From positions 1 through 57,482 of the forward strand of contig JBMYNT010000004.1 of assembly GCA_049598575.1 (NCBI GenBank): 57,482 nucleotides of DNA. The letters run 5' to 3'. A program made the position numbers and the translations under genes. The notes under the pieces are model-generated. The model was not told the DNA's origin, searched no databases, and saw only the letters and a list, made by a program, of their open reading frames with translations. Below, piece after piece: positions 1 through 57,482 of this stretch; positions within the stretch are counted from its first letter, which is position 1; the number at the start of each line of letters is the position of its first letter. This stretch comes from Candidatus Poseidoniaceae archaeon. GTDB taxonomy: Archaea > Thermoplasmatota > Poseidoniia > Poseidoniales > Poseidoniaceae.

Positions 1-450
1 AATATCAAGGACAACAACGTAGGTTGTTCCAGGATTCAATGTGATGACTGGAGTAGCAACTGTGTCACCGTCTCCATCGTGAGCTGTTGCTCCACTGAAG
101 TCACCGTCATCGAATACAGCGCTACCGGCACCGTCGTCACAGATAACAGTGAACGCAAGGTCATCACCTTGAATTGGTTCTGAACCTGGCGCCAACTCGA
201 AGGTTGAGAAGAGTTGTTCTGCACCTCCGGTCATGCTATCGATAACGGTTGAGAGCAGAATGACCTTCGTGGACATCTGCTCTTGGGTGTCGTCACCGCT
301 GGCTTGTGCGTTCTGTTGCAGCTTTTCTGCGGTCTGAATGATGACCGCTGCCGCTACTGCCGCAACCAAGATCAATGCAATGAATACAATCATTGCACCG
401 ATACCGATTGCAGCAAGTTCGTCTTGCTTCGTTTCTTTTTCGGTTTTCAT
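1..450 (-). CDS. flaB: Archaellin (archaeal flagellin, FlaB/ArlB); 3' end truncated by the window edge; absent from the ORF track
   Basis: Manual translation from ATG at 450 gives MKTEKETKQDELA-AIGIGAMIVFIALILVAAVAAAVIIQTAEKLQQNAQ...ELAPGSEPI..., the conserved archaellin N-terminal helix (xxGIGxLIVFIAxxLVAAVAAxVLI..LQQ) plus the LAPGS motif. The frame is open to base 1. GGTGA SD lies in an A-rich stretch upstream. Confidence 0.92.
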   Translation of the reverse strand, partial: MKTEKETKQDELAAIGIGAMIVFIALILVAAVAAAVIIQTAEKLQQNAQASGDDTQEQMSTKVILLSTVIDSMTGGAEQLFSTFELAPGSEPIQGDDLAFTVICDDGAGSAVFDDGDFSGATAHDGDGDTVATPVITLNPGTTYVVVLDI

Positions 451-465
451 TTTTTTCACCTTTTT

Positions 466-510
466 TTACTCGTCCTCCCTCAAGCGAGGGTGGAATGGGA
501 TGTGGGTCAC
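466..510 (-). CDS. Putative 14-aa micro-ORF (MTHIPFHPRLREDE)
   Basis: The GTG start overlaps the upstream stop (GTGA), with GGAGGTG SD at 515-521 (4-nt spacer) and TAA at 466-468. No homology evidence. Confidence 0.3.
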   Translation of the reverse strand: MTHIPFHPRLREDE

Positions 511-1499
511 GGAGCACCTCCATGACCCAAGTCAATTCGAAGTGGAATGCGAATAACAGCCACCTCGTCAGGCGTGAGCCTGCTGATGAATGGCACCTTG
601 TCAGCCGTAAAGCCCGGTGGCATCCATGGATGAATGAGAACATCGACGAGTGGTTCCATCGATCTGTTTTGTGCACGAACGGTTACAATCACGTTACCAT
701 TTCTCATTTCGTACCCGGTCGCAATTGAAAGTTTTCGTGAAAGTGGGATTTCGTCCGCTCCATGTCGACGATCCGCTTGAATCTCAAATCGCACTGGAAG
801 ATTGCCTCCAGGGCCAATGACTGGAACATCGATGAAGGATGGTTTTGCAACCCATCCCTCAGGCACTGGAGGAGCAAGACGCATCATCGGCAATGGAATG
901 TCACCGTCGTTGATGATTCGAACAAGAAGGATGCCTGTCTCTCCTCCAGCAGGCCATCGTGTATCAACAGAGAGCCAGAAATGACGGAACAGGAATGGGT
1001 TAAGGGTTGAAGAATTACCGCCGATGAGATCGTCGACAAGGTACTCGACTTCGGTAGCAGCATAGCCAACATCGCCAATTTCAGCAGCACCTGTTGCATT
1101 TCGGAGACGACGAAGAACGTTCTCGACCTCTTCTTCAGCAAGTGCTTTTTCTCGCAACAATCGATGCAACATGGCGATACTGCGTCGCAGGTACAGAACA
1201 TCCTCCTCGAGGACATTGAGTGCTTTTTCAGCCCGACGTACGCTCTTGCGAGCACGACGCAATCGGTGTGTTTCGAGGAAGGTCTTGGCCTGAAGCAGGT
1301 CAAGTTCAGTGGTTGCGAGCGAGTTGACCTCATCGCTAACGACGTTCTGTACGAGAGACTCGAGCTCACGGCTGGCCTGCATCAAACGCTGAGCAGATTC
1401 AGTGGATGCCGCAATTGCAGCTTGCGCATCCGATAAATCTCCATCGCCTAGTTCAGAGTCCATGATGAAATCATCCTGCTCAGCTTTGCTCTTCGCCAT
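507..1499 (-). CDS. Hypothetical protein: N-terminal coiled coil plus C-terminal NEW3/NPCBM-assoc-like Ig domain(s), no signal peptide
   Basis: 330-aa ORF with GGAGGTG SD (1507-1513). The N-terminal half is helical and heptad-rich. 'LLVRIINDG...PPVPEGW...VIGPGG...VRFEI' is a NEW3/CARDB-like pattern. Confidence 0.85.
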   Translation of the reverse strand: MAKSKAEQDDFIMDSELGDGDLSDAQAAIAASTESAQRLMQASRELESLVQNVVSDEVNSLATTELDLLQAKTFLETHRLRRARKSVRRAEKALNVLEEDVLYLRRSIAMLHRLLREKALAEEEVENVLRRLRNATGAAEIGDVGYAATEVEYLVDDLIGGNSSTLNPFLFRHFWLSVDTRWPAGGETGILLVRIINDGDIPLPMMRLAPPVPEGWVAKPSFIDVPVIGPGGNLPVRFEIQADRRHGADEIPLSRKLSIATGYEMRNGNVIVTVRAQNRSMEPLVDVLIHPWMPPGFTADKVPFISRLTPDEVAVIRIPLRIDLGHGGAP

Positions 1500-4400
1500 T
1501 TGATGTCACCTCCTCTGAAGATTCTGTGTTTGCTTGACCGTCTGAACTTACAACCGATTGAGGTTGCTCAAGGATGGCAGAGAGGTCAAGTCCATCCATA
1601 GCAAGGTCGTTGAGAAGACGCGCTGGATCACCAAGGTCACGTTCGATTCGTGTTGCTTTGACCTCGATATCCGTGAGTTTGCCGTAGAGGGAACCATACA
1701 ACTTGTTGGCACGTCGAAGGATAAACCAAACAACGATGGTCGACAAGAGAATGTAACCGACAAGCGAAATCAGGTTGGCCTCATCGGGCGTCATTTGTGG
1801 AGGCAGACCCAAGACGACGCCAACAAACCCAAGCAATGGGAGACTGAGAATGATGGTGAGTTGCCGACGCGAGTCTGTAAGCGCTTGGAAGTGATCAGCA
1901 TAGATGGTCGAGATGCCTTTTCGAGCACGTTGGTAATCTTCGTGAATGTAGCGGAATTCTTCGCTGCTTCGCCATGCCATTCTCCAAACCCATAGAGAGG
2001 CAAGCACGATTGAAACAGGACCCCACCATGCTGCATCATACAGATGGAAGAGGAATCCAAGCATGATGACACCTGAGTAGACTGCACCAAGGCGGTACTT
2101 CTCGTTCTGATTGGTCAGACCGAGTAAACCGATGGTGACAATCAACGCAATACCGAATCCTGCAAACGCAGTGAGTGTGGAAGGAGCGTTTGAGTCGACT
2201 TCTTGCGTGAAGACCACAACATCGTTTTCGACGACATTGTTGAGCGCATAGTCGGATTGGATACTTACTGTACAGTCTGCAGCCTTGCTTTGCTCCCACC
2301 AATCCAACGTTTCACCAGTGATCTTCCAACGCAACGTTTCAATCTCGCCCTCTGCAAGGAAGGGAATGAACGCTGGAGCATCTTCGATAACCAATCCATC
2401 ACAAACGAGTTGAGCTCCAATACCGACTGCGAGTGCTGTTCCTTCGTTCTTTAAATCAAACTCGATGTACGTTGTTTGACCTTCCATGATGAAGTCAAGT
2501 TCATTCCCTTCTGAATCAACGAGTCGTTGAGAATCGGGGTCGATCATCGGGTCGGCATAGACGTTCAATGCAAAGCGGAATGTCTCCTCCGTAATTGGTT
2601 CGTTCGGATCGGGATGGTGCAATCGCATCGTGATGTCGTACCCATCACCCGGCAGAATGTTTGGCCGATCAGGGACTTTGACATTGAAAATGAGGTTCGG
2701 GGAGAGGACGTAAGCAGGTCGCTCGGGAAGTTCGATCAGTTCACTTCCCGGAACACATGGGGCTGAGAGATTGATGTAGTGTACACTCTCTTCCCCTTCG
2801 AGATTGATGAGTGAAATGTTCCAGACGTAATCCTCTTCGTCAAGGCCCAGGTCTGCGATATCAAGGATGCGTTCGATTCCACAAAACTCGATGGAGTACG
2901 CTGCTGGAGCAGTGTTGAGGAACGGAATGTGTGAATACTCGATTGGAACGGTGACTGGATTATCGTTCGCAGGTGCTTGGAGTTTGTCTGCGTATCCAAT
3001 GTCGAACAGTCGCTTCATTTTGAGTGACGTCATCAATTCGCCGCTTCCGTCAACATCAACATCTGTTGGCACAATGGTAACTCGGAGGTCCGCAGCAGTC
3101 GAGAGTGTTGTACTACTGCTGCCTGCAGCGTTCTTGTCAACACTCACAGTCAGCTCGACTGGTACGTTTCGACGGAGCAACAACTGCGTCGATGAATCTC
3201 CTGTGTTGACGATCCAATCATCACTCGCGGTTGTTAAGCCAGGTGCGCGAACTTCGTAGCCGATGTCAACGTAGACATCTTTGTTTCCTGTATTGGTGAT
3301 GATGGCGTTCCACTGGCGATTATCCCCCTCGTGGAAGAAGTATTCGTTTTCCCATCCCTCGATGGTGTATGTGAACACTGGAGCAACGAGCAGTTGCACT
3401 TTTTTGAGCACATAAACATCACCAGTATCTGGATTGTAGACCGTCAAATTCGCATCGTGAACGGCTCCGTTGAGCAGATTGTCGGTCCCGTCAAGCGCTG
3501 GGATATCAATGTCGAAGGAGCCATTCGAGATTCCGTTGATCGGGACGGTGAACGATTGAACGGTAGGTGTTGTACTCCATCCACCATCAACGGTGATGTT
3601 GACGTTTACAGTTTCAACAAGATTCCCTGTGTTCGTCAGACCAAACGGCAATGTTAGCACGGTGCCAGGTACAGCGGCGAGGGAATCGGGCGAAGTCAGT
3701 TGGACATCGTGGACCTCAGAGATGTTGGCAACGATGTTTGCATTGAGCTCGACTAGGTCACCATTTTCGTTAATCATGGACACGGTTAAAACCGACATGT
3801 AGAATTCATCAGCACTTGCATCGGGCGAAGGAATGATGTTGACGCGGACAGATGATGAATATCCAGCGGCGATGACAACCGATGGGGAAGAGTCGAGTTC
3901 GAAAAGAACATCCTCGTATCCTCCGTTGTCCAACGATACAGCAAACGTTGTCGGTCCATTGCCAGTATTCTCGATGTTGACAAACGCAGACAATTGCTCG
4001 TACGGTGTGATGTCAATTGATTGACTGGTTGGCGTTAACGATGCACTGATTGTTTCACCGACGCGAATGTCCATGGTTTGTTGACCAATGTAGGCACCAG
4101 AGTCGAGGTCAAAGTAGCGAACGGTGAGAGGCTGCAGGAGTTGCGAAGGGGCCAGTGGGTCCGTCTTGACTGTCAGTGTCACAAGAGAAAGATGCCCGCC
4201 ACTCGTAGCTGGATAATCCTCGAAATCACTTGCAAGGTCTAGAATGGTGTTGTTAGGACCGGTTGTTGTAAGATTTGCATACCAGCCACTTGGTAAATTC
4301 TCGACGATTTCAAGACGATAGGAGGATCGGTCATTGCCGGTGTTTCCAAACGTGAACATGAAATCTGTATCAACGCCGACATCGGCATCGAGTGGTCCTG

Positions 4401-6375
4401 TCTCGGTAATTTCACCATCGACGACCTTCGGTACAACGATTGAAAGATTCTGCTCGATGACAGGCGCATAAACTGCTGAGGCAGTGTGTGTGCTACCAAG
4501 CGTTGGCGTTGTAGTCACTGGGATTTTGACGGTCCCTGAAAGTGGAAGTTGGCCAGTTCGGCTCTGAATCCCAAGAGATGCAGGGAAGGATTCTCCAAGG
4601 GTCAAACCGTTGGTTTGGCCCGGTGTCACTGAGGCATTCCAACGATCAGCTTCGTTGAATCCACCTGATGTCAACGCTTCGAATGTGATATCGCCAACAG
4701 TGATGTTTGCATCGATTGTTTCAGCCAAATCGGAGACAAGGTTGTGACGAACTTGGACCTCAAGAGCAAGAATTTCATTCACGCCAATGGTTGAACCAGC
4801 ATTCATCACGTCACTTTCAGAAAGGACGATGGTATCCACAGGAAGGCCGGGGTCAACGACAATCGCAGGACGTACCTCAATTTGACCGGAATCGGTTGTT
4901 GGGATGCTGCCAACATCTGCTTGGGCGATGATGAAAGCACTCAGGCTGTCTCCTGCACGGTTGTGCTCGGCAGGAACCAACGGAAGTTGAATCGAAGGAA
5001 CTTCAACATGAATGAATCCAGATACGGTTTGGCCGACTTGAAGTTCACCAGTGTTCTCAATCGAGATGTTGTGAACCCAATTGAGAGCATTCATCGAAAG
5101 GCCCGAAATAAGATTGAAGGATGCCGGTGCGTTGCCTGTATTGGTTACATTGAAGCCGATGGTATCGGTTTTACCGGGAAGCACGTACGTGGTGTCGTTT
5201 GAGACATCGACGGTTGCTTGTAGGAATTCACCAGCCATCACACGCGTCGTGTCTGAAAGACTGTAACCGCTGCCGGCTGAGGTGAGTGAGAGCGAAACAA
5301 TGTCAACATCGGACAGCGCAGCATTATGTGGAACGTTGACCGTGACTGGCAGCGTGGTTGTTTGCCCTGCAGTAAGCGGGCTGGTGGATGTACCATCCAG
5401 TGCCGTATCTGCCCAACCAAGCGTGCTGCTAACGCTGATGTCGAAAATGTCGGTGGTAGAGCCGATGTTTTTGATGATGTAGTACAGTGTAGTTGAATCC
5501 CCTGGCGCTGTGGTACGATCGGAAGGACCGACCATCTCAGCGATGTAATTGCTGAAAATGACATCGAATTCGGAGTGTGTAATTGTATCAGAGCCGGCTG
5601 AACCGTTCATAACCACTCTGACAGACATGTTCCAAAGACCTGTGAGGGAAGCCGCAGAGAACTGTCCGGTCAGCACCTCGCCTTGCGATGAGGAGAATAT
5701 CGACCCCGGCTCCATCGTTTCAGTGTTCGACCAATGTTCGATGGTTGAAGGTGTGTTCGATGCGTTTGTTAGAACAATCTGCATGACGGCTGAAAATGGC
5801 ATAACTCCATCGTTGCGGATGGTTGTGTTGAACATGTGTGACTGGCGGTCGAGGAAGACATACGTGTTCCCTGGTGCAGGAGTTGGAAGGTCGTCAGCGA
5901 TAACGTTCCCCTCACGAAGTGTATCAACATCGAAATCACGTCGATATTCGTTGTTGGCGGTGTTGCCATCGTTCGCACCCGAAACTCGAGCAAAGAGCGT
6001 TTGCGATGGACCTGTTGTCGCAGTCCAACTCAAAAGGTAGGTCGAAGTTCCTGAATTCGCTGTCATGACTCCGAGGTCCACGGTGTCCACGACCTGTTCT
6101 GCGGCATTCGGTGAGCCCTTGTGAACAAGCGAGAGGAACGCGTTACCAGAAGACGTGCCTGCGTTGGAGACGTCGACACGGACTGTGTGCGTGTCAGGAG
6201 CGATGACAAGCCCACTGCTTGTGAAGACCGAGCCCGCCCCGTCGAACTGCATGTTGGTTACCTGGAAATCCGGACCTGCCCGCCCACTTGTTGATGTTGC
6301 ATCGGCAAAAGGAAGCGCCAAGTGTCCAACAAGCAAAGTGACAAGGAGGACAGGAAGCAGCTTATGCCTAAACAT
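1480..6375 (-). CDS. Giant surface protein (1631 aa): signal peptide, repeated NEW3/CARDB-type Ig domains, ~5 C-terminal TM helices and a cytoplasmic coiled coil
   Basis: Hydrophobic N-terminus (MFRHKLLPVLLVTLLVGHLALPFADA); repeated 'N.GN..D.F...V....GW' units; hydrophobic segments near the C-terminus; GGAGGGG SD inside the upstream gene. Confidence 0.92.
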   Translation of the reverse strand: MFRHKLLPVLLVTLLVGHLALPFADATSTSGRAGPDFQVTNMQFDGAGSVFTSSGLVIAPDTHTVRVDVSNAGTSSGNAFLSLVHKGSPNAAEQVVDTVDLGVMTANSGTSTYLLSWTATTGPSQTLFARVSGANDGNTANNEYRRDFDVDTLREGNVIADDLPTPAPGNTYVFLDRQSHMFNTTIRNDGVMPFSAVMQIVLTNASNTPSTIEHWSNTETMEPGSIFSSSQGEVLTGQFSAASLTGLWNMSVRVVMNGSAGSDTITHSEFDVIFSNYIAEMVGPSDRTTAPGDSTTLYYIIKNIGSTTDIFDISVSSTLGWADTALDGTSTSPLTAGQTTTLPVTVNVPHNAALSDVDIVSLSLTSAGSGYSLSDTTRVMAGEFLQATVDVSNDTTYVLPGKTDTIGFNVTNTGNAPASFNLISGLSMNALNWVHNISIENTGELQVGQTVSGFIHVEVPSIQLPLVPAEHNRAGDSLSAFIIAQADVGSIPTTDSGQIEVRPAIVVDPGLPVDTIVLSESDVMNAGSTIGVNEILALEVQVRHNLVSDLAETIDANITVGDITFEALTSGGFNEADRWNASVTPGQTNGLTLGESFPASLGIQSRTGQLPLSGTVKIPVTTTPTLGSTHTASAVYAPVIEQNLSIVVPKVVDGEITETGPLDADVGVDTDFMFTFGNTGNDRSSYRLEIVENLPSGWYANLTTTGPNNTILDLASDFEDYPATSGGHLSLVTLTVKTDPLAPSQLLQPLTVRYFDLDSGAYIGQQTMDIRVGETISASLTPTSQSIDITPYEQLSAFVNIENTGNGPTTFAVSLDNGGYEDVLFELDSSPSVVIAAGYSSSVRVNIIPSPDASADEFYMSVLTVSMINENGDLVELNANIVANISEVHDVQLTSPDSLAAVPGTVLTLPFGLTNTGNLVETVNVNITVDGGWSTTPTVQSFTVPINGISNGSFDIDIPALDGTDNLLNGAVHDANLTVYNPDTGDVYVLKKVQLLVAPVFTYTIEGWENEYFFHEGDNRQWNAIITNTGNKDVYVDIGYEVRAPGLTTASDDWIVNTGDSSTQLLLRRNVPVELTVSVDKNAAGSSSTTLSTAADLRVTIVPTDVDVDGSGELMTSLKMKRLFDIGYADKLQAPANDNPVTVPIEYSHIPFLNTAPAAYSIEFCGIERILDIADLGLDEEDYVWNISLINLEGEESVHYINLSAPCVPGSELIELPERPAYVLSPNLIFNVKVPDRPNILPGDGYDITMRLHHPDPNEPITEETFRFALNVYADPMIDPDSQRLVDSEGNELDFIMEGQTTYIEFDLKNEGTALAVGIGAQLVCDGLVIEDAPAFIPFLAEGEIETLRWKITGETLDWWEQSKAADCTVSIQSDYALNNVVENDVVVFTQEVDSNAPSTLTAFAGFGIALIVTIGLLGLTNQNEKYRLGAVYSGVIMLGFLFHLYDAAWWGPVSIVLASLWVWRMAWRSSEEFRYIHEDYQRARKGISTIYADHFQALTDSRRQLTIILSLPLLGFVGVVLGLPPQMTPDEANLISLVGYILLSTIVVWFILRRANKLYGSLYGKLTDIEVKATRIERDLGDPARLLNDLAMDGLDLSAILEQPQSVVSSDGQANTESSEEVTSNGEEQS

Positions 6376-6799
6376 CGGCGTCCCCTCCTGCTTTTTCGAA
6401 CCGTTGTATGGTCACAGTCTTACCTTGCGATTTCCAAATTTCGAGCAGTTGATTGAGAAGACGGTCGTGTTCTTCGTCCGAAATTCCGAGTCGTCTGCGT
6501 TCTTCCCATAGGAGCAGTTGCTCCGTGCGAGTTAACAACGAATCTCGAAGGTACAACTCAAGTGTACGCCGGTATGCATCACGATCTGATACGGCGTATA
6601 CGATGGACGTACCCGGCAGCTGGTCTGCACGATTTTGAATGAAGTTACCAAGATTCAGTGCCTCATCGTAGGAAAGATTGCGGCGGTCAAGATCACTTTG
6701 TATGGTCGAAGCGATGCTTTGGAGTTCGTACTTGGTTTTAGCACGTTGAATTTTCTTGAAGTACTTGCGGCTTCGTCGCGTCATGCTTGGAGCCGCCAT
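6368..6799 (-). CDS. Hypothetical protein with a C-terminal TerB-like helical motif
   Basis: ATG 6799 (MAAPSM) preferred over the track start because GGAGA lies upstream. 'YLRDSLLTRTEQLLLWEERRRLGISDEEHDRLL' resembles TerB-type DG.IT..E..LL..LR..LGIS.EEH segments. Its stop overlaps the next start. Confidence 0.78.
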   Translation of the reverse strand: MAAPSMTRRSRKYFKKIQRAKTKYELQSIASTIQSDLDRRNLSYDEALNLGNFIQNRADQLPGTSIVYAVSDRDAYRRTLELYLRDSLLTRTEQLLLWEERRRLGISDEEHDRLLNQLLEIWKSQGKTVTIQRFEKAGGDADV

Positions 6800-6840
6800 G
6801 ATTACTCTTCTCCACTGGCAGTTTATCAAACAATTGCCTC

Positions 6841-6898
6841 TAAACCATTAAATTATTTATTATGCATCATATTGTATGCATTTTGCATTATAATGTTT
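6841..6898. promoter_or_regulatory. AT-rich divergent promoter region with palindromic elements
   Basis: Very AT-rich tract between divergent starts (6799 minus, 6957 plus). Contains ATGCAT-N8-ATGCAT (6862-6881), the ATTATAAT palindrome (6887-6894) and TATA-like runs. Confidence 0.55.
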
Positions 6899-6956
6899 GA
6901 ACGACTCCTTGCGGCAAAAACCAAGCATTCATGATGTGCATCAACATCCTAGAAGC

Positions 6957-7442
6957 ATGAGCAACCCTGTAACTCTTGAAATCGGGAACCACGCCCCCTC
7001 CTTCAAATGCCAAGATTCAGCGGGAAACGAGCATGATTTAGCAACATATGGCGCAGAAGGAAAAACAGTTATTCTCTACTTCTACCCTCGAGATTCAACA
7101 CCAGGATGCACGAACCAAGCGTGTGACTTTCGAGACAACATGGGTCGGTTGAACAACGAGGATTATGTTGTCCTTGGTGTATCCAAAGATTCCGAAACAT
7201 CCCATGAAAAGTTCATTGCGAAACAAGAACTCAATTTTCCGCTCTTGATGGATACAGAGGGACATTTGCACGAACTGTTCGGAACATGGCGCATGAAGAA
7301 GAACTACGGAAAGGAGTACCTCGGTTGTGTCCGATCAACATTCGTCATCAATCCAGATGGAACGCTCAAATGGTGTCGATACAACGTCCGAGCAAAAGGT
7401 CACGTTGACATGCTCATGCGTGAGCTAGGATTCGAAGTATGA
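6957..7442 (+). CDS. bcp: Peroxiredoxin, Bcp/PrxQ family
   Basis: YFYPRDSTPGCTNQACDFRD peroxidatic motif with CxxxxC; GVSKDS; RSTFVI. Start at MSNPVTLEIG. Confidence 0.95.
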   Translation: MSNPVTLEIGNHAPSFKCQDSAGNEHDLATYGAEGKTVILYFYPRDSTPGCTNQACDFRDNMGRLNNEDYVVLGVSKDSETSHEKFIAKQELNFPLLMDTEGHLHELFGTWRMKKNYGKEYLGCVRSTFVINPDGTLKWCRYNVRAKGHVDMLMRELGFEV

Positions 7443-7451
7443 GGGCCATCC

Positions 7452-7919
7452 ATGAACGAAGACGTTGGTGGCGAGCGCGTGGCCTTGTCCGCCACATCGT
7501 GTGCCTACGAACCATGCTACATTGGCAAACACCTCAAGGTTGGTGAGAATGTCTCGATCGGTTCGATGTGTCACATTGGCCGCAACGTCACGATCGGGGC
7601 CAACAGCAACATACAGGGGTCGAACTACATCGCAGACAAAACCATCATCGGGAATTCTGTATTCATCGGTCCAAATTCAACAATTCTCAACGATAAGTAT
7701 CCTCCATCAGGTGATGCAAGCAAATGGATTCCGGTTCAGATTGACGACAACGCCGTCATCGGAGGAGGATGCACTGTCCTACCGGGCGCTCACATTGGAG
7801 AGAGGGCAGTGCTTGGAGGCGGTTCCGTTCTGACGAAACCCCTTCCGGATGGAGAAGTATGGGCTGGAAATCCTGCACAATTTCTTATGACTCGGGAAGA
7901 GTACGACAAAAAGAGGTGA
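7452..7919 (+). CDS. Hexapeptide-repeat (left-handed beta-helix) acyltransferase, sugar N-acetyltransferase-like
   Basis: Repeated [IV]GxN[VS]xIG hexapeptides; 'IGPNSTILNDKYP'; C-terminal WAGNPA. Confidence 0.87.
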   Translation: MNEDVGGERVALSATSCAYEPCYIGKHLKVGENVSIGSMCHIGRNVTIGANSNIQGSNYIADKTIIGNSVFIGPNSTILNDKYPPSGDASKWIPVQIDDNAVIGGGCTVLPGAHIGERAVLGGGSVLTKPLPDGEVWAGNPAQFLMTREEYDKKR

Positions 7920-7921
7920 CG

Positions 7922-8728
7922 ATGATGGAAGGCAAAGCACACGTCATCTCGTTTCTCAAGAAATGCATCGATTATGCCAATGCCTCCATCGAACGAAAGC
8001 AAAAACGTGGCGATGTTGAAGACATCGCAAAATGGGAGGCTTATCGCGACTATACTGCACATGCAGTGATGGAGGTTGAAGCAGGTGAGCTTGACCGATG
8101 GTTTCCTTACCAACAAAAGGCGCTCGGAGAATCTGAAGTGAGCACCCTCTGCCTTGATGCACTCACGCACGATGCTCGCTCAGCATGGTTGACGAATCTT
8201 GCAAGTCCACGGCCCTTGGCTCTCATTGCAACGTCATCCGATGAAGGAGTGCGAAACATCGCCCCTTACACCTCGCTATCTGTTGTATCCAATTCACCAC
8301 CGATGGCGGTTGTTTCACTCTCAGCAGATCGAAACAATCGTTGGAGAGATACCTTGCTGAACATGCGACAGACAAAGAAAGCCGTCCTCAATTTCCTCCC
8401 GATCTCATCGGATGCAGCAACCGTGGTTGAACAAACTGCAAAGCCAATCGAACACGCTACGAGCGAGTGGGAGGCGTTTGGGTTGGAAAGTCTAGAAACA
8501 AACGAACTCGTCATGAACGATGCTGCATTTGCCATTGTTGGTGAATTGGTCGAAGAAGTCGATCTTCCTGATGCAAAAGCCAAATTAGCCATCCTCAGGT
8601 TGTCAGAGATTCTCATCCCTGGTGAACTTGATGATGCTCAACCTGCGCACATTCTCTGTCAACACGGTTTGAATCGTCTCATGGCAACGCCGACAGAGTG
8701 GCATTACAACATCGAACGCAGTGTTTGA
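7922..8728 (+). CDS. Flavin reductase-like (DIM6/NTAB family) protein with an extra ~60-aa N-terminal helical domain
   Basis: 'PRPLALIATSSDEGVRNIAPYTSLSVVSNSPP' and 'KDT..N'-like 'RDTLLNMRQTKKAVLNF' are family motifs. GAGGTG SD before ATG 7922; the track's 7769 start overlaps the upstream gene. Confidence 0.82.
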   Translation: MMEGKAHVISFLKKCIDYANASIERKQKRGDVEDIAKWEAYRDYTAHAVMEVEAGELDRWFPYQQKALGESEVSTLCLDALTHDARSAWLTNLASPRPLALIATSSDEGVRNIAPYTSLSVVSNSPPMAVVSLSADRNNRWRDTLLNMRQTKKAVLNFLPISSDAATVVEQTAKPIEHATSEWEAFGLESLETNELVMNDAAFAIVGELVEEVDLPDAKAKLAILRLSEILIPGELDDAQPAHILCQHGLNRLMATPTEWHYNIERSV

Positions 8729-9657
8729 TCAAGGCCGACCTCAAGCGTGGTGTTGGCTTGCCAATTCAGGTGCTTCTTGGTCTGTTCGAGATTGGGCAAA
8801 CGGCGTTTTGAGTCACCCGGATGTCCTTGACCGTAGCGAATTCGGACCTTTTGGCCTGTTTCACTTGCAACAATCTCAGCGACTCGCTGAGCAAGATCAA
8901 GCATGGTACATTCCTCCTCAGAACCGAGATTCAAACTCATTCCTTCAAGGCCTTCAGCCAGACCTGCGGACTCAATACCACGAACGAGATCATCAATGTA
9001 GGTCAACGAACGAGTTTGTGAACCATCACCATGAACGATGATTTCTCCCTTCTTTACGGCGCGTTGCAGCATCATTGCGACCACTTGACCATACTCGTTG
9101 CCGAGCAACCGAGGCCCGTAGCCATTGAATGGGCGCACGATGCGCGCATCGAGACCTTGGCGAACAGCGTGTTGGACAGCCAGTTCACCGAGATACTTGC
9201 TTGCTCCATAGGCATGTCGTTGGTGTTCGTGAGCGACAGGAAAAACCGATGCTTCATCGCCTCCGAGCGGCATAAATTCTGATTCTCCAAACGCTTCAGG
9301 AGATGAAGTGAAGACGTAACGACAATTGTTTTCTTCTGCGAACTCGAGTGAACGCAAGGTCGAATTGAGATTCACATCCATCACCATTCTTGGCTCTTCA
9401 TGAAACCACTTGGTCCCATTGATGGCTGCAAGATGAAAGACGATGTCAACACTGCTCGGGTTTGCAATCATGTCATACGTAGTCGAAACAGATGCATCTC
9501 CTTCAATAAACGTAATGTTGTCTTCAACCATACGCAAGTTTTCTTTCGATCCTCTCCAACAATTATCGATGACAATGACAGCATGACCAAGTCTTACAAG
9601 AGATTCAACAAGACTTGAACCAAGAAAACCAGCACCTCCTGTGACGAGGATTCGCAT
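8704..9657 (-). CDS. NAD-dependent nucleotide-sugar epimerase/dehydratase (extended SDR, UDP-glucuronate decarboxylase-like)
   Basis: TGGAGFLGS Rossmann motif; catalytic YGASK (YxxxK); VRPFNGYGPR. Confidence 0.9.
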   Translation of the reverse strand: MRILVTGGAGFLGSSLVESLVRLGHAVIVIDNCWRGSKENLRMVEDNITFIEGDASVSTTYDMIANPSSVDIVFHLAAINGTKWFHEEPRMVMDVNLNSTLRSLEFAEENNCRYVFTSSPEAFGESEFMPLGGDEASVFPVAHEHQRHAYGASKYLGELAVQHAVRQGLDARIVRPFNGYGPRLLGNEYGQVVAMMLQRAVKKGEIIVHGDGSQTRSLTYIDDLVRGIESAGLAEGLEGMSLNLGSEEECTMLDLAQRVAEIVASETGQKVRIRYGQGHPGDSKRRLPNLEQTKKHLNWQANTTLEVGLDQTLRSML

Positions 9658-9661
9658 CGTT

Positions 9662-11407
9662 TCACACTCGCTCAAGAATTTCAATCGAGACCTGCCCTTG
9701 TTCCCGCTTCAACCGAACAAGGTCTCCATCGTTGACCATCATGCATGGGTCCTCCTCAAATCCATGTCCATATGGAACGTTCAACAACGAACATGCAGGA
9801 AGCGTCAACGGACATACGTCACGGTTAACGATGGCAAGTGGACCCTTGTTTTCGTACAATAAGCCCATCAGAACGTATGGAGCAACGGTTGACCCAGACC
9901 CCTTAGGATAGATGAGAACGGTATCCTCAATGGCACGACCATCAAGGGGATGTCCGGCTTCCTCAACCACGCCAGTATCTCGGTTGACATAGCCAAGATA
10001 CGTAATTGGAACATCGGTCACCATCGCTCGACCTTCAACACAGAAGTCACCTTGTGAGTTCAAACCAGAGCCGTTGATGGTCCGAAGTCCAGTCTGCAAC
10101 GTCTTTGCACTAACGTGACCACCGTGCGAAGATTGAGCAAGCGTAGGCGTTGGCCCATTTGCTCGTTTAGGGTCAATGGCATGACGAACGCATTCCTCGA
10201 TCGAAGCCACACTGGTTGGAATTCGATTGAGGCCACTGGTCAGGTAATGTTCTGCTTTCATCGAATTTGTCAACAAATGATTGTATTTTTCTCGGTTGTA
10301 GGGTGTGACCTCTGGACAAGTGTCAACGAGAACCAATGCACCTGCTTCTTCCAACATTGAAACAGTTCCATCCGCCTCGGCTAAAGCATAATTCTCCTGA
10401 CTTGTGAACACCCATAGCCGTTGATTTGGTATCGATTCTCCAAACTCCATATGTGTGCGAAGCGCAGCTGCAGTCGTCCGCATTTCTTCCAAACTGGCTT
10501 GCGGACATCCAATAACGATGAGATCAACCTTTCCTTTTGGACTGAGTTCCTCATAGCGTTCTTCAAGATCCGATTGAGTGAAGACGAGCGTTCCTTCCCA
10601 ATCGATGGAACCAATGGGTTGCGTTGGTGGTTCCGTATGCCCTTCAACCCACATCATTGGTGAGCCATAATTGGCGGCTGCAGCCGTTAACGCCTTTTTC
10701 CGTGCAAAAGAAATGAACGCATCGAGACCCTCGACATACGGCATTGGTCCGAACGGCAAATCCCACTCAGGCTTCGCATTCTTACCAATCCAATCACCAA
10801 GAATGGAATAATCGGAAAGCGTTTCCAGTTCGCATTCAACAACGACCCTGATGTTCGGTTGACGATTTGACTCAAGGTGCAACCCCCATGCAGGAGCATA
10901 CCCCGTAAGGGCTGTTGCAAGGGCGCTCAATCCCGACTCACGATTGGTGATCAACGACGTCCATGTGTTCGAATAACAAACGGCATTCGACTCGGCCCAT
11001 GATGCGGTATCGCCCTCAATCTCAATGCCTCGATCGTAAGGCGTACAGGACAGCGTTGCTTCGATACCAAGTCGGTCATAGGCCTGGACAATCTCAAATT
11101 GTTGCTCAAGAAAATTGGGCCATGCGATACCCATTTCTTCCATTTTTTCACGATCGCATCCAGCTGAATTCAACGTCGTTGGAATTACAACCGTCCCATC
11201 ATCATCTCCACTCAAATCCTTGAGGAAGGTACGCAATCCATGACCTCCAGTAATGACTGAGACGCCAGAAACGTGTGCGTGATCGACTTCGACAAAGGAT
11301 TCTGCTTTGGCAACACGTGCAAGGTCAACCACCAGGCGAGCAGCTTTCTGGCGAGTTGGTCCTTCCTTGCCTTCCAACTGCTCCGACAAACGCTTTGGAA
11401 GTTGCAT
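9662..11407 (-). CDS. Aconitase X; large (DUF521) and small swiveling (DUF126) subunits fused; probable phosphomevalonate dehydratase
   Basis: Three Fe-S Cys motifs (LSCTPY, IGCPQAS, VDTCP); WAESNAV; TNSMKAEHY; C-terminal 'ITYLGYVNRDTG...HPLDG...PKGSGST' is the swiveling domain. Start could be 11407 or 11437. Confidence 0.87.
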   Translation of the reverse strand: MQLPKRLSEQLEGKEGPTRQKAARLVVDLARVAKAESFVEVDHAHVSGVSVITGGHGLRTFLKDLSGDDDGTVVIPTTLNSAGCDREKMEEMGIAWPNFLEQQFEIVQAYDRLGIEATLSCTPYDRGIEIEGDTASWAESNAVCYSNTWTSLITNRESGLSALATALTGYAPAWGLHLESNRQPNIRVVVECELETLSDYSILGDWIGKNAKPEWDLPFGPMPYVEGLDAFISFARKKALTAAAANYGSPMMWVEGHTEPPTQPIGSIDWEGTLVFTQSDLEERYEELSPKGKVDLIVIGCPQASLEEMRTTAAALRTHMEFGESIPNQRLWVFTSQENYALAEADGTVSMLEEAGALVLVDTCPEVTPYNREKYNHLLTNSMKAEHYLTSGLNRIPTSVASIEECVRHAIDPKRANGPTPTLAQSSHGGHVSAKTLQTGLRTINGSGLNSQGDFCVEGRAMVTDVPITYLGYVNRDTGVVEEAGHPLDGRAIEDTVLIYPKGSGSTVAPYVLMGLLYENKGPLAIVNRDVCPLTLPACSLLNVPYGHGFEEDPCMMVNDGDLVRLKREQGQVSIEILERV

Positions 11408-11490
11408 GAGTTGACGCAGACATCGGCGCTTCATCAAGACTCGTGTTCACTACCGATGGTTTTGATACGGTTGACGTCGCTCCTCCGTTT

Positions 11491-13656
11491 ATGTCCTCAA
11501 CTGAGAACAACACACAAGGAGCCCGCCGTGATGAACAACAAACACGTTTTCTATCACGTGAAAACATCGTCAAGATGTTGAAGACAACCATCGTGCTCAG
11601 CGCACTGTTCATGTCCATCTGGGCGGTTATGCTGAACCAGTCGGTTGCATCTCTCGATGGAACTGAAGATGAAGAATCTGCCATTCTCGTCGAAACAGAA
11701 GGCCGTGAAGCCGATGTCTACTGTCCAGAGGGTGGAGCAGACATCTTCCTTGGCACCGATTTCGATGGAGATGGGAAACTCTCAACAAATGAAATCACCA
11801 CCAGCACCAAAGTGTGTCATGGCCAACAAGGTCTTTCTGGACCTCAGGGACAATCCGGACAGGATGGTGAAAACGGATTCAACGGCAACTCAAGCCTCGT
11901 GAATCTAACAGCGCTATCACCAGGAATTCCTTGCCAATTCGGAGGAATTCAAATCCAATCAGGAATCGACAACGATCACAACCAATTCCTCGACGAAGAA
12001 GAAGTGCAAACAACGGCACACATCTGCGATGGGCAACTCGGAGACGAGGGGCCTGAGGGTCAACAAGGAACCGATGGGGCGCAAGGATACTCTGCCCTCA
12101 TTGAACAACACCAAGCTCCAACCTCCATCTGTCCACAAGGCATCGTCATGCACTTCGGTGTTGATGATGGAACCGACATGGCGACAGCAAACGACGGAAC
12201 TCTTCAGCAAGACGAAATTCGAGAATCCTTGCAAATTTGTTCTGAGCAGTTGTATGAAGGATTAACAGGAGATATATTCACAAATTCAGGCGATGCAATG
12301 TCATCTCTTTGTGATAAATCAGAATGGAGCGAAACATCATCAGTCTTCATCTTTTCAGCATCCGATGGAACCAACGGATGCGAACTATGGATTCTCGATC
12401 AAGACAACGCACCATTGATGCTCATGGACATTCATGCATCTGGCGATTCGATTCCAGGCCGTGAACTTGGCATTCACGTTGTCGAAACGGATCGTGGACA
12501 ACGTTTCTTCTTTGATGCTGATGATGGCGTTCATGGACGCGAATTATGGGTGAGCGATGGAACATCCATCGGAACAACGATGCTTGGAGACATGGAATCT
12601 GGTGATGCCATTGATTGGAACTCGGAAATCACGACATGGATGAACGGTGTTGTGTTCACAACGAACGGGCAACAAGGGAACAGAATGTGGTGGAGCAATG
12701 GAAGTGTGACCACATCCATCTGGCAAGCACCGTGGTTTTCAGCTTCCGCATCATCGGATTTGATCAATCAATCCGTTGCAATAACGTCGATTGGTCAAGG
12801 TCTACTCCATGGTGATGCATCGGGTCTTTGGTTTGCTGCGAAAGAGACACAAATTGGACTCGAAATGATGTACCTTGACAACAACGGGACGCTGCATATG
12901 TTCGATTTGCAACCATTCGGTGATTCTTCACCGTCTCGTGGTGTTTCGGTCGATGGTGGATATGTGGTCGTTGCTAGTGATGGGACTGGACGACAACTGG
13001 CGAAGTTGGATCATGATGGAGGCTACCAGTGGCTGACCTCAATGACAAAAGAAGGAACGACCACACCAACATCCGTGGTTGCTCCTGCCTTTGGAATCCA
13101 TAAACTCGGTGATACGCTCGTCTTTGACGTGGTCTACAGAGGTGCTGATGCAACGTTGTTCGCCTACTCCTTGACCAACGGAATGCTTCAGGAACTCAGT
13201 TCAAACATTGTTGCACCGGGTCACAGTGTAGATGTTGTCTCGAATGGAAACACGATTTGGTTTGATTGTGTTCAAGCCAATACAGGCATGGAGATTTGCC
13301 AGACCGATGGAACCGTTACGGGCACAATGTTGTCCGTGGATTTGATGCCTGGCCTGAGTGCAAGTCAACCACGCTCGTTTGCTTACGTTGATTCAACATT
13401 GTACGTCCTCGCTGAAGGGTTGGATGATTCGGGAACAAACAGTGGCCACGCGTTGTGGTCCATCGATGGACAAGCTGCAACACTCGAGCTCGACGTGTGG
13501 TCGGGTGTTGGCAACGATTCCAATGCTGGCACATATGGATCACTTGTTGCAACATCGAACCATCTGTTGTTTGTTGCCGATGATGGCCAACACGGTCATG
13601 AATTGCATCAATACCTTCGTTCCTCCATCCGTGATCAATGGATGGTTTGGGATTGA
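11491..13656 (+). CDS. Surface protein: N-terminal membrane anchor/signal, Cys-bracketed repeats with collagen-like G-X-Y stretches, and an ELWxxDGT-repeat beta-propeller
   Basis: Hydrophobic IVLSALFMSIWAVML; three 'CP.GG...G.D.d.dG.L...E......C.G' units; GXY runs at 11821-11892 and 12031-12093; GRELWVSDGT, GMEICQTDGT and GHALWSIDG repeats. Start uncertain (11443, 11491 or 11575). Confidence 0.88.
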   Translation: MSSTENNTQGARRDEQQTRFLSRENIVKMLKTTIVLSALFMSIWAVMLNQSVASLDGTEDEESAILVETEGREADVYCPEGGADIFLGTDFDGDGKLSTNEITTSTKVCHGQQGLSGPQGQSGQDGENGFNGNSSLVNLTALSPGIPCQFGGIQIQSGIDNDHNQFLDEEEVQTTAHICDGQLGDEGPEGQQGTDGAQGYSALIEQHQAPTSICPQGIVMHFGVDDGTDMATANDGTLQQDEIRESLQICSEQLYEGLTGDIFTNSGDAMSSLCDKSEWSETSSVFIFSASDGTNGCELWILDQDNAPLMLMDIHASGDSIPGRELGIHVVETDRGQRFFFDADDGVHGRELWVSDGTSIGTTMLGDMESGDAIDWNSEITTWMNGVVFTTNGQQGNRMWWSNGSVTTSIWQAPWFSASASSDLINQSVAITSIGQGLLHGDASGLWFAAKETQIGLEMMYLDNNGTLHMFDLQPFGDSSPSRGVSVDGGYVVVASDGTGRQLAKLDHDGGYQWLTSMTKEGTTTPTSVVAPAFGIHKLGDTLVFDVVYRGADATLFAYSLTNGMLQELSSNIVAPGHSVDVVSNGNTIWFDCVQANTGMEICQTDGTVTGTMLSVDLMPGLSASQPRSFAYVDSTLYVLAEGLDDSGTNSGHALWSIDGQAATLELDVWSGVGNDSNAGTYGSLVATSNHLLFVADDGQHGHELHQYLRSSIRDQWMVWD

Positions 13657-14477
13657 ACTCGGTCGATGCAATACGAGCATGATTCACCTGGAACATAGGC
13701 AGGATGGAGCTGTTCTTTCGGCGTCAAGGGTTCGCGGCAGGCGAAGCAGACCGTCGTACCGGTTTCAGTAAGATCAGGGAGGAGTGCAACACGCTTGTCA
13801 AAGACAAAACACTCACCGTCCCAGTAGTCACCTCCAACTTGCTCAAAGTAGCCGAGGATGCCTCCTTCAAGCTGCTTGATGTTGGTAAAACCTGCATCTT
13901 TCATGATGACACTGGCCTTTTCACAGCGGACGCCTCCAGTACAGAACATGACGATTTCTTTGTCTTTGAAAGATGAATCCATCTCAGAGACCGCTTGAGG
14001 AAACGCTCGGAATGTGTCAATGTCGAGTTCAATGGCATTTTGAAACGTTCCGAGACGTGTTTCGTAGGCGTTTCGAGTGTCAAGCAGTACAACGTCCTCG
14101 CCATTGAGGAGCTTTTCATGCAGTTGAGCAGGGAGTATTCGTCCATCATCAGGTTCAATCCGATCGAAGTTCGGCAAACCGACCGAGATGATTTCGTTCT
14201 TGAGACGCACATTCATGCGGTTGAACGGTTGGTGTTCTGAATATGAAATTTTGAAATCGATGTCTGAAAATCGTTCATCTTGGCTGAGAAACAATCGGAA
14301 TTGATCGATGTTCGTTTCTGGACCTGCAACGAAGATATTGATGCCTTCATGGCTGAGCAGAATCGTGCCTTTCAATTCGAGCTCATCGCACTTCCGTTTG
14401 AACGGTTGGCGCAGAGCATCTCGATCGTCGAGTACAACAAACTTGTACCCTGCAATGTTGAGGTGTTGCTCCGTCAT
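13635..14477 (-). CDS. trhO: Rhodanese-domain protein of the UPF0176/YceA family (tRNA U34 hydroxylase TrhO-like)
   Basis: GTILLSHEGIN, LDTRNAYE..LGTF..A, MFCTGGVRCEKAS, LEGGILGY, WDGECFVFDKR and C-terminal CFAC...CSYC. Confidence 0.88.
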   Translation of the reverse strand: MTEQHLNIAGYKFVVLDDRDALRQPFKRKCDELELKGTILLSHEGINIFVAGPETNIDQFRLFLSQDERFSDIDFKISYSEHQPFNRMNVRLKNEIISVGLPNFDRIEPDDGRILPAQLHEKLLNGEDVVLLDTRNAYETRLGTFQNAIELDIDTFRAFPQAVSEMDSSFKDKEIVMFCTGGVRCEKASVIMKDAGFTNIKQLEGGILGYFEQVGGDYWDGECFVFDKRVALLPDLTETGTTVCFACREPLTPKEQLHPAYVPGESCSYCIDRVQSQTIH

Positions 14478-14514
14478 GGTAAATCGTCCGGATTCTTCCT
14501 CTTATGCTCATCGT

Positions 14515-16254
14515 TTAGCGACGCCAATCGTGTTTGCTTGCAAGAGGATGACGCCATCCCTGTCCGAAAGCACGTGAGGAAACCCTGGGAGCGGGAGCCA
14601 TCTGCCAACGCTTGTGTTCGTTGGCTTCAAGCCGTTGAAGTACTGCCACAACGGTCGAATGATCGTAACCATGTTTGGCGATTTCTTCAGAACCTAGACC
14701 TTGTTCGATGTGGAGTTTAAGGATACCATCGAGCATCTCGTAGGGAGGGAGTGTGTCATCATCGCGCTGGTCAGGAGCAAGTTCGGCCGATGGTGGTTTT
14801 GTCATGGTGGACTCATTCACAGGCGGACGCTTTCCATTTGATTGAGCCCTATGATTGAACACTTCTGCAAGGCCGTAGACATCCATTTTGTAGACATCGC
14901 CTAGAGGCGTGTAGCCGCCAGCCATGTCACCGTACAGCGTGCAGTAGCCTTGAGCAAGTTCAGACTTGTTTCCAGTTGCAATGGCCATTCGACCTTGTGC
15001 ATTGGCATGAGCCATCACGAGAATGCCGCGTAGACGGGCTTGAATGTTCTCTTGAGCGACGTTTGCACCTTGATCAAGCATCTCTGCAAGCTGTTTCTCA
15101 AGTCCTGAATGATGGTCGTCAATCGGAATTGATGCATATTCCATTCCGAGAGCCTCTGCAGTGTATTTTGCATCGTCGATGGAATGTTGAGATGAGAATC
15201 GTGATGGCATAGAGATTCCAAGCACGTTCTTTGGACCAACTGCTTCTGCTGCAACACAAGCCGCAACGGCAGAGTCAATACCGCCACTCAATCCAAGGAC
15301 GATACGTTGTATTCCTGATTTTTGACAGTAATCACGCAATCCAAGAACGACTGCATCGGCGAGTTCATCGAGGACGTCCTCCTGTTCTTCACCGGTTTCT
15401 TGTGGTGCATAATGTGTGATTTCACCTTCTGAGGAATCCATCGATATCCACGAAGTTGCTTCAAGATTGTTGATATCAACAAGAAGGATTCCTTCCTTCC
15501 AAGAAGGTGCAACAACGACCTCTCCGGTTGGCCACGCAGCAAGGGATCGTCCATCGAAAAGAAGGTCATCGTTTCCTCCGATTTGGTTGCACAACAAGAA
15601 CGGATGCCTGAGCGTTTTGGCAGCAGTTCGAGCAACGTGGAGTCGTGTTTGGATTTTGTTGGAATGGTACGGAGATGCAGAGAGATTGACCGTCGCATCG
15701 AGGTTGACACCTTGACGTCCCCATTCGGCGAGTTGTTCGATCGGGTCTGCATCGTATTCAGAAGGTGTTTCCCCAGCAACCTGCCAAGCATCCTCACAGA
15801 CTGTGACACCGAGTTCGAGTGGTCCTGAAAGTGTTCTTGCGATACCTGGCCTGTCATCCGAATCGAAGTATCGAGCTTCATCAAAGACATCGTACGTTGG
15901 TAGCAATTGTTTCCGAGCGACGATTTTCACTGGAGCATCATTACCGATCAAGGCGACACCATTTCCGGGTTTTGCTCGCTCAGATTCAGGTATCGTTGGT
16001 GTTCCGATGAGTGATGGAATGTCGACGTTGAGTGAGAGGGCTGCTTGCTGAGCGAGTTCAACAAAACTCGCTTGCATCAACAAGTCGCGAGGAGGGTAGC
16101 CACAAATAGCCAATTCTGTGCTCACACAAGCCACTGCTCCGTGGGCTGTTGCAGTCTGAATAAAATGCTCCAATCGCTGAGCATTTCCAGTCAAATCGCC
16201 AACGGTTGGATTGAATTGAACAAGAGCAATGATGCCACCATCTTGCTCGCTCAT
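14515..16254 (-). CDS. nadE: Glutamine-dependent NAD+ synthetase (nitrilase-like glutaminase plus synthetase domain)
   Basis: TELAICGYPPRDL, KQLLPTYDVFDE and VCEDAW (E-K-C triad); LGLSGGIDS; ENIQARLR; TGNKSE; PPSAEL. The track start (16392) overlaps the upstream gene; the real start is 16254 or 16260. Confidence 0.95.
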   Translation of the reverse strand: MSEQDGGIIALVQFNPTVGDLTGNAQRLEHFIQTATAHGAVACVSTELAICGYPPRDLLMQASFVELAQQAALSLNVDIPSLIGTPTIPESERAKPGNGVALIGNDAPVKIVARKQLLPTYDVFDEARYFDSDDRPGIARTLSGPLELGVTVCEDAWQVAGETPSEYDADPIEQLAEWGRQGVNLDATVNLSASPYHSNKIQTRLHVARTAAKTLRHPFLLCNQIGGNDDLLFDGRSLAAWPTGEVVVAPSWKEGILLVDINNLEATSWISMDSSEGEITHYAPQETGEEQEDVLDELADAVVLGLRDYCQKSGIQRIVLGLSGGIDSAVAACVAAEAVGPKNVLGISMPSRFSSQHSIDDAKYTAEALGMEYASIPIDDHHSGLEKQLAEMLDQGANVAQENIQARLRGILVMAHANAQGRMAIATGNKSELAQGYCTLYGDMAGGYTPLGDVYKMDVYGLAEVFNHRAQSNGKRPPVNESTMTKPPSAELAPDQRDDDTLPPYEMLDGILKLHIEQGLGSEEIAKHGYDHSTVVAVLQRLEANEHKRWQMAPAPRVSSRAFGQGWRHPLASKHDWRR

Positions 16255-16292
16255 GACCATCCCACGTACTCGTGTTTCATAGAAATGATGCA

Positions 16293-19200
16293 TCATTTGT
16301 ATTGCAAAATCTCTCCGTTGGCATCTTTGTACCACCAACTTCCATCTTGTTGATTCTGCCACCACCAAACGCCATCCGAGCCTTGGGTCCAACCATCGGC
16401 AGATGCGGTTTGTGTTGTTGCAGCAACCGGTTCAGATTCTTGAATCGGTTCACTCAAGTTGAGGTCAGCATCGCCCTCAATGTCTTCTTCTTCATCCTCA
16501 TCGAGATAATCCGAATATTCGTCCCATTCGTATTCCGATTTGGAACCACGCCGAACGGTTGCATTTCGAGCCATGAGCAAGAGAGCGAGAATGATCGAAA
16601 GGCCGAGCAATGCACCAATGGAACCGAGAATTGGGTTCACATCTCCAAACACAGCCTCGCTGAAGGAAGGGTCGCTCTTCGGTCGAACATCGACCGAAGG
16701 CCCGTTGCCTTTGACGCCATTTTCGAGCTGAACTTCAAGCCATTGCAGGCCCACCTGCTCAGGAGCCCAATCGATGAGTATGGTACCAAGACCGCCTTCT
16801 GCAACCTCGAGTTCGGTTTGACGGAGTACTTCCGACGTTCCATCAGCACGGACAACGGAAATCGTAGCATCTGTGGTTCCGTCCAATGTTCCAACGTTCT
16901 TGACGAAGATTTGCACAGCGGTCGAATCGCCTTGTTGGAGGTTCAAGCGTGAGTATTCCATGGCCGGAGTCTCCAGTTCAAACTTCGGCTGTCGCCATTC
17001 CATGAGCCATGACGTGACCGCATTGCCTGCAGATGAACCGGCTTCTCCAAGAACAAGATTGCCAGCAAGGTCTCGTCCTTCAACAAGAACGTAAACGGTA
17101 AAGCGATCGACCAACATATCGTCCGTGATGACGCTCAAATCCATCGTTCCTGTACCGATGAGACTCAATCCACTAATTTCTGTGCCTTGCAAGAGGAACG
17201 GACTGTCACCCTCCCGAATGAATTCACCTGTTTCGGTATTTTCGACCCACCACGCCAATCGTAAGGATTCAAAGTCAATTCCTCCTTCTTCGGAAAGGAC
17301 AATCGTGACTTCGTGTTCTTCAGCCGAAAGAATCGACCCTGGACGGGGTGTTTGCACCTCGACCGGTTGCGGGCCAAGCCCGTCAACAACCATCCACTTC
17401 ACAGAGGATTCTTTCTCGGTCGCATCGACGCCTTGAGGTGGCAAACAACCAACGGACCACGTCAATGGAATGGTTCCAGATGTTTGTGGTGAACGAAGTT
17501 CAACGTTCCAAATTCCATTGTAGGTGTCTGCCGAGTAGGTTTGACCGGCAAACATGACCTCTACACTGCAGTTGAAATCAGGTGTTTCTTCCGTTGCAGC
17601 AAACACCAATCCACCTGTCAATTCGAACGGCGAATTCGGTGGCAATCGGGCACCATCATCGAGAACAGTACCTTGTGTCAACACCAACGAAACAGATTCT
17701 TGAGGAATGGTCAATGCAGGTGAAAACCGCCACCGAAGTGCAGGGAACGTTTGGATGACTTCCTGTCCTGCACGATCGATGATTTTCACACTCGGCTCAC
17801 GGAAAGTATCACCAAGGTCAGGCGTGGTCCACGCCAATTCGAGGTCAACAACCAATCGGGTGTCTTTCTCGTAGGGTCCAGCGGTGGTACCATCGAGGGC
17901 AAGCATGGCACAATCGTTGACGATCAAATGGATGCTGTTTGATGTGCAGGAATCGGTTCTGAAATCCCACGTAAACGACAGAGGTGAGGTGAGGATGTTC
18001 GAAGCGAGCTGGATTTCAACCGTTGTAAAGTCCGAAGCACCGTTGGGTTCGCTCATGTCGACACGTAACGTGTAAGCCTGTTCAGGGTGCAACCACGGTT
18101 GTGCACCACCTGTCCATGACATAGCGTTCGAGGTCAAGGTTGGTGGCCCATCCGGTCCGATTTGATACATGAATAGGTGCTCGCCTTCTTCCCCAGTCCC
18201 TGCATCTTCGAGTGCTTGTCCCGATTCGTCCTCACCGACCAGATAGCCTGCGACCTTCTGGCCTTGCGAGCCCATGGAATCATCGAACAAGAGCGTGTAG
18301 ATTCCTGTTGAAAGGGTCAAATCCGTTGGGATAATGAGCGATCGTTGTTTGTATTCATCTGGACTTGGCCAGCCGTTCAAATCGACATCATCGGCCCATT
18401 GTCTCCACAGCATCACGTGGACATCGGATGGCAACAACACAGGGTCAAGAATCTGGAATTGAACGGTTTGACTGGTCGATGCGAGTCGATGATCGTACCA
18501 TGCAACCGTTGAATCGATGACGGCCGGGGCGGTTGGGTCGATCTTGAAGGTCCGAGTGTATTCAGAATCTCCAACAACATCTCCACCATTCAATGGAATC
18601 ACTCGAACGGTCCAGGTCAAATCGCCGAAGGAATATGGAGCCACATCGGAAACATTCCACATGTCGACATCGAGACTCGTGGTATTGGCGACCATGGTAT
18701 TTCCTTGCCACAACTGAACCTCAGCATCGCCGTCTGCAAAGGCATCGATACTCTCAACGCCTTCGTAACCGACATCAATCGTGAAATTCAGGCCCATGCC
18801 AGCTGCGAGGTACTCGGTGGACGAATCGATGATGCCATGATCGTCCATGATATCGACCGATTTGATGACCAAATCATTTTCAAACGCTTGGCCTCCTGTG
18901 AGCCCATTCCACATGTATTGACCTGGTCGTGAAATAACGCTGTTATCGAGAACAAGACGCATCGAAGCAGTAAGCCAGTTTTCATCGTCCCATCCTTGCT
19001 CAACGCGGAATTTCACGGTTATTTCACGCATTGTTGCCGATGTCTCTGAGATGCTGAACGCTTCGGTCGGATGCAATTCGATGAGATCACTGTCTGCTTG
19101 TCCGAGAGCAGTTCCTCCTCCAGTTGGCAACAACCACGTAGCATGATTGTTTTCTCCTTGGACATCAAGTCGAATCAACGAGATGGTACGTGCGGTATCG

Positions 19201-21371
19201 ACGCTAAATCGCGTCGTAAACGATAGCCAGCGTTGAGAAGGCGTCAGTGGAGTTGACGCATTTTCCACGGCTACCATACCTGCTGCAACGTCGTCACTGA
19301 ATTCCATGTCCGTGACTTCAACGGTCATTTTTCCATTTGATAAACCAGTAAATGGGAACGAAATCGATGGCGATGAGCCAGGCGTACGATAAGCAGCATT
19401 TGCAGCCATTACGAGAGGTGACTGCTCATCAGCAGAGATGGAAACCATGGTCGCATAAGGTGCTGCAAGATTGGAAAAGGTGGCAACACCGTTTCCGTAC
19501 GCCTCAATATCAACGAGAGCGAAACCTTGGCCCAAGTTGTACAACAACGCACTCTGACTGCTCAAGGTAGATTGCATGAGTGCATATTCTGATGCATTTA
19601 GTTCGAGGCGGTAAACGGTTGCGTTGTCCAATGTTCTTGAAAGGATGGTCGACCCGGCAATGCGCAACGACAGACCTGTCATGTTTCCGTTTTCACTGGA
19701 AACTGAAACTGCAAAATGTTCGAGGTTCGAGGCAGGAATCCATGTTGACGCCTCAGCGAGGCCTGCGAATCCGAAGGATGCACGATGCGCCTTTTGACCG
19801 GTTGAAAAGTGATCCTGGAAGCCCCACGAGCCGATTCGAACATCTGGGTCTCCCCATTCAAGCAAACCGTCTCCGTTCAAATCCAGTGAAGGTGAATGCA
19901 CGCGACCACCCGTTGACATGGTGACCTGAATCTCGTCGAGGAGAGCAGGTTGTGTTGAATTGTGCATGAACATGAGTTGGAAGGCATGCTCGTTTGCGTC
20001 AAGCTGACCCGAGTACGGCAGCGTGATGGCAACCCACGCATCAACTTCATCGTGACGAACGTAAGCATCGTACTCTTGCACAGTCGCAGCAATCTGGTAT
20101 CCCGCAAGTGGGGAATTGCTCGTATACCATGGAGAATGGACTGTTCCATTGGCGAGCGATGTGATGGAACCATCTAGGTAGGTGCTGTTGTTCATCGTCC
20201 AGCCACGGTTCATTGGGTCCGTAGAAAACGTGTCCTTGAGCAGACCACCTGCTGTGATGGATTCAACCGATGGCATGGAACTTGCATCCAACCCCTTGAA
20301 GATCATGCGTAGGCGCAATGAACCGTAGGTCTCCCAATCAACCGCATCGAGGTGAACAAGAGTGCCTTCGATGTTCTCGAATCCTGAAAGATTGTCTCCA
20401 GTCGTTGCATCAATGAGAGTCCATGTGAGGCTCGAACCGGTAGGCAAGTCTGCATTGATGTGCATAGGAGCATAGGGCCCCATGGCGAGAGAGAAGCTGT
20501 TGGAAGAATTGTATCCAAACGATGGACTTGTCCATGATGTCAATGGAGGGATGACCACCTTGACGTCATCAACAAACCAGTAATCACAGCAGGTCCCACT
20601 ACCAGAGGTTTGCTGGATGCGGAATTGCGATGTGGAATGGAGCGCCGCTGCGGGCAAAATTGTCGAATATTGGAAATTGCTGGTTTGTGAACCGCCACCT
20701 TGGAAGGTGTGGAAGGTTGTCCATTGACCACCAGCTGTTTTGTATTTGAGCTGAAGATTTTCCCCGGAATCGGGTGTTTCACCACAACCTGAACGACCCT
20801 CGTGCACCCATGCATGGAACGGGATGTTGGTGCGTCCTGCGAGATTGGTTGCTGGCGAAGTGGCATAAGTCGAACCCGCATAGGTTCGAATCGATCCACC
20901 ACTCGAGCCATTGTATCCACACGATGGCGTCGTCACACGGCCGCTGTACGAGTTGGAGAAAGTCCAACCTTGTGCTCCGTTGTTGAAATCATATCCAGGA
21001 GCTGAGCCATCGCCCGTCAGAACGCCCGATTGTGAGAAGGTGTTGTTTTTCACTGCGTCCACGTGGTTCCAAGCGGCATCGCCTTCCCAGAGTAACGTCT
21101 GAGAGTTTTCCATCGTCTCAGATTGAATGCTCATGTCTAGCGATGTGATAGCCCCTGAACTGGTAGGAACATCAAGTTCAAACGGCGTTAAACTGGCTTG
21201 ATTTGGGCGAATATCGACGGTCATAGGCATGTTCTCTCCAACCGAACCGACGATCTGCACATCATCCAAGTGAACCACTGGAGCAGGCGGAGCAAACGTC
21301 GTGTATGGACCCATGACGAACAAAAAGAGAACGAGCAAAGCAACTCCACGTCCCTTCGGAGAGGCGGCCAT
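16293..21371 (-). CDS. Giant single-TM surface protein (1692 aa) with a reelin/BNR-like jelly-roll domain, Ig/CARDB stalk and an acidic, Trp-rich cytoplasmic tail
   Basis: Signal peptide; 'LQLKYKTAGGQW...LP.AA....QFRIQQ..CCDYWFVDDV'; CARDB-like 'VKNVGTLDG'; TM ILGSIGALLGLSIILALLLMA; tail GVWWWQNQQDGSWWY. Confidence 0.92.
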   Translation of the reverse strand: MAASPKGRGVALLVLFLFVMGPYTTFAPPAPVVHLDDVQIVGSVGENMPMTVDIRPNQASLTPFELDVPTSSGAITSLDMSIQSETMENSQTLLWEGDAAWNHVDAVKNNTFSQSGVLTGDGSAPGYDFNNGAQGWTFSNSYSGRVTTPSCGYNGSSGGSIRTYAGSTYATSPATNLAGRTNIPFHAWVHEGRSGCGETPDSGENLQLKYKTAGGQWTTFHTFQGGGSQTSNFQYSTILPAAALHSTSQFRIQQTSGSGTCCDYWFVDDVKVVIPPLTSWTSPSFGYNSSNSFSLAMGPYAPMHINADLPTGSSLTWTLIDATTGDNLSGFENIEGTLVHLDAVDWETYGSLRLRMIFKGLDASSMPSVESITAGGLLKDTFSTDPMNRGWTMNNSTYLDGSITSLANGTVHSPWYTSNSPLAGYQIAATVQEYDAYVRHDEVDAWVAITLPYSGQLDANEHAFQLMFMHNSTQPALLDEIQVTMSTGGRVHSPSLDLNGDGLLEWGDPDVRIGSWGFQDHFSTGQKAHRASFGFAGLAEASTWIPASNLEHFAVSVSSENGNMTGLSLRIAGSTILSRTLDNATVYRLELNASEYALMQSTLSSQSALLYNLGQGFALVDIEAYGNGVATFSNLAAPYATMVSISADEQSPLVMAANAAYRTPGSSPSISFPFTGLSNGKMTVEVTDMEFSDDVAAGMVAVENASTPLTPSQRWLSFTTRFSVDTARTISLIRLDVQGENNHATWLLPTGGGTALGQADSDLIELHPTEAFSISETSATMREITVKFRVEQGWDDENWLTASMRLVLDNSVISRPGQYMWNGLTGGQAFENDLVIKSVDIMDDHGIIDSSTEYLAAGMGLNFTIDVGYEGVESIDAFADGDAEVQLWQGNTMVANTTSLDVDMWNVSDVAPYSFGDLTWTVRVIPLNGGDVVGDSEYTRTFKIDPTAPAVIDSTVAWYDHRLASTSQTVQFQILDPVLLPSDVHVMLWRQWADDVDLNGWPSPDEYKQRSLIIPTDLTLSTGIYTLLFDDSMGSQGQKVAGYLVGEDESGQALEDAGTGEEGEHLFMYQIGPDGPPTLTSNAMSWTGGAQPWLHPEQAYTLRVDMSEPNGASDFTTVEIQLASNILTSPLSFTWDFRTDSCTSNSIHLIVNDCAMLALDGTTAGPYEKDTRLVVDLELAWTTPDLGDTFREPSVKIIDRAGQEVIQTFPALRWRFSPALTIPQESVSLVLTQGTVLDDGARLPPNSPFELTGGLVFAATEETPDFNCSVEVMFAGQTYSADTYNGIWNVELRSPQTSGTIPLTWSVGCLPPQGVDATEKESSVKWMVVDGLGPQPVEVQTPRPGSILSAEEHEVTIVLSEEGGIDFESLRLAWWVENTETGEFIREGDSPFLLQGTEISGLSLIGTGTMDLSVITDDMLVDRFTVYVLVEGRDLAGNLVLGEAGSSAGNAVTSWLMEWRQPKFELETPAMEYSRLNLQQGDSTAVQIFVKNVGTLDGTTDATISVVRADGTSEVLRQTELEVAEGGLGTILIDWAPEQVGLQWLEVQLENGVKGNGPSVDVRPKSDPSFSEAVFGDVNPILGSIGALLGLSIILALLLMARNATVRRGSKSEYEWDEYSDYLDEDEEEDIEGDADLNLSEPIQESEPVAATTQTASADGWTQGSDGVWWWQNQQDGSWWYKDANGEILQYK

Positions 21372-21467
21372 GCCTTTGCCTGATTTTCAAAGGACTTGAA
21401 TGTGTCAGTCCCAACGGCTGCTCTGATTGAGGGGAGAGATTGAAAACAAGGGGCCAATTCGCAAACC

Positions 21468-24400
21468 ATGGTTCGACCAAATCCCGCAGGTGAACTCGAT
21501 GCCGTTGCCCTCGAAACGGCACTCCTTGAAACGTGGAAGAACGAGCAAACGTTCCAGCAGTCCATCGATTCAAACCGAACCGGGGCACCCTTCATCTTCC
21601 TCGAAGGTCCCCCCACGGCCAACGGAAAACCAGGCATTCACCACGTCGTGGCTCGAGCCTACAAGGACCTCGTTTGCCGTTGGAAGACCATGGAAGGTTT
21701 TCTTGTCGAGCGAAAAGGTGGTTGGGATACGCACGGGCTTCCTGTCGAAATTGAAGTACAGAAGCGACTCGATTTGATGAGCAATGAAGCCATCGAAGAA
21801 TTCGGAATGCAAGCCTTCAACGATGCTTGCCGTGAAAGTGTTTGGACGTACGAGAGCGCTTGGAGAGAGATGACCGAACGTATGGCATACTGGGTCGATC
21901 TCGACAACCCATACGTCACACTGCACAACGATTATGTCGAGTCGTGTTGGTGGGCACTCAAACAAATGTTCGACAAGGATTTGCTCTATCGAGGTCACAA
22001 GGTTTTGCCCTATTGTCCGCAAACTGGAACATCCTATTCAAGCCACGAAGTGGCCTTGGGCTACAAAGAAGTCGAGGAGCCATCGGTCTATGTGAAATTC
22101 AAATTGGTTGATGATTCAGCCTCCATCCTCGCTTGGACCACAACGCCTTGGACCCTTCCAGGAAACGTTGGTCTCGCTGTTGGACCGGATGTGACCTATG
22201 CACGCTGTCGTGTTCGTGAAGAACCCGAAGGTTGGCAAGGGCGCGGTGGTGCATCGGTTGGCGAGGAATTGATTCTCGCCAAGGATTTGATGGGTGAAGT
22301 TCTCCGTCACCATGTCGACATCATCGAAGAAATACCCGGATCGTCGCTGGTTGGCAAATCCTACGAGCCATTGTTCCCAGATGCTGTCCCACGCGGTGAC
22401 TCGAGAACAGCATGGACCGTGTTGTCTGCTGATTGGGTCACAACCACCGATGGAACCGGTGTGGTTCATACCGCTGTTATGTACGGTGAAGACGACTACA
22501 ATCTTGGAATGGAAGTGGGGCTTCCTGCGTACCACACCGTCAACATGGAAGGGAACTTCGTTGACGGCGTCCATCCTGAACTTGATGGTCGATATGTCAA
22601 ATCATGCGATGAATCTGTCATGGACATTCTCGTCGGCCAAAACGATTCGATTGCTTCTGGCTTACTGTATCGAGAGAAGAGTTACCTCCACGATTATCCT
22701 CACTGTTGGAGAACCGATCACCCACTCCTGTACTATGCCATGGATTCATGGTTTGTTCGCATGACGGCTGTCAAGGAACGCCTTCTCGAATTCAACGATG
22801 GCGTTGAATGGGCGCCGGATTGGGTCGGAGAAGGTCGATTCGGGGAATGGCTCCGTAACGTCAAGGATTGGGCTATCTCCAGAGAACGCTACTGGGGAAC
22901 ACCGCTTCCTGTGTGGCGAGACGAAGATGGAAACATGAAATGCATTGGTTCGATTGCCGAGTTGCAAGATGAAATTGCAAAGGCAAATGCTGCAGGATTT
23001 GAGAATCCTGAATGCCCAGATGACGTCGATTTACACCGACCAGTTGTCGACGCATTCACACTTGTCTCGGACGATGGAAAGCCGATGCACCGTGAACCGT
23101 TTGTCATGGATTGTTGGTTCGATTCAGGTTGTGCTCCATTCGCTCAGTGGCATCATCCATTCGATGAAAACAAGACGTTCGATGCTTCCTTCCCAGTCGA
23201 CTACATCTGTGAAGGTGTTGATCAAACCCGAGGATGGTTCTACACGCTGCTCGCTGTTTCCACAACTGTCTTCGATTCTCCTGCCTACAAACGATGCCTA
23301 TCACTTGGATTGATTCTCGATGCAGAAGGAAAGAAAATGTCCAAGTCACGTGGCAACATTGTCGACCCTTGGGACCACTTCAATCGAGAAGGTGCTGATG
23401 CAACACGATGGTACATGGTCACCGCTGGTGCGCCATGGAATCCATTGAAATTCGACTCCAATGGCGTTCGAGAGACCTACGCCAAGATGTTCCTCACTTT
23501 GTGGAACGTCTATCGGTTCCATGCAGATTATGCTGCTTTGGATGCTTTTGATCCTGCTTCGTCCACCTCATCCTACGAGAGTCGTTCACGACTCGATCGC
23601 TGGATTTTGTCCAAGCTTCACAGTACGGCGAAGGCATACCATGATGGATTCACAAACTGGAACTTCCACAAGGCCTGCAGAGAACTCGAGGATTTCATTG
23701 TCAACGATTTGTCGAATTGGTACGTTCGCCGAAGTCGCCGACGATTGTGGGATGAAGCCGAATCAGGTGACAAACTCGCTTGTCAGCACACGTTGCACGA
23801 AATTCTCGTAACGTTGTGCCGGTTGATTGCACCAGTGAGTCCATTCATGGTTGATACCATTCATCGAAACTTGACTGGTGAGACGGTTCATACTGCCGCA
23901 TGGCCACTTGGCACACCTGGTTCGACCGAAGGTGCAACAGCTGATGCATGGAATGTGGACCTCGTCGCTGCAACGCAGCAACTCCCGCCGCATGATGCTG
24001 AACTCGAGCATGAAATGGCCTTGGTCCGTGAACTCGCCGAAACAGGCCGGCGTATTCGTATTGACGCACAACGTCGTCAACGACTTCCTTGTGCTGAAGG
24101 ATGGATTGTTGCCGGCCCAAACCTTGAGGCCTATCACGATCTGTTGTGTGAGGAACTCAACGTCGAGAGCATCTCAGTTGAGACCGACCTTGACCGTTTC
24201 CAACAAGTCGAGCTTGGTGTCAACTTCAGAGCACTCGCTCCAAGAGCAAAGGGAGACGTCAACGCTATCTCTGGTCAAATCAAGAATCACCCTGACCAAG
24301 ATGCATTGCTCGCTGACATTCGAAACGGTTCATGCACCATTATGGGCGTTGATATTCTCGAATCCGATGTTGAAGTCCGACGTGCGGAACGTCAAGGATA

Positions 24401-24743
24401 CGCTGCTGCTACAATTACGGTAGGCGAAGGCGATACTGCATCGCATGTCAGCCTCGTCCTCGACATGCAAGACACGCCTCATCTGCTCTCAAAGGGTCTT
24501 GCTCGCGACATTACCCGACGCATTCAATCAAAGCGTAAGGACATGGACTTGGAGATTGAATCGATGATTGATGTTGAAGTCTGGATGACCGATGCTCCTG
24601 AACTGTTCGAGGAAGACCAGGCCTGGGTTGCCAAGGAAACTCGTGCATCTGGCATTGCCTTCAGTGAAGACCAAGCACCTGCTGATGTGGAATCTTTCGA
24701 TGTCGACGGTGCTCAAGTCTCCTATCGAGTCAAGAAGGTTTGA
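21468..24743 (+). CDS. ileS: Isoleucine--tRNA ligase (IleRS2-type)
   Basis: EGPPTANGKPGIHH, GWDTHGLP, WTTTPWTLP, WAISRERYWG, EGVDQTRGWFYTL and KMSKS. Confidence 0.98.
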   Translation: MVRPNPAGELDAVALETALLETWKNEQTFQQSIDSNRTGAPFIFLEGPPTANGKPGIHHVVARAYKDLVCRWKTMEGFLVERKGGWDTHGLPVEIEVQKRLDLMSNEAIEEFGMQAFNDACRESVWTYESAWREMTERMAYWVDLDNPYVTLHNDYVESCWWALKQMFDKDLLYRGHKVLPYCPQTGTSYSSHEVALGYKEVEEPSVYVKFKLVDDSASILAWTTTPWTLPGNVGLAVGPDVTYARCRVREEPEGWQGRGGASVGEELILAKDLMGEVLRHHVDIIEEIPGSSLVGKSYEPLFPDAVPRGDSRTAWTVLSADWVTTTDGTGVVHTAVMYGEDDYNLGMEVGLPAYHTVNMEGNFVDGVHPELDGRYVKSCDESVMDILVGQNDSIASGLLYREKSYLHDYPHCWRTDHPLLYYAMDSWFVRMTAVKERLLEFNDGVEWAPDWVGEGRFGEWLRNVKDWAISRERYWGTPLPVWRDEDGNMKCIGSIAELQDEIAKANAAGFENPECPDDVDLHRPVVDAFTLVSDDGKPMHREPFVMDCWFDSGCAPFAQWHHPFDENKTFDASFPVDYICEGVDQTRGWFYTLLAVSTTVFDSPAYKRCLSLGLILDAEGKKMSKSRGNIVDPWDHFNREGADATRWYMVTAGAPWNPLKFDSNGVRETYAKMFLTLWNVYRFHADYAALDAFDPASSTSSYESRSRLDRWILSKLHSTAKAYHDGFTNWNFHKACRELEDFIVNDLSNWYVRRSRRRLWDEAESGDKLACQHTLHEILVTLCRLIAPVSPFMVDTIHRNLTGETVHTAAWPLGTPGSTEGATADAWNVDLVAATQQLPPHDAELEHEMALVRELAETGRRIRIDAQRRQRLPCAEGWIVAGPNLEAYHDLLCEELNVESISVETDLDRFQQVELGVNFRALAPRAKGDVNAISGQIKNHPDQDALLADIRNGSCTIMGVDILESDVEVRRAERQGYAAATITVGEGDTASHVSLVLDMQDTPHLLSKGLARDITRRIQSKRKDMDLEIESMIDVEVWMTDAPELFEEDQAWVAKETRASGIAFSEDQAPADVESFDVDGAQVSYRVKKV

Positions 24744-24752
24744 GGTCGAAGC

Positions 24753-25517
24753 ATGCGGGTGATTTCGCTCGTTCCAAGTTTGACCTTGACGCTTGCAGAA
24801 TTAGGCCTTGACAAGTCACAACTCGTCGGTCGAACACCGTGGTGCATCCACCCTGAACCGTTTGTCCAAGATGTTCCAATCGTTGGAGGAACCAAAACAC
24901 CCAACCTCAACAAAATACGCAACGCACAACCAGATCTTGTCATTTTGGACCGTGAGGAAAATCCGAAGGAATTCTACGAGGCTTTGATCGAATCTGGAAT
25001 TGAAGTATATGTAAGCACGGTTGAGCATCCAAGCGAGGTCCCAGAAATGCTCCTCGAACTTGGTCAATTACTCAATCTCACATCAAAGGCCAAGGAACTT
25101 GCTAATGCAATCAATGCCGAACTTGCAACCACGTTCGAATCAGGTCCAACCGTTTTGCCGATGATTTGGCACGATCCCTTAATGGCTGTCTCACCGACAA
25201 AATATGCCGGAGCCTTGTTGGAGTGTTGTGGATTCAACGTCCCTGATATCGAACCAGAAGGGAACGGCTACCCTGTCATCACAGCAGAAGCCATCCAACT
25301 TCACCATGTTGAGGGTCTGCTGTTGTCAAGCGAACCACATGAGTTTTCGAAACAAGAAGGGGAGTCGATTTGCGACGCTGTTGAGGCATTGGGTGGCCCG
25401 AGGCCGTGGACTCAATGCATCGATGGAGAGGCACTAACGTGGTTTGGAAGTCATACGTTGCACGGACTTCGAACCTTTAGCGCTCTTTGCAAGGATTTGA
25501 AAACAGCCGACGAGTAG
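24753..25517 (+). CDS. Helical-backbone metal receptor (BtuF/cobalamin-binding-like), no signal peptide
   Basis: MRVISLVPSLT...GRTPWC.HP...VGGTK.PN..I...PDLVI..EEN; DGEALTWFG. GAGGT SD overlaps the ileS stop. Confidence 0.82.
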   Translation: MRVISLVPSLTLTLAELGLDKSQLVGRTPWCIHPEPFVQDVPIVGGTKTPNLNKIRNAQPDLVILDREENPKEFYEALIESGIEVYVSTVEHPSEVPEMLLELGQLLNLTSKAKELANAINAELATTFESGPTVLPMIWHDPLMAVSPTKYAGALLECCGFNVPDIEPEGNGYPVITAEAIQLHHVEGLLLSSEPHEFSKQEGESICDAVEALGGPRPWTQCIDGEALTWFGSHTLHGLRTFSALCKDLKTADE

Positions 25518-25524
25518 CCAAGGC

Positions 25525-26928
25525 ATGCGCAGAGCGATTCTTGCCATGATGCTGGTGAGCAGCATGGTCCTCGCAGGGTGTTTCGGTGATGGAGAAGCCA
25601 TCGTTGAGACAGAAGAAGTCAAATCTGCTTGGAACGACTACGTCCTCATCGACGAGAAGACGCATGAAATGCCACGTGAGTTCATGACGGTGGATTTACG
25701 AACAAACGAAACAACCAACATGACCTGGGCTGTATTTGACGAGTCGAAAGGAGGCAACTGCTGTGAACACTACATCGCCACAACGATTCAAGGATCCATT
25801 CTCAACATAGGAGGTGAATATCCGGTGTGGTCGGTAGACCGAGGTCATGATTGGGACACGTGGATACCAGGCGTAACACCTGACCTTCAGTGCAGAACGT
25901 TTGTTCCGACAAACCCTGGAACGGAAGGCCTCGGAGAAGGAAGCATTGTGCAAGCAACAAACGGCGACATCATATCCATGTCGTGGTTCCCATACGTCGG
26001 TGGTGACCTCAAACTTGACAAATTCTATGCTATTCTCTACGATGATTCCGAAATGGAATGGAAGTGGTGTTACAATCGAATCACAGAGCCGTTCTACGAC
26101 CGAAGCTGGCAGGTCGAAGTTGTTGGTCCAATCTCATCGAGCATTGGCAACGGAGAATGGGCGTCGCTCGTCATTTCCAATTTCTGGCATCAAACGCAGA
26201 ACGCAGGAGGACAAATCTCCGTTGATGGTCTGAATTACTATCCGATTCAATTCCCTGGACGATCCTCGTCTCAACCTGACATCGAAATCGATTTCGACTT
26301 CACCAATGCCTCGCTTGACTTCTACTGGGACGTGAACAAACCGCACAAGGAAATGCGAGCTTTTGCTGTTCCAAGCGGAGGATTGCTCTTCCCACAATAC
26401 TTCGACAACGGCAATGCAGCCTTCCTCGACACGACGCTTTCATGGAATGAGGTTGCCATGCAATTCCCAAGCGAGTATTGCCAAATTGACATGACCGGTA
26501 CCATTCATTGCGTCGCCAACGCAGGTACGACCTTCACGCATTTTGCATCTCGAGATGGTGCCCTTTCATGGAACAATTACACCTACGATCTCGGTGGAGA
26601 GGCCTCGAGCATTGAAGAGTGGGAGTTCCAAGCGAACGGCGAGCATGACCTGTTTGTGTTGAATGTACGTTACCAATCGAGCGAAGGACCTGACGTCGAT
26701 GTCCTATTTCACACGCGAGGATACAGCGAGGACCTCAGCCCAGACACCATGACCTACATCGGCCAAGGTGACCTCGACTCGACATCAGGTGCAGGAAACG
26801 ACATTCGATTCGATTTCGCAAGTTTGGCCATCCTTCGTGATGGTGGTGTTGTGGTTGCATACCATGATTCGACGCACGTCGACCCATTGTTTGCTGTTGA
26901 ATTGAACATGCCAGATTACCAAGAATAG
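25525..26928 (+). CDS. Lipoprotein with BNR/Asp-box-like motifs (possible beta-propeller), function unknown
   Basis: Lipobox VLAGC-FG; WSVDRGHDW and ASRDGALSW Asp-box-like segments. Confidence 0.8.
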   Translation: MRRAILAMMLVSSMVLAGCFGDGEAIVETEEVKSAWNDYVLIDEKTHEMPREFMTVDLRTNETTNMTWAVFDESKGGNCCEHYIATTIQGSILNIGGEYPVWSVDRGHDWDTWIPGVTPDLQCRTFVPTNPGTEGLGEGSIVQATNGDIISMSWFPYVGGDLKLDKFYAILYDDSEMEWKWCYNRITEPFYDRSWQVEVVGPISSSIGNGEWASLVISNFWHQTQNAGGQISVDGLNYYPIQFPGRSSSQPDIEIDFDFTNASLDFYWDVNKPHKEMRAFAVPSGGLLFPQYFDNGNAAFLDTTLSWNEVAMQFPSEYCQIDMTGTIHCVANAGTTFTHFASRDGALSWNNYTYDLGGEASSIEEWEFQANGEHDLFVLNVRYQSSEGPDVDVLFHTRGYSEDLSPDTMTYIGQGDLDSTSGAGNDIRFDFASLAILRDGGVVVAYHDSTHVDPLFAVELNMPDYQE

Positions 26929-26978
26929 CGCCGATTGGAGGGTTATCCTCAAAAGCCCTTGACAAACGATGTTCCTTG

Positions 26979-28970
26979 ATGGTGCTAAGCAATTTGCCGG
27001 GAATTGGCGAGCGATTGATGAAACGTTTGGACGATCACTTCGGAGGTCGTCATGAGTTGATCAAGACGCTTGAATCAGGTGATATCTCTCGAATCGCTGA
27101 GGTCGAAGGCATCTCCATCAAACGTGCTCTTTCTCTTGCCCGAGAATACAACGGTGCAGAAGCAACGTTTCTCGCAACCCCTGAAGCTGAAAAACTGCAT
27201 GCTCAACTCATTGCTTCGCTTCAGAAATTTGCGTCGAATGCTGCAAGCTCGTCGAGAATGCAGATGTTGATGCCACTTCACCAACTTCAGGAACGACGTG
27301 TTCGATGTCAATTGATGTTGGATTTTGCCAACGAAGCGCCCGAAGCCTTTGCTCACCTTCGCACGCTGTTCAAAAATCTAAGTTACACACGACGTCCAAA
27401 TCAACGCTACGAACGGGTCATTGTTAGCCAACAGGAGCACCCAGAGTGGGCTTCCTACGTTCGTATCCTGACACCGAGTGCTCAGGAAACGTGGAAGGAC
27501 TACACTGTCTTCAAATCCGTGACCTGGGTTGGACGTCATGGTCCAGAGGAGTTGCCTCCGGGATGGCTGGTGCTTCCAGAATCAGGGCGAACAGATGTCA
27601 TGGTTCCGGAGTTCACACTCGATTGGTTCACCAACAACCGAAAATCCCTGAAGGTGCTTCTCGATTTGATGCAGTGGAAGAATGAAGGCAATGGGGACGT
27701 TCACCCAACACTCAAGACCATCTTTTCAGAAACGGACGGGCTTGAGCAATTGGCCAGCGTCTTCGCGATGATGAGTGATTCTGGTGACGTTGAAGCGATG
27801 GAAGAAATCCGTGACGGACTTTGGAATATGGCGAAGCAAATGGAAGAAGATCTCAACCAACGAATTTCAGCAGGAATGGAGACCGCATCACTTGACCTCA
27901 CGGGCTCCGACATGCTTGCAGCGTTGGCCGATGCTGCGACCTTCCAACGAAAACTTGCCTCGGCAACCGAAGACGTCATCACGGACATTCTTGAACAAGG
28001 TCGAAGTGAACTTTCAGCATATCTTGAAGCAAGTGGACTGCAAGCACCATTCGACCTCTACGCCTCAAATTGGCCAGTTAAACTCAATCGTTCTGTTCTT
28101 GACAAAATCAACGATGAACTTGAGCGTCGAATCAACGACAGCAGGAACGACCATCTCCTCCGTCTCGCCACAAAACTTGCAGACCTCAAACCATTGTGCG
28201 AGACCGCTATCCAAAGGCTCGTTGAGCATGATATGTGGTACAGCATTGCTTCTTGGGCTATGCATCACAACGCAGGGCTTCCAGAATTAGTTCATCACGG
28301 CATCTGGTTCGAAGACGGTCGTCACCTCTTCATCGACGGTGATGTTCAACCGGTGAATTACGGCCTCGGCCGGGCTGCACCGAAAGGAGATCAACAACCC
28401 ATTGCTCTTCTTACCGGTGCGAACAGTGGTGGTAAAACAACGCTTCTGGAATTGGTTGCCCATGTCACGATTCTTGCGCACATGGGCCTCCCTGTCCCTG
28501 CTAAGCATGCTTTTGTTGGCCGTGTTGAAGCTCTTCACGTTCTCGCAAAATCAAGCGGAACACAGAGTGCTGGTGCGCTTGAGACAACGTTGGTCGACCT
28601 TGCCAATGTTGTCAGCAACGATCAACCCAAACTCATCCTCGCAGATGAGCTTGAAGCCATCACAGAACCCGGTGCAGGCGCACGTATCATCGCAGGAATG
28701 TTGCGAGCCGCACAGCAGCAATCCGATTCGAGCATGGTGTTGGTCACGCATCTCGCGCCTGCCATCCTTGATGCGTATGGAAGCGATGATTTACGCATCG
28801 ATGGAATCGAGGCCAATGGTCTGGATGAACATCTCGAATTGATCGTTGACCGTACTCCAAAGCGGAATTGTCTTGCACGTTCAACGCCTGAATTGATTGT
28901 ACGTCGATTGGTTGAACGTTCTTCAGGTGATGCAAAAAACGTATTCAGCGACATTCTGTCGTTGTTCTGA
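26979..28970 (+). CDS. MutS-family ATPase with an N-terminal helix-hairpin-helix (archaeal MutS5/MutS2-like)
   Basis: LPGIGE and VEGIS HhH motifs; Walker A LTGANSGGKTTLL; AHMGLPVPA; LADELEAITEPG; VTHL. Confidence 0.9.
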   Translation: MVLSNLPGIGERLMKRLDDHFGGRHELIKTLESGDISRIAEVEGISIKRALSLAREYNGAEATFLATPEAEKLHAQLIASLQKFASNAASSSRMQMLMPLHQLQERRVRCQLMLDFANEAPEAFAHLRTLFKNLSYTRRPNQRYERVIVSQQEHPEWASYVRILTPSAQETWKDYTVFKSVTWVGRHGPEELPPGWLVLPESGRTDVMVPEFTLDWFTNNRKSLKVLLDLMQWKNEGNGDVHPTLKTIFSETDGLEQLASVFAMMSDSGDVEAMEEIRDGLWNMAKQMEEDLNQRISAGMETASLDLTGSDMLAALADAATFQRKLASATEDVITDILEQGRSELSAYLEASGLQAPFDLYASNWPVKLNRSVLDKINDELERRINDSRNDHLLRLATKLADLKPLCETAIQRLVEHDMWYSIASWAMHHNAGLPELVHHGIWFEDGRHLFIDGDVQPVNYGLGRAAPKGDQQPIALLTGANSGGKTTLLELVAHVTILAHMGLPVPAKHAFVGRVEALHVLAKSSGTQSAGALETTLVDLANVVSNDQPKLILADELEAITEPGAGARIIAGMLRAAQQQSDSSMVLVTHLAPAILDAYGSDDLRIDGIEANGLDEHLELIVDRTPKRNCLARSTPELIVRRLVERSSGDAKNVFSDILSLF

Positions 28971-28972
28971 AA

Positions 28973-30772
28973 CTAGCATTGGCGTCCGCCATCAGAGGAG
29001 TAATCGAGCATTGGTGCTTGGAAGAGATCGTCACAACTTCGCTCAATGAGTGGCAACGTAAGCGTGCTCTGAGACCAATCTATTGTTACTGCTCCTGAAG
29101 CAGCTGGAGAGGGTACGTAATCTTCCCCAGTCTGAGTGACTTGGAGAATGATGCCTTCTCCTTCCTGGAGAACAACATCCATCGGCATGAATTCCATCAT
29201 TGCTGTAACGGAAGAAAACGGAACAAGCACTTCCTGACCATCTCTTCCACCAGCATGGTAGCGAAGATCCATGACTGCATGGCCAAGATGCATTCCTGTT
29301 CCATCCGTCATTTCAATGAAAAGATGACCTCCAGTTAATCCTGGAGTTGCGTCAATGTGGAAGGTTGGCATTCCAATGATTCGAGTTTCTTTGTCGAACG
29401 GTCCATAACTCAATGTGACTGAACTCGTTGCTGAAACCGTTGAACCTGTCGGTGCGAGCTCGCTTCCTGTCAGAACGAGGTTCTCAACATCCATTGGAGG
29501 ATAGGTCTGTTCGAATCGCCATCCTCCTCGATTGTCTTGCATTTCTACTCCAAGCGTTGGTGCTCGGCCTTCGGCTTTGAGGTACCAATCAAACCAGTAC
29601 AGCATTTCATCGGCCCAATCCCAGCGAAGTGTGTACGGATAGGCTTCCGCTCCTCGTCCTTCTCCTTGTGAAGAATGTCCTTCAACCCGGTCAGGATAAT
29701 CGTGAGCCCATTGTCCTGCAAGCGTCTTGATTTCAATGCCAGCATCAGCAACTTGCTGGTGGACAGGGAACGACATGTGCGGGTCTACGTTCCAATCTTG
29801 CATGCCTTGAATCAGATACACGGACCCATTGTAATTCTGAAGAACACGGTCGAGGAACGATCGCTCTGTCCAATACGTGTTGCCTGCATAATCGACCATA
29901 CCTCCGCTCAAGTAAGCGGCTGGACCGTTCACGTAACCCTCAATGTAGCCCTCACAAAGTGTGTGGCTGTCTTCGGTATCACCATCGATTCCAAACGAAC
30001 CATAGACGCCGTTATGCATGATCATGCCTCGAGCCTCCATGCTACCGTTTCTCCACATCAATTCATGAACGCCGATGAGCCCTGACATAGGTACGATTGT
30101 TGCAAGATGTGGGTTTCCAAATGTTGCTGCTTGCCATGGGGTAGAACCGTCGTAGGATTTTCCTATGATCCCAACCTTGCCATTTGACCATGATTGGGTG
30201 CCGAGCCATGTGACAGCGGCATCGATACCACGTTGCTCATCGGTGCCCATCAAATCCATGCAGTGGTTTGATTCACCGGTTCCGAACACCGATACCTGAG
30301 CAACTCCGTAGCCATGAGGAACGTAATTCTCAATGAGCATTCGACCCAAACGATTCGCAGGTGTCGTGGCATCAACATCTCCGTCACTGTAATACGGCCC
30401 AATTTCGGCAATAACAGGGACTTGACATTCAGAACTCAAATTTTCTGTTGATGAATAATCGCATCCTTCGATAACCGGCAACCACAGACCGAGATGAACT
30501 TCTGCACCACCTGCAGCACCTGCTCCCCCATCAGCAAGCGTAATGCTCGGTACTGGGACAAAAACAGATTGTACTTGACCAATGTCGTATGTTCCGTTCA
30601 CAGTAACCCTAGAAAAGACGTCACTGTTGTCGTACTCGAGATTAGAGCGATCCCAAGGTTCGGGATAATATTCGCTTGAGGAATCGTCGACAATGTTCTG
30701 TAAGTCCTCTCCGAAACATCCGGTTAGAATGGACGGGAAGAGGAAAATCAACAACATCGAAATGCTTCGCAT
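28973..30772 (-). CDS. CocE/NonD (peptidase S15, Xaa-Pro dipeptidyl-peptidase-like) hydrolase; lipoprotein
   Basis: Lipobox ILTGC-FG; PVIAEIGPY; nucleophile GKSYDG; GMQDWNV; GQWAH. Confidence 0.88.
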
Positions 30773-30812
30773 TGTCCTTGCGTCACAAATCCGACATAAG
30801 ACGCTTTTCGCC

Positions 30813-31187
30813 TTATGCTACGTCTTCAGATTCTCGTGCTTCAAGCTCGGCACGGACTTCGTCCATATCCAAATCTTGGAGTTTGGTAATCAAATCCTTG
30901 AGCGCTTCTTCTGGGAGAGCACCGGGTTGCATGAACACACCAATTCCTTCTTTGAAGGCGATTGTTGTTGGAATGGAACGGATACCAAATGAACCTGCGA
31001 GCGCTTGCTCAACTTCTGTATCGACCTTCGCAAAAACGACATCGGGGAATTCCTCAGAAACTCGCTCGAAGACGGGGGCATAAGCACGACATGGCCCGCA
31101 CCACTCAGCCCAGAAGTCGATAATCACGAGGTTGTTCTCCTCAATGATGTTGTTGAAGGATGCCTCTTGCATTTCCACGGTCGCCAT
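30813..31187 (-). CDS. trxA: Thioredoxin
   Basis: [10 protein letters not shown]; IRSIPT. CTTATA lies 22-27 nt upstream of ATG 31187. Confidence 0.95.
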
Positions 31188-31273
31188 AGTCAAGCCTCAC
31201 GCTCACAGTATAAGTGCCCATGCATTCCACCTAAGTCGTGAAGCGACGGATTGATGTGCTGTTAGGTCGAGCG

Positions 31274-33799
31274 ATGGGCATGAGCAGACTGATGACAATC
31301 CTGACCGCTTTTTTGTTCCTCAGTGTCCTCGTGGTCCCACAAGGTGTTTCAGATGAGACAACAAACGACGACACGTCGACACCTACCATCGTCATTTCAG
31401 AGGTCCTTGCATCCCCAAATGGGATGAAAAACAACGAGACATGTTCGAACTGTTACAACGCAACCGATTGGAACGGTGACGGTGAATACGGTAAGTTCTC
31501 AGATCAGTTTATTGAATTGCACAATCCGACCGATCAAGCCATCAACATCTCAAATTGGGTTTTGGACGACATTGCTGACGGAGGAAGTGCTCCTTGCCAG
31601 TTGGCACGCAACACCATTCTGCAGCCTGGCCAGTATGTTTCCGTCTTCATCAATGCTTCACGTATCGAGTTGGATTATTACGATGGAGATACCGTGAATC
31701 TTTACGATGTTGAAGGCACATTGGTTGACTCCTTGTCCTATCCTGCCCGAGATTCATGGTACGGCAACTCCTACATTCCACTCGACAATGGAACCATTTG
31801 GAAAGTTCGACCGCCTACACCTGGTTACGCCCAAGACGAATCGTTTGATGTAGCCCAAAACATGATTGGTTGCTTTGGTATTAGTGACGGAGGGTTTGTT
31901 GAATCCATGCTCCTGAAAGGCCGAGTCGTCACAATGAACAACGAAGCTGATGTCATCAATGAGGGTCGTGTTTTGGTTCGAGATGGTAAGATCGAGGCTG
32001 TGTGGGGTGGAGATAACATTCCACAGAACGTTGATTTGACCGATGTTCAAATTGTTGATACAAACGGTACGATTTACCCTGGATTGATCGATTCACACAA
32101 TCACATGCATTACAATCACATCCCACTGTGGGATTTCGAAGTTCATACCTCCGTTAAATCAGAGGAGGGTGGTTACTCAAACCGAAACCAGTGGAAGAAC
32201 AATCCGAATTACAAACGCGACATTTCTTGGATGAAGACGTTTGTTCAAACCGCTTCGATGTGGAACATGGCCGATCAACAAATGAAGTACGCTGAGGTCA
32301 TGGCGGTTGCTGGAGGCGTCACAGCCGTTCAAGGTTCACCATCGAGTAACACCGATGCGTGGGACAGCATGCTCTCACGCAACATCGAGTTGTACAACTT
32401 TGGTGGAGATGGAATCCACACCAAGGTGACGACGCTCGAATCCGACTACACAGGGGGCCACATCACATCTGGAAACAGCAGTGGAAGTTTGAATGCCTGG
32501 TACCTCCATCTTTCCGAAGGTGTCGATGAATCAAGCCGTGCAGAATTCGATATTCTCGTCCAAAACAACCTCTTGGTCGGCGAATTGGTGGTCGTCCATG
32601 GAACTGCACTCACATCCGCTGAGTTCCAAAAGATGGCAGAAGTCGGTGCCGACCTTGCATGGTCTCCACTCTCAAACCTCCTGCTGTACGGAGACACAAC
32701 CGATGTGGTTGCTGCTGACCAAGCAGGCGTCCGAATTTCACTTGCACCTGATTGGGGACCGAGTGGTTCCAAGAACGTTCTACACGAATTGAAGATTGCA
32801 GATATGTGGAATACGAACAATCTCGACTCTTATTTTTCGAACTACGACCTTGCGACCATGGTCACAAAAAATCCGGCGTTAGCGAATAACTGGGATGATT
32901 CAGTTGGAACCATCAATGCTGGACTCTACGCAGATCTTGTTGTCTTGGATACCTTCCATCAAGACCCCTATCGAAATCTTATCGAAGCCATCGATGCGGA
33001 TGTTCGACTGACCATCGTCAACGGACAACCCGTCTTTGGAGATGTTGACATCATGTCTGAGCTCAAGGGAGACGATTGGGAAATCGTCGAGGGACCTGGT
33101 TTTGACAAGGCGGTGGATGTTACAGATCGATCTGTTACTGAAGGAACGCAATCTTGGTCAAGCATTCTCGCAGATATGGAAATGGCCATGGCGCTCAATC
33201 CTGATGATATCGCTGCAACATGGTCATCGAGCACAGACAGTTACTCATCCATGCAAAGCAACGTTCTGAACAATATCTTCACAACTGGCGATACGCGACA
33301 CTTCGGTATCATTACACAATCCGCACATGCCAACACCCACATCGATTTGTCACAGTTGGAAGATTACTACGAAGTTCCGATGAACAACGGTGAACGGACT
33401 GGTGTGAACGTTGTTCTTGAACCTCAAGACAACACCGGAGGTTCCACCATTGACCCGGTCGATGAAACGCCAACAGGAGAGACGGGTCAAGAGAACGAAA
33501 CCACCGGTGGAACTGAAACAGGAAGAGATTCAGAATGCCCACCAAACTGCATTCTTGGCGAGGATGTTGAAGATGCTTCATCTGGAGATTCATCACTCAT
33601 CGGCCCTCAGTTACTACTCATTCTAGTTTCAGTACTATTGCTTGTAGCCGTTGGATTGTTGACAAGAGGAAACGACGAGGATGCTGACCTTGTAGCAGAC
33701 CAAACAGTCATCATCGAAAGCCAATGGGAAGATGAAACAAAACAATTTGTTCCAGAATTGCCACCACTTACGCCTCCACCTTCCTCGGAAGAAGAGTGA
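31274..33799 (+). CDS. Membrane-anchored extracellular amidohydrolase with an N-terminal lamin-tail domain
   Basis: Signal peptide; LTD 'IVISEVL...DQFIELHNPTDQAINISNWVLDD'; metal ligands DSHNH, YLHLSEG, VVHG and APDW; GLYADLVV; C-terminal TM plus a Pro/acidic tail. Confidence 0.88.
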   Translation: MGMSRLMTILTAFLFLSVLVVPQGVSDETTNDDTSTPTIVISEVLASPNGMKNNETCSNCYNATDWNGDGEYGKFSDQFIELHNPTDQAINISNWVLDDIADGGSAPCQLARNTILQPGQYVSVFINASRIELDYYDGDTVNLYDVEGTLVDSLSYPARDSWYGNSYIPLDNGTIWKVRPPTPGYAQDESFDVAQNMIGCFGISDGGFVESMLLKGRVVTMNNEADVINEGRVLVRDGKIEAVWGGDNIPQNVDLTDVQIVDTNGTIYPGLIDSHNHMHYNHIPLWDFEVHTSVKSEEGGYSNRNQWKNNPNYKRDISWMKTFVQTASMWNMADQQMKYAEVMAVAGGVTAVQGSPSSNTDAWDSMLSRNIELYNFGGDGIHTKVTTLESDYTGGHITSGNSSGSLNAWYLHLSEGVDESSRAEFDILVQNNLLVGELVVVHGTALTSAEFQKMAEVGADLAWSPLSNLLLYGDTTDVVAADQAGVRISLAPDWGPSGSKNVLHELKIADMWNTNNLDSYFSNYDLATMVTKNPALANNWDDSVGTINAGLYADLVVLDTFHQDPYRNLIEAIDADVRLTIVNGQPVFGDVDIMSELKGDDWEIVEGPGFDKAVDVTDRSVTEGTQSWSSILADMEMAMALNPDDIAATWSSSTDSYSSMQSNVLNNIFTTGDTRHFGIITQSAHANTHIDLSQLEDYYEVPMNNGERTGVNVVLEPQDNTGGSTIDPVDETPTGETGQENETTGGTETGRDSECPPNCILGEDVEDASSGDSSLIGPQLLLILVSVLLLVAVGLLTRGNDEDADLVADQTVIIESQWEDETKQFVPELPPLTPPPSSEEE

Positions 33800-35287
33800 T
33801 TATTGCAAATCCCATACTGGACCGTCTGCAGTATCCGTAACCACGACGCCAAGGGCGTTGAGTTGATCTCGGATTTCATCGGCGCGAGACCAATCCTTGT
33901 TGGCACGTGCAGTGCTACGCTCACTCAACAAGGCTTCGACTTGCTCCGCAATTTCTGCTTTACGAGGATCTTCAACCGGTTCTGCGAGAAGGACATCAGG
34001 TGATGGGAGAATACCGAGGATGTTTCCAGCGGTTTCTTCCAGCCATTCCTTCGCATAGGTTCCGATAGCACGCTTGTCTTCTTCATCGGAACCGAGTGTC
34101 ATGAAGTACTGTAGTTGCTTCGTCGCTGCGAGCACTTTCGCAACTCCTTCACGACTGTTGAAGTCATCATCCATCGCTTGTGCAAAGCCTTCAGCCAGTC
34201 GCTCCAACAAACCAAGAGATTTTGCGAGCGGGTCTGGACTTGCCATGTCAGGCTCAGGAAGTTGATGCTGGCGACCATCGGAAGACATCCGCAATGCCTT
34301 CTCGTACACTTGCAAAATGCGGTCGTGATTTCGCTGCGCGTCGTTGAGAAGTTGTTCGTTCATGTCGATTGGAGAGCGGTAATGGGCGTTGACAAGAGCA
34401 AGACGCAATACGAGTGGATCCACCTTCTGTATGATGTCACGAATGGTCCAGAAGTTGCCGAGCGATTTGCTCATCTTTTCACCATCGATGTTGACAAAAC
34501 CATTGTGCAACCAGTAGCCTGCAAGTGGTGCATGGCCTGTATGACATTCACTTTGGAAGATTTCAGCTTCGTGATGAGGGAATCGCAGGTCATGCCCTCC
34601 ACCGTGGATGTCGAACGAGGTTCCGAAGTGATCAAGACTCATTGCAGTACATTCAATGTGCCATCCAGGACGGCCTTCACCCCAAGGTGAAGACCATGTT
34701 GGTTCGTCAGGTTTTGCTTGTTTCCAAAGTGCGAAATCCTTGTGATCACGCTTTCCACTACCCGTCTTTTCAACACGGCCACCTGCACCTTGTCGTACAG
34801 CATCGATGGATTGTCCAGTCAATTGCCCATACTTTTCGGGTGCGGAATCTACTTGGAAATACACGCCATCATCGGCCACATAGGCGTGGCCTTTCTCGAT
34901 AAGATCCTCAATGATGTGGATCATTGATTCCACGTATTCTGTACATCGTGGATAATGATCGGCTCGAAGAATGTTCAATGCGTCCATGTCCTCATAGTAC
35001 GTCTCGATGTTTCGATCGACGATGGCCTTCCAATCCTCTCCTGATTCAATCGAACGTTTGATGATTTTATCATCAATATCGGTGAAATTCTGTACATAAT
35101 CAACGTCGTATCCAGATGCTTCGAGCCATCGATGAATGAGATCAAAGGCGATGTAACAGCGTGCATGCCCAAGATGACAATTGTCGTAGACCGTAACGCC
35201 ACAGACATACATCGAGACTCTTCCTGGCGATTGGGTTGTGAAATCAACCTTTTCTCGCCGGCGCGTATCGTGCACTCGTAATGGCAT
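33800..35287 (-). CDS. cysS: Cysteine--tRNA ligase
   Basis: [46 protein letters not shown] and KMSKSLGN. Confidence 0.98.
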
Positions 35288-35361
35288 GTGAACAACTGCA
35301 CGGTGTCATCACTCTCACTTGAAGATTGATACGTGATTACGTTGAGGATGCTCAGAAGACG

Positions 35362-36096
35362 ATGTTCGATTTGAAACGAGGAGACGGCGTCGGAATTGGT
35401 TCCTACGTGCTTCGTGACACACGATTGGTCAAATTGGCATGGATGGTTCCTTTGTGTTCCATCCTCGCTGCCGTCGGCATTCATGCCGCACTTGGAAATG
35501 CACGAGATGTTCCGTTCTTCATTTCAGAAGCAGATTACCCTGGTATTGAGCGATTCGTGTTTACGATTGGATTGTTCCTATCTGCTGTGTTGCACTTCAT
35601 GCTCACGCTTCGATTGTATACTGTTTTCAAGGATATTGCACGAAGAAAAATATTGCAAACTGCGACGATTCTTGGAATTGCAAGTTCTACACACCTTGCA
35701 GTCCTTGCATTTGCCAACATGTACGACCACCTTGCACTTCACGTCTACACTTCCTTGGTCGTTTTTCATGGAGGATTCACATGGGCAATCCTTGCTCATT
35801 TTTCCTTACCCCATCCGAACAAGACTGGAAGAACGGTACGATTGATTTCTCTTTTTACCGCATTTGTATCTCTAACAACGATGACCATCGCCATGAGTCG
35901 AGGTATCGAGGAACAACGACGAGCCTATGATATCCAGCCTGAGATGATTCCACTGGATGATCTTCAACCGTGGATCGATGTAGCAGCTCCGGCAGAATTC
36001 ATCCTGTTCTTTTCTCTGCTTGGATGCCTTGCATCGTTTTCATGGGACATCGTCAATCACGCCGACCATACCAAGGATTCGACGATCGAGGCTTGA
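35362..36096 (+). CDS. Multi-pass membrane protein, Frag1/DRAM/Sfk1-like
   Basis: About 6 TM segments; 'VPFFISEADYPGIERFVF' resembles the family's P[YF]IS...PPE..IF motif; conserved His segments; terminal 'A.AEF'. Confidence 0.68.
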   Translation: MFDLKRGDGVGIGSYVLRDTRLVKLAWMVPLCSILAAVGIHAALGNARDVPFFISEADYPGIERFVFTIGLFLSAVLHFMLTLRLYTVFKDIARRKILQTATILGIASSTHLAVLAFANMYDHLALHVYTSLVVFHGGFTWAILAHFSLPHPNKTGRTVRLISLFTAFVSLTTMTIAMSRGIEEQRRAYDIQPEMIPLDDLQPWIDVAAPAEFILFFSLLGCLASFSWDIVNHADHTKDSTIEA

Positions 36097-36981
36097 GAGA
36101 GCAACGGTCAACGGATCAATCCCGTTGGTACCAACCGTTTTCCATACGGAAACAATCATTTCACGATGTGAGAGAAGATGGCGTATCGTTCCGACAAACT
36201 CACATCCGGTGGTTTCCAAACCAGTGGCCATTTCTGGACCCCAGAGGCCTGCAAACAATCCTGTTCGTGGACGTTGCTTTAGTATTGGTGCTCCGTTTTC
36301 ATCGATGCGAACGATGCAATTGTATTCGACGGTTATTTTCTTGGTCGTCTTCGGACGTGGTAACTCATGAGGACGAGAGCGTCCATTACAAGTGTCTTCA
36401 ACTGGACATTGATCACAAATCGGATTGCGTGGCTTGCAAACAAGCGCACCCAATTCCATCATCGCTTGATTCCATTCACCTGACGCATCAATGAGGAGAT
36501 GCTTGTCGGCAAATCGTTGAACTTCCTTCATCGATGGTTCCTCCTGGTTGGATTGACGAGCCATCACTCGACGGATGTTCCCATCAACACATGCAACAGG
36601 TTCGGAATACGCAATCGAGGCCACAGCAGCGGCTGTGTATGGTCCAATACCAGGGAGTTTCAGAAGTTCTTCGTACGTCTTCGGAAGCACACCTCCATGC
36701 ACTTCGACGACTTCAATCGATAAAGCATGAAGGCGACGTGCTCTTGAGTAATATCCAGCTCCCTGCCAAAGAAGAAGTACATCATCAACACTCGATTCGG
36801 CCATTGAGGAAAGGGTTGGAAAGCGTTTCAAAAGGCGTTCATGGTATTCTATTCCACGTTCCATTTGTGTTTGTTGAAGAAGTATTTCTGATAGGAGAAT
36901 GGACCAAGGCGAAGGGTCCAATCGCCAAGGAAGTGGTCGCTTGTTGCGCTCGTACCAAGCAAGCAGTGCCTCTTGATTCAT
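36040..36981 (-). CDS. mutY: A/G-specific adenine glycosylase
   Basis: WY....R.LPWR, SEILLQQTQ, GYYSRARRL, LPGIGPYTA (HhH), VDGN and C-X6-C-X2-C-X5-C Fe-S motif; shortened C-terminal NUDIX-like domain. Confidence 0.94.
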   Translation of the reverse strand: MNQEALLAWYERNKRPLPWRLDPSPWSILLSEILLQQTQMERGIEYHERLLKRFPTLSSMAESSVDDVLLLWQGAGYYSRARRLHALSIEVVEVHGGVLPKTYEELLKLPGIGPYTAAAVASIAYSEPVACVDGNIRRVMARQSNQEEPSMKEVQRFADKHLLIDASGEWNQAMMELGALVCKPRNPICDQCPVEDTCNGRSRPHELPRPKTTKKITVEYNCIVRIDENGAPILKQRPRTGLFAGLWGPEMATGLETTGCEFVGTIRHLLSHREMIVSVWKTVGTNGIDPLTVALSSLDRRILGMVGVIDDVP

Positions 36982-36998
36982 CGGAGATCATCGCTTGA

Positions 36999-39027
36999 TC
37001 AAGCCGCTTTGGCTTCTTCGATCTTGGCATCGTTGGCTTTGATTTGTTCCCAGACCAATTCTGCAATATCCTTGACGTCCATTTCCGCATCAATAGCTGA
37101 CAAACCGTCAGTTACCATGGTCGAACAGAACGGACAACCAACTGCGACAGTATCTGCGCCTGTTGAAGCCAATTCCTTTGCTCGAATGATGTTGACACGG
37201 TCGTTCCCTTCTGGCACATGCTCTTCCATCCACATTTGAGCGCCACCAGCACCGCAACAGAAAGAGCCTCGACCACTGCGTTCAGTTTCAATATCAACAC
37301 CGCCTATTGCATCGCGAGGAGCATCGTATTCTCCACCGATTCGACCAAGATAACATGGGTCGTGGTAGGTGACAGAACCATCGTGCTTCGGTTGTGGAAG
37401 CTTGCCTTCGTTCTGCAAATGCGAAATCAATTGAGAGTGATGCATGACCTCAATGTCTTCTCCACCATAGTCCTTGTATTCCTTACCAAGTGTGTGGAAA
37501 CAGTGTGGGCAAGATGCAACGACCTTCTTGACACCCAATTCGTTGAAGGTCTCCAAGTTGGTTTCAGCAAGCATTTGGAACAGATATTCGTTACCAGCTC
37601 GACGAGCTGCATCACCACTGCATCCTTCCTGCATTCCGAGAATACCGACATCAAGGCCGGCTTCCTTCATGATGGAAATAGTGTCTCGAGCAACCTTCTT
37701 GTTTCGCTCATCGAACGACGCTGCACATCCTGCGAAGTAGATGTATTCTGCAGGTTCAGCGACCTTCACATCAAGATCCGCCGCCCAATCACCACGCTCG
37801 TGCGATGGCAATCCGTACGGGTTTGAATCCGACTCAAGATTCTCAATGGTCGCCATGAGGGGCATAATGGTGTCTTCAACGGATTCATCGAATTCCATTC
37901 GCTCCATCATCAGATGACGGCGAGCATCGGTCAACTTCGGAACGTGCTCGATGTTCACTGGGCAAACGTCGACACAAGCGTGGCAGGTTGTACATGCCCA
38001 GATGGACTCCTCCCCAAATCGGGCAATGATGTCCTCTTCAGGTGTTTCACCAGCGAACAATTGTGAAGCATGGTCGTTTGCATAATGTCGAACATCGTGA
38101 ACGATTTGCATTGGATTGAGCGCTTTGCCACTCGCATAGGCCGGACAGACGTCTTGACAGCGTGCGCAAGATGTGCAAGCCCACCCATCGATGAGACTCC
38201 TCCAGGTCAATTGCGTGTAATTGGCTGCACCGAACGATTCCAAGTCAAGTTCTTCCAATGAAACAGCAGAACCGCTCTCATCCGTTGCCAGAGGACGCAT
38301 CTTCGCCATCGGCTCGGTGTCGTAGAATGCAACGTTTGGAAGTGCCATAACCAAATGCATATGCTTTGAAAGCGGAATTAGGAACAAGAATGTACAGATA
38401 GCAACCATGTGTGCCCAATATGCAGCATTGATGGTTGTTTGAGACGGCGCAAACGTATCTGCAACCCAAGCACCGATCATTTCCCACGTTGGATGCGGAT
38501 TCTCTCCTGCTTCAACGATGTAGGACGTTGTACAGATGGTCATAATCAGGAGCAGAATGACATTGCCTTCAAGTTGGGACTTCCCCTTAAGTTTCTCTGG
38601 CGTGAACAAAACGCGTCGATTCAGTGCAAGGAAACAACCGATCAATGCGCTTGTGTAGCCAAGTTCAACCATACCGTTCCAGATTCCATTCAGTGCTTCA
38701 GGCAAAACATGCTCACTGAATCGATTGGCTGTAGCCAAGTCCAACATATCAGAGGAGAGCATAAGGAATCCCCCAAAACATGAGAACGTGCATCGTTCCC
38801 GCCACTTTGTCTTCCAGAACCTTTCGCTGGCCAAGCCATACAGTAAGGGTCTCCTTGAGCCGCTTCCCCCAAGAGTCGAATCGCTTGTCAGGAGCGCCAA
38901 GGAGAACAAGACGCGTCGCTTTTTGCACTTGATAGGCAAAGAAGGCGATTGAGATTCCTCCAAGAACAAGAAGGAGATAGTATCCCTTGATTCCCGCATA
39001 GGTTACGTCGAGCGGATGTTCCATCAT
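36999..39027 (-). pseudogene. Membrane-bound Fe-S oxidoreductase (FadF/HdrD/GlpC-like) interrupted by one extra base; sequencing error or pseudogene
   Basis: The N-terminus (ORF 38749-39027) and the body (ORF 36999-38999) join at ...HVLMFWG|FLMLSS if one C is removed from C5 at 38770-38774. Two CxxCxxCxxxCP motifs and two CCG-type domains are intact. Confidence 0.85.
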
Positions 39028-39111
39028 GAGTCAACCCAAGCACATTCAATCCTTCAACCCAACGATGGAATCAATACCAATCCTAATGGTTAAGATAGGT
39101 CTCCATGGAAC

Positions 39112-40092
39112 ATGGTCAAAGCGAGTGCTCCCGGAAAGTGCATACTTTTCGGAGAACACGCTGTTGTTTACGGGCAACCAGCCTTGGCCTGCAGCATTAG
39201 CCAACGAATGACCCTCGAACTTGAGGTGGAAGAGACGTTTGACACGTGGCGATTGGATGGACGTACCTTCAATCCCAAAAAACACCCACACATCGATTAC
39301 CTTCGAAAGCAATTGCCACCATTCGAGGAGCAACCAATTCATATTCGTATACGAGGTTCCATCCCCAAAGCATCTGGCCTTGGCTCCTCCGCTGCATTGT
39401 CGGTAGCACTGTGTGGTGCACTCCAACAACTTCGCGGTGAAGATCTGAACCCAATGCAGGCGAGTGAACTCTCACACAGTGCTGAAGCGAACGCACAAGG
39501 TGGACGTGCGAGTCCAATGGATACTGCCACCAGTTCCTTTGGAGGATTTGTTGTTCTCTCAGACACCGTTGAAGACGATTTGGAATACCTTGGAGTGCGT
39601 ACGATGGACGTTGAAGGTGCGACGCTTCAGTGGCACCTGCATACATTCAACGCGGAGATTCCGGATGGCGTTGCTCTCGTCATAGGCAACACAGGCGTTC
39701 ACGGTTCGACATCATCCATGGTCAAACATGTGGCTGATTTACTCCGCAAGAACCCCCAACGTAGCGTCGAGCTCGAAACCATCGGAGCCATCGCTCGAAG
39801 AGGTATTCAAGCCCTCAAAGAAGGCAACATGAAGGCGGTAGGGCAAGCCATGAGCGAGAATCACATGGTTCTGCGTTCGCTCGGTGTTTCTTCTCCTGAA
39901 CTCGAGCGTTTGATACGAGCGGCTGCGCCCTCAAGCCTTGGCGTCAAATTGACTGGAGCAGGCGGAGGCGGTTGCATGATTGCTCTAACGATGAATCCTG
40001 AAGAAACCGTTGGCGCCATTGAAATGGAAGGTGGTCGAGCGTTTATTACGCATTTCAATGAGCCCGGCCTTGCAATTGAGCATTTAATCTAG
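39112..40092 (+). CDS. mvk: Mevalonate kinase (GHMP kinase)
   Basis: SAPGKCILFGEHAVVYG; IPKASGLGSSAA; SPMD; KLTGAGGGG. Confidence 0.93.
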   Translation: MVKASAPGKCILFGEHAVVYGQPALACSISQRMTLELEVEETFDTWRLDGRTFNPKKHPHIDYLRKQLPPFEEQPIHIRIRGSIPKASGLGSSAALSVALCGALQQLRGEDLNPMQASELSHSAEANAQGGRASPMDTATSSFGGFVVLSDTVEDDLEYLGVRTMDVEGATLQWHLHTFNAEIPDGVALVIGNTGVHGSTSSMVKHVADLLRKNPQRSVELETIGAIARRGIQALKEGNMKAVGQAMSENHMVLRSLGVSSPELERLIRAAAPSSLGVKLTGAGGGGCMIALTMNPEETVGAIEMEGGRAFITHFNEPGLAIEHLI

Positions 40093-40113
40093 AAACCGAT
40101 ACTCATAGGTTTC
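40092..40113. other. Imperfect hairpin/inverted repeat between mvk and tbp
   Basis: GAAACCGAT-ACTC-ATAGGTTTC pairs at 8 of 9 positions. Its function (terminator or operator) is unknown. Confidence 0.35.
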
Positions 40114-40136
40114 GCCATCAAAGCGTGGGCCCTTCA

Positions 40137-40144
40137 TTTATATA
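40137..40144 (+). promoter_or_regulatory. TATA box of tbp
   Basis: TTTATATA lies 24-31 nt upstream of ATG 40168. Confidence 0.7.
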
Positions 40145-40167
40145 TGCGGGGAGGAAGCCGACAACCC

Positions 40168-40782
40168 ATGACCACTGATGAAGAGCGCTTGACTGTTGTT
40201 AACGTCGTAGCAAGTACCCGCGTAGCCGAAGAACTTGACCTCCCAGATATCGCAATTCAACTCAATTGTGAGTACGAGCCAGAACAATTCCCTGGTGTCG
40301 TTTACCGTGTCACGGACCCGAAACTTGCCATTCTGATGTTCCGCTCAGGACGAGCCGTTTGTACCGGTGGAAAGGACGAAGACAACATTCACACAGGTAT
40401 CGATCGAATGATCAAGGACCTACGAGCTGCAGGCATCACAACTTGGGACCTCAAGGACGTTGAGATTGAAGTTCAAAACATGGTTGCAACTTACGCTCTT
40501 CACTATCCTGAAGACTACGATGGAAACGACAAGTTCACCGGTGCTCCACTTGCAGGTGAACCACGAAAGTTGAACCTCAACAACCTCACGTTCCACTTGC
40601 CTTTCGACAAGGTTGAGTACGAACCAGAACAATTCCCTGGACTCATCTATCGACTCGATTATCCAAAGGTTGTCTGTCTGATTTTCGGCAGCGGTAAAAT
40701 GGTCATTACCGGTGCGCGACACAAGGACGAAATCTTGGAAGCAGTTGAAATCATCAAGGACGAACTTGCTGATCTCCTCTGA
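40168..40782 (+). CDS. tbp: TATA-box-binding protein
   Basis: Two direct repeats: NVVAS...YEPEQFPG...FRSGR.VCTG and NMVAT...YEPEQFPG...FGSGK.VITG. Confidence 0.98.
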   Translation: MTTDEERLTVVNVVASTRVAEELDLPDIAIQLNCEYEPEQFPGVVYRVTDPKLAILMFRSGRAVCTGGKDEDNIHTGIDRMIKDLRAAGITTWDLKDVEIEVQNMVATYALHYPEDYDGNDKFTGAPLAGEPRKLNLNNLTFHLPFDKVEYEPEQFPGLIYRLDYPKVVCLIFGSGKMVITGARHKDEILEAVEIIKDELADLL

Positions 40783-40827
40783 GGCCATCGTCGCACCTTT
40801 GATGTGCAAGAACGTACAAGCACACAC

Positions 40828-43800
40828 ATGGGCGGAGTGCTCAAGTCACGTGTCTTGACCCTGCTCGTTCTTGCCTGCATGATTGGATTTAGTCAAATTC
40901 CATTGGTTGAACATAACATTCTGTCTTCTGGCGAGCGAGTCGTCCAACGAAGTGGGTCCAATCCTGGAGTAACCGATCTACCTACATGGAGAGTTGGAGA
41001 CAAGTGGATTTACTCAGGGACGTTTGACCCTTCCATTCTCATCACAGATACGGGCGTTTCAGCGAACGTGGGTGAGATTCGAGGCGATGCAACTGCTGAA
41101 GTCACAGACATTCTCGAACTCCAATTCGACAACGGAACCGAATGGGTTTACAAACTGCGAATGTCCGCAGATTTCGACAAAAGTGGTGTCGAACTTGAAG
41201 GGTTCACAGGGAACGCTGAAATCCAATTCACACAGACCGAATACCTCCGAGTGAGCGACTTTGCGACTGTGAAGAACGATCTCGATCTGTACATCAAGTT
41301 CATTCCATACGGCATCGGTTCGCTCACGCAAATTCTCGGTGATATCACGATTACGAACGAATACAGCCCTGCTACAGAGGCGTACGATTTCCCACTCCGC
41401 TATGGTGAACGGTGGACTTCACTGACAACTGCATCCTCTCAGTGGTCTGGTCAAAGCGATTACATTACACCATTTCCGCCACCAGAAACGGATACCAACA
41501 CAACGACATGGGAAGTCACCGATGTCGGACAACCTCGAAACGCCATTGGAGCCGGAATCGCCTACAGTGGATGCGATGCATCGTATGAACTGACTTCGTG
41601 GAACTCTGATGGCGTCTCAACAGGTTACCGATGGTACTGCCCAGCGGTCAACAATTATGCGTGGCGGCATGCCGAAGAAGACGTTGGACTAACCATCGAT
41701 TTCCGTTTAAAGCAGTACATGCCAGTTGGAGCGACGGGCGTTGAGAGCAACAGCGATCCAGGTACTCGGCCGACGTGTGTCGACGTCGATCCTGAGCGTT
41801 CCCTCACAGCGCTTGATTCGCCACTTGAAGTATGGGTTCACCTCAGCCCATCGTGTTATGGAACCATTGACGGAGTTGGGGTTGAGGTTGCGTACGATGG
41901 TGCCTCAACCACTGTCTATACCGCTTCAAACGGTTCAGCAAGCACAACGATTGATTCAGGCAGCAGCATTGATTATTCAGCAACGAATACGGACTGGTCC
42001 AGTCATGGCATCATGGCAAAATCTGGAAGTTACGTAGGTGCAGCGACCATCACCCTTGACGAATACCTCGTAGGCCTCGACTTGATTGCAGACGAAGAGC
42101 GAGCTGTCATCATTCGAAACAGAAGCGGAGTTGTCAGCACTGTCAGTTCCCTGTCAGGTTACAATGTCCTTCCTGGTGATGACTTAACCATCGAAGTCGC
42201 TGTTGCCAACAAAGGTATCACAACATCCACAGCGACAGATTTGCGCATTTATCATCCAGATGGCTCCATCTTTGACCTCGGATTACCACCTCTCGCCACA
42301 TACGAATCTCACAAGGTCAATTTCACTTGGACAGTTCCCGCTGATGCAGCGATTGGAACCTTACCAATTCGATGGGAATCAGATCCTCTTCAAGTCAACA
42401 CTGCAGATGCCAATGCAGATAACGACCTCGGTGAAATTGAGTTGTTCATTGGACGTCTACCGACAGCAGTCCTCGAACCCATCGAAGTCTACACAAACGT
42501 CGAGACGGTCATCAATGCCTCGGGTAGTTTTGATGAGGACGGGGGCAATGTATCGTGTCTGTTCAATGTTCCTTGGTACGATGGTACCCGCTCAGCAGCG
42601 TGGACCCGAGTTGAATCCATGGATTGCATGCTGAATTGGACATGGACAAACGATGGAGAATATCCCGTCGAGGTCACCATTACCGACGAAGAACAAGACC
42701 AAGTCGAAGGTATTCTTGATGTTGTGATTTTAAATCGCGCCCCAAACATCGAGGTCATTAGCGCTCGTAACGAGGTCAAAGTCGAACATCCTGTTACACT
42801 CTACGCTTACGCAAACGATACGGACTCTGAAGACCCGTTTCCCGGAATCGTGGATGTGTACTGGCCAAATGCAATCTGCGAGGAAGGATACTACACTCGA
42901 ATTTGTACAACGACTGCACCAACGGAAGGATGGCATACATTCCAAGCCGTTGGTGTCGACGACGACAGTGCCATGACCATGGCCAGCATCGACATCCGAT
43001 TCACCAACATCAACCCCCACGGCCTGTCTGTCACCATGACCAACGACAGTGGCCCGCTTCCACTCGATGTCCAGCAAACCTGGCATGTTCAAGAGGACCA
43101 GATGGTCAATCTCCGTGGTCAAGCACTCGATTCAATCGATGATTTGGATGGTTTAACCCACCGTTGGTGGCCAGATGATGCACAACCAAATCTCATCAAG
43201 ACGTTCGACGGACGAGTCTCGGAATTTGAGATGATGTGGGAGACAGCTGGACTCCACCGCATGCGCCTCGAAGTGAGCGACTCTGAAGGGGCCAGCAGCG
43301 GTACATACGAGCGATGGGTAAGTGTTGCAAACGTCCCGCCAGTTGTTCAGCCACTGGAGCAAGTTCTCCCCCTTGCAGAAGGAGAAGAAGTTCGATTGGT
43401 CGGCAATGCAACGGATACACCCTCCGATTACGATACGTTGATTCGTTGCTGGGATGTCGATCCCGGTCTCGATTCCAACGATATCGGCGGTGCTGATGAT
43501 GATTGTGATGTGGTTGGCGATGAACTGGTCTGGCATTGGAACACAAGCGGAACGCACACGGTCATCTACCACGTAACCGATGACGACGGCGTGCGTGTGA
43601 GTGAGATTCTCTCCATTGAAGTCCTCAACATCCCACCAATTGTTCGAACCAAGGACATTGCCTGCAACGCCCTCGAAGCATGTCTTTTGGATGCAAGTGG
43701 AACGATCGACTCCATCAATGACCTCGACCAAATCACGGTCGTTTGGGATCTCGACACATCCGTTGACAGCAATGGTGATGGTGTCAAAGACAACGATGCC

Positions 43801-44328
43801 GACAAAATTGGTAAACAAATCGAACATGTGTTCACCCGTGAAGGATCGTACACAATCCGAGTCATTGCATGGGATGAGAACCCAGAACGTCCCGGAACTC
43901 GTGTCATCAATGTCGAGATCGGGGCCCCAGAGCGTACCATCGTGGAGGAATTGGGGGCTGCATTCATCGGCGATGAAGCCAATCCTGTCGCTCAACTCTC
44001 ATTGCTCGCCTTCATGCTCCTTGCCCTCGGCATGATGACACGCCGTCGACGCTCTGGCAGACAGCAACGAGCTATGGATCGGCTTGACCAGCAGCAGAAC
44101 GCAATCTTCAGCGATGAGGAAGTCGGTCTGATGCCGCATGAAATCTCAGCACGTCGCAATCGACCACAAGATCCGCCTGTTGAACGGGCCTTTGATTCAG
44201 TCAGCGTGGCTCCTGCACCTACAACTGGACCCCCTCTTCCAGAAGGCGGATTGCCCGAGGGGTGGACAATGGAGCAGTGGGAGCATTATGGCCAACAATG
44301 GCTCGACTCGCAGGCTGACAATTCCTAA
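40828..44328 (+). CDS. Large single-TM surface protein with CARDB and multiple PKD-like domains; paralog 1
   Basis: Signal peptide; WRVGDKW N-terminal domain; repeated '[VT]DDDG' and 'DASGSFDEDG' PKD motifs; DxNxDG Ca-binding-like loops; TM followed by RRRR; GWTMEQW tail. Confidence 0.92.
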   Translation: MGGVLKSRVLTLLVLACMIGFSQIPLVEHNILSSGERVVQRSGSNPGVTDLPTWRVGDKWIYSGTFDPSILITDTGVSANVGEIRGDATAEVTDILELQFDNGTEWVYKLRMSADFDKSGVELEGFTGNAEIQFTQTEYLRVSDFATVKNDLDLYIKFIPYGIGSLTQILGDITITNEYSPATEAYDFPLRYGERWTSLTTASSQWSGQSDYITPFPPPETDTNTTTWEVTDVGQPRNAIGAGIAYSGCDASYELTSWNSDGVSTGYRWYCPAVNNYAWRHAEEDVGLTIDFRLKQYMPVGATGVESNSDPGTRPTCVDVDPERSLTALDSPLEVWVHLSPSCYGTIDGVGVEVAYDGASTTVYTASNGSASTTIDSGSSIDYSATNTDWSSHGIMAKSGSYVGAATITLDEYLVGLDLIADEERAVIIRNRSGVVSTVSSLSGYNVLPGDDLTIEVAVANKGITTSTATDLRIYHPDGSIFDLGLPPLATYESHKVNFTWTVPADAAIGTLPIRWESDPLQVNTADANADNDLGEIELFIGRLPTAVLEPIEVYTNVETVINASGSFDEDGGNVSCLFNVPWYDGTRSAAWTRVESMDCMLNWTWTNDGEYPVEVTITDEEQDQVEGILDVVILNRAPNIEVISARNEVKVEHPVTLYAYANDTDSEDPFPGIVDVYWPNAICEEGYYTRICTTTAPTEGWHTFQAVGVDDDSAMTMASIDIRFTNINPHGLSVTMTNDSGPLPLDVQQTWHVQEDQMVNLRGQALDSIDDLDGLTHRWWPDDAQPNLIKTFDGRVSEFEMMWETAGLHRMRLEVSDSEGASSGTYERWVSVANVPPVVQPLEQVLPLAEGEEVRLVGNATDTPSDYDTLIRCWDVDPGLDSNDIGGADDDCDVVGDELVWHWNTSGTHTVIYHVTDDDGVRVSEILSIEVLNIPPIVRTKDIACNALEACLLDASGTIDSINDLDQITVVWDLDTSVDSNGDGVKDNDADKIGKQIEHVFTREGSYTIRVIAWDENPERPGTRVINVEIGAPERTIVEELGAAFIGDEANPVAQLSLLAFMLLALGMMTRRRRSGRQQRAMDRLDQQQNAIFSDEEVGLMPHEISARRNRPQDPPVERAFDSVSVAPAPTTGPPLPEGGLPEGWTMEQWEHYGQQWLDSQADNS
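44227..44304 (+). repeat. Conserved cytoplasmic tail module, copy 1 (GPPLPEGGLPEGWTMEQWEHYGQQWL)
   Basis: 19 of 26 residues identical to the copy at 47752-47829, although the flanking tail sequences are unrelated. Confidence 0.9.
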
Positions 44329-44352
44329 GTACAAGGAAGCAGACATTAAGGT

Positions 44353-47300
44353 ATGGCGAACCGCTTTCTGACTTTACTTGTTTTGTTCCTTTTGGCAGGT
44401 TCATCGAGTGTGCACTTTGTCAACAACGACGCAACGACACTTGATGTGCAACCATCTGTTGAACTATCTTCTGGCACAACAAGCTCCACAGATGTTCCAA
44501 GTTGGCGCATCGGTGACAAGTGGACCTATGAGACGCAATTTGATGTCTCTCAACTGCTAGCACAAGCCAACGTATCTGCAAGCCTCAATACACTCACCGG
44601 AGATACTGTTTACGAGATTGATGACATCTTTTTCATCAATGTTGACGGCATCCAAACGCTTGCATACAAGATGCTCATTGAGGGAGAATTCTCATCCGGA
44701 AACAGTGGCGCTACACTCGAAGGCGTTTCTGGAAGGCTCGACATCGATTATTCTGGCGAAGACATCGTACGAGTTCGAGATCTCGCAGTCATCAACTCGG
44801 AATTTGAGTTGGACGTCAACTTTGCACCATTCAATCTTGGCTTCTTATCGCAAAATTTGGCTACCATATCCTTTGACACCTATTACGACCCTCCAAAAGA
44901 AAAATACGATTTTCCAATGAGGACTGGCGATCAATGGTACATGCCATTCATGTCCGGTACGAGCGTAAGCGGTTCATCTGATTACTTTGATCCGACCGAG
45001 TTTGACACACAAGGAGCTGAAAATACCTCCTGGCAGGTCACCAAGGATGGAATTCCAACGGAAGATGGTCAAAACATCAAGTACGAAGGATGCGATGATT
45101 CGTACAAAATCAACGAATGGAACGCAACAGGCGTCAGTGCTGGATTTAATTGGTATTGTCCTGCTGTTCGATTCAACTCTTGGATTCGAATCTCAAACGC
45201 TGCTGGTTTCACCATTGATTGGCTCTTGAAAGACTACGAACCCGTTGATTCGTTTGGCGTTGACAAAAGAAAAAATCCAGGTGATCGGAATGTCGACATC
45301 GAGGTTGAGACACAATTTATTGCCACACTACCAGACTCAGAATCAAAGATATACGCAACCTACTCGGTAGCTCCAAACGGCATACCAGAGGTCAACAAAA
45401 ACCTCCAGTTGCGTTACGAAATGGCGGGAACGCTGATCAATCCAATTACAAACAGCAGTGGTATGATTGAAGAGGCAATCAACGTTTCAAATGTCGTGGA
45501 TGACACCATCGCTAGCGATGATTTTAGCAGCAACGGCGTGATTGTCTGGGATCCAGTTCAGGAAATTATTGGCGTTGCCACGGTTGTCATCGACTTGTCT
45601 GTTGTTGGCATCGATTTGGTTGCTCAAGAAGACTCAATCATCGTTACACGAACCCGCGATGGCGAGGTTGCGACCCTGTCAAAATCCATTGGTTACAACG
45701 CCTTGCCAGGTGACGAACTCTCCTTCTCTCTACCAGCCCAAAACAGAGGTGTTTTGCCATCTCCTTCAACAGAAATGGAAATTATTGTTCCTGATGGCGA
45801 TTCGAGCCGACAGGCTGTTCCATCCATCGAGGCGTACAGTGAACAACGTATCGTGATCGACTGGATTGTTCCTGAAAATTCCACCATCGGTAACCAGACA
45901 TTAACCTTCACCGTTGATCCGGATGAGCTCATCACCGGGGACGCCAATCGAAGCAACAACCAAGCTACTGTGGATGTCTTCATCGGCCGTGCACCGAACG
46001 CATCGATCACCATCGATACTGGGAACTATACGTTCGAGGACGTCTTCATTGATGCAAGTTCTTCCTTTGACCCTGATGGTGGGGACGTCGAGTGCAGGTT
46101 TGAAATTGAATCACGTCCAGGTCTTGTCGATGTCATTACAACGCCAGATTGTGCCATCAGTTGGAACTGGTCTGACGATGGTGACTGGGAATTGCGAACC
46201 ATTGTAACCGACAATGAACTTGATTCAACTGTTTTGACCAGCAATGTCACCATCCTGAATCGAGCACCATACATCAACCTCAGCCACCCAACGGAAATTG
46301 CTGTCGAATCTTCCATCACCATCGATGCCAGTGATAGCGGTGATATCGACACTGTATCTCCATCGGGCCAGCAAGTCAGTGTTTCTTGGCCAGATTTGAA
46401 CTGTCTCGAAGGATTAACACAACCGACGTGTACCTTTACACCACTTGAAGAGGGAACGATGCCGATCCGTGCAATTGCAACCGACGATGATGGCGAAGAA
46501 ACCGAAGTGATTTCATCGATTGAAGTTCTGAATGTCGCCCCAAGCATTGGTGAAATTGACGTTTGGATTGCAGGCGTAAACACACCATTCGATGCGAATG
46601 GAACATGGGTACTCCAAGAGGATCAAACCGTCATTCTACGTGCTCAAGGGGATGACACAATCAACGACCGTGATGGACTCATCATCAACTGGAACCTAAG
46701 CGATGTTCTTGACAATCTCACAGTCTCCACCGATGGCTCAGCCTCGGATGTTGCAACGTCATGGCCAACGTCTGGAGAACACATCATCTCAGTTCGCGCT
46801 GTTGATGACAACGGAGCAACTTCTTCCACATCGCTCGCAAAGGTCACGATTGTCAACGTACCTCCAACCATGACAGCAGAGGCGAATTTCCTCAACGCTG
46901 TCAACAACGGCCTCACGGTTTCTGAAGACGACAAGGTGGTCTTTGACGTCATTGTCGACGATACGGCATCTGACAAGGACTCACTGGAAGTCTGTTGGGA
47001 TATTGATGGAACACGTGATGCGGACCTCGATGGTACCCTGAACAATGACTGTGATGTGAGTGGAACGCATTTTGAGTACACATGGGAAACCAGCAACCCT
47101 CAGTTTCGAACCGTCACAGCATGGGTGAAGGACGATGATGGCGCCATGGCTTCAATTTCGGCTGTTGTCAAGGTTCAGAACGTCCTACCAGGCGCAGAGA
47201 TTTCGTTCGCCAATGGATCACTTGACAACCTCGTGAAGGGCGATACGCTCAACCTCACATCCGATGGAACGACCGATTCAGATTCGGATAAATTGAACAT

Positions 47301-47937
47301 GCTCTATGTGTGGAAATTTGAATGGCGAGGAGAGAGTGATTTGGGGGAATCAGGTCCAACAGTATCCATTACAGATCTGCCAGTCGGCACATGGGACATC
47401 AACCTCACCGTTACGGACGATGACCTTGCATCATCGACCAAGACCATCACCATCATTGTCGCTGAACCACCGCCCGAAGGATTCCTCGAAGAGTTCAGTG
47501 ATACACTGGGTGTATCTCAAACCATGTCAATTGTCATTCTAGGACTCGTTGGTTTAGTGATCATGTTGGCATCGTTCCTGCTCATCACTCGACGATCACC
47601 ACCAGATTTGGTCGAAACACCATCAAACAAAGCATGGGATACAACACCGTTGCCAAGTTATGCGCCCTCTGAGTTGCCTGCATACGAGCAACCAGCGCCA
47701 CAAGCGCCTGTTCAATCAGAGCCGTTTGTTGAACAGCCAGTCGTCAATCAAGGCCCTCCTCTTCCAGCCACCGGCTTACCGGCTGGTTGGACCATGGAAC
47801 AATGGGCGTATTATGGTGAACAATATCTGGCAGCAAATCAAGCACCTGCACCTACCTATCAACCGACACCTTCAATGACTTCACCATCAACTCAGAATAC
47901 GAATCTCTCCGACCTCTTGGATGATTTGGACCTGTGA
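44353..47937 (+). CDS. Large single-TM surface protein with CARDB and multiple PKD-like domains; paralog 2
   Basis: Same architecture as paralog 1 (WRIGDKW, WYCPAV, PKD units, TM, GWTMEQW tail). Confidence 0.92.
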   Translation: MANRFLTLLVLFLLAGSSSVHFVNNDATTLDVQPSVELSSGTTSSTDVPSWRIGDKWTYETQFDVSQLLAQANVSASLNTLTGDTVYEIDDIFFINVDGIQTLAYKMLIEGEFSSGNSGATLEGVSGRLDIDYSGEDIVRVRDLAVINSEFELDVNFAPFNLGFLSQNLATISFDTYYDPPKEKYDFPMRTGDQWYMPFMSGTSVSGSSDYFDPTEFDTQGAENTSWQVTKDGIPTEDGQNIKYEGCDDSYKINEWNATGVSAGFNWYCPAVRFNSWIRISNAAGFTIDWLLKDYEPVDSFGVDKRKNPGDRNVDIEVETQFIATLPDSESKIYATYSVAPNGIPEVNKNLQLRYEMAGTLINPITNSSGMIEEAINVSNVVDDTIASDDFSSNGVIVWDPVQEIIGVATVVIDLSVVGIDLVAQEDSIIVTRTRDGEVATLSKSIGYNALPGDELSFSLPAQNRGVLPSPSTEMEIIVPDGDSSRQAVPSIEAYSEQRIVIDWIVPENSTIGNQTLTFTVDPDELITGDANRSNNQATVDVFIGRAPNASITIDTGNYTFEDVFIDASSSFDPDGGDVECRFEIESRPGLVDVITTPDCAISWNWSDDGDWELRTIVTDNELDSTVLTSNVTILNRAPYINLSHPTEIAVESSITIDASDSGDIDTVSPSGQQVSVSWPDLNCLEGLTQPTCTFTPLEEGTMPIRAIATDDDGEETEVISSIEVLNVAPSIGEIDVWIAGVNTPFDANGTWVLQEDQTVILRAQGDDTINDRDGLIINWNLSDVLDNLTVSTDGSASDVATSWPTSGEHIISVRAVDDNGATSSTSLAKVTIVNVPPTMTAEANFLNAVNNGLTVSEDDKVVFDVIVDDTASDKDSLEVCWDIDGTRDADLDGTLNNDCDVSGTHFEYTWETSNPQFRTVTAWVKDDDGAMASISAVVKVQNVLPGAEISFANGSLDNLVKGDTLNLTSDGTTDSDSDKLNMLYVWKFEWRGESDLGESGPTVSITDLPVGTWDINLTVTDDDLASSTKTITIIVAEPPPEGFLEEFSDTLGVSQTMSIVILGLVGLVIMLASFLLITRRSPPDLVETPSNKAWDTTPLPSYAPSELPAYEQPAPQAPVQSEPFVEQPVVNQGPPLPATGLPAGWTMEQWAYYGEQYLAANQAPAPTYQPTPSMTSPSTQNTNLSDLLDDLDL
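47752..47829 (+). repeat. Conserved cytoplasmic tail module, copy 2 (GPPLPATGLPAGWTMEQWAYYGEQYL)
   Basis: Direct comparison with copy 1. Confidence 0.9.
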
Positions 47938-48494
47938 TGACGATGGGAAATCTTTGGCAATTCTTTGGACTCCCAGACCCAGATGCAGGTGGTGTGGCTC
48001 GAGTTGCAGAAGCACCTGCTCCTACGCAAAATAGGCAATTATCGAACGAACCTGTTGCAGTCGAAACGCAAACTGTCGAAGAGGCACCTACATCTCAAAT
48101 CGACGGAAACATCACCTTCGAATGGAATGGACCAGTGACCCCAGACGGAGAACCGTTTCATGATCTCTCACAACATGGAGGACGGGTTTTGACTCGACCA
48201 ACACGAGCACTGCGTTACGTTAAGCCGGATGAAAAGCATCGTATCCACACGCGAGACATCGCACAACGAGTGATTCAAGGAGATACTGTGATTGTCGATC
48301 TACGAACATTGGTCCATATGGAATCGCACCAACAGGCTTGTCGACGAGAATTACGAGTCATGTGTGAACAAGTAGGTGTTGGCGTTTTTGCACTAGATTC
48401 TGAGGATAAGTTATTGATGATTCCAGGAGCAGATGTCGTTGTTGATATTGAAAAGCACGAGCTGGGACTTACGCGTCTGCTACGCGTATCCTGA
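47937..48494 (+). CDS. sepF: Cell division protein SepF-like
   Basis: N-terminal amphipathic MGNLWQFFGL; C-terminal 'DIAQRVIQGDTVIVDLRTL...RRELR.MCEQVG..VFAL..KLLMIPG..V.V' matches the SepF core pattern. ATG overlaps the upstream TGA. Confidence 0.72.
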   Translation: MTMGNLWQFFGLPDPDAGGVARVAEAPAPTQNRQLSNEPVAVETQTVEEAPTSQIDGNITFEWNGPVTPDGEPFHDLSQHGGRVLTRPTRALRYVKPDEKHRIHTRDIAQRVIQGDTVIVDLRTLVHMESHQQACRRELRVMCEQVGVGVFALDSEDKLLMIPGADVVVDIEKHELGLTRLLRVS

Positions 48495-48503
48495 GGTGAA
48501 ATA

Positions 48504-49790
48504 ATGGACAGGCGTCAGCAATTCGCAGGTTCATATCTTGAACTGTTTACATCATCGATGCTGTTCTTCATCGCCTTGACATTCCTTCTGGCGTGGTTAA
48601 CATTTTTTTCTCCTTACGAATTGTTCGAGAACACGGATCGTCTTGAAGTCATGAACTTTGTTCTCATTACGCTTTTCGCATTGGGGCCTGTCATGGCAAT
48701 TCTTGCAGGTATTGCGTTTGATACGTTGCCACTTGTGTACAATGTCCCATCCTTTGAACGGACCACAATGCGTCACTTTTTGCAACTCAACGCTCTTGGG
48801 CAATTGTTTGTTCATGTTGGCATCTACATTGGCAATTGGAATTTGTTCATTGAATTCTCAGGAATTGGGATCGTTTTGATGTGCCTTGCTTTACTCACGC
48901 TCACGCCATCATCGATCGATATTGTCAAACAGAAAAGCAACTCTGGAGAGGTTGGAATCTTCTCGTACTCGCCAGGATTGGTCCTTGTATTCTGCTCGTT
49001 GTTCATCGTTGCTTCATGGTTTATGCGTGAGATTGATGGTATGATTCAAGTTGGTATCGCGTTCATTGTAGGGATTTTCTGCATGATGATGATGTCGACA
49101 GTCATGCTCTCGCATTTCAATCGAAGACTGGGCTGGAATACAACAAACCCGAAAACTCTGCCCGTTCGATTCCTCATCCTCATTCTCCTTGGAATTGGCT
49201 ACGTCGTGGCGAGTTTTCTACGTGCGAGGGATTCGATATCAGAGGATGTCATCGATATCGGTTTTGCAATTCTTCTCTTGAACGTATTTTTCATTATGAA
49301 TCCGCTGAAGGTTTTACGGTTCTCCATCGGCAAATTTGCAAAGCCGCATTCTCGATTTGTGTTCATAGGGTATTTCCTGTTACCTCTGCTCTCACTCGTT
49401 TCAATCGCACCTATTTGGACAGGCCATGAAGGCATAGCGAACATTCAGCCTTCGCATTGGTTGTTGATTGCCTATTCATGTTTCTTCGTCGTGTGCGGGT
49501 TCGCTATTTTCCTTCACGAAGATCATTTGCATTATTCTCCTTCAACACGGATAACGCATTGGCACCTGGTGTTGATGTTCCTTGCTTGTGGTGTTCTCAT
49601 GACATGGTCACTCTACGATGGTGCCGTACTCTTGGATGGAGAATACTTACCAGTGTACATTTGGATTGGAACACAAAGTGTTGCATCCTTCTTGCTCGGG
49701 ATTTTGTTCATTCGACACACTGTTTTCCCATCGGACAACTGGCACCGAATGCCGATGTTTTACGACCGACTCATGGAAAGCAATGATTGA
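48504..49790 (+). CDS. Polytopic membrane protein (~11-12 TM), function unknown
   Basis: 428-aa ORF that is almost entirely hydrophobic; GAGGTG SD overlaps the sepF stop. Confidence 0.85.
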   Translation: MDRRQQFAGSYLELFTSSMLFFIALTFLLAWLTFFSPYELFENTDRLEVMNFVLITLFALGPVMAILAGIAFDTLPLVYNVPSFERTTMRHFLQLNALGQLFVHVGIYIGNWNLFIEFSGIGIVLMCLALLTLTPSSIDIVKQKSNSGEVGIFSYSPGLVLVFCSLFIVASWFMREIDGMIQVGIAFIVGIFCMMMMSTVMLSHFNRRLGWNTTNPKTLPVRFLILILLGIGYVVASFLRARDSISEDVIDIGFAILLLNVFFIMNPLKVLRFSIGKFAKPHSRFVFIGYFLLPLLSLVSIAPIWTGHEGIANIQPSHWLLIAYSCFFVVCGFAIFLHEDHLHYSPSTRITHWHLVLMFLACGVLMTWSLYDGAVLLDGEYLPVYIWIGTQSVASFLLGILFIRHTVFPSDNWHRMPMFYDRLMESND

Positions 49791-50344
49791 ACGTCGTCCA
49801 GCAAGTCAAGAGAAGACTGAGTAAATCCTAGCACTGTCGGTTCTGTGCCCTCAATCAGTTGAGCGTACTTCCCCATCATACCAGCCAAATCATAGCCACC
49901 AGCTTTACCGACCCAAGAGTCTGACTCGATAAGTTCGACCAGTGCATCATCGGAGAAATCCTCGATTTCAACAACAGCGTGTTCGACGCTTGAATGCCAG
50001 TTCTCCATGGCATGCACCATCGTTGCGGACCACACACGGTGACGGCGCCCACGCAAGCGGATTAGCATAGCAACAGCTTGTTCCTTCGAGGCTGGTTTTC
50101 CAAGTGCGGCTTGTTCGTCATCGGGATCTTCAACAAGCGTATCTGAAACGATCACGACATCGAACTCATCCTTGAACACGACAGCCTCTGCTTTCCGAGA
50201 GGCAACTTCTTTCACTTGATTGGAAAGAACTTGGCGAGGTACAGATTCATCTACGCCTTTGAGTGCAACTTGTTCGACGTTTGCAAAGCGCTGCCGAAGA
50301 ATGGTGCCTCGACGTTCAGATGCAGAAGCCAACAGGATGCGCAT
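49760..50344 (-). CDS. maf: Maf-family nucleoside triphosphate pyrophosphatase
   Basis: ILLASASERR; VDE; VSDT.V; LGKP; GRRH.V.S; KAGGY. Confidence 0.92.
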   Translation of the reverse strand: MRILLASASERRGTILRQRFANVEQVALKGVDESVPRQVLSNQVKEVASRKAEAVVFKDEFDVVIVSDTLVEDPDDEQAALGKPASKEQAVAMLIRLRGRRHRVWSATMVHAMENWHSSVEHAVVEIEDFSDDALVELIESDSWVGKAGGYDLAGMMGKYAQLIEGTEPTVLGFTQSSLDLLDDVQSLLSMSRS

Positions 50345-50441
50345 AAGCAGAACACGTCACATCAACCACATCAGATTTTGCAAACAAAACGGGGGTGAAT
50401 TTCAAGTGTTGAATCGTGTTGCTTCAAAGTGAGGCGGCACT

Positions 50442-51161
50442 ATGGACATCATGGAACGAATTCCCACACACGTTGAAGGACTCGATGAGAACATGCAAGG
50501 TGGAATTCCGAAGGGACACATCTGCATCGTTGCAGGTGCATCTGGTGCCATGAAATCGAGTGTCACCTTCTCAATGCTCTACAATGCTGTGTTGTATGGC
50601 GAAACGAGTGGGATTTACGTCACGCTCGAACAAGGAAAGGATTCCTTGCGAGCGCACATGTCCAACATGGGTATGAACGTAGACGACCCTCGTGTTCGAA
50701 ATCGAATTGCTATCATCGATCTTTCTGACCTTCGTGTCCAACTTGACGAACAAGGCATGAGTAACCGTGTTGATTGGATGGGTCAATTGATTAAGCAACT
50801 CACAAATTACAGAAAGTCCATCGGTTTTGAACTGCTCGTCTTCGACTCGCTTGGTGCGTTCTTCACGCTCACCAAGATGGAAAATCCTCGCGATGAAATT
50901 TTCAGACTCTTTGAAGCGGTTCGCCGTCTTGAACTGACCTCGTTCTTCATCTGTGAAATGACCGGAGAAAATCACAGACAATTTGGAGAATATGGCGTCG
51001 AGGACTATCTTTCAGACGGAGTTATTCATCTCGTAATGGATCGAAAAGAAGACGATGTTCAACGAAAACTCGGCATCATCAAGATGCGTCACACACGACA
51101 TGCATTGGGTTACAAACCATTCAATTGGAAGCAAGAAGAACAACGCTTCACAGTTCTTTGA
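50442..51161 (+). CDS. Single-domain KaiC/RAD55-like RecA-superfamily ATPase
   Basis: RIPTHVEGLDENMQGGIP; Walker A variant GASGAMKS; YVTLEQ; Walker B LLVFDSL; DGVIHL; IIKMR. Confidence 0.9.
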   Translation: MDIMERIPTHVEGLDENMQGGIPKGHICIVAGASGAMKSSVTFSMLYNAVLYGETSGIYVTLEQGKDSLRAHMSNMGMNVDDPRVRNRIAIIDLSDLRVQLDEQGMSNRVDWMGQLIKQLTNYRKSIGFELLVFDSLGAFFTLTKMENPRDEIFRLFEAVRRLELTSFFICEMTGENHRQFGEYGVEDYLSDGVIHLVMDRKEDDVQRKLGIIKMRHTRHALGYKPFNWKQEEQRFTVL

Positions 51162-52979
51162 TCATTCAACCGTCACAGATTTCGCAAGGTTGCGAGGACG
51201 GTCCACATCGTTATCGAGAGCGAGAGCTGCATGATAGGCAATCAGTTGCGTCGGTAGGACGGTCAACAATGGTGTCAGCATTGGAATCGTTGATGGAATA
51301 GGAATGCTCACGTCCGCAGTTTCAGAGATAGGATCTCCTTCTTCATGAATCAGGATGATTTTTGCACCCCGTGCTTTGCACTCATGGATTGCATTCAGAG
51401 TTCGATCCTGAACGCCATCGTTTGGAGCGATAACAACAACAGGTGAATTCTCTTCAATCAATGCGATTGGCCCATGCTTCATTTCACCTGCGGGATAGGC
51501 AAGGCACGGAATGTACGCAATCTCCATCAGTTTGAGAGCCCCTTCAGATGCAACTGGGGAAGAAATGCCTCTTCCCAAAAACAGAACACTTTTCGCCTTC
51601 GTAACCAACTCAACAGCTTGTTCAATTGGTCCAGGCTGTTCGAGGTAGGTTCGTATCTTTTCTGGGAGAGTACGCATTTCTCGAATGATTGATTTTCCCT
51701 TGGTCTTTGAAAGATGACGGCTTCGACCGAGTTGTAGAGCGAACAAGGCAAGGGCTCCGACCATGTTCGTGAAGGCCTTTGTTGAAGCAACGGATTGTTC
51801 AGGTCCAGAGTGGATGTAGACGCCCTTTCCGCATTGCCTTGCAATACTCGAACCGACAACGTTCACGACGCCATAGACATCGGCCCCCTTTCGTTGAATT
51901 TCCTTGACCGCTGAGAGCGTGTCGGCTGTTTCTCCTGATTGAGATATCGCCAAATGGAGCGCTTTTGGATTGATGACTGGGTCGTTGGCATTGAATTCGC
52001 TTGCAACATGAGAAACTGCAGGGATTCGCGCCCACTGTTCGATCAGAATTTGACCAATCTGAGCAGCATGCAAAGCCGTACCACATCCAATCAAACGGAC
52101 GTGAGGGAGTTGTGCGAGTTCCTGAGGTTGTACCTGCAGACCACCTAGTACCGATGTCCCTTCGGCATGACGTAATCGACCGGAAATACAATGCTGCAAA
52201 GACTGAGATTGTTCATGAATTTCCTTGAGCATAAAGTGAGGATATTCTCCTAATTCGCTTTCACCCCATTCTTCTTCCAACTGAAGAAGGTGAGATTCAA
52301 CCTCTTGGCCATCCGTTTGCATGACTTGGAAATCATGTGCATCAAGCTTTGCAATTTGTCCATCTTCAAGTGCAACAAGTTGATCGGTATGCTCTCGAAT
52401 TGCATGAGGGTCACTTGAAATGAACATCTCGTCCTTTCCTCGGCCAATGATGAGAGGTGACCCATTCCGAGCGCAGAGCACATAGTCGTAATCTTGGAAC
52501 AGGACACAAACGCCCCACGTCCCTCTGGCCATCGAGAGAACACTCTGAAGTGCTTCAAGCGGCTCTTTACCTTCTTCGAGAGCCATCGCAATGTAGTGAC
52601 AAAACACTTCAGAATCGGTTTCCGAGTTGAGTCGAACGCCTGCTCGCTTGAGACGCTTACGAAGAGCATCAGAATTCTGTAAAATGCCATTGTGTACGAT
52701 TGCAACCTTCCCATCATTGCTGAGATGAGGGTGAGCATTTTCTTTGGTAACTCCTCCGTGTGTTGCCCAGCGTGTGTGAGCAATGCCCATCGAGCCTTTG
52801 ATCTCAGGCAACGATGTAGCCATCTCGGAAATTTTCCCGATGTCCTTGTAGGATTGCAATTGCCCATTCTTGACAACCACACCACTCGAGTCATAGCCTC
52901 GATATTCAAGACGTAACAATCCTTTGACGAGCAAGGATGAAGCATTACGGTGACCGATGTAGCCAAAGATTCCACACAT
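51162..52979 (-). CDS. glmS: Glutamine--fructose-6-phosphate transaminase (isomerizing)
   Basis: MCGI start; LEYRGYDS; HTRWATHG; HNG; ISQSGETADT; VASTKAF; EMKHGP; RPRNLAKSVTVE. Confidence 0.98.
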   Translation of the reverse strand: MCGIFGYIGHRNASSLLVKGLLRLEYRGYDSSGVVVKNGQLQSYKDIGKISEMATSLPEIKGSMGIAHTRWATHGGVTKENAHPHLSNDGKVAIVHNGILQNSDALRKRLKRAGVRLNSETDSEVFCHYIAMALEEGKEPLEALQSVLSMARGTWGVCVLFQDYDYVLCARNGSPLIIGRGKDEMFISSDPHAIREHTDQLVALEDGQIAKLDAHDFQVMQTDGQEVESHLLQLEEEWGESELGEYPHFMLKEIHEQSQSLQHCISGRLRHAEGTSVLGGLQVQPQELAQLPHVRLIGCGTALHAAQIGQILIEQWARIPAVSHVASEFNANDPVINPKALHLAISQSGETADTLSAVKEIQRKGADVYGVVNVVGSSIARQCGKGVYIHSGPEQSVASTKAFTNMVGALALFALQLGRSRHLSKTKGKSIIREMRTLPEKIRTYLEQPGPIEQAVELVTKAKSVLFLGRGISSPVASEGALKLMEIAYIPCLAYPAGEMKHGPIALIEENSPVVVIAPNDGVQDRTLNAIHECKARGAKIILIHEEGDPISETADVSIPIPSTIPMLTPLLTVLPTQLIAYHAALALDNDVDRPRNLAKSVTVE

Positions 52980-52988
52980 AGTACCACT

Positions 52989-55900
52989 TCAAAGATTGAA
53001 TCTTCCTGAACAAATTGGACACGTTACTTGAGCTCGCATCAAATCGGTTACCGGGAAATTAGCGCTGCATGAAGGGCACACAGCTTGACGACGAAGAGGA
53101 GGCAAATCTGCTAACGGCGGTAGCGCACCTGGTTCGAGTTCGGCTACAGGCAGAGGAGGTAGTGCTTCTGCAACAGGTACATCTGGCAACGGCGTTGGAA
53201 GCGGTAACGGAGGCAATCCTTTGGAGACAATCTCTGCAATCTCACGATCTTGTTTCCTCTTCATACGACGATTCAAGCGAGCATTTCCTTCGCCAGCAAT
53301 GCTCTTTGCTTGAAGTTCGTCAGCGAGCGTGGGCTCTTCCATTTCGACCTGTATCGGTGGAGTAATTGGAACAGTTGCAACCAATTCTTCATCGTCTTTA
53401 TCCTCTTCAACTTGAACGAGGATGGCAACTTCGTCTTCCTCTACAATAGCAGCATCGACGACATCTTCCTTTCTACCTGAACGAAGAGAAATGACGACGA
53501 GAACAAACAGAAGAAACAGTACTGATACAACACCGAACAAAATTCTCATCTTCATTTCATCCGAACCAGGGAGTGGTTCCAACAGCTGCTCAAGTAACGA
53601 CTTCGGTTCGCTCGACTCTTGTGGTGAATCCATCAAGAATTTCTGCATTGAGAAACGACCTGTTGGAGAAACAGTGAACAAGATCGCATCCTGATTGTTC
53701 ATGCTGTAGCCAAGCAAACTCTTCTTTTCTGAAACAATGTTCGATAATCCAACGACTGGAACGTCGCCTGAGGGCGTATCCCTCGTGGTCAGGAGACCGT
53801 AACGTGACACTTCACCAAGGACGGTGATCTCGTTGTATACGACTTCAACAACATCTTGGCGTTGATTGAAAATGAGTGTAGTAGAACCTGGCGCAGGAGT
53901 AATGACTGGTTCCTCGCTCCAATCGCCTTCAGTTGCAAGAACAGCAATGTTCGCGTCTTTACCAGAGCCTTCAATCCATCCTGCGAAGAAGAACTTGTTT
54001 TCATCGATGGAAAGAATTCCAAGTTGTGCGGAGTGAGCCTCATCACCGATGGATGCTTGATAGTCCCACTGTGTCGCATAAAGGTCACCCCGTGTGTACA
54101 TCAGACCGGTTCGCTCAACTCCAGTCACATCATCACGGAGTTCTTGGAAAAGAATGTGCAAGACACCTTCATCGAGCAAGGTTGCGAGTTGGTCACCATC
54201 ATCCGGATGAATATCGATAACGGGTACATGCGTCTTCATGTTCGTCCAATTCTCGCCAACATCTGGTGTTGATGAATGGATGCTGAAGATTGATGTGAGA
54301 TCTGACCAGGAGCCACCAGTTGAGAGGTTCCTGAAGTATCCTGAAAGAACGACCGTTTCGTCTTCTTGGGCCAAATCGAGACCCCAATATTGACCCTCTG
54401 AAATTTTCAGAGGCGTGAGATGATGGTGAACAGGCAACATTTGGCCTGTCGCTGAAAATGAAGTCATAGCAATATCGTTGAGGAAGTAACCTTGCTGCGA
54501 TTGCGTTCGGCTCGTCCAAACAGCATGGACAAGACCATCCTCACGAACCATGACATCGATTTCTCCACCCCAGTTTGTATCAACGACTGTGTCTGTTAAT
54601 AGCTGGAGATCTTTGCTGATCGAACGAACATGAAGCTCACCGTCAATGGTTGTAAACAGAAGTGTTGACGATTCGATACCTGCAAACGCAACCGGGTACT
54701 CTGAATCGGAAAGGGAGAGGGTCGAGCTTCCTTGGCCTGAGGCGACATCACTGACAACCACTGTAAACGTGTGTTGACTGTATTCGCTCTCAACACCATC
54801 ACCGGTGAGTGTGGCCTTGTACAGAACTGCTCCAACCTGGTCATTCATGTGTCGGAACTTGACCACTTGGTATCCCGATTCAGTGGTCGCGCCCGGGATG
54901 AAACTCACTCGTTCTTCGTCAATGCTTTGCCAACCTGCATCTGGAACCCAATATTCCAGCACCATATCCAAGGATACTGCATTTGATTGACCAAGGTTGT
55001 CCACTCGTATGTTTATTTGGTAATCCTCATCAGCAAGGGGGATGTTAGGGATTGTTGTTACCGAACCTGGAAGGAATCGGAGAACGGGTTGATTTGGACG
55101 TTCAAGAATCTCGAATGGGAAGGAGAGAGTGTTGTCATCTGGCTCCAAATCGCCTTGGACATTGTTTGGGTCGAGTTCAAGCAACACATCATGCAAACCA
55201 GCAATACTTGCCTGCCAGTACAACGTAACGGAAACAGATTCCCCTTTCTCCAAGGATGGGATAAGACCTTGCGAAGGGTAGACCTCAGAATTCTCGCCCG
55301 GTGCAGTGAGTCGAACAAAAATGTCCGTAGCGTCTTTGTCACCAGCATTGTAGACATCAAACTTGACTTCGAGTAAACTTCCCGCATAGGCTGTTTCTGC
55401 TGGCAACTTCTGGTCAAAAATCTCGACTTCTCCTTGGAAACGCAATGAAGGAGCCGGTTCGATATTGTCAATCGTGTAACTTCTGGATGCGATAGGGCTG
55501 ATGTATCCAGTCTTGTTGACCATTCGAATGAAGAACTCACGATATCCATCATCGGCTTCCGTTGAATCCCAATTGAACGACCATGAATCGCTACCGTCCT
55601 GACCTGGGCCATCGTATTTCGTCAACGTCGTGCCTGTCTTCCAGTCGCCATCATCAATTTTGTACTCGATTCGATCGTGTTCCACACCTGCAACATCACC
55701 TGTTATCTCAACCAACCCAGACAGTACGTTACGCGCAATAGGCGTTTCAAGCGTCAAGCTCGTTCTCGATAATTGGAAATATCGTACTGCAGTAGTGGAT
55801 TCATTCTTTTCTGCGTCCTTCGCCACAGCATAAACATAAATTTCTTGGTCATCCGACGCAATCCATGAGTCTTTCAACTCCAGATCGTAAAACCAGTAAT

Positions 55901-57482
55901 CGGTTGAGCCGTTGACAACTGTCCAGTCGAGGAGCGTTCGAGGTGGTTTGTCGTTCTTACCGTCTCTATTTGCGTCACGGAAAGTGAAGTTCTGTACGAT
56001 TTTTATCTCAACCCGGTCGTAAGCAACCTCAGTTGTGTTGACATCTCCTGAGATACGAGTGATGGATTCCGACATGACCCATGTACCATTGACAGGGAAT
56101 GAAATGTTAACATCGCTTGTGCTTGCCCGAAGACCATTATCACAAATTTGACCTTTCGCAAAAGCGATGGCACAAGATGCATCGATGATTCCATGTCCAA
56201 AGGTCTCGTTCCATCGCGATATCGAGTCGTCGGCTGGTTCTCCCCTTGCTTCAGAAGATTTCTGAATAATGTCCTTGACTTCTTCTGGTGTAAGAGACGG
56301 GTCGGCTTCCAAGAGGAGCGCAATTACACCTGAGGCAATCGGTGTTGCCATGCTCGTACCAGATTTTGAGTCGTATTGGTCGTCGGCAAGCGTTGCAGGT
56401 GTACCAGGCAATCCAAACGATGCGGCATGGGTCGCAGAGGTAATGTTCGAACCGTAGGAGGTTACATCCGGCTTTTGCTCATCGGTATCATCATCATCGT
56501 TGTCAGACAGTCTCGGACCATAGTTCGAGAAATCCGACATGTTATCATCGGTTCGAAGAACAGTGTTTCGGTCATCTACGGAGCCAACGGTTATTGCACC
56601 GTCTGCACTGCCTGGCGAAGGAACTCGGTTTGTTCCATCGTTTCCAATAGCGACGACACAGACAATGCCCGCTGCTGTTGCTTGATTGACAAGATTCGCT
56701 TCTGCACTTGATCCATTGTCACCTGGGTCATTTGGCAAAAGTGGCCCCCCACCAAGCGATCCGTACGACATAGATGCGATTTGAATCCCGGTATACGTTG
56801 AGTTCACACCCCAGTCAGTGTTGACGTTGTTGATCATCCACTGAAGCCCACGGAGGCTGAACTGTGAGTTTGTACCACCGCCGTCTGTCAAGACCTTGAT
56901 GTCGATGAGCCCTGCACCCGGTGCAGTCCCCATGTGAATCTTTGAGGCATCACCCGTACCAAGGGCAGAACCAGCAACGTGGGTACCGTGACCATTACCA
57001 TCATCAGGGTCAGTCGCTCCTGATTCATCTGGCGTCTGGGCTGTCGCGTCGTACCCAGCGATCCATTTTCTATCAGAGTAAGAATTTGGGTCTGCGTCTG
57101 GAGCGTCATCAACATCATCGAAGTCGTTGAGTGAGCGATGCTCATTGTCCACGCCAGTGTCAAGCACTGCGATGATCACACCTGTACCGGTGTAGCCTTG
57201 TTCATGCGCAGTGTTGGAATAATCATCCGATGGGCGGGCTATTGCTGCCCTTGATGCAACATCATTGCTCGGCACCATGACGTTCTGCATCTCGACGACA
57301 ACAACGCCGTTGAGTTGGTAAATGTCCATCAATGCAGAAACAGGTACCTTGTCGACGGCAATGGCATCGATGCTGCGGATTGTTTCAAAGAAAGCACCTT
57401 GCTCTTGTCCGACCCATCCATGGCGCTCAAGCGTTGAGCGAAGGTTGTCCTCTTCCACATCGGTTGGATTCCATGCGTAGTC
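52989..57482 (-). CDS. Membrane-anchored S8 (subtilisin-like) serine protease with Ig/CARDB stalk, TM, Pro-rich linker and C-terminal Zn ribbon; 5' end beyond the window
   Basis: Catalytic VLDTGVD, GHGTHVAG and SGTSMATP; the frame stays open to 57482 (DYAWNPTD before the track start); TM ILFGVVSVLFLLFVLVVISL; CPSC...CPIC. Confidence 0.94.
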   Translation of the reverse strand, partial: DYAWNPTDVEEDNLRSTLERHGWVGQEQGAFFETIRSIDAIAVDKVPVSALMDIYQLNGVVVVEMQNVMVPSNDVASRAAIARPSDDYSNTAHEQGYTGTGVIIAVLDTGVDNEHRSLNDFDDVDDAPDADPNSYSDRKWIAGYDATAQTPDESGATDPDDGNGHGTHVAGSALGTGDASKIHMGTAPGAGLIDIKVLTDGGGTNSQFSLRGLQWMINNVNTDWGVNSTYTGIQIASMSYGSLGGGPLLPNDPGDNGSSAEANLVNQATAAGIVCVVAIGNDGTNRVPSPGSADGAITVGSVDDRNTVLRTDDNMSDFSNYGPRLSDNDDDDTDEQKPDVTSYGSNITSATHAASFGLPGTPATLADDQYDSKSGTSMATPIASGVIALLLEADPSLTPEEVKDIIQKSSEARGEPADDSISRWNETFGHGIIDASCAIAFAKGQICDNGLRASTSDVNISFPVNGTWVMSESITRISGDVNTTEVAYDRVEIKIVQNFTFRDANRDGKNDKPPRTLLDWTVVNGSTDYWFYDLELKDSWIASDDQEIYVYAVAKDAEKNESTTAVRYFQLSRTSLTLETPIARNVLSGLVEITGDVAGVEHDRIEYKIDDGDWKTGTTLTKYDGPGQDGSDSWSFNWDSTEADDGYREFFIRMVNKTGYISPIASRSYTIDNIEPAPSLRFQGEVEIFDQKLPAETAYAGSLLEVKFDVYNAGDKDATDIFVRLTAPGENSEVYPSQGLIPSLEKGESVSVTLYWQASIAGLHDVLLELDPNNVQGDLEPDDNTLSFPFEILERPNQPVLRFLPGSVTTIPNIPLADEDYQINIRVDNLGQSNAVSLDMVLEYWVPDAGWQSIDEERVSFIPGATTESGYQVVKFRHMNDQVGAVLYKATLTGDGVESEYSQHTFTVVVSDVASGQGSSTLSLSDSEYPVAFAGIESSTLLFTTIDGELHVRSISKDLQLLTDTVVDTNWGGEIDVMVREDGLVHAVWTSRTQSQQGYFLNDIAMTSFSATGQMLPVHHHLTPLKISEGQYWGLDLAQEDETVVLSGYFRNLSTGGSWSDLTSIFSIHSSTPDVGENWTNMKTHVPVIDIHPDDGDQLATLLDEGVLHILFQELRDDVTGVERTGLMYTRGDLYATQWDYQASIGDEAHSAQLGILSIDENKFFFAGWIEGSGKDANIAVLATEGDWSEEPVITPAPGSTTLIFNQRQDVVEVVYNEITVLGEVSRYGLLTTRDTPSGDVPVVGLSNIVSEKKSLLGYSMNNQDAILFTVSPTGRFSMQKFLMDSPQESSEPKSLLEQLLEPLPGSDEMKMRILFGVVSVLFLLFVLVVISLRSGRKEDVVDAAIVEEDEVAILVQVEEDKDDEELVATVPITPPIQVEMEEPTLADELQAKSIAGEGNARLNRRMKRKQDREIAEIVSKGLPPLPLPTPLPDVPVAEALPPLPVAELEPGALPPLADLPPLRRQAVCPSCSANFPVTDLMRAQVTCPICSGRFNL

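Follow-up and report, generated by a model that had tools for sequence, protein, structure and literature searches.

A translationally coupled, lineage-restricted gene train that opens the archaellum gene cluster of a Poseidoniaceae archaeon

The euryarchaeal arl1-type operon, as found in Methanococcus, Pyrococcus, Haloferax and Oxyplasma, begins with the archaellins, has its ArlC/D/E slot filled and continues with ArlF, ArlG, ArlH, ArlI and ArlJ. Further components have been described around such systems. The arl loci of Thermococcales and Methanococcales contain S-layer-like multi-Ig proteins (arCOG05057 in Methanococcales), which are large, secreted, built from Ig folds and suspected of a role in the envelope around the filament (bioRxiv 10.64898/2026.04.22.720090), and Makarova 2016 lists S-layer-like proteins and an intracellular coiled-coil protein among the additional components of type IV pilus loci in archaea (PMC4858521). 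For Marine Group II (MGII), Fig. 4 of Tully 2019 presents a putative motility operon with several orthologous unannotated proteins and conserved upstream and downstream genes (PMC6336850), and what Rinke 2018 terms the 'flagella operon' is the same region in the same organisms (PMC6461757). The uniqueness implied by a first-pass annotation of the locus discussed here is therefore overstated, although the architecture, coupling, co-loss and role of the genes in question do not seem to be described in the latter two papers.

The window, 57,482 nt long, comes from a Poseidoniaceae (Marine Group IIa) archaeon, and its positions 1–6799 (minus strand) hold the leading part of that organism's arl gene cluster. 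The host group comprises the ocean's most abundant planktonic archaea. Four same-strand genes running into an archaellin had been noted here, a layout borne out by the ORF positions: the genes for a 143-aa protein (small143), a giant 1631-aa protein and a 330-aa protein (X2) form a translationally coupled and lineage-restricted train, which is followed by the archaellin gene arlB1. The genes past base 1 are seen in a contig of 99.87% identity, where arlH, arlI and arlJ do follow, the order after arlB1 being arlB2, an ArlC-like 281-aa protein, ArlF, ArlG, ArlH, ArlI (668.9 bits against an NCBIfam cut-off of 550) and ArlJ. As in the arl1-type operon, the archaellins come before the other arl genes, the ArlC/D/E slot is filled (by the 281-aa protein) and the ArlF-to-ArlJ order is kept. 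The differences are the three extra genes before arlB, which apparently carry the promoter of the unit, the failure of Pfam and NCBIfam models to detect ArlX or ArlCDE in the cluster, and the lack of chemotaxis genes in MGII according to published analysis.

The first gene, small143, has a refined start at ATG 6799 and extends over 6368–6799 (minus strand). A longer, 153-aa version of this ORF was rejected, its TTG start falling inside a TATA-like promoter box. This box, TTGTTTGATAA (6823–6833, minus strand), lies 23 nt before the small143 ATG and, judged from sequence, likely marks the start of the transcription unit. Among 57 distinct upstream regions, a strict regular expression places its end at a fixed 21–22 nt before the start codon in 31, a spacing that points to an mRNA with little or no leader, and ATGCA..TGCAT dyads occur farther upstream in 29. 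The protein is cytoplasmic, basic at its N-terminus, helical in appearance (as judged by eye) and devoid of TM segments. It had been labelled TerB-like, a label that finds no support: four family members gave no TerB match in Pfam at E<=10, the 143-aa protein of the window had no NCBIfam match at E<=0.1, and a 20-sequence profile found no TerB match in the PDB; nor was there a significant match of any other kind in these three resources. Its family of 691 clusters is confined to Poseidoniales, with identities of 66–78% between genera and 54–56% between Poseidoniaceae and Thalassarchaeaceae.

The giant gene (1480–6375, minus strand) overlaps small143 by 8 nt at the 6375/6368 junction, and GGAGG precedes its ATG within the upstream gene, as first proposed. 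Its product carries a signal peptide, and its ectodomain, about 1370 aa in length, is acidic, Thr/Ser-rich and Ig-rich, with NEW3, CARDB and FixG_C-like domains; the NEW3 assignment (PF10633) stands above the Pfam cut-off (28.6 against 24.4 bits). The C-terminal module (aa 1380–1631; 1483–2238, minus strand) was modelled and searched on its own. It contains five membrane helices at aa ~1400–1556, three strongly hydrophobic and two weaker; the loop and tail on its cytoplasmic side are conserved, and its end is acidic. The AlphaFold2 model (pLDDT 67, moderate) has five long helices and agrees with the multi-TM bundle of the first-pass annotation; in place of the cytoplasmic coiled coil expected there, it predicts one long helix continuing TM5, plus short helices. 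Foldseek against the PDB gave nothing at E<0.6 and no informative relative of this module, and all 141 matches to it in sequence searches are Poseidoniales-type. Between genera, the ectodomain is 35–44% identical, diverging like the exposed archaellins (41–52%), and the C-terminal module 50–60%; in the alignment the two top-conserved motifs, HEDYQRARKG..STxYxDHF and YGxLYGxLTDxExxxxRIERDLGDPARLL..LAxDG, are both cytoplasmic. The protein resembles the arCOG05057-type proteins in its secreted Ig folds, and differs from them, when compared on architecture, in its polytopic five-helix module, its conserved cytoplasmic face and its coupled cytoplasmic partner.

That partner is X2 (507–1499, minus strand), the first 20 nt of whose gene are shared with the end of the giant gene. 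The 1499/1480 junction proved to be as first described, with the Shine–Dalgarno sequence GAGGAGGTGA (1506–1515, minus strand) lying 7 nt before the ATG, within the final codons of the giant gene, where it encodes a conserved 'EEV' near the C-terminus of the giant protein. The stop/start overlap is kept in 90 of 92 loci, and an SD-like site, near-perfect and embedded 3–14 nt before the X2 start, is present in all 77 distinct sequences (77/77), a conservation that, on the sequences compared, is far beyond chance. Neither a signal peptide nor a TM segment is predicted for X2, which places it in the cytoplasm. In its AlphaFold2 model (pLDDT 73, moderate) five helices make up the N-terminal half (aa 19–159), and the C-terminal half (aa 174–322) is a NEW3-like Ig beta-sandwich, consistent with weak NEW3 matches in 23 of 26 family members; Foldseek returned only generic Ig folds and no informative relative. 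X2 is comparable to ArlX of Thermoproteota and ArlC/D/E of Euryarchaeota in being cytoplasmic, having a long helical region able to oligomerise, being encoded in the arl cluster and being conserved like the motor proteins, and it shares with FlaC-type proteins a pattern of a helical region followed by 'NPF'. Unlike ArlX it lacks a TM anchor, and unlike any of these proteins it carries a NEW3-like Ig domain. Pfam searches gave no match of X2 to PF04659 or PF05377, and its hhalign comparison with an ArlC/D/E homologue reached a probability of 35%, which is not significant.

The last gene is a true archaellin, with a PF01917 match (E 5e-22) and a class-III signal peptide (MKTEKETKQDELAAIG/IGAMIVFIALILVAAVAA); the window holds its 5' part, the first 150 of 190 codons (1–450, minus strand), before the gene leaves it. 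Here the third overlapping junction that had been claimed, 510/507, was not borne out, since reading from GTG 510 runs into an in-frame TAA at 468–466. The gene starts instead at ATG 450 (or GTG 459), 56 nt past X2, and its SD, GGTGA, is 7 nt before the ATG in the intergenic gap and not in the upstream coding sequence. The gap contains a hairpin, CCCTC-GCTT-GAGGG, followed by GGAGGACGAG (469–493, minus strand), which are present in all Poseidoniaceae loci and in which the inner pair of the hairpin covaries (UA, GC, CG, UG). Transcript processing or stability, or attenuation, are candidate roles for it. No TATA-like box accompanies the conserved hairpin in Poseidoniaceae X2–arlB gaps, and none of the small143 type occurs in 78 X2–arlB gaps (0/78), whereas loci of the Thalassarchaeaceae type have a TATA-like box before arlB. 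The hairpin-bearing gap and this Thalassarchaeaceae-type box count against assured co-transcription of the trio with arlB.

An archaellum connection is indicated by gene linkage, which the first-pass annotation had named as a point where its proposal could fail. The giant/X2 pair was found directly upstream of arlB in about 100 loci, wherever the contig reaches, and the order giant, X2, arlB, X3 (the gene between arlB and arlF), arlF, arlG, arlH, arlI, arlJ holds in 94 of 94 loci, as far as their contigs extend. This order recurs in the Thalassarchaeaceae locus L095, in L097, where X2 is about 33% identical, and in a further Thalassarchaeaceae locus, L096, even though every flanking gene there differs. 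In the more distant L098/L099, with an ArlI of only 50% identity and a genuine ArlC/D/E homologue (PF04659, E 1.8e-9), genes for two giant Ig proteins, each ending in a multi-TM module, are followed by an X2-like gene and then arlB; the coexistence of X2 with ArlC/D/E in L098 marks X2 as a supplement rather than a substitute. In L096 and L098 small143 is missing from its place before the giant gene and is therefore not an obligatory partner. Conversely, 18 archaellum-less loci have PolX, HhH-GPD, peroxiredoxin and flavin reductase directly adjoining and the small143-to-arlJ block gone, an absence that refers to the syntenic chromosomal slot and not to whole genomes; all five arl-positive loci that reach far enough (5/5) have both X2 and the giant gene. 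The X2 family is narrow (682 clusters at 90% identity, 58 at 50%), and all of its examined members adjoin arlB. Throughout the order the pair accompanies the arl genes, and the block comes and goes with them. Family searches found no relatives of the extra proteins outside Poseidoniales and the L098 lineage.

Between genera, identities of 62–72% for X2 and 64–70% for X3 match, as do those of small143, the 72–75% of ArlH and about 76% of ArlJ, which counts in favour of an archaellum role. We regard it as very probable that the three genes are members of the archaellum gene cluster, and their products are probably lineage-specific archaellum parts. The earlier proposal that they work with the filament, as a scaffold or adhesion module, is upheld in its first half by the linkage, the joint absence and the arlH/I/J genes downstream, which do not separate scaffold from adhesion.

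Our best reading, held tentatively and at somewhat less than even odds, is that the proteins are accessory subunits that together build a scaffold or anchor across the membrane. The membrane module of the giant protein would form, with X2, a trans-membrane complex beside the motor. Its Ig-rich ectodomain would be part of, or plugged into, the surface layer where the filament emerges, giving the ArlF/G stator something fixed to hold, and its cytoplasmic loop and tail would dock X2. The helical half of X2 may oligomerise and its Ig domain contact the ArlH/I/J–ArlC-like assembly, adding to the cytoplasmic scaffolding that ArlX or ArlCDE supply in other archaea, and small143 could be an assembly factor or regulator of the unit. 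A need for such a scaffold is favoured by HMM searches detecting neither ArlX nor ArlCDE in organisms without chemotaxis genes; the 281-aa protein in the ArlC/D/E slot, on the other hand, means that there is no strict need for a further scaffold protein in the cytoplasm. Anchoring in the surface layer is a speculative element of this reading for Poseidoniales.

The scaffold has to be weighed first against an adhesin, a reading we consider unlikely, in which cells would produce the giant protein alongside the archaellum as a surface adhesin for attaching to particles, and X2 and small143 would be its cytoplasmic anchor and its export or folding helpers, beside the filament and outside the motor. 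The Ig-rich, acidic, Thr/Ser-rich ectodomain is the fastest-evolving part of the giant protein and is just as compatible with an adhesin or with a surface protein exposed to phage; many further large CARDB or PKD surface proteins are encoded in the window, and Rinke 2018 argues for an adhesion role of the MGII archaellum, with flaJ enriched on particles (PMC6461757). A polytopic five-helix module with a top-conserved cytoplasmic face is, however, rare in adhesins, as is translational coupling to a cytoplasmic protein as conserved as ArlH/ArlJ, and it is these two features that favour a scaffold over a simple adhesin. That the genes have stayed strictly next to arlB across deep divergence, and are lost together with arl, is also more than co-regulation alone usually preserves.

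Two other roles are both rather improbable, the second marginally more so. As an S-layer-like protein, the giant protein might build or modify the surface layer locally for passage of the filament, with no mechanical or cytoplasmic scaffolding role; its multi-Ig build and signal peptide would agree with this, as would the precedent of the arCOG05057 proteins from arl loci of Methanococcales and Thermococcales, for which such a role has been suggested (bioRxiv 10.64898/2026.04.22.720090; PMC4858521), but the conserved cytoplasmic loop and tail and the obligatory coupled partner would be left unexplained. Alternatively, the ectodomain might sense contact or load at a surface or particle, the membrane module signalling to X2, which would switch the ArlH/I motor in place of the missing chemotaxis–ArlCDE input. 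The absence of che genes from Poseidoniales (PMC6461757), the conserved cytoplasmic motifs with their coupled partner and the basic, highly conserved small143 as a possible regulator speak for such a sensor. Against it, its basis is purely architectural, and no known signalling domain (HAMP, PAS, kinase or receiver) turned up in any of the three proteins. That the trio is unrelated to the archaellum and kept by genome collinearity is close to refuted and very improbable, for although peroxiredoxin, HhH-GPD and PolX on the outer flanks show the same collinearity within Poseidoniaceae, so that synteny there proves little, the adjacency survives among the unrelated flanks of L096 and in the other lineage of L098/L099, the 18 arl-negative loci lack the entire block yet retain the outer flanks, and every examined member of the narrow X2 family adjoins arlB.

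Under the scaffold reading, the outcome would be a frame joining envelope, membrane and cytoplasmic motor, which, if it exists, would serve a rotating filament or else a static one that bears load in attachment. Three previously uncharacterised genes, those for the giant protein and X2 among them, constitute the conserved front end of the swimming-filament cluster of marine Poseidoniales.

The feature at 1-6799 on the minus strand resolves into four consecutive open reading frames (ORFs), called over window positions 1-6829. The first is a 153-aa ORF at 6829-6368 (-), whose start as a gene is placed at ATG 6799, following the gene callers on near-identical contigs, so that it encodes a 143-aa protein. 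The second is a giant ORF of 1631 aa (6375-1480, -), the third encodes a 330-aa protein that we refer to as X2 (1499-507, -), and the last, read from translation of 1-510, is the archaellin gene arlB1, which begins at GTG 459 or ATG 450 and runs off base 1 (-). The archaellin N-terminus is MKTEKETKQDELAAIG followed by IGAMIVFIALILVAAVAA, with a class-III signal peptide cleaved between AAIG and IGAMIVFIALILVAAVAA, and the protein matches PF01917 (E 5e-22) and the NCBIfam 'flagellin' model (E 1e-20). The first-pass annotation had described all four genes as overlapping, and two of the junctions are as described: 8 nt are shared at 6375/6368, with GGAGG upstream of the giant gene's ATG, and 20 nt at 1499/1480, with GAGGAGGTGA 7 nt upstream of the ATG of the 330-aa gene. 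The supposed overlap at 510/507 is instead a 56-nt gap between the 330-aa gene and the archaellin, with GGTGA ahead of the ATG. GTG 510 was rejected as the archaellin start because of an in-frame TAA at 468-466, and the 14-codon micro-ORF running from it shows no conservation in other genera. Rfam and tRNA scans of the whole window were empty, and no paralogues of the 143-aa, giant or 330-aa genes were found elsewhere in it.

Whether arlH, arlI and arlJ follow past base 1 could be answered from a near-identical contig lying outside the window itself. An exact look-up of the 330-aa protein returned five contigs, among them L001 (GCA_049601615.1, 124.8 kb), which matches the window at 99.87% identity along 11 kb and where window base 1 corresponds to position 11499. 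Downstream of the 330-aa gene L001 encodes the complete arlB1 product (190 aa, PF01917), a second archaellin, arlB2 (194 aa, PF01917), and an unannotated 281-aa protein termed X3 (L001:12271-13116), for which this member gave no match. These are joined by an ArlF-like protein (218 aa, E 4.6e-6) and ArlG (164 aa, E 4.2e-13), both under the NCBIfam curated cut-off and both in the expected order and position, by the KaiC-like ArlH (241 aa, E 3.9e-52), by the ATPase ArlI (572 aa, 668.9 bits against a cut-off of 550 bits) and by the platform protein ArlJ (597 aa, E 5e-116). The window genes thus stand at the head of a complete archaellum cluster, in which neither ArlC/D/E nor ArlX was detected by Pfam or NCBIfam in L001. 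The arlJ gene is followed by that for a 147-aa protein with two transmembrane (TM) segments (L001:18579-19022), conserved in Poseidoniaceae and without a match. The corresponding slot of a Thalassarchaeaceae locus, L096, holds a 333-aa protein (L096:17839-18840) with a weak Arc_PepC_II match (E 2.3e-6), a candidate peptidase of prepilins or archaellins.

A scan of GTDB species representatives recovered 221 genomes with the X2 family, from which the best 80 loci, all of Poseidoniaceae type, were taken. Searches by tblastn over 94 loci gave a fixed order of giant C-terminal module (aa 1380-1631, the C-module), X2, arlB, 281-aa gene, arlF, arlG, arlH, arlI and arlJ, with no exception as far as the contigs reach, so that the synteny check proposed earlier found the giant/330-aa pair linked to arlB in every locus within that reach. 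Two of the contigs, L015 (CALDQY010000305.1) and L024 (CAXQWT010000116.1), are filed under 'uncultured Rhodobiaceae bacterium' and 'Salipiger bermudensis' in public metagenome-assembled genomes; both carry the archaeal archaellum cluster at 95-98% protein identity and look like mis-binned contigs. Inside Poseidoniaceae-type loci such linkage says little by itself, because the outer flanks are collinear too, and the decisive cases are the distant loci L095, L096, L097 and L098/L099. L095 (Thalassarchaeaceae, GCA_045568195.1) has a gene of 138 aa, a giant gene of 1572 aa and an X2 of 281 aa ahead of arlB to arlJ, and L097 is arranged in the same way. All flanks differ in L096 (GC 36%), with DNA primase and DUF373 upstream and PolD DP2 downstream, and the giant gene, X2 and arlB to arlJ are still together there, without the small gene. 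L098/L099 represent a lineage outside Poseidoniales with ArlI just 50% identical and the most remote X2 (27% identity, pairwise E 2e-12 over 270 aa). Here two giant Ig multi-TM proteins precede the X2-like gene, with an 11-nt overlap, and arlB, a genuine ArlC/D/E (PF04659, E 1.8e-9), ArlF/G-like proteins, ArlH, ArlI and ArlJ follow. The two giant proteins of L098 (1285 and 1226 aa, in tandem at L098:2463-10011) each have a C-terminal multi-TM module. The L092/L093 loci were at first read as a cluster without the small gene, a reading rejected since their homology to L095 begins within the giant gene, leaving a 1363-aa product that has no signal peptide. The variant, with the 143-aa gene gone, occurs in two independent assemblies; it is a copy that was rearranged, truncated or inactivated, or else a chimera common to both assemblies.

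The giant gene and X2 are translationally coupled. The overlap between the giant stop and the X2 start, measured from the ATG closest to that stop, is -20, -14, -11, -8, -1 or 0 nt and is kept in 90 of 92 loci. All 77 distinct sequences have a Shine-Dalgarno (SD)-like site, mostly GAGGAGGTGA, 3-14 nt ahead of the X2 start, and this site encodes a conserved 'EEV' in the tail of the giant protein. Loss of the genes was surveyed by scanning metagenomes with the PolX that borders the cluster in L095, and 43 loci were returned. Eighteen of them (PolX 62-64% identical) have the genes for PolX, HhH-GPD, peroxiredoxin and flavin reductase side by side and lack everything from the 143-aa gene through arlJ at the syntenic slot, which contains about 350 nt and a 91-aa ORF with two TM segments. 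This ORF (L109:12824-13099 and equivalents) sits between the HhH-GPD and peroxiredoxin genes, on the strand that the arl genes would use, and showed no detectable similarity to the proteins of the cluster. X2 and the giant gene are present in 5/5 arl-positive loci that reach far enough; the unit of presence and absence at the syntenic slot therefore includes the 143-aa, giant and 330-aa genes.

Identities between Poseidoniaceae genera and the window lineage fall from ArlI (~88%), ArlJ (~76%) and ArlH (72-75%) through the 143-aa (66-78%), 330-aa (62-72%) and 281-aa (64-70%) proteins to the C-module (50-60%), the archaellins, ArlF and ArlG (40-52%), and the giant ectodomain (35-44%). Judged by these values, the new cytoplasmic proteins evolve in the manner of motor parts and the giant ectodomain in that of the exposed filament proteins.

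The giant protein has a signal peptide and an acidic ectodomain of ~1370 aa (D+E 12.8%, K+R 3.7%), which contains a NEW3/NPCBM_assoc domain (PF10633) at aa 291-356 (28.6 bits against a cut-off of 24.4 bits), together with weaker CARDB, FixG_C and Ig_VWA7 matches; it shows no repeats within its sequence, and its N-glycosylation sequons are not in excess (18 seen, 16.6 expected). The C-module comprises three strongly and two more weakly hydrophobic segments, modelled by AlphaFold2 (pLDDT 67) as five long helices, the last extending into the cytoplasm. Conservation in an alignment of 24 homologues peaks twice, in a predicted cytoplasmic loop, SSxEFxLIHEDYQRARKGxSTxYxDHF, and in a predicted cytoplasmic tail with RIERDLGDPARLL, YGxLYGxLTDxExxxxRIERDLGDPARLL..LAxDG, followed by an acidic end; the tail of the first giant protein of L098 reads KRAERDIQN, faintly like the RIERDLGDP motif. 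Searches with the C-module gave 141 matches, every source being Poseidoniales-type, and Foldseek found no structural neighbour in the PDB (best E 0.61). A stator of the MotA/ExbB/TolQ type was considered; no stator family appeared among the 50 Foldseek matches listed and Pfam gave no match over the module, and since the fold search held no match at E<0.6 the idea was dropped. Several other very large surface-type proteins are encoded elsewhere in the window (16293-21371, -; 11443-13656, +; 40804-47937, +; 52989-57458, -). They include a 1692-aa ORF without a Pfam match at E<=1e-5, two PKD/CARDB proteins of ~1180 aa each, a 1489-aa S8 subtilase with a CARDB domain and a 737-aa DUF7151/collagen-like protein, which may belong to the disordered 'collagen-like' proteins reported to be very highly expressed in MG-II (PMC5069720).

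The 330-aa protein has neither a signal peptide nor a TM segment, and its AlphaFold2 model (pLDDT 73) shows five helices at residues 19-159 and an Ig-like beta-sandwich at 174-322. The sandwich matches FixG_C-type folds, and Foldseek with the whole model returned generic Ig folds only (FixG_C, TRAP, transglutaminase barrels and HYDIN-like domains among them). NEW3 (PF10633) scores 13.1 bits in the window protein, under the cut-off, and is matched weakly by 23 of 26 family members (best E 4.7e-5). The family is narrow, with 682 clusters at 90% identity and only 58 in an exhaustive HMMER search of 1.84 billion 50%-identity representatives. PF04659 and PF05377, the FlaD/E and FlaC domains, gave no match to the 330-aa protein, and hhalign of its profile against the ArlC/D/E homologue P0462 was not significant (35% probability, 74 columns). 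As X2 coexists with a genuine ArlC/D/E in L098, we treat it as an addition to the cluster. The 281-aa protein X3 occupies the same slot as ArlC/D/E in L098. Two of six homologues match FlaC_arch weakly (E 0.05), and the X3 motif LYEAQALxxNPFL is similar to LYDLISTQYNPF, with which the match of P0462 to FlaC_arch ends. The X3 profile compared by hhalign with P0462 gave no significant result. PDB sequence searches with the 330-aa profile and with the 281-aa protein gave nothing useful. FlaC/D/E proteins can diverge strongly (Makarova 2016, PMC4858521), and this cytoplasmic protein is probably a highly divergent ArlC-like component missed by standard HMMs.

The 143-aa protein has a basic N-terminus and no TM segment. 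Its family comprises 691 clusters at 90% identity, all of them from Poseidoniales, and retains 54-56% identity between Poseidoniaceae and Thalassarchaeaceae, higher than that of the 330-aa protein. It had been labelled TerB-like (PF05099). No TerB was found in Pfam at E<=10 with four family members, nor in the PDB by sequence or by a 20-sequence profile, and the window protein has no NCBIfam match at E<=0.1. With no significant match in Pfam, NCBIfam or the PDB, the best being a non-significant one to YggX (E 0.15), the label is unsupported; a 'DG..E...L...LGxS' pattern is what we take to be the sole resemblance to TerB. The protein might be an assembly factor or a regulator of the unit.

The 143-aa gene is preceded by a conserved TATA-like box, TTGTTTGATAA (window 6833-6823, -), at a distance of 23 nt from the gene's ATG, and the TTG at which the 153-aa ORF opens falls within this box. 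Under a strict pattern, 31 of the 57 distinct upstream sequences have a box ending at a constant 21-22 nt from the start codon, a spacing that suggests a leaderless mRNA beginning at the 143-aa gene. The gene models are corrected at three points: where the archaellin starts, where the 143-aa protein starts, and where the promoter lies. Repeated ATGCA..TGCAT dyads farther upstream of the box are candidate regulator sites, and the layout of box and dyads (window 6817-6900, -) presumably recalls the EarA-type control of other archaellum operons. This box is found in 0/78 gaps between the 330-aa gene and arlB. In all Poseidoniaceae loci that gap holds a hairpin, CCCTC-GCTT-GAGGG, followed by GGAGGACGAG (window 493-469, -), with one inner pair that covaries (UA, GC, CG, UG); it may serve in processing or stability, or as an attenuator. 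In Thalassarchaeaceae-type loci the place of the hairpin is taken by a TATA-like ACTAT(C/G)ATATAC. These gap signals make co-transcription of the three genes with arlB plausible in Poseidoniaceae, and it could vary between families. Red Sea dRNA-seq gave a strong transcription start site for an MG-II 'archaellin' (PMC5069720), which we set aside as evidence on this gap, its gene being DUF1628-type and pilin-like.

The first-pass annotation had proposed an anchoring or adhesion module ending in the archaellin. The reading that we tentatively prefer is that the giant membrane module and the 330-aa protein make up a trans-membrane complex next to the motor, which would join the surface layer with the cytoplasmic ArlH/I/J assembly and act as scaffold or anchor. 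A bolder and less probable version would have the giant and 330-aa proteins form a hitherto unseen trans-envelope frame of the archaellum motor. A single polypeptide would then run from the cell surface through the five-helix membrane module to a cytoplasmic docking face, and this face would hold the Ig/helical protein as a ring; the frame would either replace anchoring of the stator in an S-layer in these archaea or act as a contact sensor gating a motor that lacks chemotaxis proteins. That the giant protein is an adhesin co-expressed with the archaellum seems rather unlikely; its ectodomain is large and exposed, and its most conserved parts are predicted to face the cytoplasm. What the archaellum of Marine Group II (MGII) is for is itself disputed, with adhesion argued in one account (PMC6461757) and motility in another (PMC6336850). 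An envelope-passage collar of the arCOG05057 kind is improbable, and a contact sensor alone, gating the motor in a lineage without che genes, is about as improbable. That the three genes are mere neighbours of arl would be compatible with the collinear Poseidoniaceae flanks and is very unlikely in the face of L096 and the joint losses.

In their accounts of the operon, Rinke 2018 (PMC6461757) and Tully 2019 (PMC6336850) describe the MGII archaellum genes, and conserved unannotated genes are drawn in and around the operon in the latter. S-layer-like multi-Ig proteins have been placed in arl loci of Methanococcales and Thermococcales (2026 preprint, 10.64898/2026.04.22.720090), and the extra components of type IV pilus loci in archaea include S-layer-like proteins and one intracellular coiled-coil protein (Makarova 2016, PMC4858521). 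What this analysis adds is the make-up of the pair, in which a giant polytopic Ig protein, its cytoplasmic face conserved, is coupled to a cytoplasmic partner of helical and Ig parts, the persistence of this pair outside Poseidoniales, its loss along with the arl genes, and the corrected gene models.

Poseidoniales are the most abundant archaea of surface ocean water, and to our knowledge none is in culture. Three proteins, conserved and specific to the lineage, whose genes come and go with those of the archaellum, are now defined as concrete targets for study. Should the pair prove to anchor the motor across the envelope, it would be relevant to how a stator of the archaellum can be held in place where a canonical S-layer is lacking, a question raised for Thermoplasmatales (PMC12448462).

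Follow-up and report, generated by a model that had tools for sequence, protein, structure and literature searches.

Described forms of aconitase X

Aconitase X (AcnX) has been described in two forms only, as a single chain with the domain order 4-linker-1-2-3 (type I) or as separate subunits (type II) (PMC8184944 Introduction; PMC10040528). Type IIb AcnX is the archaeal phosphomevalonate dehydratase (PMDh), represented by A. pernix APE_2087.1/APE_2089 (ApPMDh), T. kodakarensis TK1249/TK1248 (TkAcnX; PDB 7CNR/7CNS) and M. mazei MM_1525/MM_1524, and is defined by Cys at cluster-ligand sites A, 1 and B and none at site C (PMC10040528; PMC8184944). Type I AcnX is bacterial or fungal, a separate fusion from type IIa, and carries [2Fe-2S] whose Cys ligands occupy sites A, B and C; site 1 is Ser, and an Asp/Trp/Thr/Ile set binds hydroxyproline. 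Mitochondrial aconitase, AcnA and IRP1 have the order 1-2-3-linker-4, a domain 4 that shuts over the active site and a [4Fe-4S] cluster held by three Cys with one free iron. They belong to another subfamily, are much larger, with insertions, a long linker and other ligand positions, and perform the full isomerisation, whereas AcnX enzymes perform dehydration only.

Domain organization of the Poseidoniales AcnX

The window (the whole 57,482-nt stretch of DNA analysed) comes from a member of Candidatus Poseidoniales (marine group II, MGII), with matches named Poseidoniaceae or Poseidoniales, and contains an AcnX gene on the minus strand, currently annotated in this group as ‘DUF521 domain-containing protein’ or ‘predicted aconitase’:

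9662..11407, minus strand: AcnX CDS, single-chain, putative PMDh; 581 aa, TGA stop at 9662-9664
10169..11407, minus strand: large part, residues 1-413, aconitase domains 1-2-3 (Pfam AcnX, AcnX_2nd, AcnX_3rd)
10067..10168, minus strand: linker, residues 414-447, roughly 35 residues, flexible core about 419-435
9665..10066, minus strand: small ‘swivel’ part, residues 448-581, aconitase domain 4 (Pfam AcnX_swivel_put)

The 581-aa ORF is counted from an ATG, and homologues of 578-581 aa share the same MxLPxRL beginning; a longer start (TTG/ATG at 11437/11434) is possible. Pfam places AcnX/DUF521 at residues 1-408 (E 4e-99; 332 bits vs a threshold of 31.5) and AcnX_swivel/DUF126 at residues 469-545 (E 9e-18; 64 bits vs 27), and the order is therefore large then small. 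Both domains (PF04412 and PF01989) score above the curated thresholds of the aconitase X family, and their E-values exclude chance. The first-pass annotation, which had read DUF521 first, then a linker, then DUF126 at about 9662-10080, is thus borne out, and the comparison of Pfam order that it proposed gave the same result: in the precomputed annotation of homologues the domains run AcnX, AcnX_2nd, AcnX_3rd, swivel.

The closest sequence and fold matches of both parts are to type IIb PMDh. In the PDB the large part is matched best by the TkAcnX large subunit (7cnr_A, E 4e-44), and the small part matches the TkAcnX small subunit (7cnr_B, E 2e-14) and AF0055 (2hi6). An AlphaFold2 (AF2) model built from a 110-sequence alignment is one compact fold (pLDDT 93.6, pTM 0.92); an earlier model from a shallow alignment (38 sequences, 71–91% identity), poor in domain 1 (pLDDT 31–56), was dropped in its favour. 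Foldseek, run with the earlier model and its poor domain 1, gave TM scores of 0.79 (normalised to target) for the large part against the TkAcnX large subunit and 0.87 for the small part against 7cnr_B. The same program aligned the protein to 1aco over 736 columns and the domain order is that of mitochondrial aconitase, as would be expected of a true aconitase, the function that comparative genomics first predicted for AcnX. However, the Pfam Aconitase model (PF00330) reaches 18.4 bits, below its cut-off of 28.7, the AcnX enzymes that have been characterised have activities other than aconitase (PMC8184944; PMC10040528) and canonical aconitase (ACO/acnA) is already a core MGII gene (Tully 2019 Supplementary Data 10), leaving this function with almost no likelihood.

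Conservation of the fusion

In the nearest split relatives the large (L) and small (S) genes lie side by side on the same strand, overlapping by 4 nt or 1 nt apart, and with a spacing of 1–4 nt a single-base error could mimic a fusion, joining neighbouring genes by mis-sequencing or misassembly, or the fused frame could be a pseudogene. The data refute this. One tblastn alignment spans both domains with an uninterrupted frame in 80 of 83 related loci, from independent assemblies at 65–99% identity, the other three being cut by contig ends, and >120 database clusters contain proteins of 578–620 aa. The linker region (10043-10165) is crossed without an indel by Logan contigs from four independent DNA runs and from two rRNA-depleted RNA-Seq runs; the stop codon in the linker that the first-pass annotation had named as fatal to its reading is absent from DNA and RNA contigs alike. 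The linker is also about 30 residues longer than simple read-through would yield and shows partial purifying selection. Non-synonymous codon changes relative to synonymous ones stand at 1.0 in the linker and at 0.24–0.28 in the domains.

The AcnX fusion is thus real and conserved across the whole order Poseidoniales. Most of the 80 retained loci carry the name of the order Poseidoniales or of one of its families, with Poseidonia and a single Thalassarchaeaceae MAG among them; the fusion occurs in both families and, with 108 GTDB relatives, is the standard form throughout this abundant order. Linker length is constant within Poseidoniaceae, and the segment is missing from concatenated L+S sequences of the nearest split relatives. 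The linker peptide quoted in the first-pass annotation, GPTPTLAQSSHGGHVSAK, corresponds to residues 418-435, overlapping the blocks of lowest pLDDT in the AF2 model (421-430, 64; 431-440, 83), while residues 443-447 are predicted to form a beta-strand.

Predicted cluster ligands and active-site residues

The residues aligned with ligands and substrate contacts of characterised enzymes are:

11249..11269, minus strand: phosphate-binding loop Ser47-Gly48-Val49-Ser50...Thr53 (TkAcnX Ala47-Gly48-Val49-Ser50...Asn53)
11045..11047, minus strand: Cys121 in SCTPY, predicted ligand ‘site A’ (TkAcnX Cys110, ApPMDh Cys122)
10505..10507, minus strand: Cys301 in IGCPQ, predicted ligand ‘site 1’ (TkAcnX Cys283, ApPMDh Cys297)
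10499-10501, minus strand: Gln303 of GCPQ, in place of the usual His
10316..10318, minus strand: Cys364 in DTCPE, predicted ligand ‘site B’ (TkAcnX Cys342, ApPMDh Cys356)
9884..9892, minus strand: Ser506-Thr507-Val508 in GSGSTV, predicted catalytic loop of domain 4 (TkAcnX small-subunit Ser62, Thr63, Val64)

The three Cys motifs noted at first pass are all present, with ligand roles known for the aligned Cys (PMC8184944; PMC10040528); Cys121 is invariant in 110 sequences. Site C lacks a Cys, the position +2 after the Cys364 site being Glu, so that the ligand set (Cys at A, 1 and B) is that of type IIb. GCPQ, which had been singled out as a deviation, is one in that His is usual here (100 of 111 family representatives, with Q in 8, N in 2 and Y in 1). 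It is not unique, being a clade trait invariant among 38 Poseidoniales sequences, and four of the eight Q-bearing representative clusters are the Poseidoniales clade itself, with Q also present in split enzymes.

Landmark residues of TkAcnX (from PMC8184944) are largely kept, comprising Gly48, Val49, Ser50, Asn79, Cys110, Glu129, Ser130, Cys283, Cys342, Lys361 and Tyr365 of the large subunit and Leu27, Ser62, Thr63 and Val64 of the small subunit, in which Ser62 adjoins substrate C2 and Thr63 contacts the carboxylate (PMC8184944 section 12). Among the 14 residues that bind mevalonate 5-phosphate (MVA5P) in TkAcnX (G48, V49, S50, N53, N79, E129, S130, S131, K361, Y365; small-subunit L27, S62, T63, V64), 12 are identical and N53 and S131 differ. 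Ala47 and Asn53 of TkAcnX are replaced by Ser and Thr, each the majority state in split archaeal enzymes, whose large subunits most commonly have the pattern SGVST; across the family, T at position 53 is the most frequent state (43/111 representatives) and N at 131 occurs in 17/111. The other changes from the TkAcnX landmarks are Ser131 to Asn and His285 to Gln, the latter beside a Cys ligand; these near-active-site differences from the crystallised enzyme count against a PMDh. In the swivel domain, close relatives share Cys532, Cys539, Cys555 and His548 without exception, which suggested a second metal site; the idea was rejected, as two of the four, Cys532 and Cys555, are missing from the more distant Poseidoniales-type sequences P0121 and P0122.

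Like type I AcnX, the protein is a single chain of the same four domains and nearly the same length (581 vs 579 aa), and by E-value the top NCBIfam model is the equivalog for cis-3-hydroxy-L-proline (C3LHyp) dehydratase (NF051439). This model scores 225 bits, however, against a cut-off of 700; Cys at site 1 and Glu at site C are the opposite of type I; and the hydroxyproline residues Asp203, Trp35, Thr72 and Ile206 of AtAcnX are replaced by Ser47, Leu471, Val508 and Ser50, as in TkAcnX-type enzymes. With the large domain also grouping among archaeal split PMDh-like sequences (see below), a type I-like hydroxyproline dehydratase is very improbable. Some large-to-small fusions elsewhere do lie in proline or amino-acid contexts.

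Pathway context and gene neighbourhood

Two further genes in the window bear on function:

39112..40092, plus strand: mevalonate kinase (MVK), which would supply mevalonate 5-phosphate; TIGR00549, 215 bits vs a cut-off of 163
8704..9657, minus strand: NAD-dependent epimerase/dehydratase (SDR, 317 aa; Pfam, NCBIfam), starting 4 nt past the AcnX stop

The MVK product has GHMP kinase domains. Core MGII clusters, found in 72–100% of genomes, include atoB, HMGS, HMGR, MVK, IPK, UbiD and UbiX, and the core table lists no other ‘mevalonate’ enzyme and no PMK, PMD or DMD (Tully 2019 Supplementary Data 10). Where MVK and IPK belong to the core genome and these three do not, an archaeon needs a PMDh, and no second candidate was seen in the group. 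AcnX is not clustered with mevalonate-pathway genes in Poseidoniales, MVK being 28 kb away, and no UbiD-type decarboxylase was found in the window or in 83 related loci (tblastn, E. coli UbiD query). As ubiA and ubiE are likewise core MGII genes (Tully 2019 Supplementary Data 10), the Poseidoniales UbiD could belong to quinone synthesis and not to the mevalonate pathway. Mevalonate is not mentioned in Rinke 2018 or in the Tully 2019 main text, and a literature search returned nothing relevant that joins mevalonate or IPK with Poseidoniales/MGII, or on fused DUF521/DUF126.

The SDR epimerase is probably co-transcribed with AcnX, their junction being spanned by an RNA-Seq contig, but is not part of the enzyme. 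The tight junction, the place of the epimerase directly downstream in 68 of 78 loci, the distance from mevalonate-pathway genes and the two near-active-site replacements would all suit an AcnX of other specificity, like the uncharacterised types IIc-f, acting for example on a sugar-derived hydroxy acid together with the epimerase. Yet the epimerase is a neighbour in MGIIa only and is absent from the roughly 65%-identity MGIIb loci, where tRNA-modification genes (SpoU methylase, archaeosine TGT) are found instead, and a functional tie was down-weighted for this reason. With the PMDh ligand set and most MVA5P contacts kept, and a PMDh required by the core gene set, another specificity is distinctly unlikely.

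Proposed function and mechanism

These findings favour the single-chain PMDh proposed at first pass, with type IIb ligands and TkAcnX MVA5P contacts retained and hydroxyproline residues absent. We put at about 80% the probability that this Ca. Poseidoniales gene specifies a single-chain PMDh acting in the archaeal mevalonate pathway, with the mechanism and origin outlined here; cluster type, substrate, product and activity are what we infer. Residues 1-413 would form aconitase domains 1-2-3, with Cys121, Cys301 and Cys364 binding a [4Fe-4S] cluster that has one free iron, as in mitochondrial aconitase, and the swivel domain would shut over the active site and contribute Ser506, Thr507 and Val508. 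With the C3-hydroxyl of (R)-mevalonate 5-phosphate bound to the free iron, elimination of water would give trans-anhydromevalonate 5-phosphate, which would pass to a UbiD-type decarboxylase and then to isopentenyl phosphate kinase. This is the step expected of a type IIb PMDh, between MVK and the decarboxylase, in an archaeal host as before.

The differences from type IIb enzymes are one polypeptide with a linker of about 35 residues in place of two subunits, GCPQ for GCPH, Asn for Ser131, a decarboxylase gene that is not clustered, and a mesophilic, aerobic, surface-ocean host. A chain of 581 aa does not fit the definition of type II as two separate subunits, and the protein is therefore PMDh-like in chemistry yet outside the published type I/type II scheme. 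It is an undescribed architectural variant with an ordinary mechanism, not a new enzyme.

Origin of the fusion

In a neighbour-joining tree (393 columns), the large domain is placed within the split archaeal enzymes, well away from type I. Bootstrap support for the Poseidoniales clade is 100%, and no replicate (0/100) united all large-to-small fusions in a single clade, in agreement with the independent fusion put forward in the first-pass annotation, which had also called for such a phylogeny. Hodarchaeales appear as the sister group with only 54% support, and in an Aciduliprofundum-like Thermoplasmata relative the subunits are split. The fusion may have arisen from an ancestral adjacent large-then-small gene pair, a linker of roughly 35 residues taking the place of the stop/start junction, as a single event in the Poseidoniales stem, separate from the one that gave type I its small-then-large order and from those behind other large-then-small fusions.

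From the sequence comparisons, the fusion is separate from that of type I AcnX but is not the only one of its kind, and the architecture is not rare. At least four further large-to-small lineages exist, bacteria included, with linkers unalike between lineages, and small-to-large PMDh-like fusions are also found. The statement that fused bacterial AcnX has its small domain N-terminal thus holds for type I only. Two other archaeal large-to-small lineages have an identical TkAcnX signature and lie within UbiX-UbiD-AcnX-IPK(-HMGS-thiolase) operons. Among archaeal relatives of this kind, the proteins of a Promethearchaeota MAG (GAB4307629.1) and of the metagenomic P0140 group share the architecture and PMDh residue signature of the Poseidoniales enzyme, and their function is supported by UbiX-UbiD-AcnX-IPK operons; they differ in belonging to separate clades, in linkers that are unrelated or nearly absent, in keeping GCPH and in overall sequence (33–37% identity). 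None of these fusions is described in the AcnX literature examined (including PMC8184944 and PMC10040528). Of the objection foreseen at first pass, that such fusions might already be widespread and characterised, one half stands: they are widespread in sequence databases, but none was found characterised.

Implications

The arrangement 1-2-3-linker-4 is a third one beside the published type I (4-1-2-3) and type II (split), and one subfamily therefore shows all three known architectures of the aconitase superfamily, with PMDh-like enzymes fused repeatedly and in both orders.

Transfer of the ATP-saving archaeal mevalonate pathway into bacteria is held back by PMDh, which takes two genes and is a stated oxygen-sensitive bottleneck (PMC10040528; PMC12547664). 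Attempts so far have used only two-subunit enzymes, those of M. mazei and A. pernix. A natural single-chain putative PMDh from an aerobic mesophile, with subunit stoichiometry fixed at 1:1, is a cheap candidate of modest engineering interest. It is conceivable, though on balance unlikely, that the tethering of domain 4, the change from GCPH to GCPQ and that from Ser131 to Asn are together an adaptation that stabilises an oxygen-labile [4Fe-4S] PMDh in an obligately aerobic archaeon of the sunlit surface. Against such an adaptation, the large-to-small architecture is also present in Promethearchaeota, an Asgard group known mainly from anoxic settings, and Q at the GCPQ position is shared with split enzymes. 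If the idea were true, the Poseidoniales PMDh would be a naturally more oxygen-tolerant, single-gene enzyme, and the ATP-saving pathway could become workable in aerobically grown bacteria.

For the organisms themselves, which rank among the most abundant surface-ocean archaea, the putative PMDh would account for the missing step in the synthesis of isoprenoid-lipid precursors.

A single-chain aconitase X with the large part first

The aconitase X (AcnX) open reading frame lies on the minus strand, ending at 9662 and extending up to a TTG at 11437; the starts of homologues place initiation at the ATG at 11407, giving a protein of 581 aa. Pfam positions the AcnX domain (DUF521; E 4e-99) at residues 1–408 and the swivel domain (DUF126; E 9e-18) at residues 469–545, bearing out the large-then-small order described in the first-pass annotation. 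When the protein was aligned with solved structures, its N-terminal part paired with the large subunit of the Thermococcus kodakarensis enzyme, TkAcnX (7cnr_A; E 4e-44), and its C-terminal part with the TkAcnX small subunit (7cnr_B; E 2e-14); the fused Agrobacterium enzyme aligned as two segments in reversed order (its residues 30–104 to query 456–530; its 176–568 to query 10–413).

Several independent lines of evidence indicate that the fusion is real. A search of 5.8 billion proteins returned >120 clusters at 70–98% identity, every one 578–620 aa long with identical Pfam order, and 108 relatives came from a scan in which each GTDB species was represented by one genome. Both domains fall under one unbroken tblastn alignment in 80 of the 83 Poseidoniales loci compared (80 from the GTDB scan, three from other homologues), and the remaining three end at contig edges. 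The linker (~10,043–10,165) is crossed, with zero indels and differences that are substitutions only, by Logan contigs from four DNA runs and from two rRNA-depleted metatranscriptomes; the stop codon that had been named as fatal to a single-chain reading was absent from these contigs. When the window gene was compared by codon with 27 gap-free loci at ≥80% identity, the non-synonymous/synonymous ratio was 1.0 in the linker versus 0.24–0.28 in the domains, a pattern that marks the linker as relaxed, though still constrained and in frame. AlphaFold2 on a 110-sequence alignment gave a mean pLDDT of 93.6 and a pTM of 0.92, with values <90 pLDDT confined to residues ~421–440. Fold comparison with solved structures, made on an earlier, weaker AlphaFold2 model, gave TM 0.79 (target-normalised) for 7cnr_A and TM 0.87 for 7cnr_B, and this model aligned along the full length of mitochondrial aconitase, because the 1-2-3-4 domain order (1-2-3, large part; 4, swivel part) is common to both.

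Active-site residues and pathway partners

In phosphomevalonate dehydratase (PMDh; type IIb AcnX) the [4Fe-4S] cluster is held by three Cys, one each at sites A, 1 and B (Cys122, Cys297 and Cys356 of Aeropyrum pernix PMDh; Cys110, Cys283 and Cys342 of TkAcnX), while in type I AcnX the ligands occupy sites A, B and C, and site 1 is Ser (PMC10040528; PMC8184944). In alignment, the window protein has Cys121 (A), Cys301 (1) and Cys364 (B), with Glu at site C. Compared with the TkAcnX contacts to mevalonate 5-phosphate (PMC8184944, section 12), Gly48-Val49-Ser50, Asn79, Glu129, Ser130, Lys361 and Tyr365 are kept, as are Leu27, Ser62, Thr63 and Val64 of the small subunit; Asn53 and Ala47 are replaced by Thr and Ser, the states most often seen in split archaeal enzymes, and Ser131 by Asn. 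Thermococcus-type residues stand in place of the Agrobacterium pyrrolidine-ring binders Asp203, Trp35, Thr72 and Ile206, and the NCBIfam hydroxyproline-dehydratase model scores 225 bits, versus the 700 needed.

Neighbouring and pathway genes in the window
8704–9657, minus strand: SDR epimerase/dehydratase, beginning 4 nt past the AcnX stop
39,112–40,092, plus strand: mevalonate kinase (TIGR00549; 215 bits, passing the equivalog cut-off of 163)

The mevalonate kinase gene is isolated between those for a CCG/4Fe-4S protein and TBP; mevalonate-pathway genes are dispersed in this genome, in contrast to the operons of Asgard loci, and no UbiD homologue was found in the window or compared loci. Supplementary Data 10 of Tully 2019, listing core marine group II (MGII) protein clusters with KEGG names, places atoB, HMG-CoA synthase and reductase, MVK, IPK, ubiD and ubiX in 72–100% of MGIIa and MGIIb genomes, and canonical aconitase is likewise core. 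Its core-cluster files hold no further ‘mevalonate’ entries, so PMK, PMD and DMD are not listed. The SDR epimerase is immediately downstream of AcnX in 68/78 loci, with an RNA-Seq contig spanning the junction, but is missing from the ~65%-identity (MGIIb) loci; it scores below every NCBIfam equivalog cut-off. Taken together, cluster ligands, substrate contacts, hydroxyproline-binding positions and pathway partners make PMDh the best-supported function, with cluster type, substrate and activity all inferred.

A ~10-residue segment (CDREKMEEMG; residues 84–93, window ~11,129–11,158) is absent from TkAcnX and matched in length in the Agrobacterium enzyme; Cys84 within it, Cys144 and Cys406 are invariant in the Poseidoniales clade. 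GCPQ does deviate from the usual GCPH, as first reported, with H in 100/111 representatives, but is not unique (Q in 8/111). A Hodarchaeales enzyme has GCPN together with the same unusual C-P-E following its third Cys, so that GCPQ looks like a lineage trait.

Repeated origin of the fusion

HMMER was run exhaustively against 1.84 billion representatives and identified 1900 relatives, the best 150 of which were classed by architecture.

Architecture of the best 150 relatives, fragments included
Large part only: 120
Large-to-small: 19 (20 with the window protein); full-length, 9 plus the window protein
Small-to-large: 10, including one fragment
Small part only: 1

In 110 of these the large domain was near-complete, and from these domains a neighbour-joining tree was built (100 bootstraps). 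The Poseidoniales clade and a large-to-small clade of three protein clusters (P0140, P0147 and P0257) each had 100% bootstrap, and P0137, also large-to-small, grouped with P0244, which is split (97%); a single group of all large-to-small fusions had 0%. Linkers differ in length and sequence between fused lineages and are nearly absent in one Promethearchaeota protein. [quoted passage not shown]

Two other large-to-small lineages (loci L085 and L086) combine the exact Thermococcus residue signature with a mevalonate operon, and a further locus (L091) encodes a PMDh-like fusion in the opposite order.

Fused AcnX in compared loci
L085, 963–8019: complete archaeal mevalonate operon (UbiX, UbiD, large-to-small AcnX, IPK, HMG-CoA synthase, thiolase, DUF35)
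L086, Promethearchaeota MAG, 5602–12,582: complete archaeal mevalonate operon (FMN_dh (IDI2-like), HMG-CoA reductase, then UbiX, UbiD, large-to-small AcnX, IPK)
L091, GCA_976602455.1, 4597–7515: small-to-large AcnX of 504 aa, directly after UbiD and bearing the PMDh residue signature

The L091 protein cluster has members named Wukongarchaeota, and five small-to-large PMDh-like clusters of 482–504 aa were present among representatives; fusion of PMDh-like enzymes has thus occurred in both orders. Bacterial large-to-small fusions with Asp at the ‘Asp203’ position adjoin proline-type genes, and another such fusion adjoins a racemase and peptide transporters. Fusions within mevalonate operons and beside these other neighbours show that the architecture has arisen several times, and that more than one functional subfamily is involved. 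The large-to-small form is not rare, as it occurs in several other lineages.

Other arrangements were also seen. A Bacillota MAG (L087) has a large-to-small AcnX (8001–9755) beside P5C reductase and a branched-chain amino-acid ABC transporter, and a second AcnX as three genes (AcnX plus 2nd, 3rd, swivel; 16,354–17,755) after an IlvD/Edd dehydratase. In Aciduliprofundum-like Thermoplasmata (L092/L093; 12,418–13,176) the small subunit is joined to a NUDIX domain (252 aa), which could be an IDI-type isomerase, and an opposite-strand M20 peptidase gene separates it from the large subunit.

Host and distribution

Named matches are Candidatus Poseidoniaceae or Poseidoniales; most GTDB loci at 70–99% identity carry the label Poseidoniaceae or Poseidonia, and a set of loci at ~65% includes one Thalassarchaeaceae-labelled MAG. 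In a cluster that includes proteins named Thermoplasmata archaeon and Aciduliprofundum, the large subunit is separate; the fusion is thus a trait of the order Poseidoniales. The Poseidoniales gene (70–98% identity) also occurs in GTDB representative MAGs that bear bacterial labels (Rhodobiaceae, Salipiger bermudensis and Verrucomicrobiales; L006, L010 and L065), most likely archaeal contigs mis-binned into bacterial MAGs.

Elsewhere, the window encodes TBP, archaeal-type tRNA synthetases, large PKD/CARDB surface proteins, S8 subtilase, S15 peptidase, peroxiredoxin and thioredoxin, a gene content that fits an MGII archaeon.

Other features of the window
1480–6375, 16,293–21,371, 40,828–47,937, 52,989–57,329 and 28,973–30,772: five predicted very large surface/secreted proteins (1166–1692 aa; PKD/CARDB/NEW3, one S8 subtilase) and an S15 X-Pro dipeptidyl peptidase
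6957–7442: PrxQ-type peroxiredoxin
13,635–14,477: TrhO-like (oxygen-dependent tRNA U34 hydroxylase) rhodanese protein
30,813–31,187: thioredoxin

The surface proteins and S15 peptidase fit the protein-degrading lifestyle proposed for MGII. The last three, markers of an oxic lifestyle, share the window with a presumably oxygen-labile Fe-S dehydratase.

An architectural variant of a known enzyme

Fusion of adjacent subunit genes is a common event, and the finding is therefore of specialist interest rather than a surprise. Watanabe 2021 distinguishes three architectures in the aconitase superfamily, with AcnX only as 4-linker-1-2-3 (type I) or separate subunits (type II), and Komeyama 2023 gives the same AcnX scheme (PMC10040528). 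No mention of a 1-2-3-4 AcnX or of the Poseidoniales mevalonate route was found in the literature searched, and databases record the fusion implicitly, e.g. as ‘predicted aconitase/predicted aconitase with swiveling domain’. The window protein is one chain rather than the two subunits of type II, and matches type I in none of its criteria. The single-chain PMDh reading first put forward gains support from Thermococcus-type ligand and substrate residues, pathway partners and the tree: by its predicted chemistry the protein would be a PMDh, and it is best regarded as a known enzyme in a variant architecture that has not been described. Engineering papers from 2025 work with the two-subunit Methanosarcina mazei enzyme and identify PMDh as the step that is sensitive to oxygen; the practical value of the Poseidoniales protein is as a candidate single-gene PMDh from an aerobic mesophile.

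Follow-up and report, generated by a model that had tools for sequence, protein, structure and literature searches.

Portable terminal modules on the predicted cytoplasmic tails of surface proteins in Poseidoniales

Five tailed surface proteins

The window, i.e., the whole analysed stretch of 57,482 nucleotides, stems from a Poseidoniaceae archaeon (Marine Group II, Poseidoniales), abundant in the ocean. It contains five ORFs, P0001 to P0005, each encoding a large ectodomain, a single C-terminal transmembrane (TM) helix and then a K/R cluster, behind which the tail continues with an acidic or Pro-rich spacer and closes with a conserved end (tail lengths of 91, 44, 95, 115 and 164 aa, respectively). 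P0001 (16293..21371, minus strand) is a type-I surface protein of 1692 aa with a signal peptide, the TM at 16569-16631 and the tail at 16296-16568; the sole domain match in its ectodomain is a weak one to the Reelin subrepeat. P0002 (31238..33799, plus strand) is an 853-aa exoenzyme with lamin-tail and amidohydrolase domains (TM 33608-33664; tail 33665-33796). On the same strand, the 1174-aa PKD/CARDB surface protein P0003 (40804..44328; TM 43987-44040; tail 44041-44325) is followed by its tandem paralogue P0004 of 1194 aa (44353..47937; TM 47524-47589; tail 47590-47934), with an ectodomain identity of 34%. P0005 (52989..57482, minus strand; TM 53484-53543; tail 52992-53483) is an S8 subtilase/CARDB surface protease that has lost its 5' end at the contig end and whose orthologues measure 1620-1700 aa. 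The first-pass annotation had listed these five as single-TM surface proteins with tails past the TM; all of them are present as claimed, as are the quoted ends, namely a Trp module, FVPELPPLTPPP..EEE, GPPLP..GWTMEQW (twice) and LPPLP with a Zn ribbon.

Concerning topology, all five are predicted to be type-I surface proteins with the ectodomain outside and the C-terminus in the cytoplasm. The prediction uses the positive-inside rule together with a hydropathy script, not a trained predictor, and gene calls and TM calls alike come from our own crude scripts. The tails are placed in the cytoplasm because K+R is higher after the anchor (mean of 2.31 in the 12 residues after vs. 0.71 in the 12 before the TM, among 127 type-I-like proteins of the genome), because the Pfam domains of the ectodomains are of extracellular type (PKD, CARDB, Peptidase_S8, lamin-tail, amidohydrolase), and because the four-Cys ribbon in the tail of P0005 is in keeping with a cytoplasmic location. 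An N-terminal signal-like segment is found in four of the five proteins, the fifth being the truncated P0005. Tails of at least 40 aa are carried by 76 of the 127 type-I-like proteins. The objections named at the outset, i.e., tails that are unconserved between orthologues or that lie outside the cell, run contrary both to this predicted topology and to the orthologues of P0001, P0002, P0004 and P0005, in which the tails are kept and the spacers vary. One or two short terminal modules per tail are under strong purifying selection.

Judged by sequence, the tail ends fall into no fewer than four unrelated classes (A to D), among which an all-against-all comparison of tails detected no similarity. 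The tails share a build plan, not a motif: of the design proposed originally, the common build plan and the conserved ends remain, and the ends of the five tails, without detectable similarity to each other, do not bear out a single network. The conserved modules are absent from the Pfam domain library and are not described in the literature searched.

Class A on unrelated surface proteins

An unbiased comparison of every tail with every other recovered class A as the dominant cluster. This 27-aa module, PPLPxxGLPxGWTMEQWxxYGxQ[WY]L, is found on P0003 (GPPLPEGGLPEGWTMEQWEHYGQQWLD; 44227..44307, plus strand), where a Pro-rich stretch and a helix are predicted, and subterminally on P0004 (GPPLPATGLPAGWTMEQWAYYGEQYLA; 47752..47832, plus strand). 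The two copies are identical at 19 of 27 residues, 11 of these being encoded by different synonymous codons, and outside the module the tails of P0003 and P0004 are not alignable. Throughout the genome, class A is situated at the C-terminus of nine large ORFs, P0003/P0004 and seven others, six of which have ectodomains without BLAST similarity to the pair. Full-length paralogues among the nine carriers are P0003/P0004 only; two other carriers share one domain of about 180 aa, and the remaining pairs are without BLAST similarity. Their Pfam content differs, the carriers exhibiting PKD/CARDB, NEW3, a WD40-like propeller, NHL/TSP3, or none, and in relatives 1623-aa S8 peptidases are likewise capped by class A.

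Of 41 related genomes, 39 contain the coding pattern of class A (1-6 matches per genome), whereas the reversed pattern used as a control had no match. Across 22 diverse copies, nine columns are invariant and six more at least 90% identical. A profile search of 1.8 billion proteins yielded 640 cluster representatives at E<=0.001 and 423 at E<=1e-10, and the module is present in 64/64 Poseidoniales genomes vs. 0/237 other Thermoplasmatota, with E-values down to 1e-20 per genome. It is extremely improbable that such similarities arose by chance or merely reflect the composition of low-complexity tails, and for classes A, B and C this explanation is refuted: the spacers are truly low-complexity, and a juxtamembrane acidic-aromatic pattern is marginal (8 observed vs. 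3.2 +/- 1.5 in shuffles, maximum 9), but the reversed pattern, the E-values and the different codons behind conserved residues all stand against it. Classes A and B are common to unrelated surface proteins and confined to the order Poseidoniales; the modules are portable and lineage-specific.

Among the 149 best representatives, class A lies at the extreme C-terminus (last 16-22 residues) in 122, and in the other 27, as in P0004, it lies 30-90 residues from the end. The terminal position is what would be expected of a signal in biogenesis or turnover, i.e., a force-sensitive peptide for translation arrest or for the timing of insertion, or a tag read by a protease or a quality-control factor. 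SecM and TnaC, known arrest peptides, are Trp- and Pro-rich, as is class A; a tail of at least 40 aa would allow the anchor to leave the ribosome before termination, and the proteome as a whole is enriched in a C-terminal EEE tag distinct from class A. We nevertheless consider this very unlikely, since the subterminal copies fit poorly to a reader of terminal tags, the length of the spacer between TM and class A varies about three-fold, which speaks against a tuned pulling-force device, and the modules are predicted to fold.

In the fold model of class A, residues 11-34 have a pLDDT of 85-90 and residues 24-40 form a helix; for a 40-residue peptide with a shallow alignment, such values constitute weak structural evidence. 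Foldseek found no structural match for class A. In sequence pattern and pLDDT, the module is analogous to the PP-fold (pancreatic polypeptide/NPY) and the Trp-cage, in which a polyproline stretch and a turn precede an aromatic-faced helix, with no homology implied. The aromatic residues of class A follow a T-x-x-E capping box at helix positions i, i+3, i+7 and i+8, and such an arrangement would account for the PPLP segment being modelled with confidence yet not as a helix.

The remaining classes of tail ends

The tail of P0001 begins with a juxtamembrane motif (RNATVRRGSKSEYEWDEYSDYLDEDE; 16482..16568, minus strand) that is nearly invariant in orthologues, continues with a variable Thr/Ala/Ser-rich spacer and ends in the Trp module of class B (DGWTQGSDGVWWWQNQQDGSWWYKDANGEILQYK; 16296..16397, minus strand), predicted as a five-strand beta-meander (pLDDT 87). 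In this genome, class B comprises about 14 loosely related proteins; it is found in 16/16 Poseidoniaceae, in 4/9 Thalassarchaeaceae and in none of about 126 other Thermoplasmatota sampled. A Trp module is also present on a conserved soluble protein of about 245-280 aa.

The first-pass annotation had pointed to PPLP as a ligand of WW domains, and one might suppose that the Trp modules bind the PPLP/LPPLP of other tails, such that surface proteins would be cross-linked under the membrane. Such binding would be analogous to that of proline by the sheets of WW, SH3 or G-box domains. Tails are enriched both in PPLP-type motifs and in aromatic beta-sheet modules, each of which is Poseidoniales-specific, the soluble protein would fit as well, and the Foldseek neighbours of the Trp module include 4by2, whose single-layer beta-sheet binds a proline-rich peptide, at an E-value of only 1.7. 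The Trp modules, however, failed every WW test: they have no Pfam match at E<=10 and, in PDB profile searches, no WW chain at E<=10, and no WW domain is among the Foldseek top 50. They resemble WW domains as small aromatic antiparallel beta-sheets of similar size, but possess 4-5 predicted strands. Class A opens with GLPxGW, the canonical WW start (PF00397), and its only PDB profile match is GLPEGWEM of an Itch WW domain; this match covers nine residues at E 0.35, and the remainder of class A is predicted to be helical. Neither class belongs to the WW family. The PPLP of class A is modelled inside the module at the above pLDDT and would therefore be no free ligand. Furthermore, five of nine Thalassarchaeaceae genomes carry class A without a detectable Trp module. 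The suggested PPLP-WW pairing thus does not hold, and a tail-to-tail network is unlikely.

In P0005, the tail contains a basic motif kept order-wide (GEGNARLNRRMKRKQDRE; 53241..53294), LPPLP-type proline repeats (53094..53219), whose composition is kept while number and sequence vary, and a terminal four-Cys zinc ribbon, CPSC..CPIC (CPSCSANFPVTDLMRAQVTCPICS; 53007..53078), all on the minus strand. This succession of basic helix, LPPLP repeats and Zn ribbon, conserved order-wide, constitutes class C. The CPxC-x17-CPxC of P0005 and the Zn-ribbon tails of other proteins of the genome resemble MJ0042-type zinc ribbons (Zn_ribbon_4/5, PF13717/PF13719); the C73 tail scores 36.1 bits (cut-off 29.3), whereas the ribbon of P0005 reaches only 14.8 bits (cut-off 30.3), and no described architecture places such a ribbon at the end of a surface-protease tail, preceded by a basic helix and LPPLP repeats. 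Class D, IEKMWDE..FVPxLPPLxPP..EEE, is restricted to Poseidoniaceae. The corresponding motifs of P0002, IIESQWEDE, FVPELPPLTPPP and the terminal EEE (33710..33796, plus strand; FVPELPPLTPPP..EEE at 33746-33796), are kept in the orthologues of this family, whereas a Thalassarchaeaceae orthologue has an SRRT end instead.

Modules that are unrelated, yet uniformly small, probably stable and situated at the same position (Trp sheet, Zn ribbon, Pro-plus-helix mini-fold) might also be self-contained. Together with the charged spacers they would serve, with no partner, as stoppers in the cytoplasm or as anchors at the membrane interface, so that giant ectodomains could not be torn out of a cell that lacks a wall. 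Trp and Tyr favour the membrane interface, and long charged tails occur on 60% of the type-I-like proteins. This explanation appears unlikely, as the modules lie at the far end of variable spacers of 40-130 aa, away from the membrane, and the helix of class A shows only slight amphipathicity (muH of 0.19-0.33, with a mean hydrophobicity of about -0.15 to 0.10). Moreover, 15 of about 27 class A positions, polar ones included, are near-invariant order-wide, which exceeds the needs of fold stability alone.

A SepF-like neighbour and proposed docking of the tails

P0004 possesses a second terminal peptide, LSDLLDDLDL-COOH (47905..47934, plus strand). Orthologues from four Poseidoniaceae genera keep it invariant as LLDD[LF][DE][LFI], where it follows a variable spacer of 25-60 aa. 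The start of P0283 (47934..48494, plus strand; 186 aa, with an N-terminal MxNLWQFFGLPDP and a conserved C-terminal core) overlaps the stop codon of P0004. P0283 is directly downstream of the P0004 orthologue in all Poseidoniaceae genomes with both positions listed (at least 15, from four genera), and it is single-copy in 60/61 Poseidoniales genomes. Judging from sequence comparisons, it is probably a divergent SepF: most other Thermoplasmatota have exactly one PF04472 match, whereas Poseidoniaceae have no other such match; a weak PF04472 match (E 0.0056) falls within the G026 homologue of P0283; an hhalign comparison with Thermoplasmatota SepF gives a colinear alignment of 102 columns (P 4.9e-4), with a probability of only 32%, and one source names the homologues "SepF-like". 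P0283 fails the Pfam SepF model, and neither sequence nor profile searches with it found a SepF structure. It is a candidate partner of P0004, not proven as such.

The groove of SepF in M. smithii is filled by the residues LDDFI of the FtsZ tail (PMC8178401). LLDDLDL of P0004 resembles this segment. By imitating this C-terminal peptide, LLDDLDL-COOH and similar ends might dock into P0283 and tie the P0003/P0004 pair to the division machinery. Similar ends are present on other proteins of the genome (IDTSFLDDLL, FDSMLDDL, LPNLDDLF), and LLDDLDL or GGLDFDL also closes the extended tails among class A proteins worldwide. The general organization, a variable disordered spacer followed by a short conserved terminal peptide, is likewise that of FtsZ, which docks on SepF, FtsA or ZipA. 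Here, however, the carriers are type-I surface proteins and no cytoskeletal polymer, and binding is putative. The FtsZ proteins of this genome end in TIEFVN and VDIHRFD; since these are not LDDF-like, there is no evident mimicry of the FtsZ tails of this organism. The genes of P0004 and P0283 are not linked in Thalassarchaeaceae, and four of the five tails are left unexplained. Docking to SepF is rather doubtful.

With anatomy, conservation, portability and order-restricted distribution of the modules established, we lean, by a slight degree, towards terminal modules that are tethered docking handles for one or more intracellular partners. Several points speak against this: the class A genes are scattered and have no conserved operon partner, except for the adjacency of P0004 and the SepF-like gene in Poseidoniaceae; strong conservation would also fit a self-contained role, such as fold stability, binding at the membrane interface or a biogenesis signal; and the pLDDT of the peptide model lends weak structural support. 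As the five tails have no common module, one system for all of them is not shown, and the localising, coupling or signalling proposed in the first-pass annotation are putative roles.

Among known systems, archaeal and bacterial sorting signals (PGF-CTERM/archaeosortase, LPXTG/sortase, GlyGly-CTERM) likewise place a shared C-terminal element on many unrelated surface proteins of one lineage. In these signals, a motif and a TM helix are followed by only a few basic residues at the very C-terminus, and cleavage takes place on the outer face, whereas here 44-164 residues follow the TM and the shared element is predicted to be cytoplasmic; no PGF-type motif precedes the TM in the tailed surface proteins. 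In type-I receptors and adhesins of eukaryotes, such as integrin beta and cadherin, a large ectodomain is likewise joined through a single TM helix to a short tail in the cytoplasm, the conserved motifs of which recruit intracellular adaptors and are reused on unrelated receptors, as the modules are reused here. This is an analogy of design only, with no sequence relationship and in an archaeon without known adaptor machinery.

As docking handles, the tails would work as follows: the K/R cluster directly behind the TM would stop transfer, the disordered acidic or Pro-rich spacer would serve as a flexible tether, free in length and sequence, and the terminal module held out at its end would be recognised by one or more partners in the cytoplasm or at the inner membrane face. 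Unrelated exoenzymes and adhesins with the same cap would be plugged into the same intracellular element, which may serve their positioning, clustering, retention or coupling.

Surface proteins and their C-terminal tails

The genome to which the window belongs as contig C4 comprises 1.84 Mb on 110 contigs and is about 90% complete. All five open reading frames claimed in the first-pass annotation turned out to be real in an ORF check, i.e., P0001 (16293-21371, minus strand), P0002 (31238-33799, plus strand), P0003 (40804-44328, plus strand), P0004 (44353-47937, plus strand) and P0005 (52989-57482, minus strand). Concerning the ectodomains, Pfam identifies Peptidase_S8 and CARDB in P0005, PKD and CARDB in P0003 and P0004, a lamin-tail domain and an amidohydrolase in P0002, and only a weak Reelin-subrepeat match in P0001. 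Four of the five proteins possess a signal-like hydrophobic N-terminal segment; the 5' end of P0005, the orthologues of which are 1620-1700 aa long, is missing at the contig end. Each protein exhibits one C-terminal transmembrane (TM) helix with K/R directly after it, followed by a tail of 91 (P0001), 44 (P0002), 95 (P0003), 115 (P0004) or 164 (P0005) residues.

By simple rules rather than a trained predictor, the tails are predicted to be cytoplasmic because of the positive-inside rule, the extracellular type of the ectodomains and the four-Cys ribbon in the tail of P0005, and they are conserved between orthologues. The shared design proposed in the first-pass annotation is real and lineage-specific. 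Among 127 type-I-like proteins of the whole genome, K+R has a mean of 0.71 over the 12 residues preceding the anchor vs. 2.31 over the 12 following it; tails of at least 40 aa are found in 76 and of at least 80 aa in 52 of these proteins, counts based on crude genome-wide gene and TM calls. The design is absent from Pfam, and no paper on these tails was found in the literature searched. It differs from the PGF-CTERM/archaeosortase signal, which consists of a signature motif, a TM helix and, at the very C-terminus, a basic tail only a few residues long, whereas the tails described here measure 44-164 aa; no PGF-type motif precedes the TM helix (pre-TM sequences FGDVNP, SLIGP, IGDEAN and EMKMR).

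In Pfam searches with isolated tails (E<=10), no match was obtained for class A (the module in the tails of P0003 and P0004), class B (the Trp module of P0001) and related helical tails, and Cys-containing tails matched zinc-ribbon families only. Helical, class A-like ends of the type PxW[SD]xEE..Y..GW also occur in the genome. DUF4129 (PF13559, cut-off 24.8 bits) was identified in the tails of two giant surface proteins, one of 2653 aa (contig C25, 17467-25428, minus strand; 27.1 bits) and one of 1684 aa (contig C9, 46477-51531, minus strand; 36.7 bits). The tail of a surface protein of 1517 aa (contig C2, 60887-65440, minus strand) contains QGY[PD]EETA.AYAAQY twice, a weak UBA-like repeat below threshold (20.5 bits, cut-off 22.4). 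An acidic-aromatic juxtamembrane motif common to the tails was dropped, being marginal against shuffles.

The class A module

In this genome, nine large ORFs carry the motif PPLPxxGLPxGW[TS]M[ED]QWxxYGxx[YW]L at their C-terminal end. P0003 and P0004 are the sole full-length paralogues among these (34% identity), and two other carriers have one domain of around 180 aa in common; BLAST revealed no similarity in any remaining pair, and the Pfam content varies between carriers. A region-restricted search yielded 79 proteins with a class A end, among them 1099-aa proteins without Pfam domain, WD40-like propellers and 1623-aa S8 peptidases. Some of these carriers possess in their tail a SAP motif (PF02037; a helix-extended-helix that binds DNA), which in the propeller-type surface protein of some Poseidoniales (P0075, P0080 and P0260 of relatives) adjoins the module. 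Considered with the basic helix and zinc ribbon of the P0005 tail, it raises the possibility of nucleic-acid contacts by some tails.

In 22 diverse copies of the module, nine columns are invariant (P14, G17, L18, P19, G21, W22, Q26, W27 and G31 of alignment A1) and a further six are at least 90% identical. A profile run against 1.84 billion cluster representatives gave 640 matches with E<=0.001, of which 423 reached E<=1e-10, and in 122 of the best 149 matches the module is situated within the last 28 residues. It was found in all 64 sampled Poseidoniales genomes, with 7-11 copies per genome in Poseidoniaceae and 1-7 in the second family (taken as Thalassarchaeaceae), and in none of 237 other Thermoplasmatota, including the sister order within the same class; a reversed control of the coding pattern gave 0 matches. 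The modules of P0003 and P0004 share 19 of 27 residues, 11 of these via different codons.

In the AlphaFold2 model of class A (pLDDT 85-90 at residues 11-34), residues 24-40 form a helix and no strand is present, while the PPLP..GLPxGW portion is confident and non-helical. In our interpretation, a Pro-rich stretch would pack against the aromatic face of the helix. Foldseek gave no match to the 40-residue model. A membrane-seeking amphipathic helix was rejected, the hydrophobic moment being low.

A further motif, LPxxDxxANSMYGGxxx[LI]FQQP, recurs between anchor and class A module, e.g., in a protein on contig C12 (5141-8656, minus strand) and in P0054, P0056 and P0072 of relatives, on ectodomain families that look unrelated. 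The similar TATYGAVAAAP is found in another ectodomain family.

Trp modules, zinc ribbons and acidic ends

In 49 orthologues of P0001, RNATVRRGSKSEYEWDEYSDYLDEDE next to the membrane and DGWTQGSDGVWWWQNQQDGSWWYKDANGEILQYK at the C-terminus are nearly unchanged, and the Thr/Ala/Ser spacer between them is variable. AlphaFold2 models the Trp module of P0001 as a beta-meander of five strands (pLDDT 87), for which Foldseek (40-residue model) gave only non-significant neighbours (best E 0.15), themselves beta-meanders, e.g., polo-box PB3 and TCP10c/G-box. Looser Trp ends of the form DxxGxxW..G..W[WF]Y[RD]......W cap at least a dozen other tails in the genome, and an HMM built from them hits 14 places, every one C-terminal. 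The class B family is present in all 16 Poseidoniaceae and in four of nine second-family genomes, and in no other Thermoplasmatota sampled.

One of the 14 places belongs to a very acidic protein of 246 aa without predicted TM helix (contig C43, 1525-2265, minus strand), which begins with MAKKRGGFGRFLGAL and ends in the class B module. ORFs of 243-280 aa ending in the same Trp module exist in numerous genomes from both families of Poseidoniales, for which reason this soluble type of protein may be an adaptor. Two proteins encoded on contig C10, of 1062 aa (7074-10262, plus strand) and 289 aa (46472-47341, minus strand; likewise one of the 14 places), have a post-TM domain of around 170 aa in common (NELxKEExNELTYLQSxVQxY...), with the class B module at its end, apparently a conserved cytoplasmic tail domain of larger size.

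The first-pass annotation had linked the PPLP motifs to WW domains, a link that is unsupported by Pfam, PDB profile and Foldseek searches. WW domains are three-stranded antiparallel sheets with two signature Trp around 20-22 residues apart, and they bind PPxY or PPLP; class A, in contrast, is predicted as a helix without strand, and the P0001 module is predicted with five strand segments. None of eight tails (P0001, P0003 and P0005 among them) matched the WW family (PF00397) at E<=10, no WW chain turned up when profiles of the Trp modules were run against the PDB, and no WW domain was among the top 50 Foldseek neighbours of the P0001 module. PDB profile searches with three module alignments (A1, A2 and A5) yielded nothing significant; closest were a nine-residue stretch of the Itch WW domain, beta-hairpin repeats of glucansucrase and blades of designed propellers. 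The Itch match (GLPEGWEM, class A, E 0.35) is the sole connection to WW domains. It is also unlikely that Trp modules are obligatory readers of the class A PPLP, since five genomes possess class A without detectable class B.

The tail of P0005 is conserved in both families. It begins with an acidic VELMIxPEDDxGPLL segment, continues with GEGNARL[NE]RRMKRKQQRE and a variable number of LPPLP-type repeats, and ends in CPxCxAxFxVKDMxLxxxxCPICS, all four Cys being kept in 20 orthologues. The CPSC-x17-CPIC end of P0005 resembles MJ0042-type zinc ribbons, i.e., two CxxC pairs around 15-20 residues apart, yet it scores 14.8 bits against the Pfam families concerned (PF13717/PF13719; cut-off 30.3). Zinc-ribbon ends are found on four further tails in the genome, one of which exceeds the Zn_ribbon_5 cut-off (the related tail on contig C73, 36.1 bits). 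A second giant S8 protease of this genome (contig C70) carries a class A end instead of the class C tail of P0005. The tails are thus modular, the same enzyme class bearing different caps.

Among orthologues of P0002, those of Poseidoniaceae retain IEKMWDE, F[VI]PxxPP[LMI]xPP and an acidic EEE-type end; an orthologue of the second family ends in SRRT four residues past the anchor, and in one of a third family the tail is short and unrelated. The P0002 tail (class D) is a family-level addition. P0002 ends in SSEEE (33782-33796), and -EEE ends occur in 53 of 1519 complete ORF products vs. 0.47 expected from Glu frequency, followed by ESE (11) and DEE (7) as the next commonest ends. Codons and stop codons of these genes vary, and soluble and membrane proteins are concerned alike. 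An artefact of ribosome-binding sites seems unlikely, given this variation and because most of these genes lack a downstream gene start close by.

Possible docking and the SepF-like protein P0283

In the orthologues of P0001, P0004 and P0005, a conserved end is situated behind a variable spacer, which is the tethered-peptide layout of FtsZ C-terminal tails; the tails of P0003 and P0004, too, cannot be aligned outside the module (64 and 56 residues). We consider docking to intracellular partners via such tethered handles the most likely function of the tails, with a chance slightly above even; possible alternatives are that they act as stoppers or anchors, that they bind to each other, or that they are biogenesis signals. 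The undescribed network postulated in the first-pass annotation reduces to a design principle realised through several independent caps, rather than a single demonstrated network.

As to docking, P0004 offers a second peptide. In its orthologues from four Poseidoniaceae genera, the class A module is followed by a variable spacer of 25-60 aa and an invariant LLDD[LF][DE][LFI]-COOH, and most extended class A representatives worldwide end likewise or in GGLDFDL. The start of P0283 (186 aa; 47934-48494, plus strand) overlaps the stop codon of P0004. This gene is single-copy in 60 of 61 Poseidoniales genomes. Throughout Poseidoniaceae it follows immediately downstream of the orthologue of P0004, and in the second family it is unlinked. 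In the window, 40804-57482 comprises P0003, P0004, P0283, a polytopic membrane protein (48504-49790), a KaiC-like ATPase (50442-51161), GlmS (51162-52979) and P0005, a block that appears syntenic across Poseidoniaceae genera, to judge by where the matches to P0005, P0283 and class A lie.

SepF is a single-copy gene in FtsZ-bearing archaea, and its product has an amphipathic membrane helix at the N-terminus that a linker joins to a C-terminal core. P0283 has the same architecture and copy number, with an invariant N-terminus (MxNLWQFFGLPDP; amphipathic character judged by eye), a variable linker and a conserved core. Its support as a SepF is modest and comes from profile-profile comparison alone (hhalign against five Thermoplasmatota SepF: P 4.9e-4, 102 colinear columns, probability 32%), whereas Pfam found no PF04472 match in this genome at E<=1, and neither phmmer nor a profile search of the PDB matched P0283 to SepF. 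A weak PF04472 match lies inside its homologue in a relative's genome (G026), and one source names homologues SepF-like. Poseidoniaceae contain no other SepF candidate, while a candidate scoring above the cut-off is present in 58 of 81 Thermoplasmatota. P0283 is quite probably a SepF too divergent for PF04472 detection in all Poseidoniaceae sampled.

By analogy with Methanobrevibacter smithii, where LDDFI from the tail of FtsZ occupies the groove of SepF (PMC8178401), LLDDLDL may reasonably be regarded as a candidate SepF ligand, and its docking to SepF is the most concrete sub-hypothesis of tail function. Mimicry of the local FtsZ tail was rejected, as the C-termini of this genome's FtsZ1 and FtsZ2 (TIEFVN, VDIHRFD) differ from LLDDLDL.

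We regard it as improbable that Poseidoniales have evolved an inside-out coupling of their own, in which a small set of portable caps (class A, Trp meander and FtsZ-tail-like LLDDLDL ends) would plug unrelated surface enzymes and adhesins into interior scaffolds, with at least one link via the divergent SepF beside P0004. If true, it would be a prokaryotic counterpart of the integrin- and cadherin-type coupling of the surface to cytoskeleton or divisome. Poseidoniales lack a cell wall and rank with the most abundant archaea of the plankton; this Marine Group II is uncultured and accounts for a large share of the archaeal plankton of the surface ocean, and a lifestyle of degrading particles and protein presumably depends on its giant surface proteases and adhesins. 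The order-specific portable caps, which many of these proteins bear, constitute short synthesisable baits (27-mer, 34-mer and 7-mer) for whatever sits beneath the membrane in a cell that has not been grown. Should no partners exist, the modules would still be of use for marking the lineage and would warn against taking GLPxGW or PPLP as a sign of WW-domain biology. If partners exist, the tails would represent a rare prokaryotic case of adaptor-style coupling of surface proteins to the cell interior, and at least two new mini-domain families would be defined.
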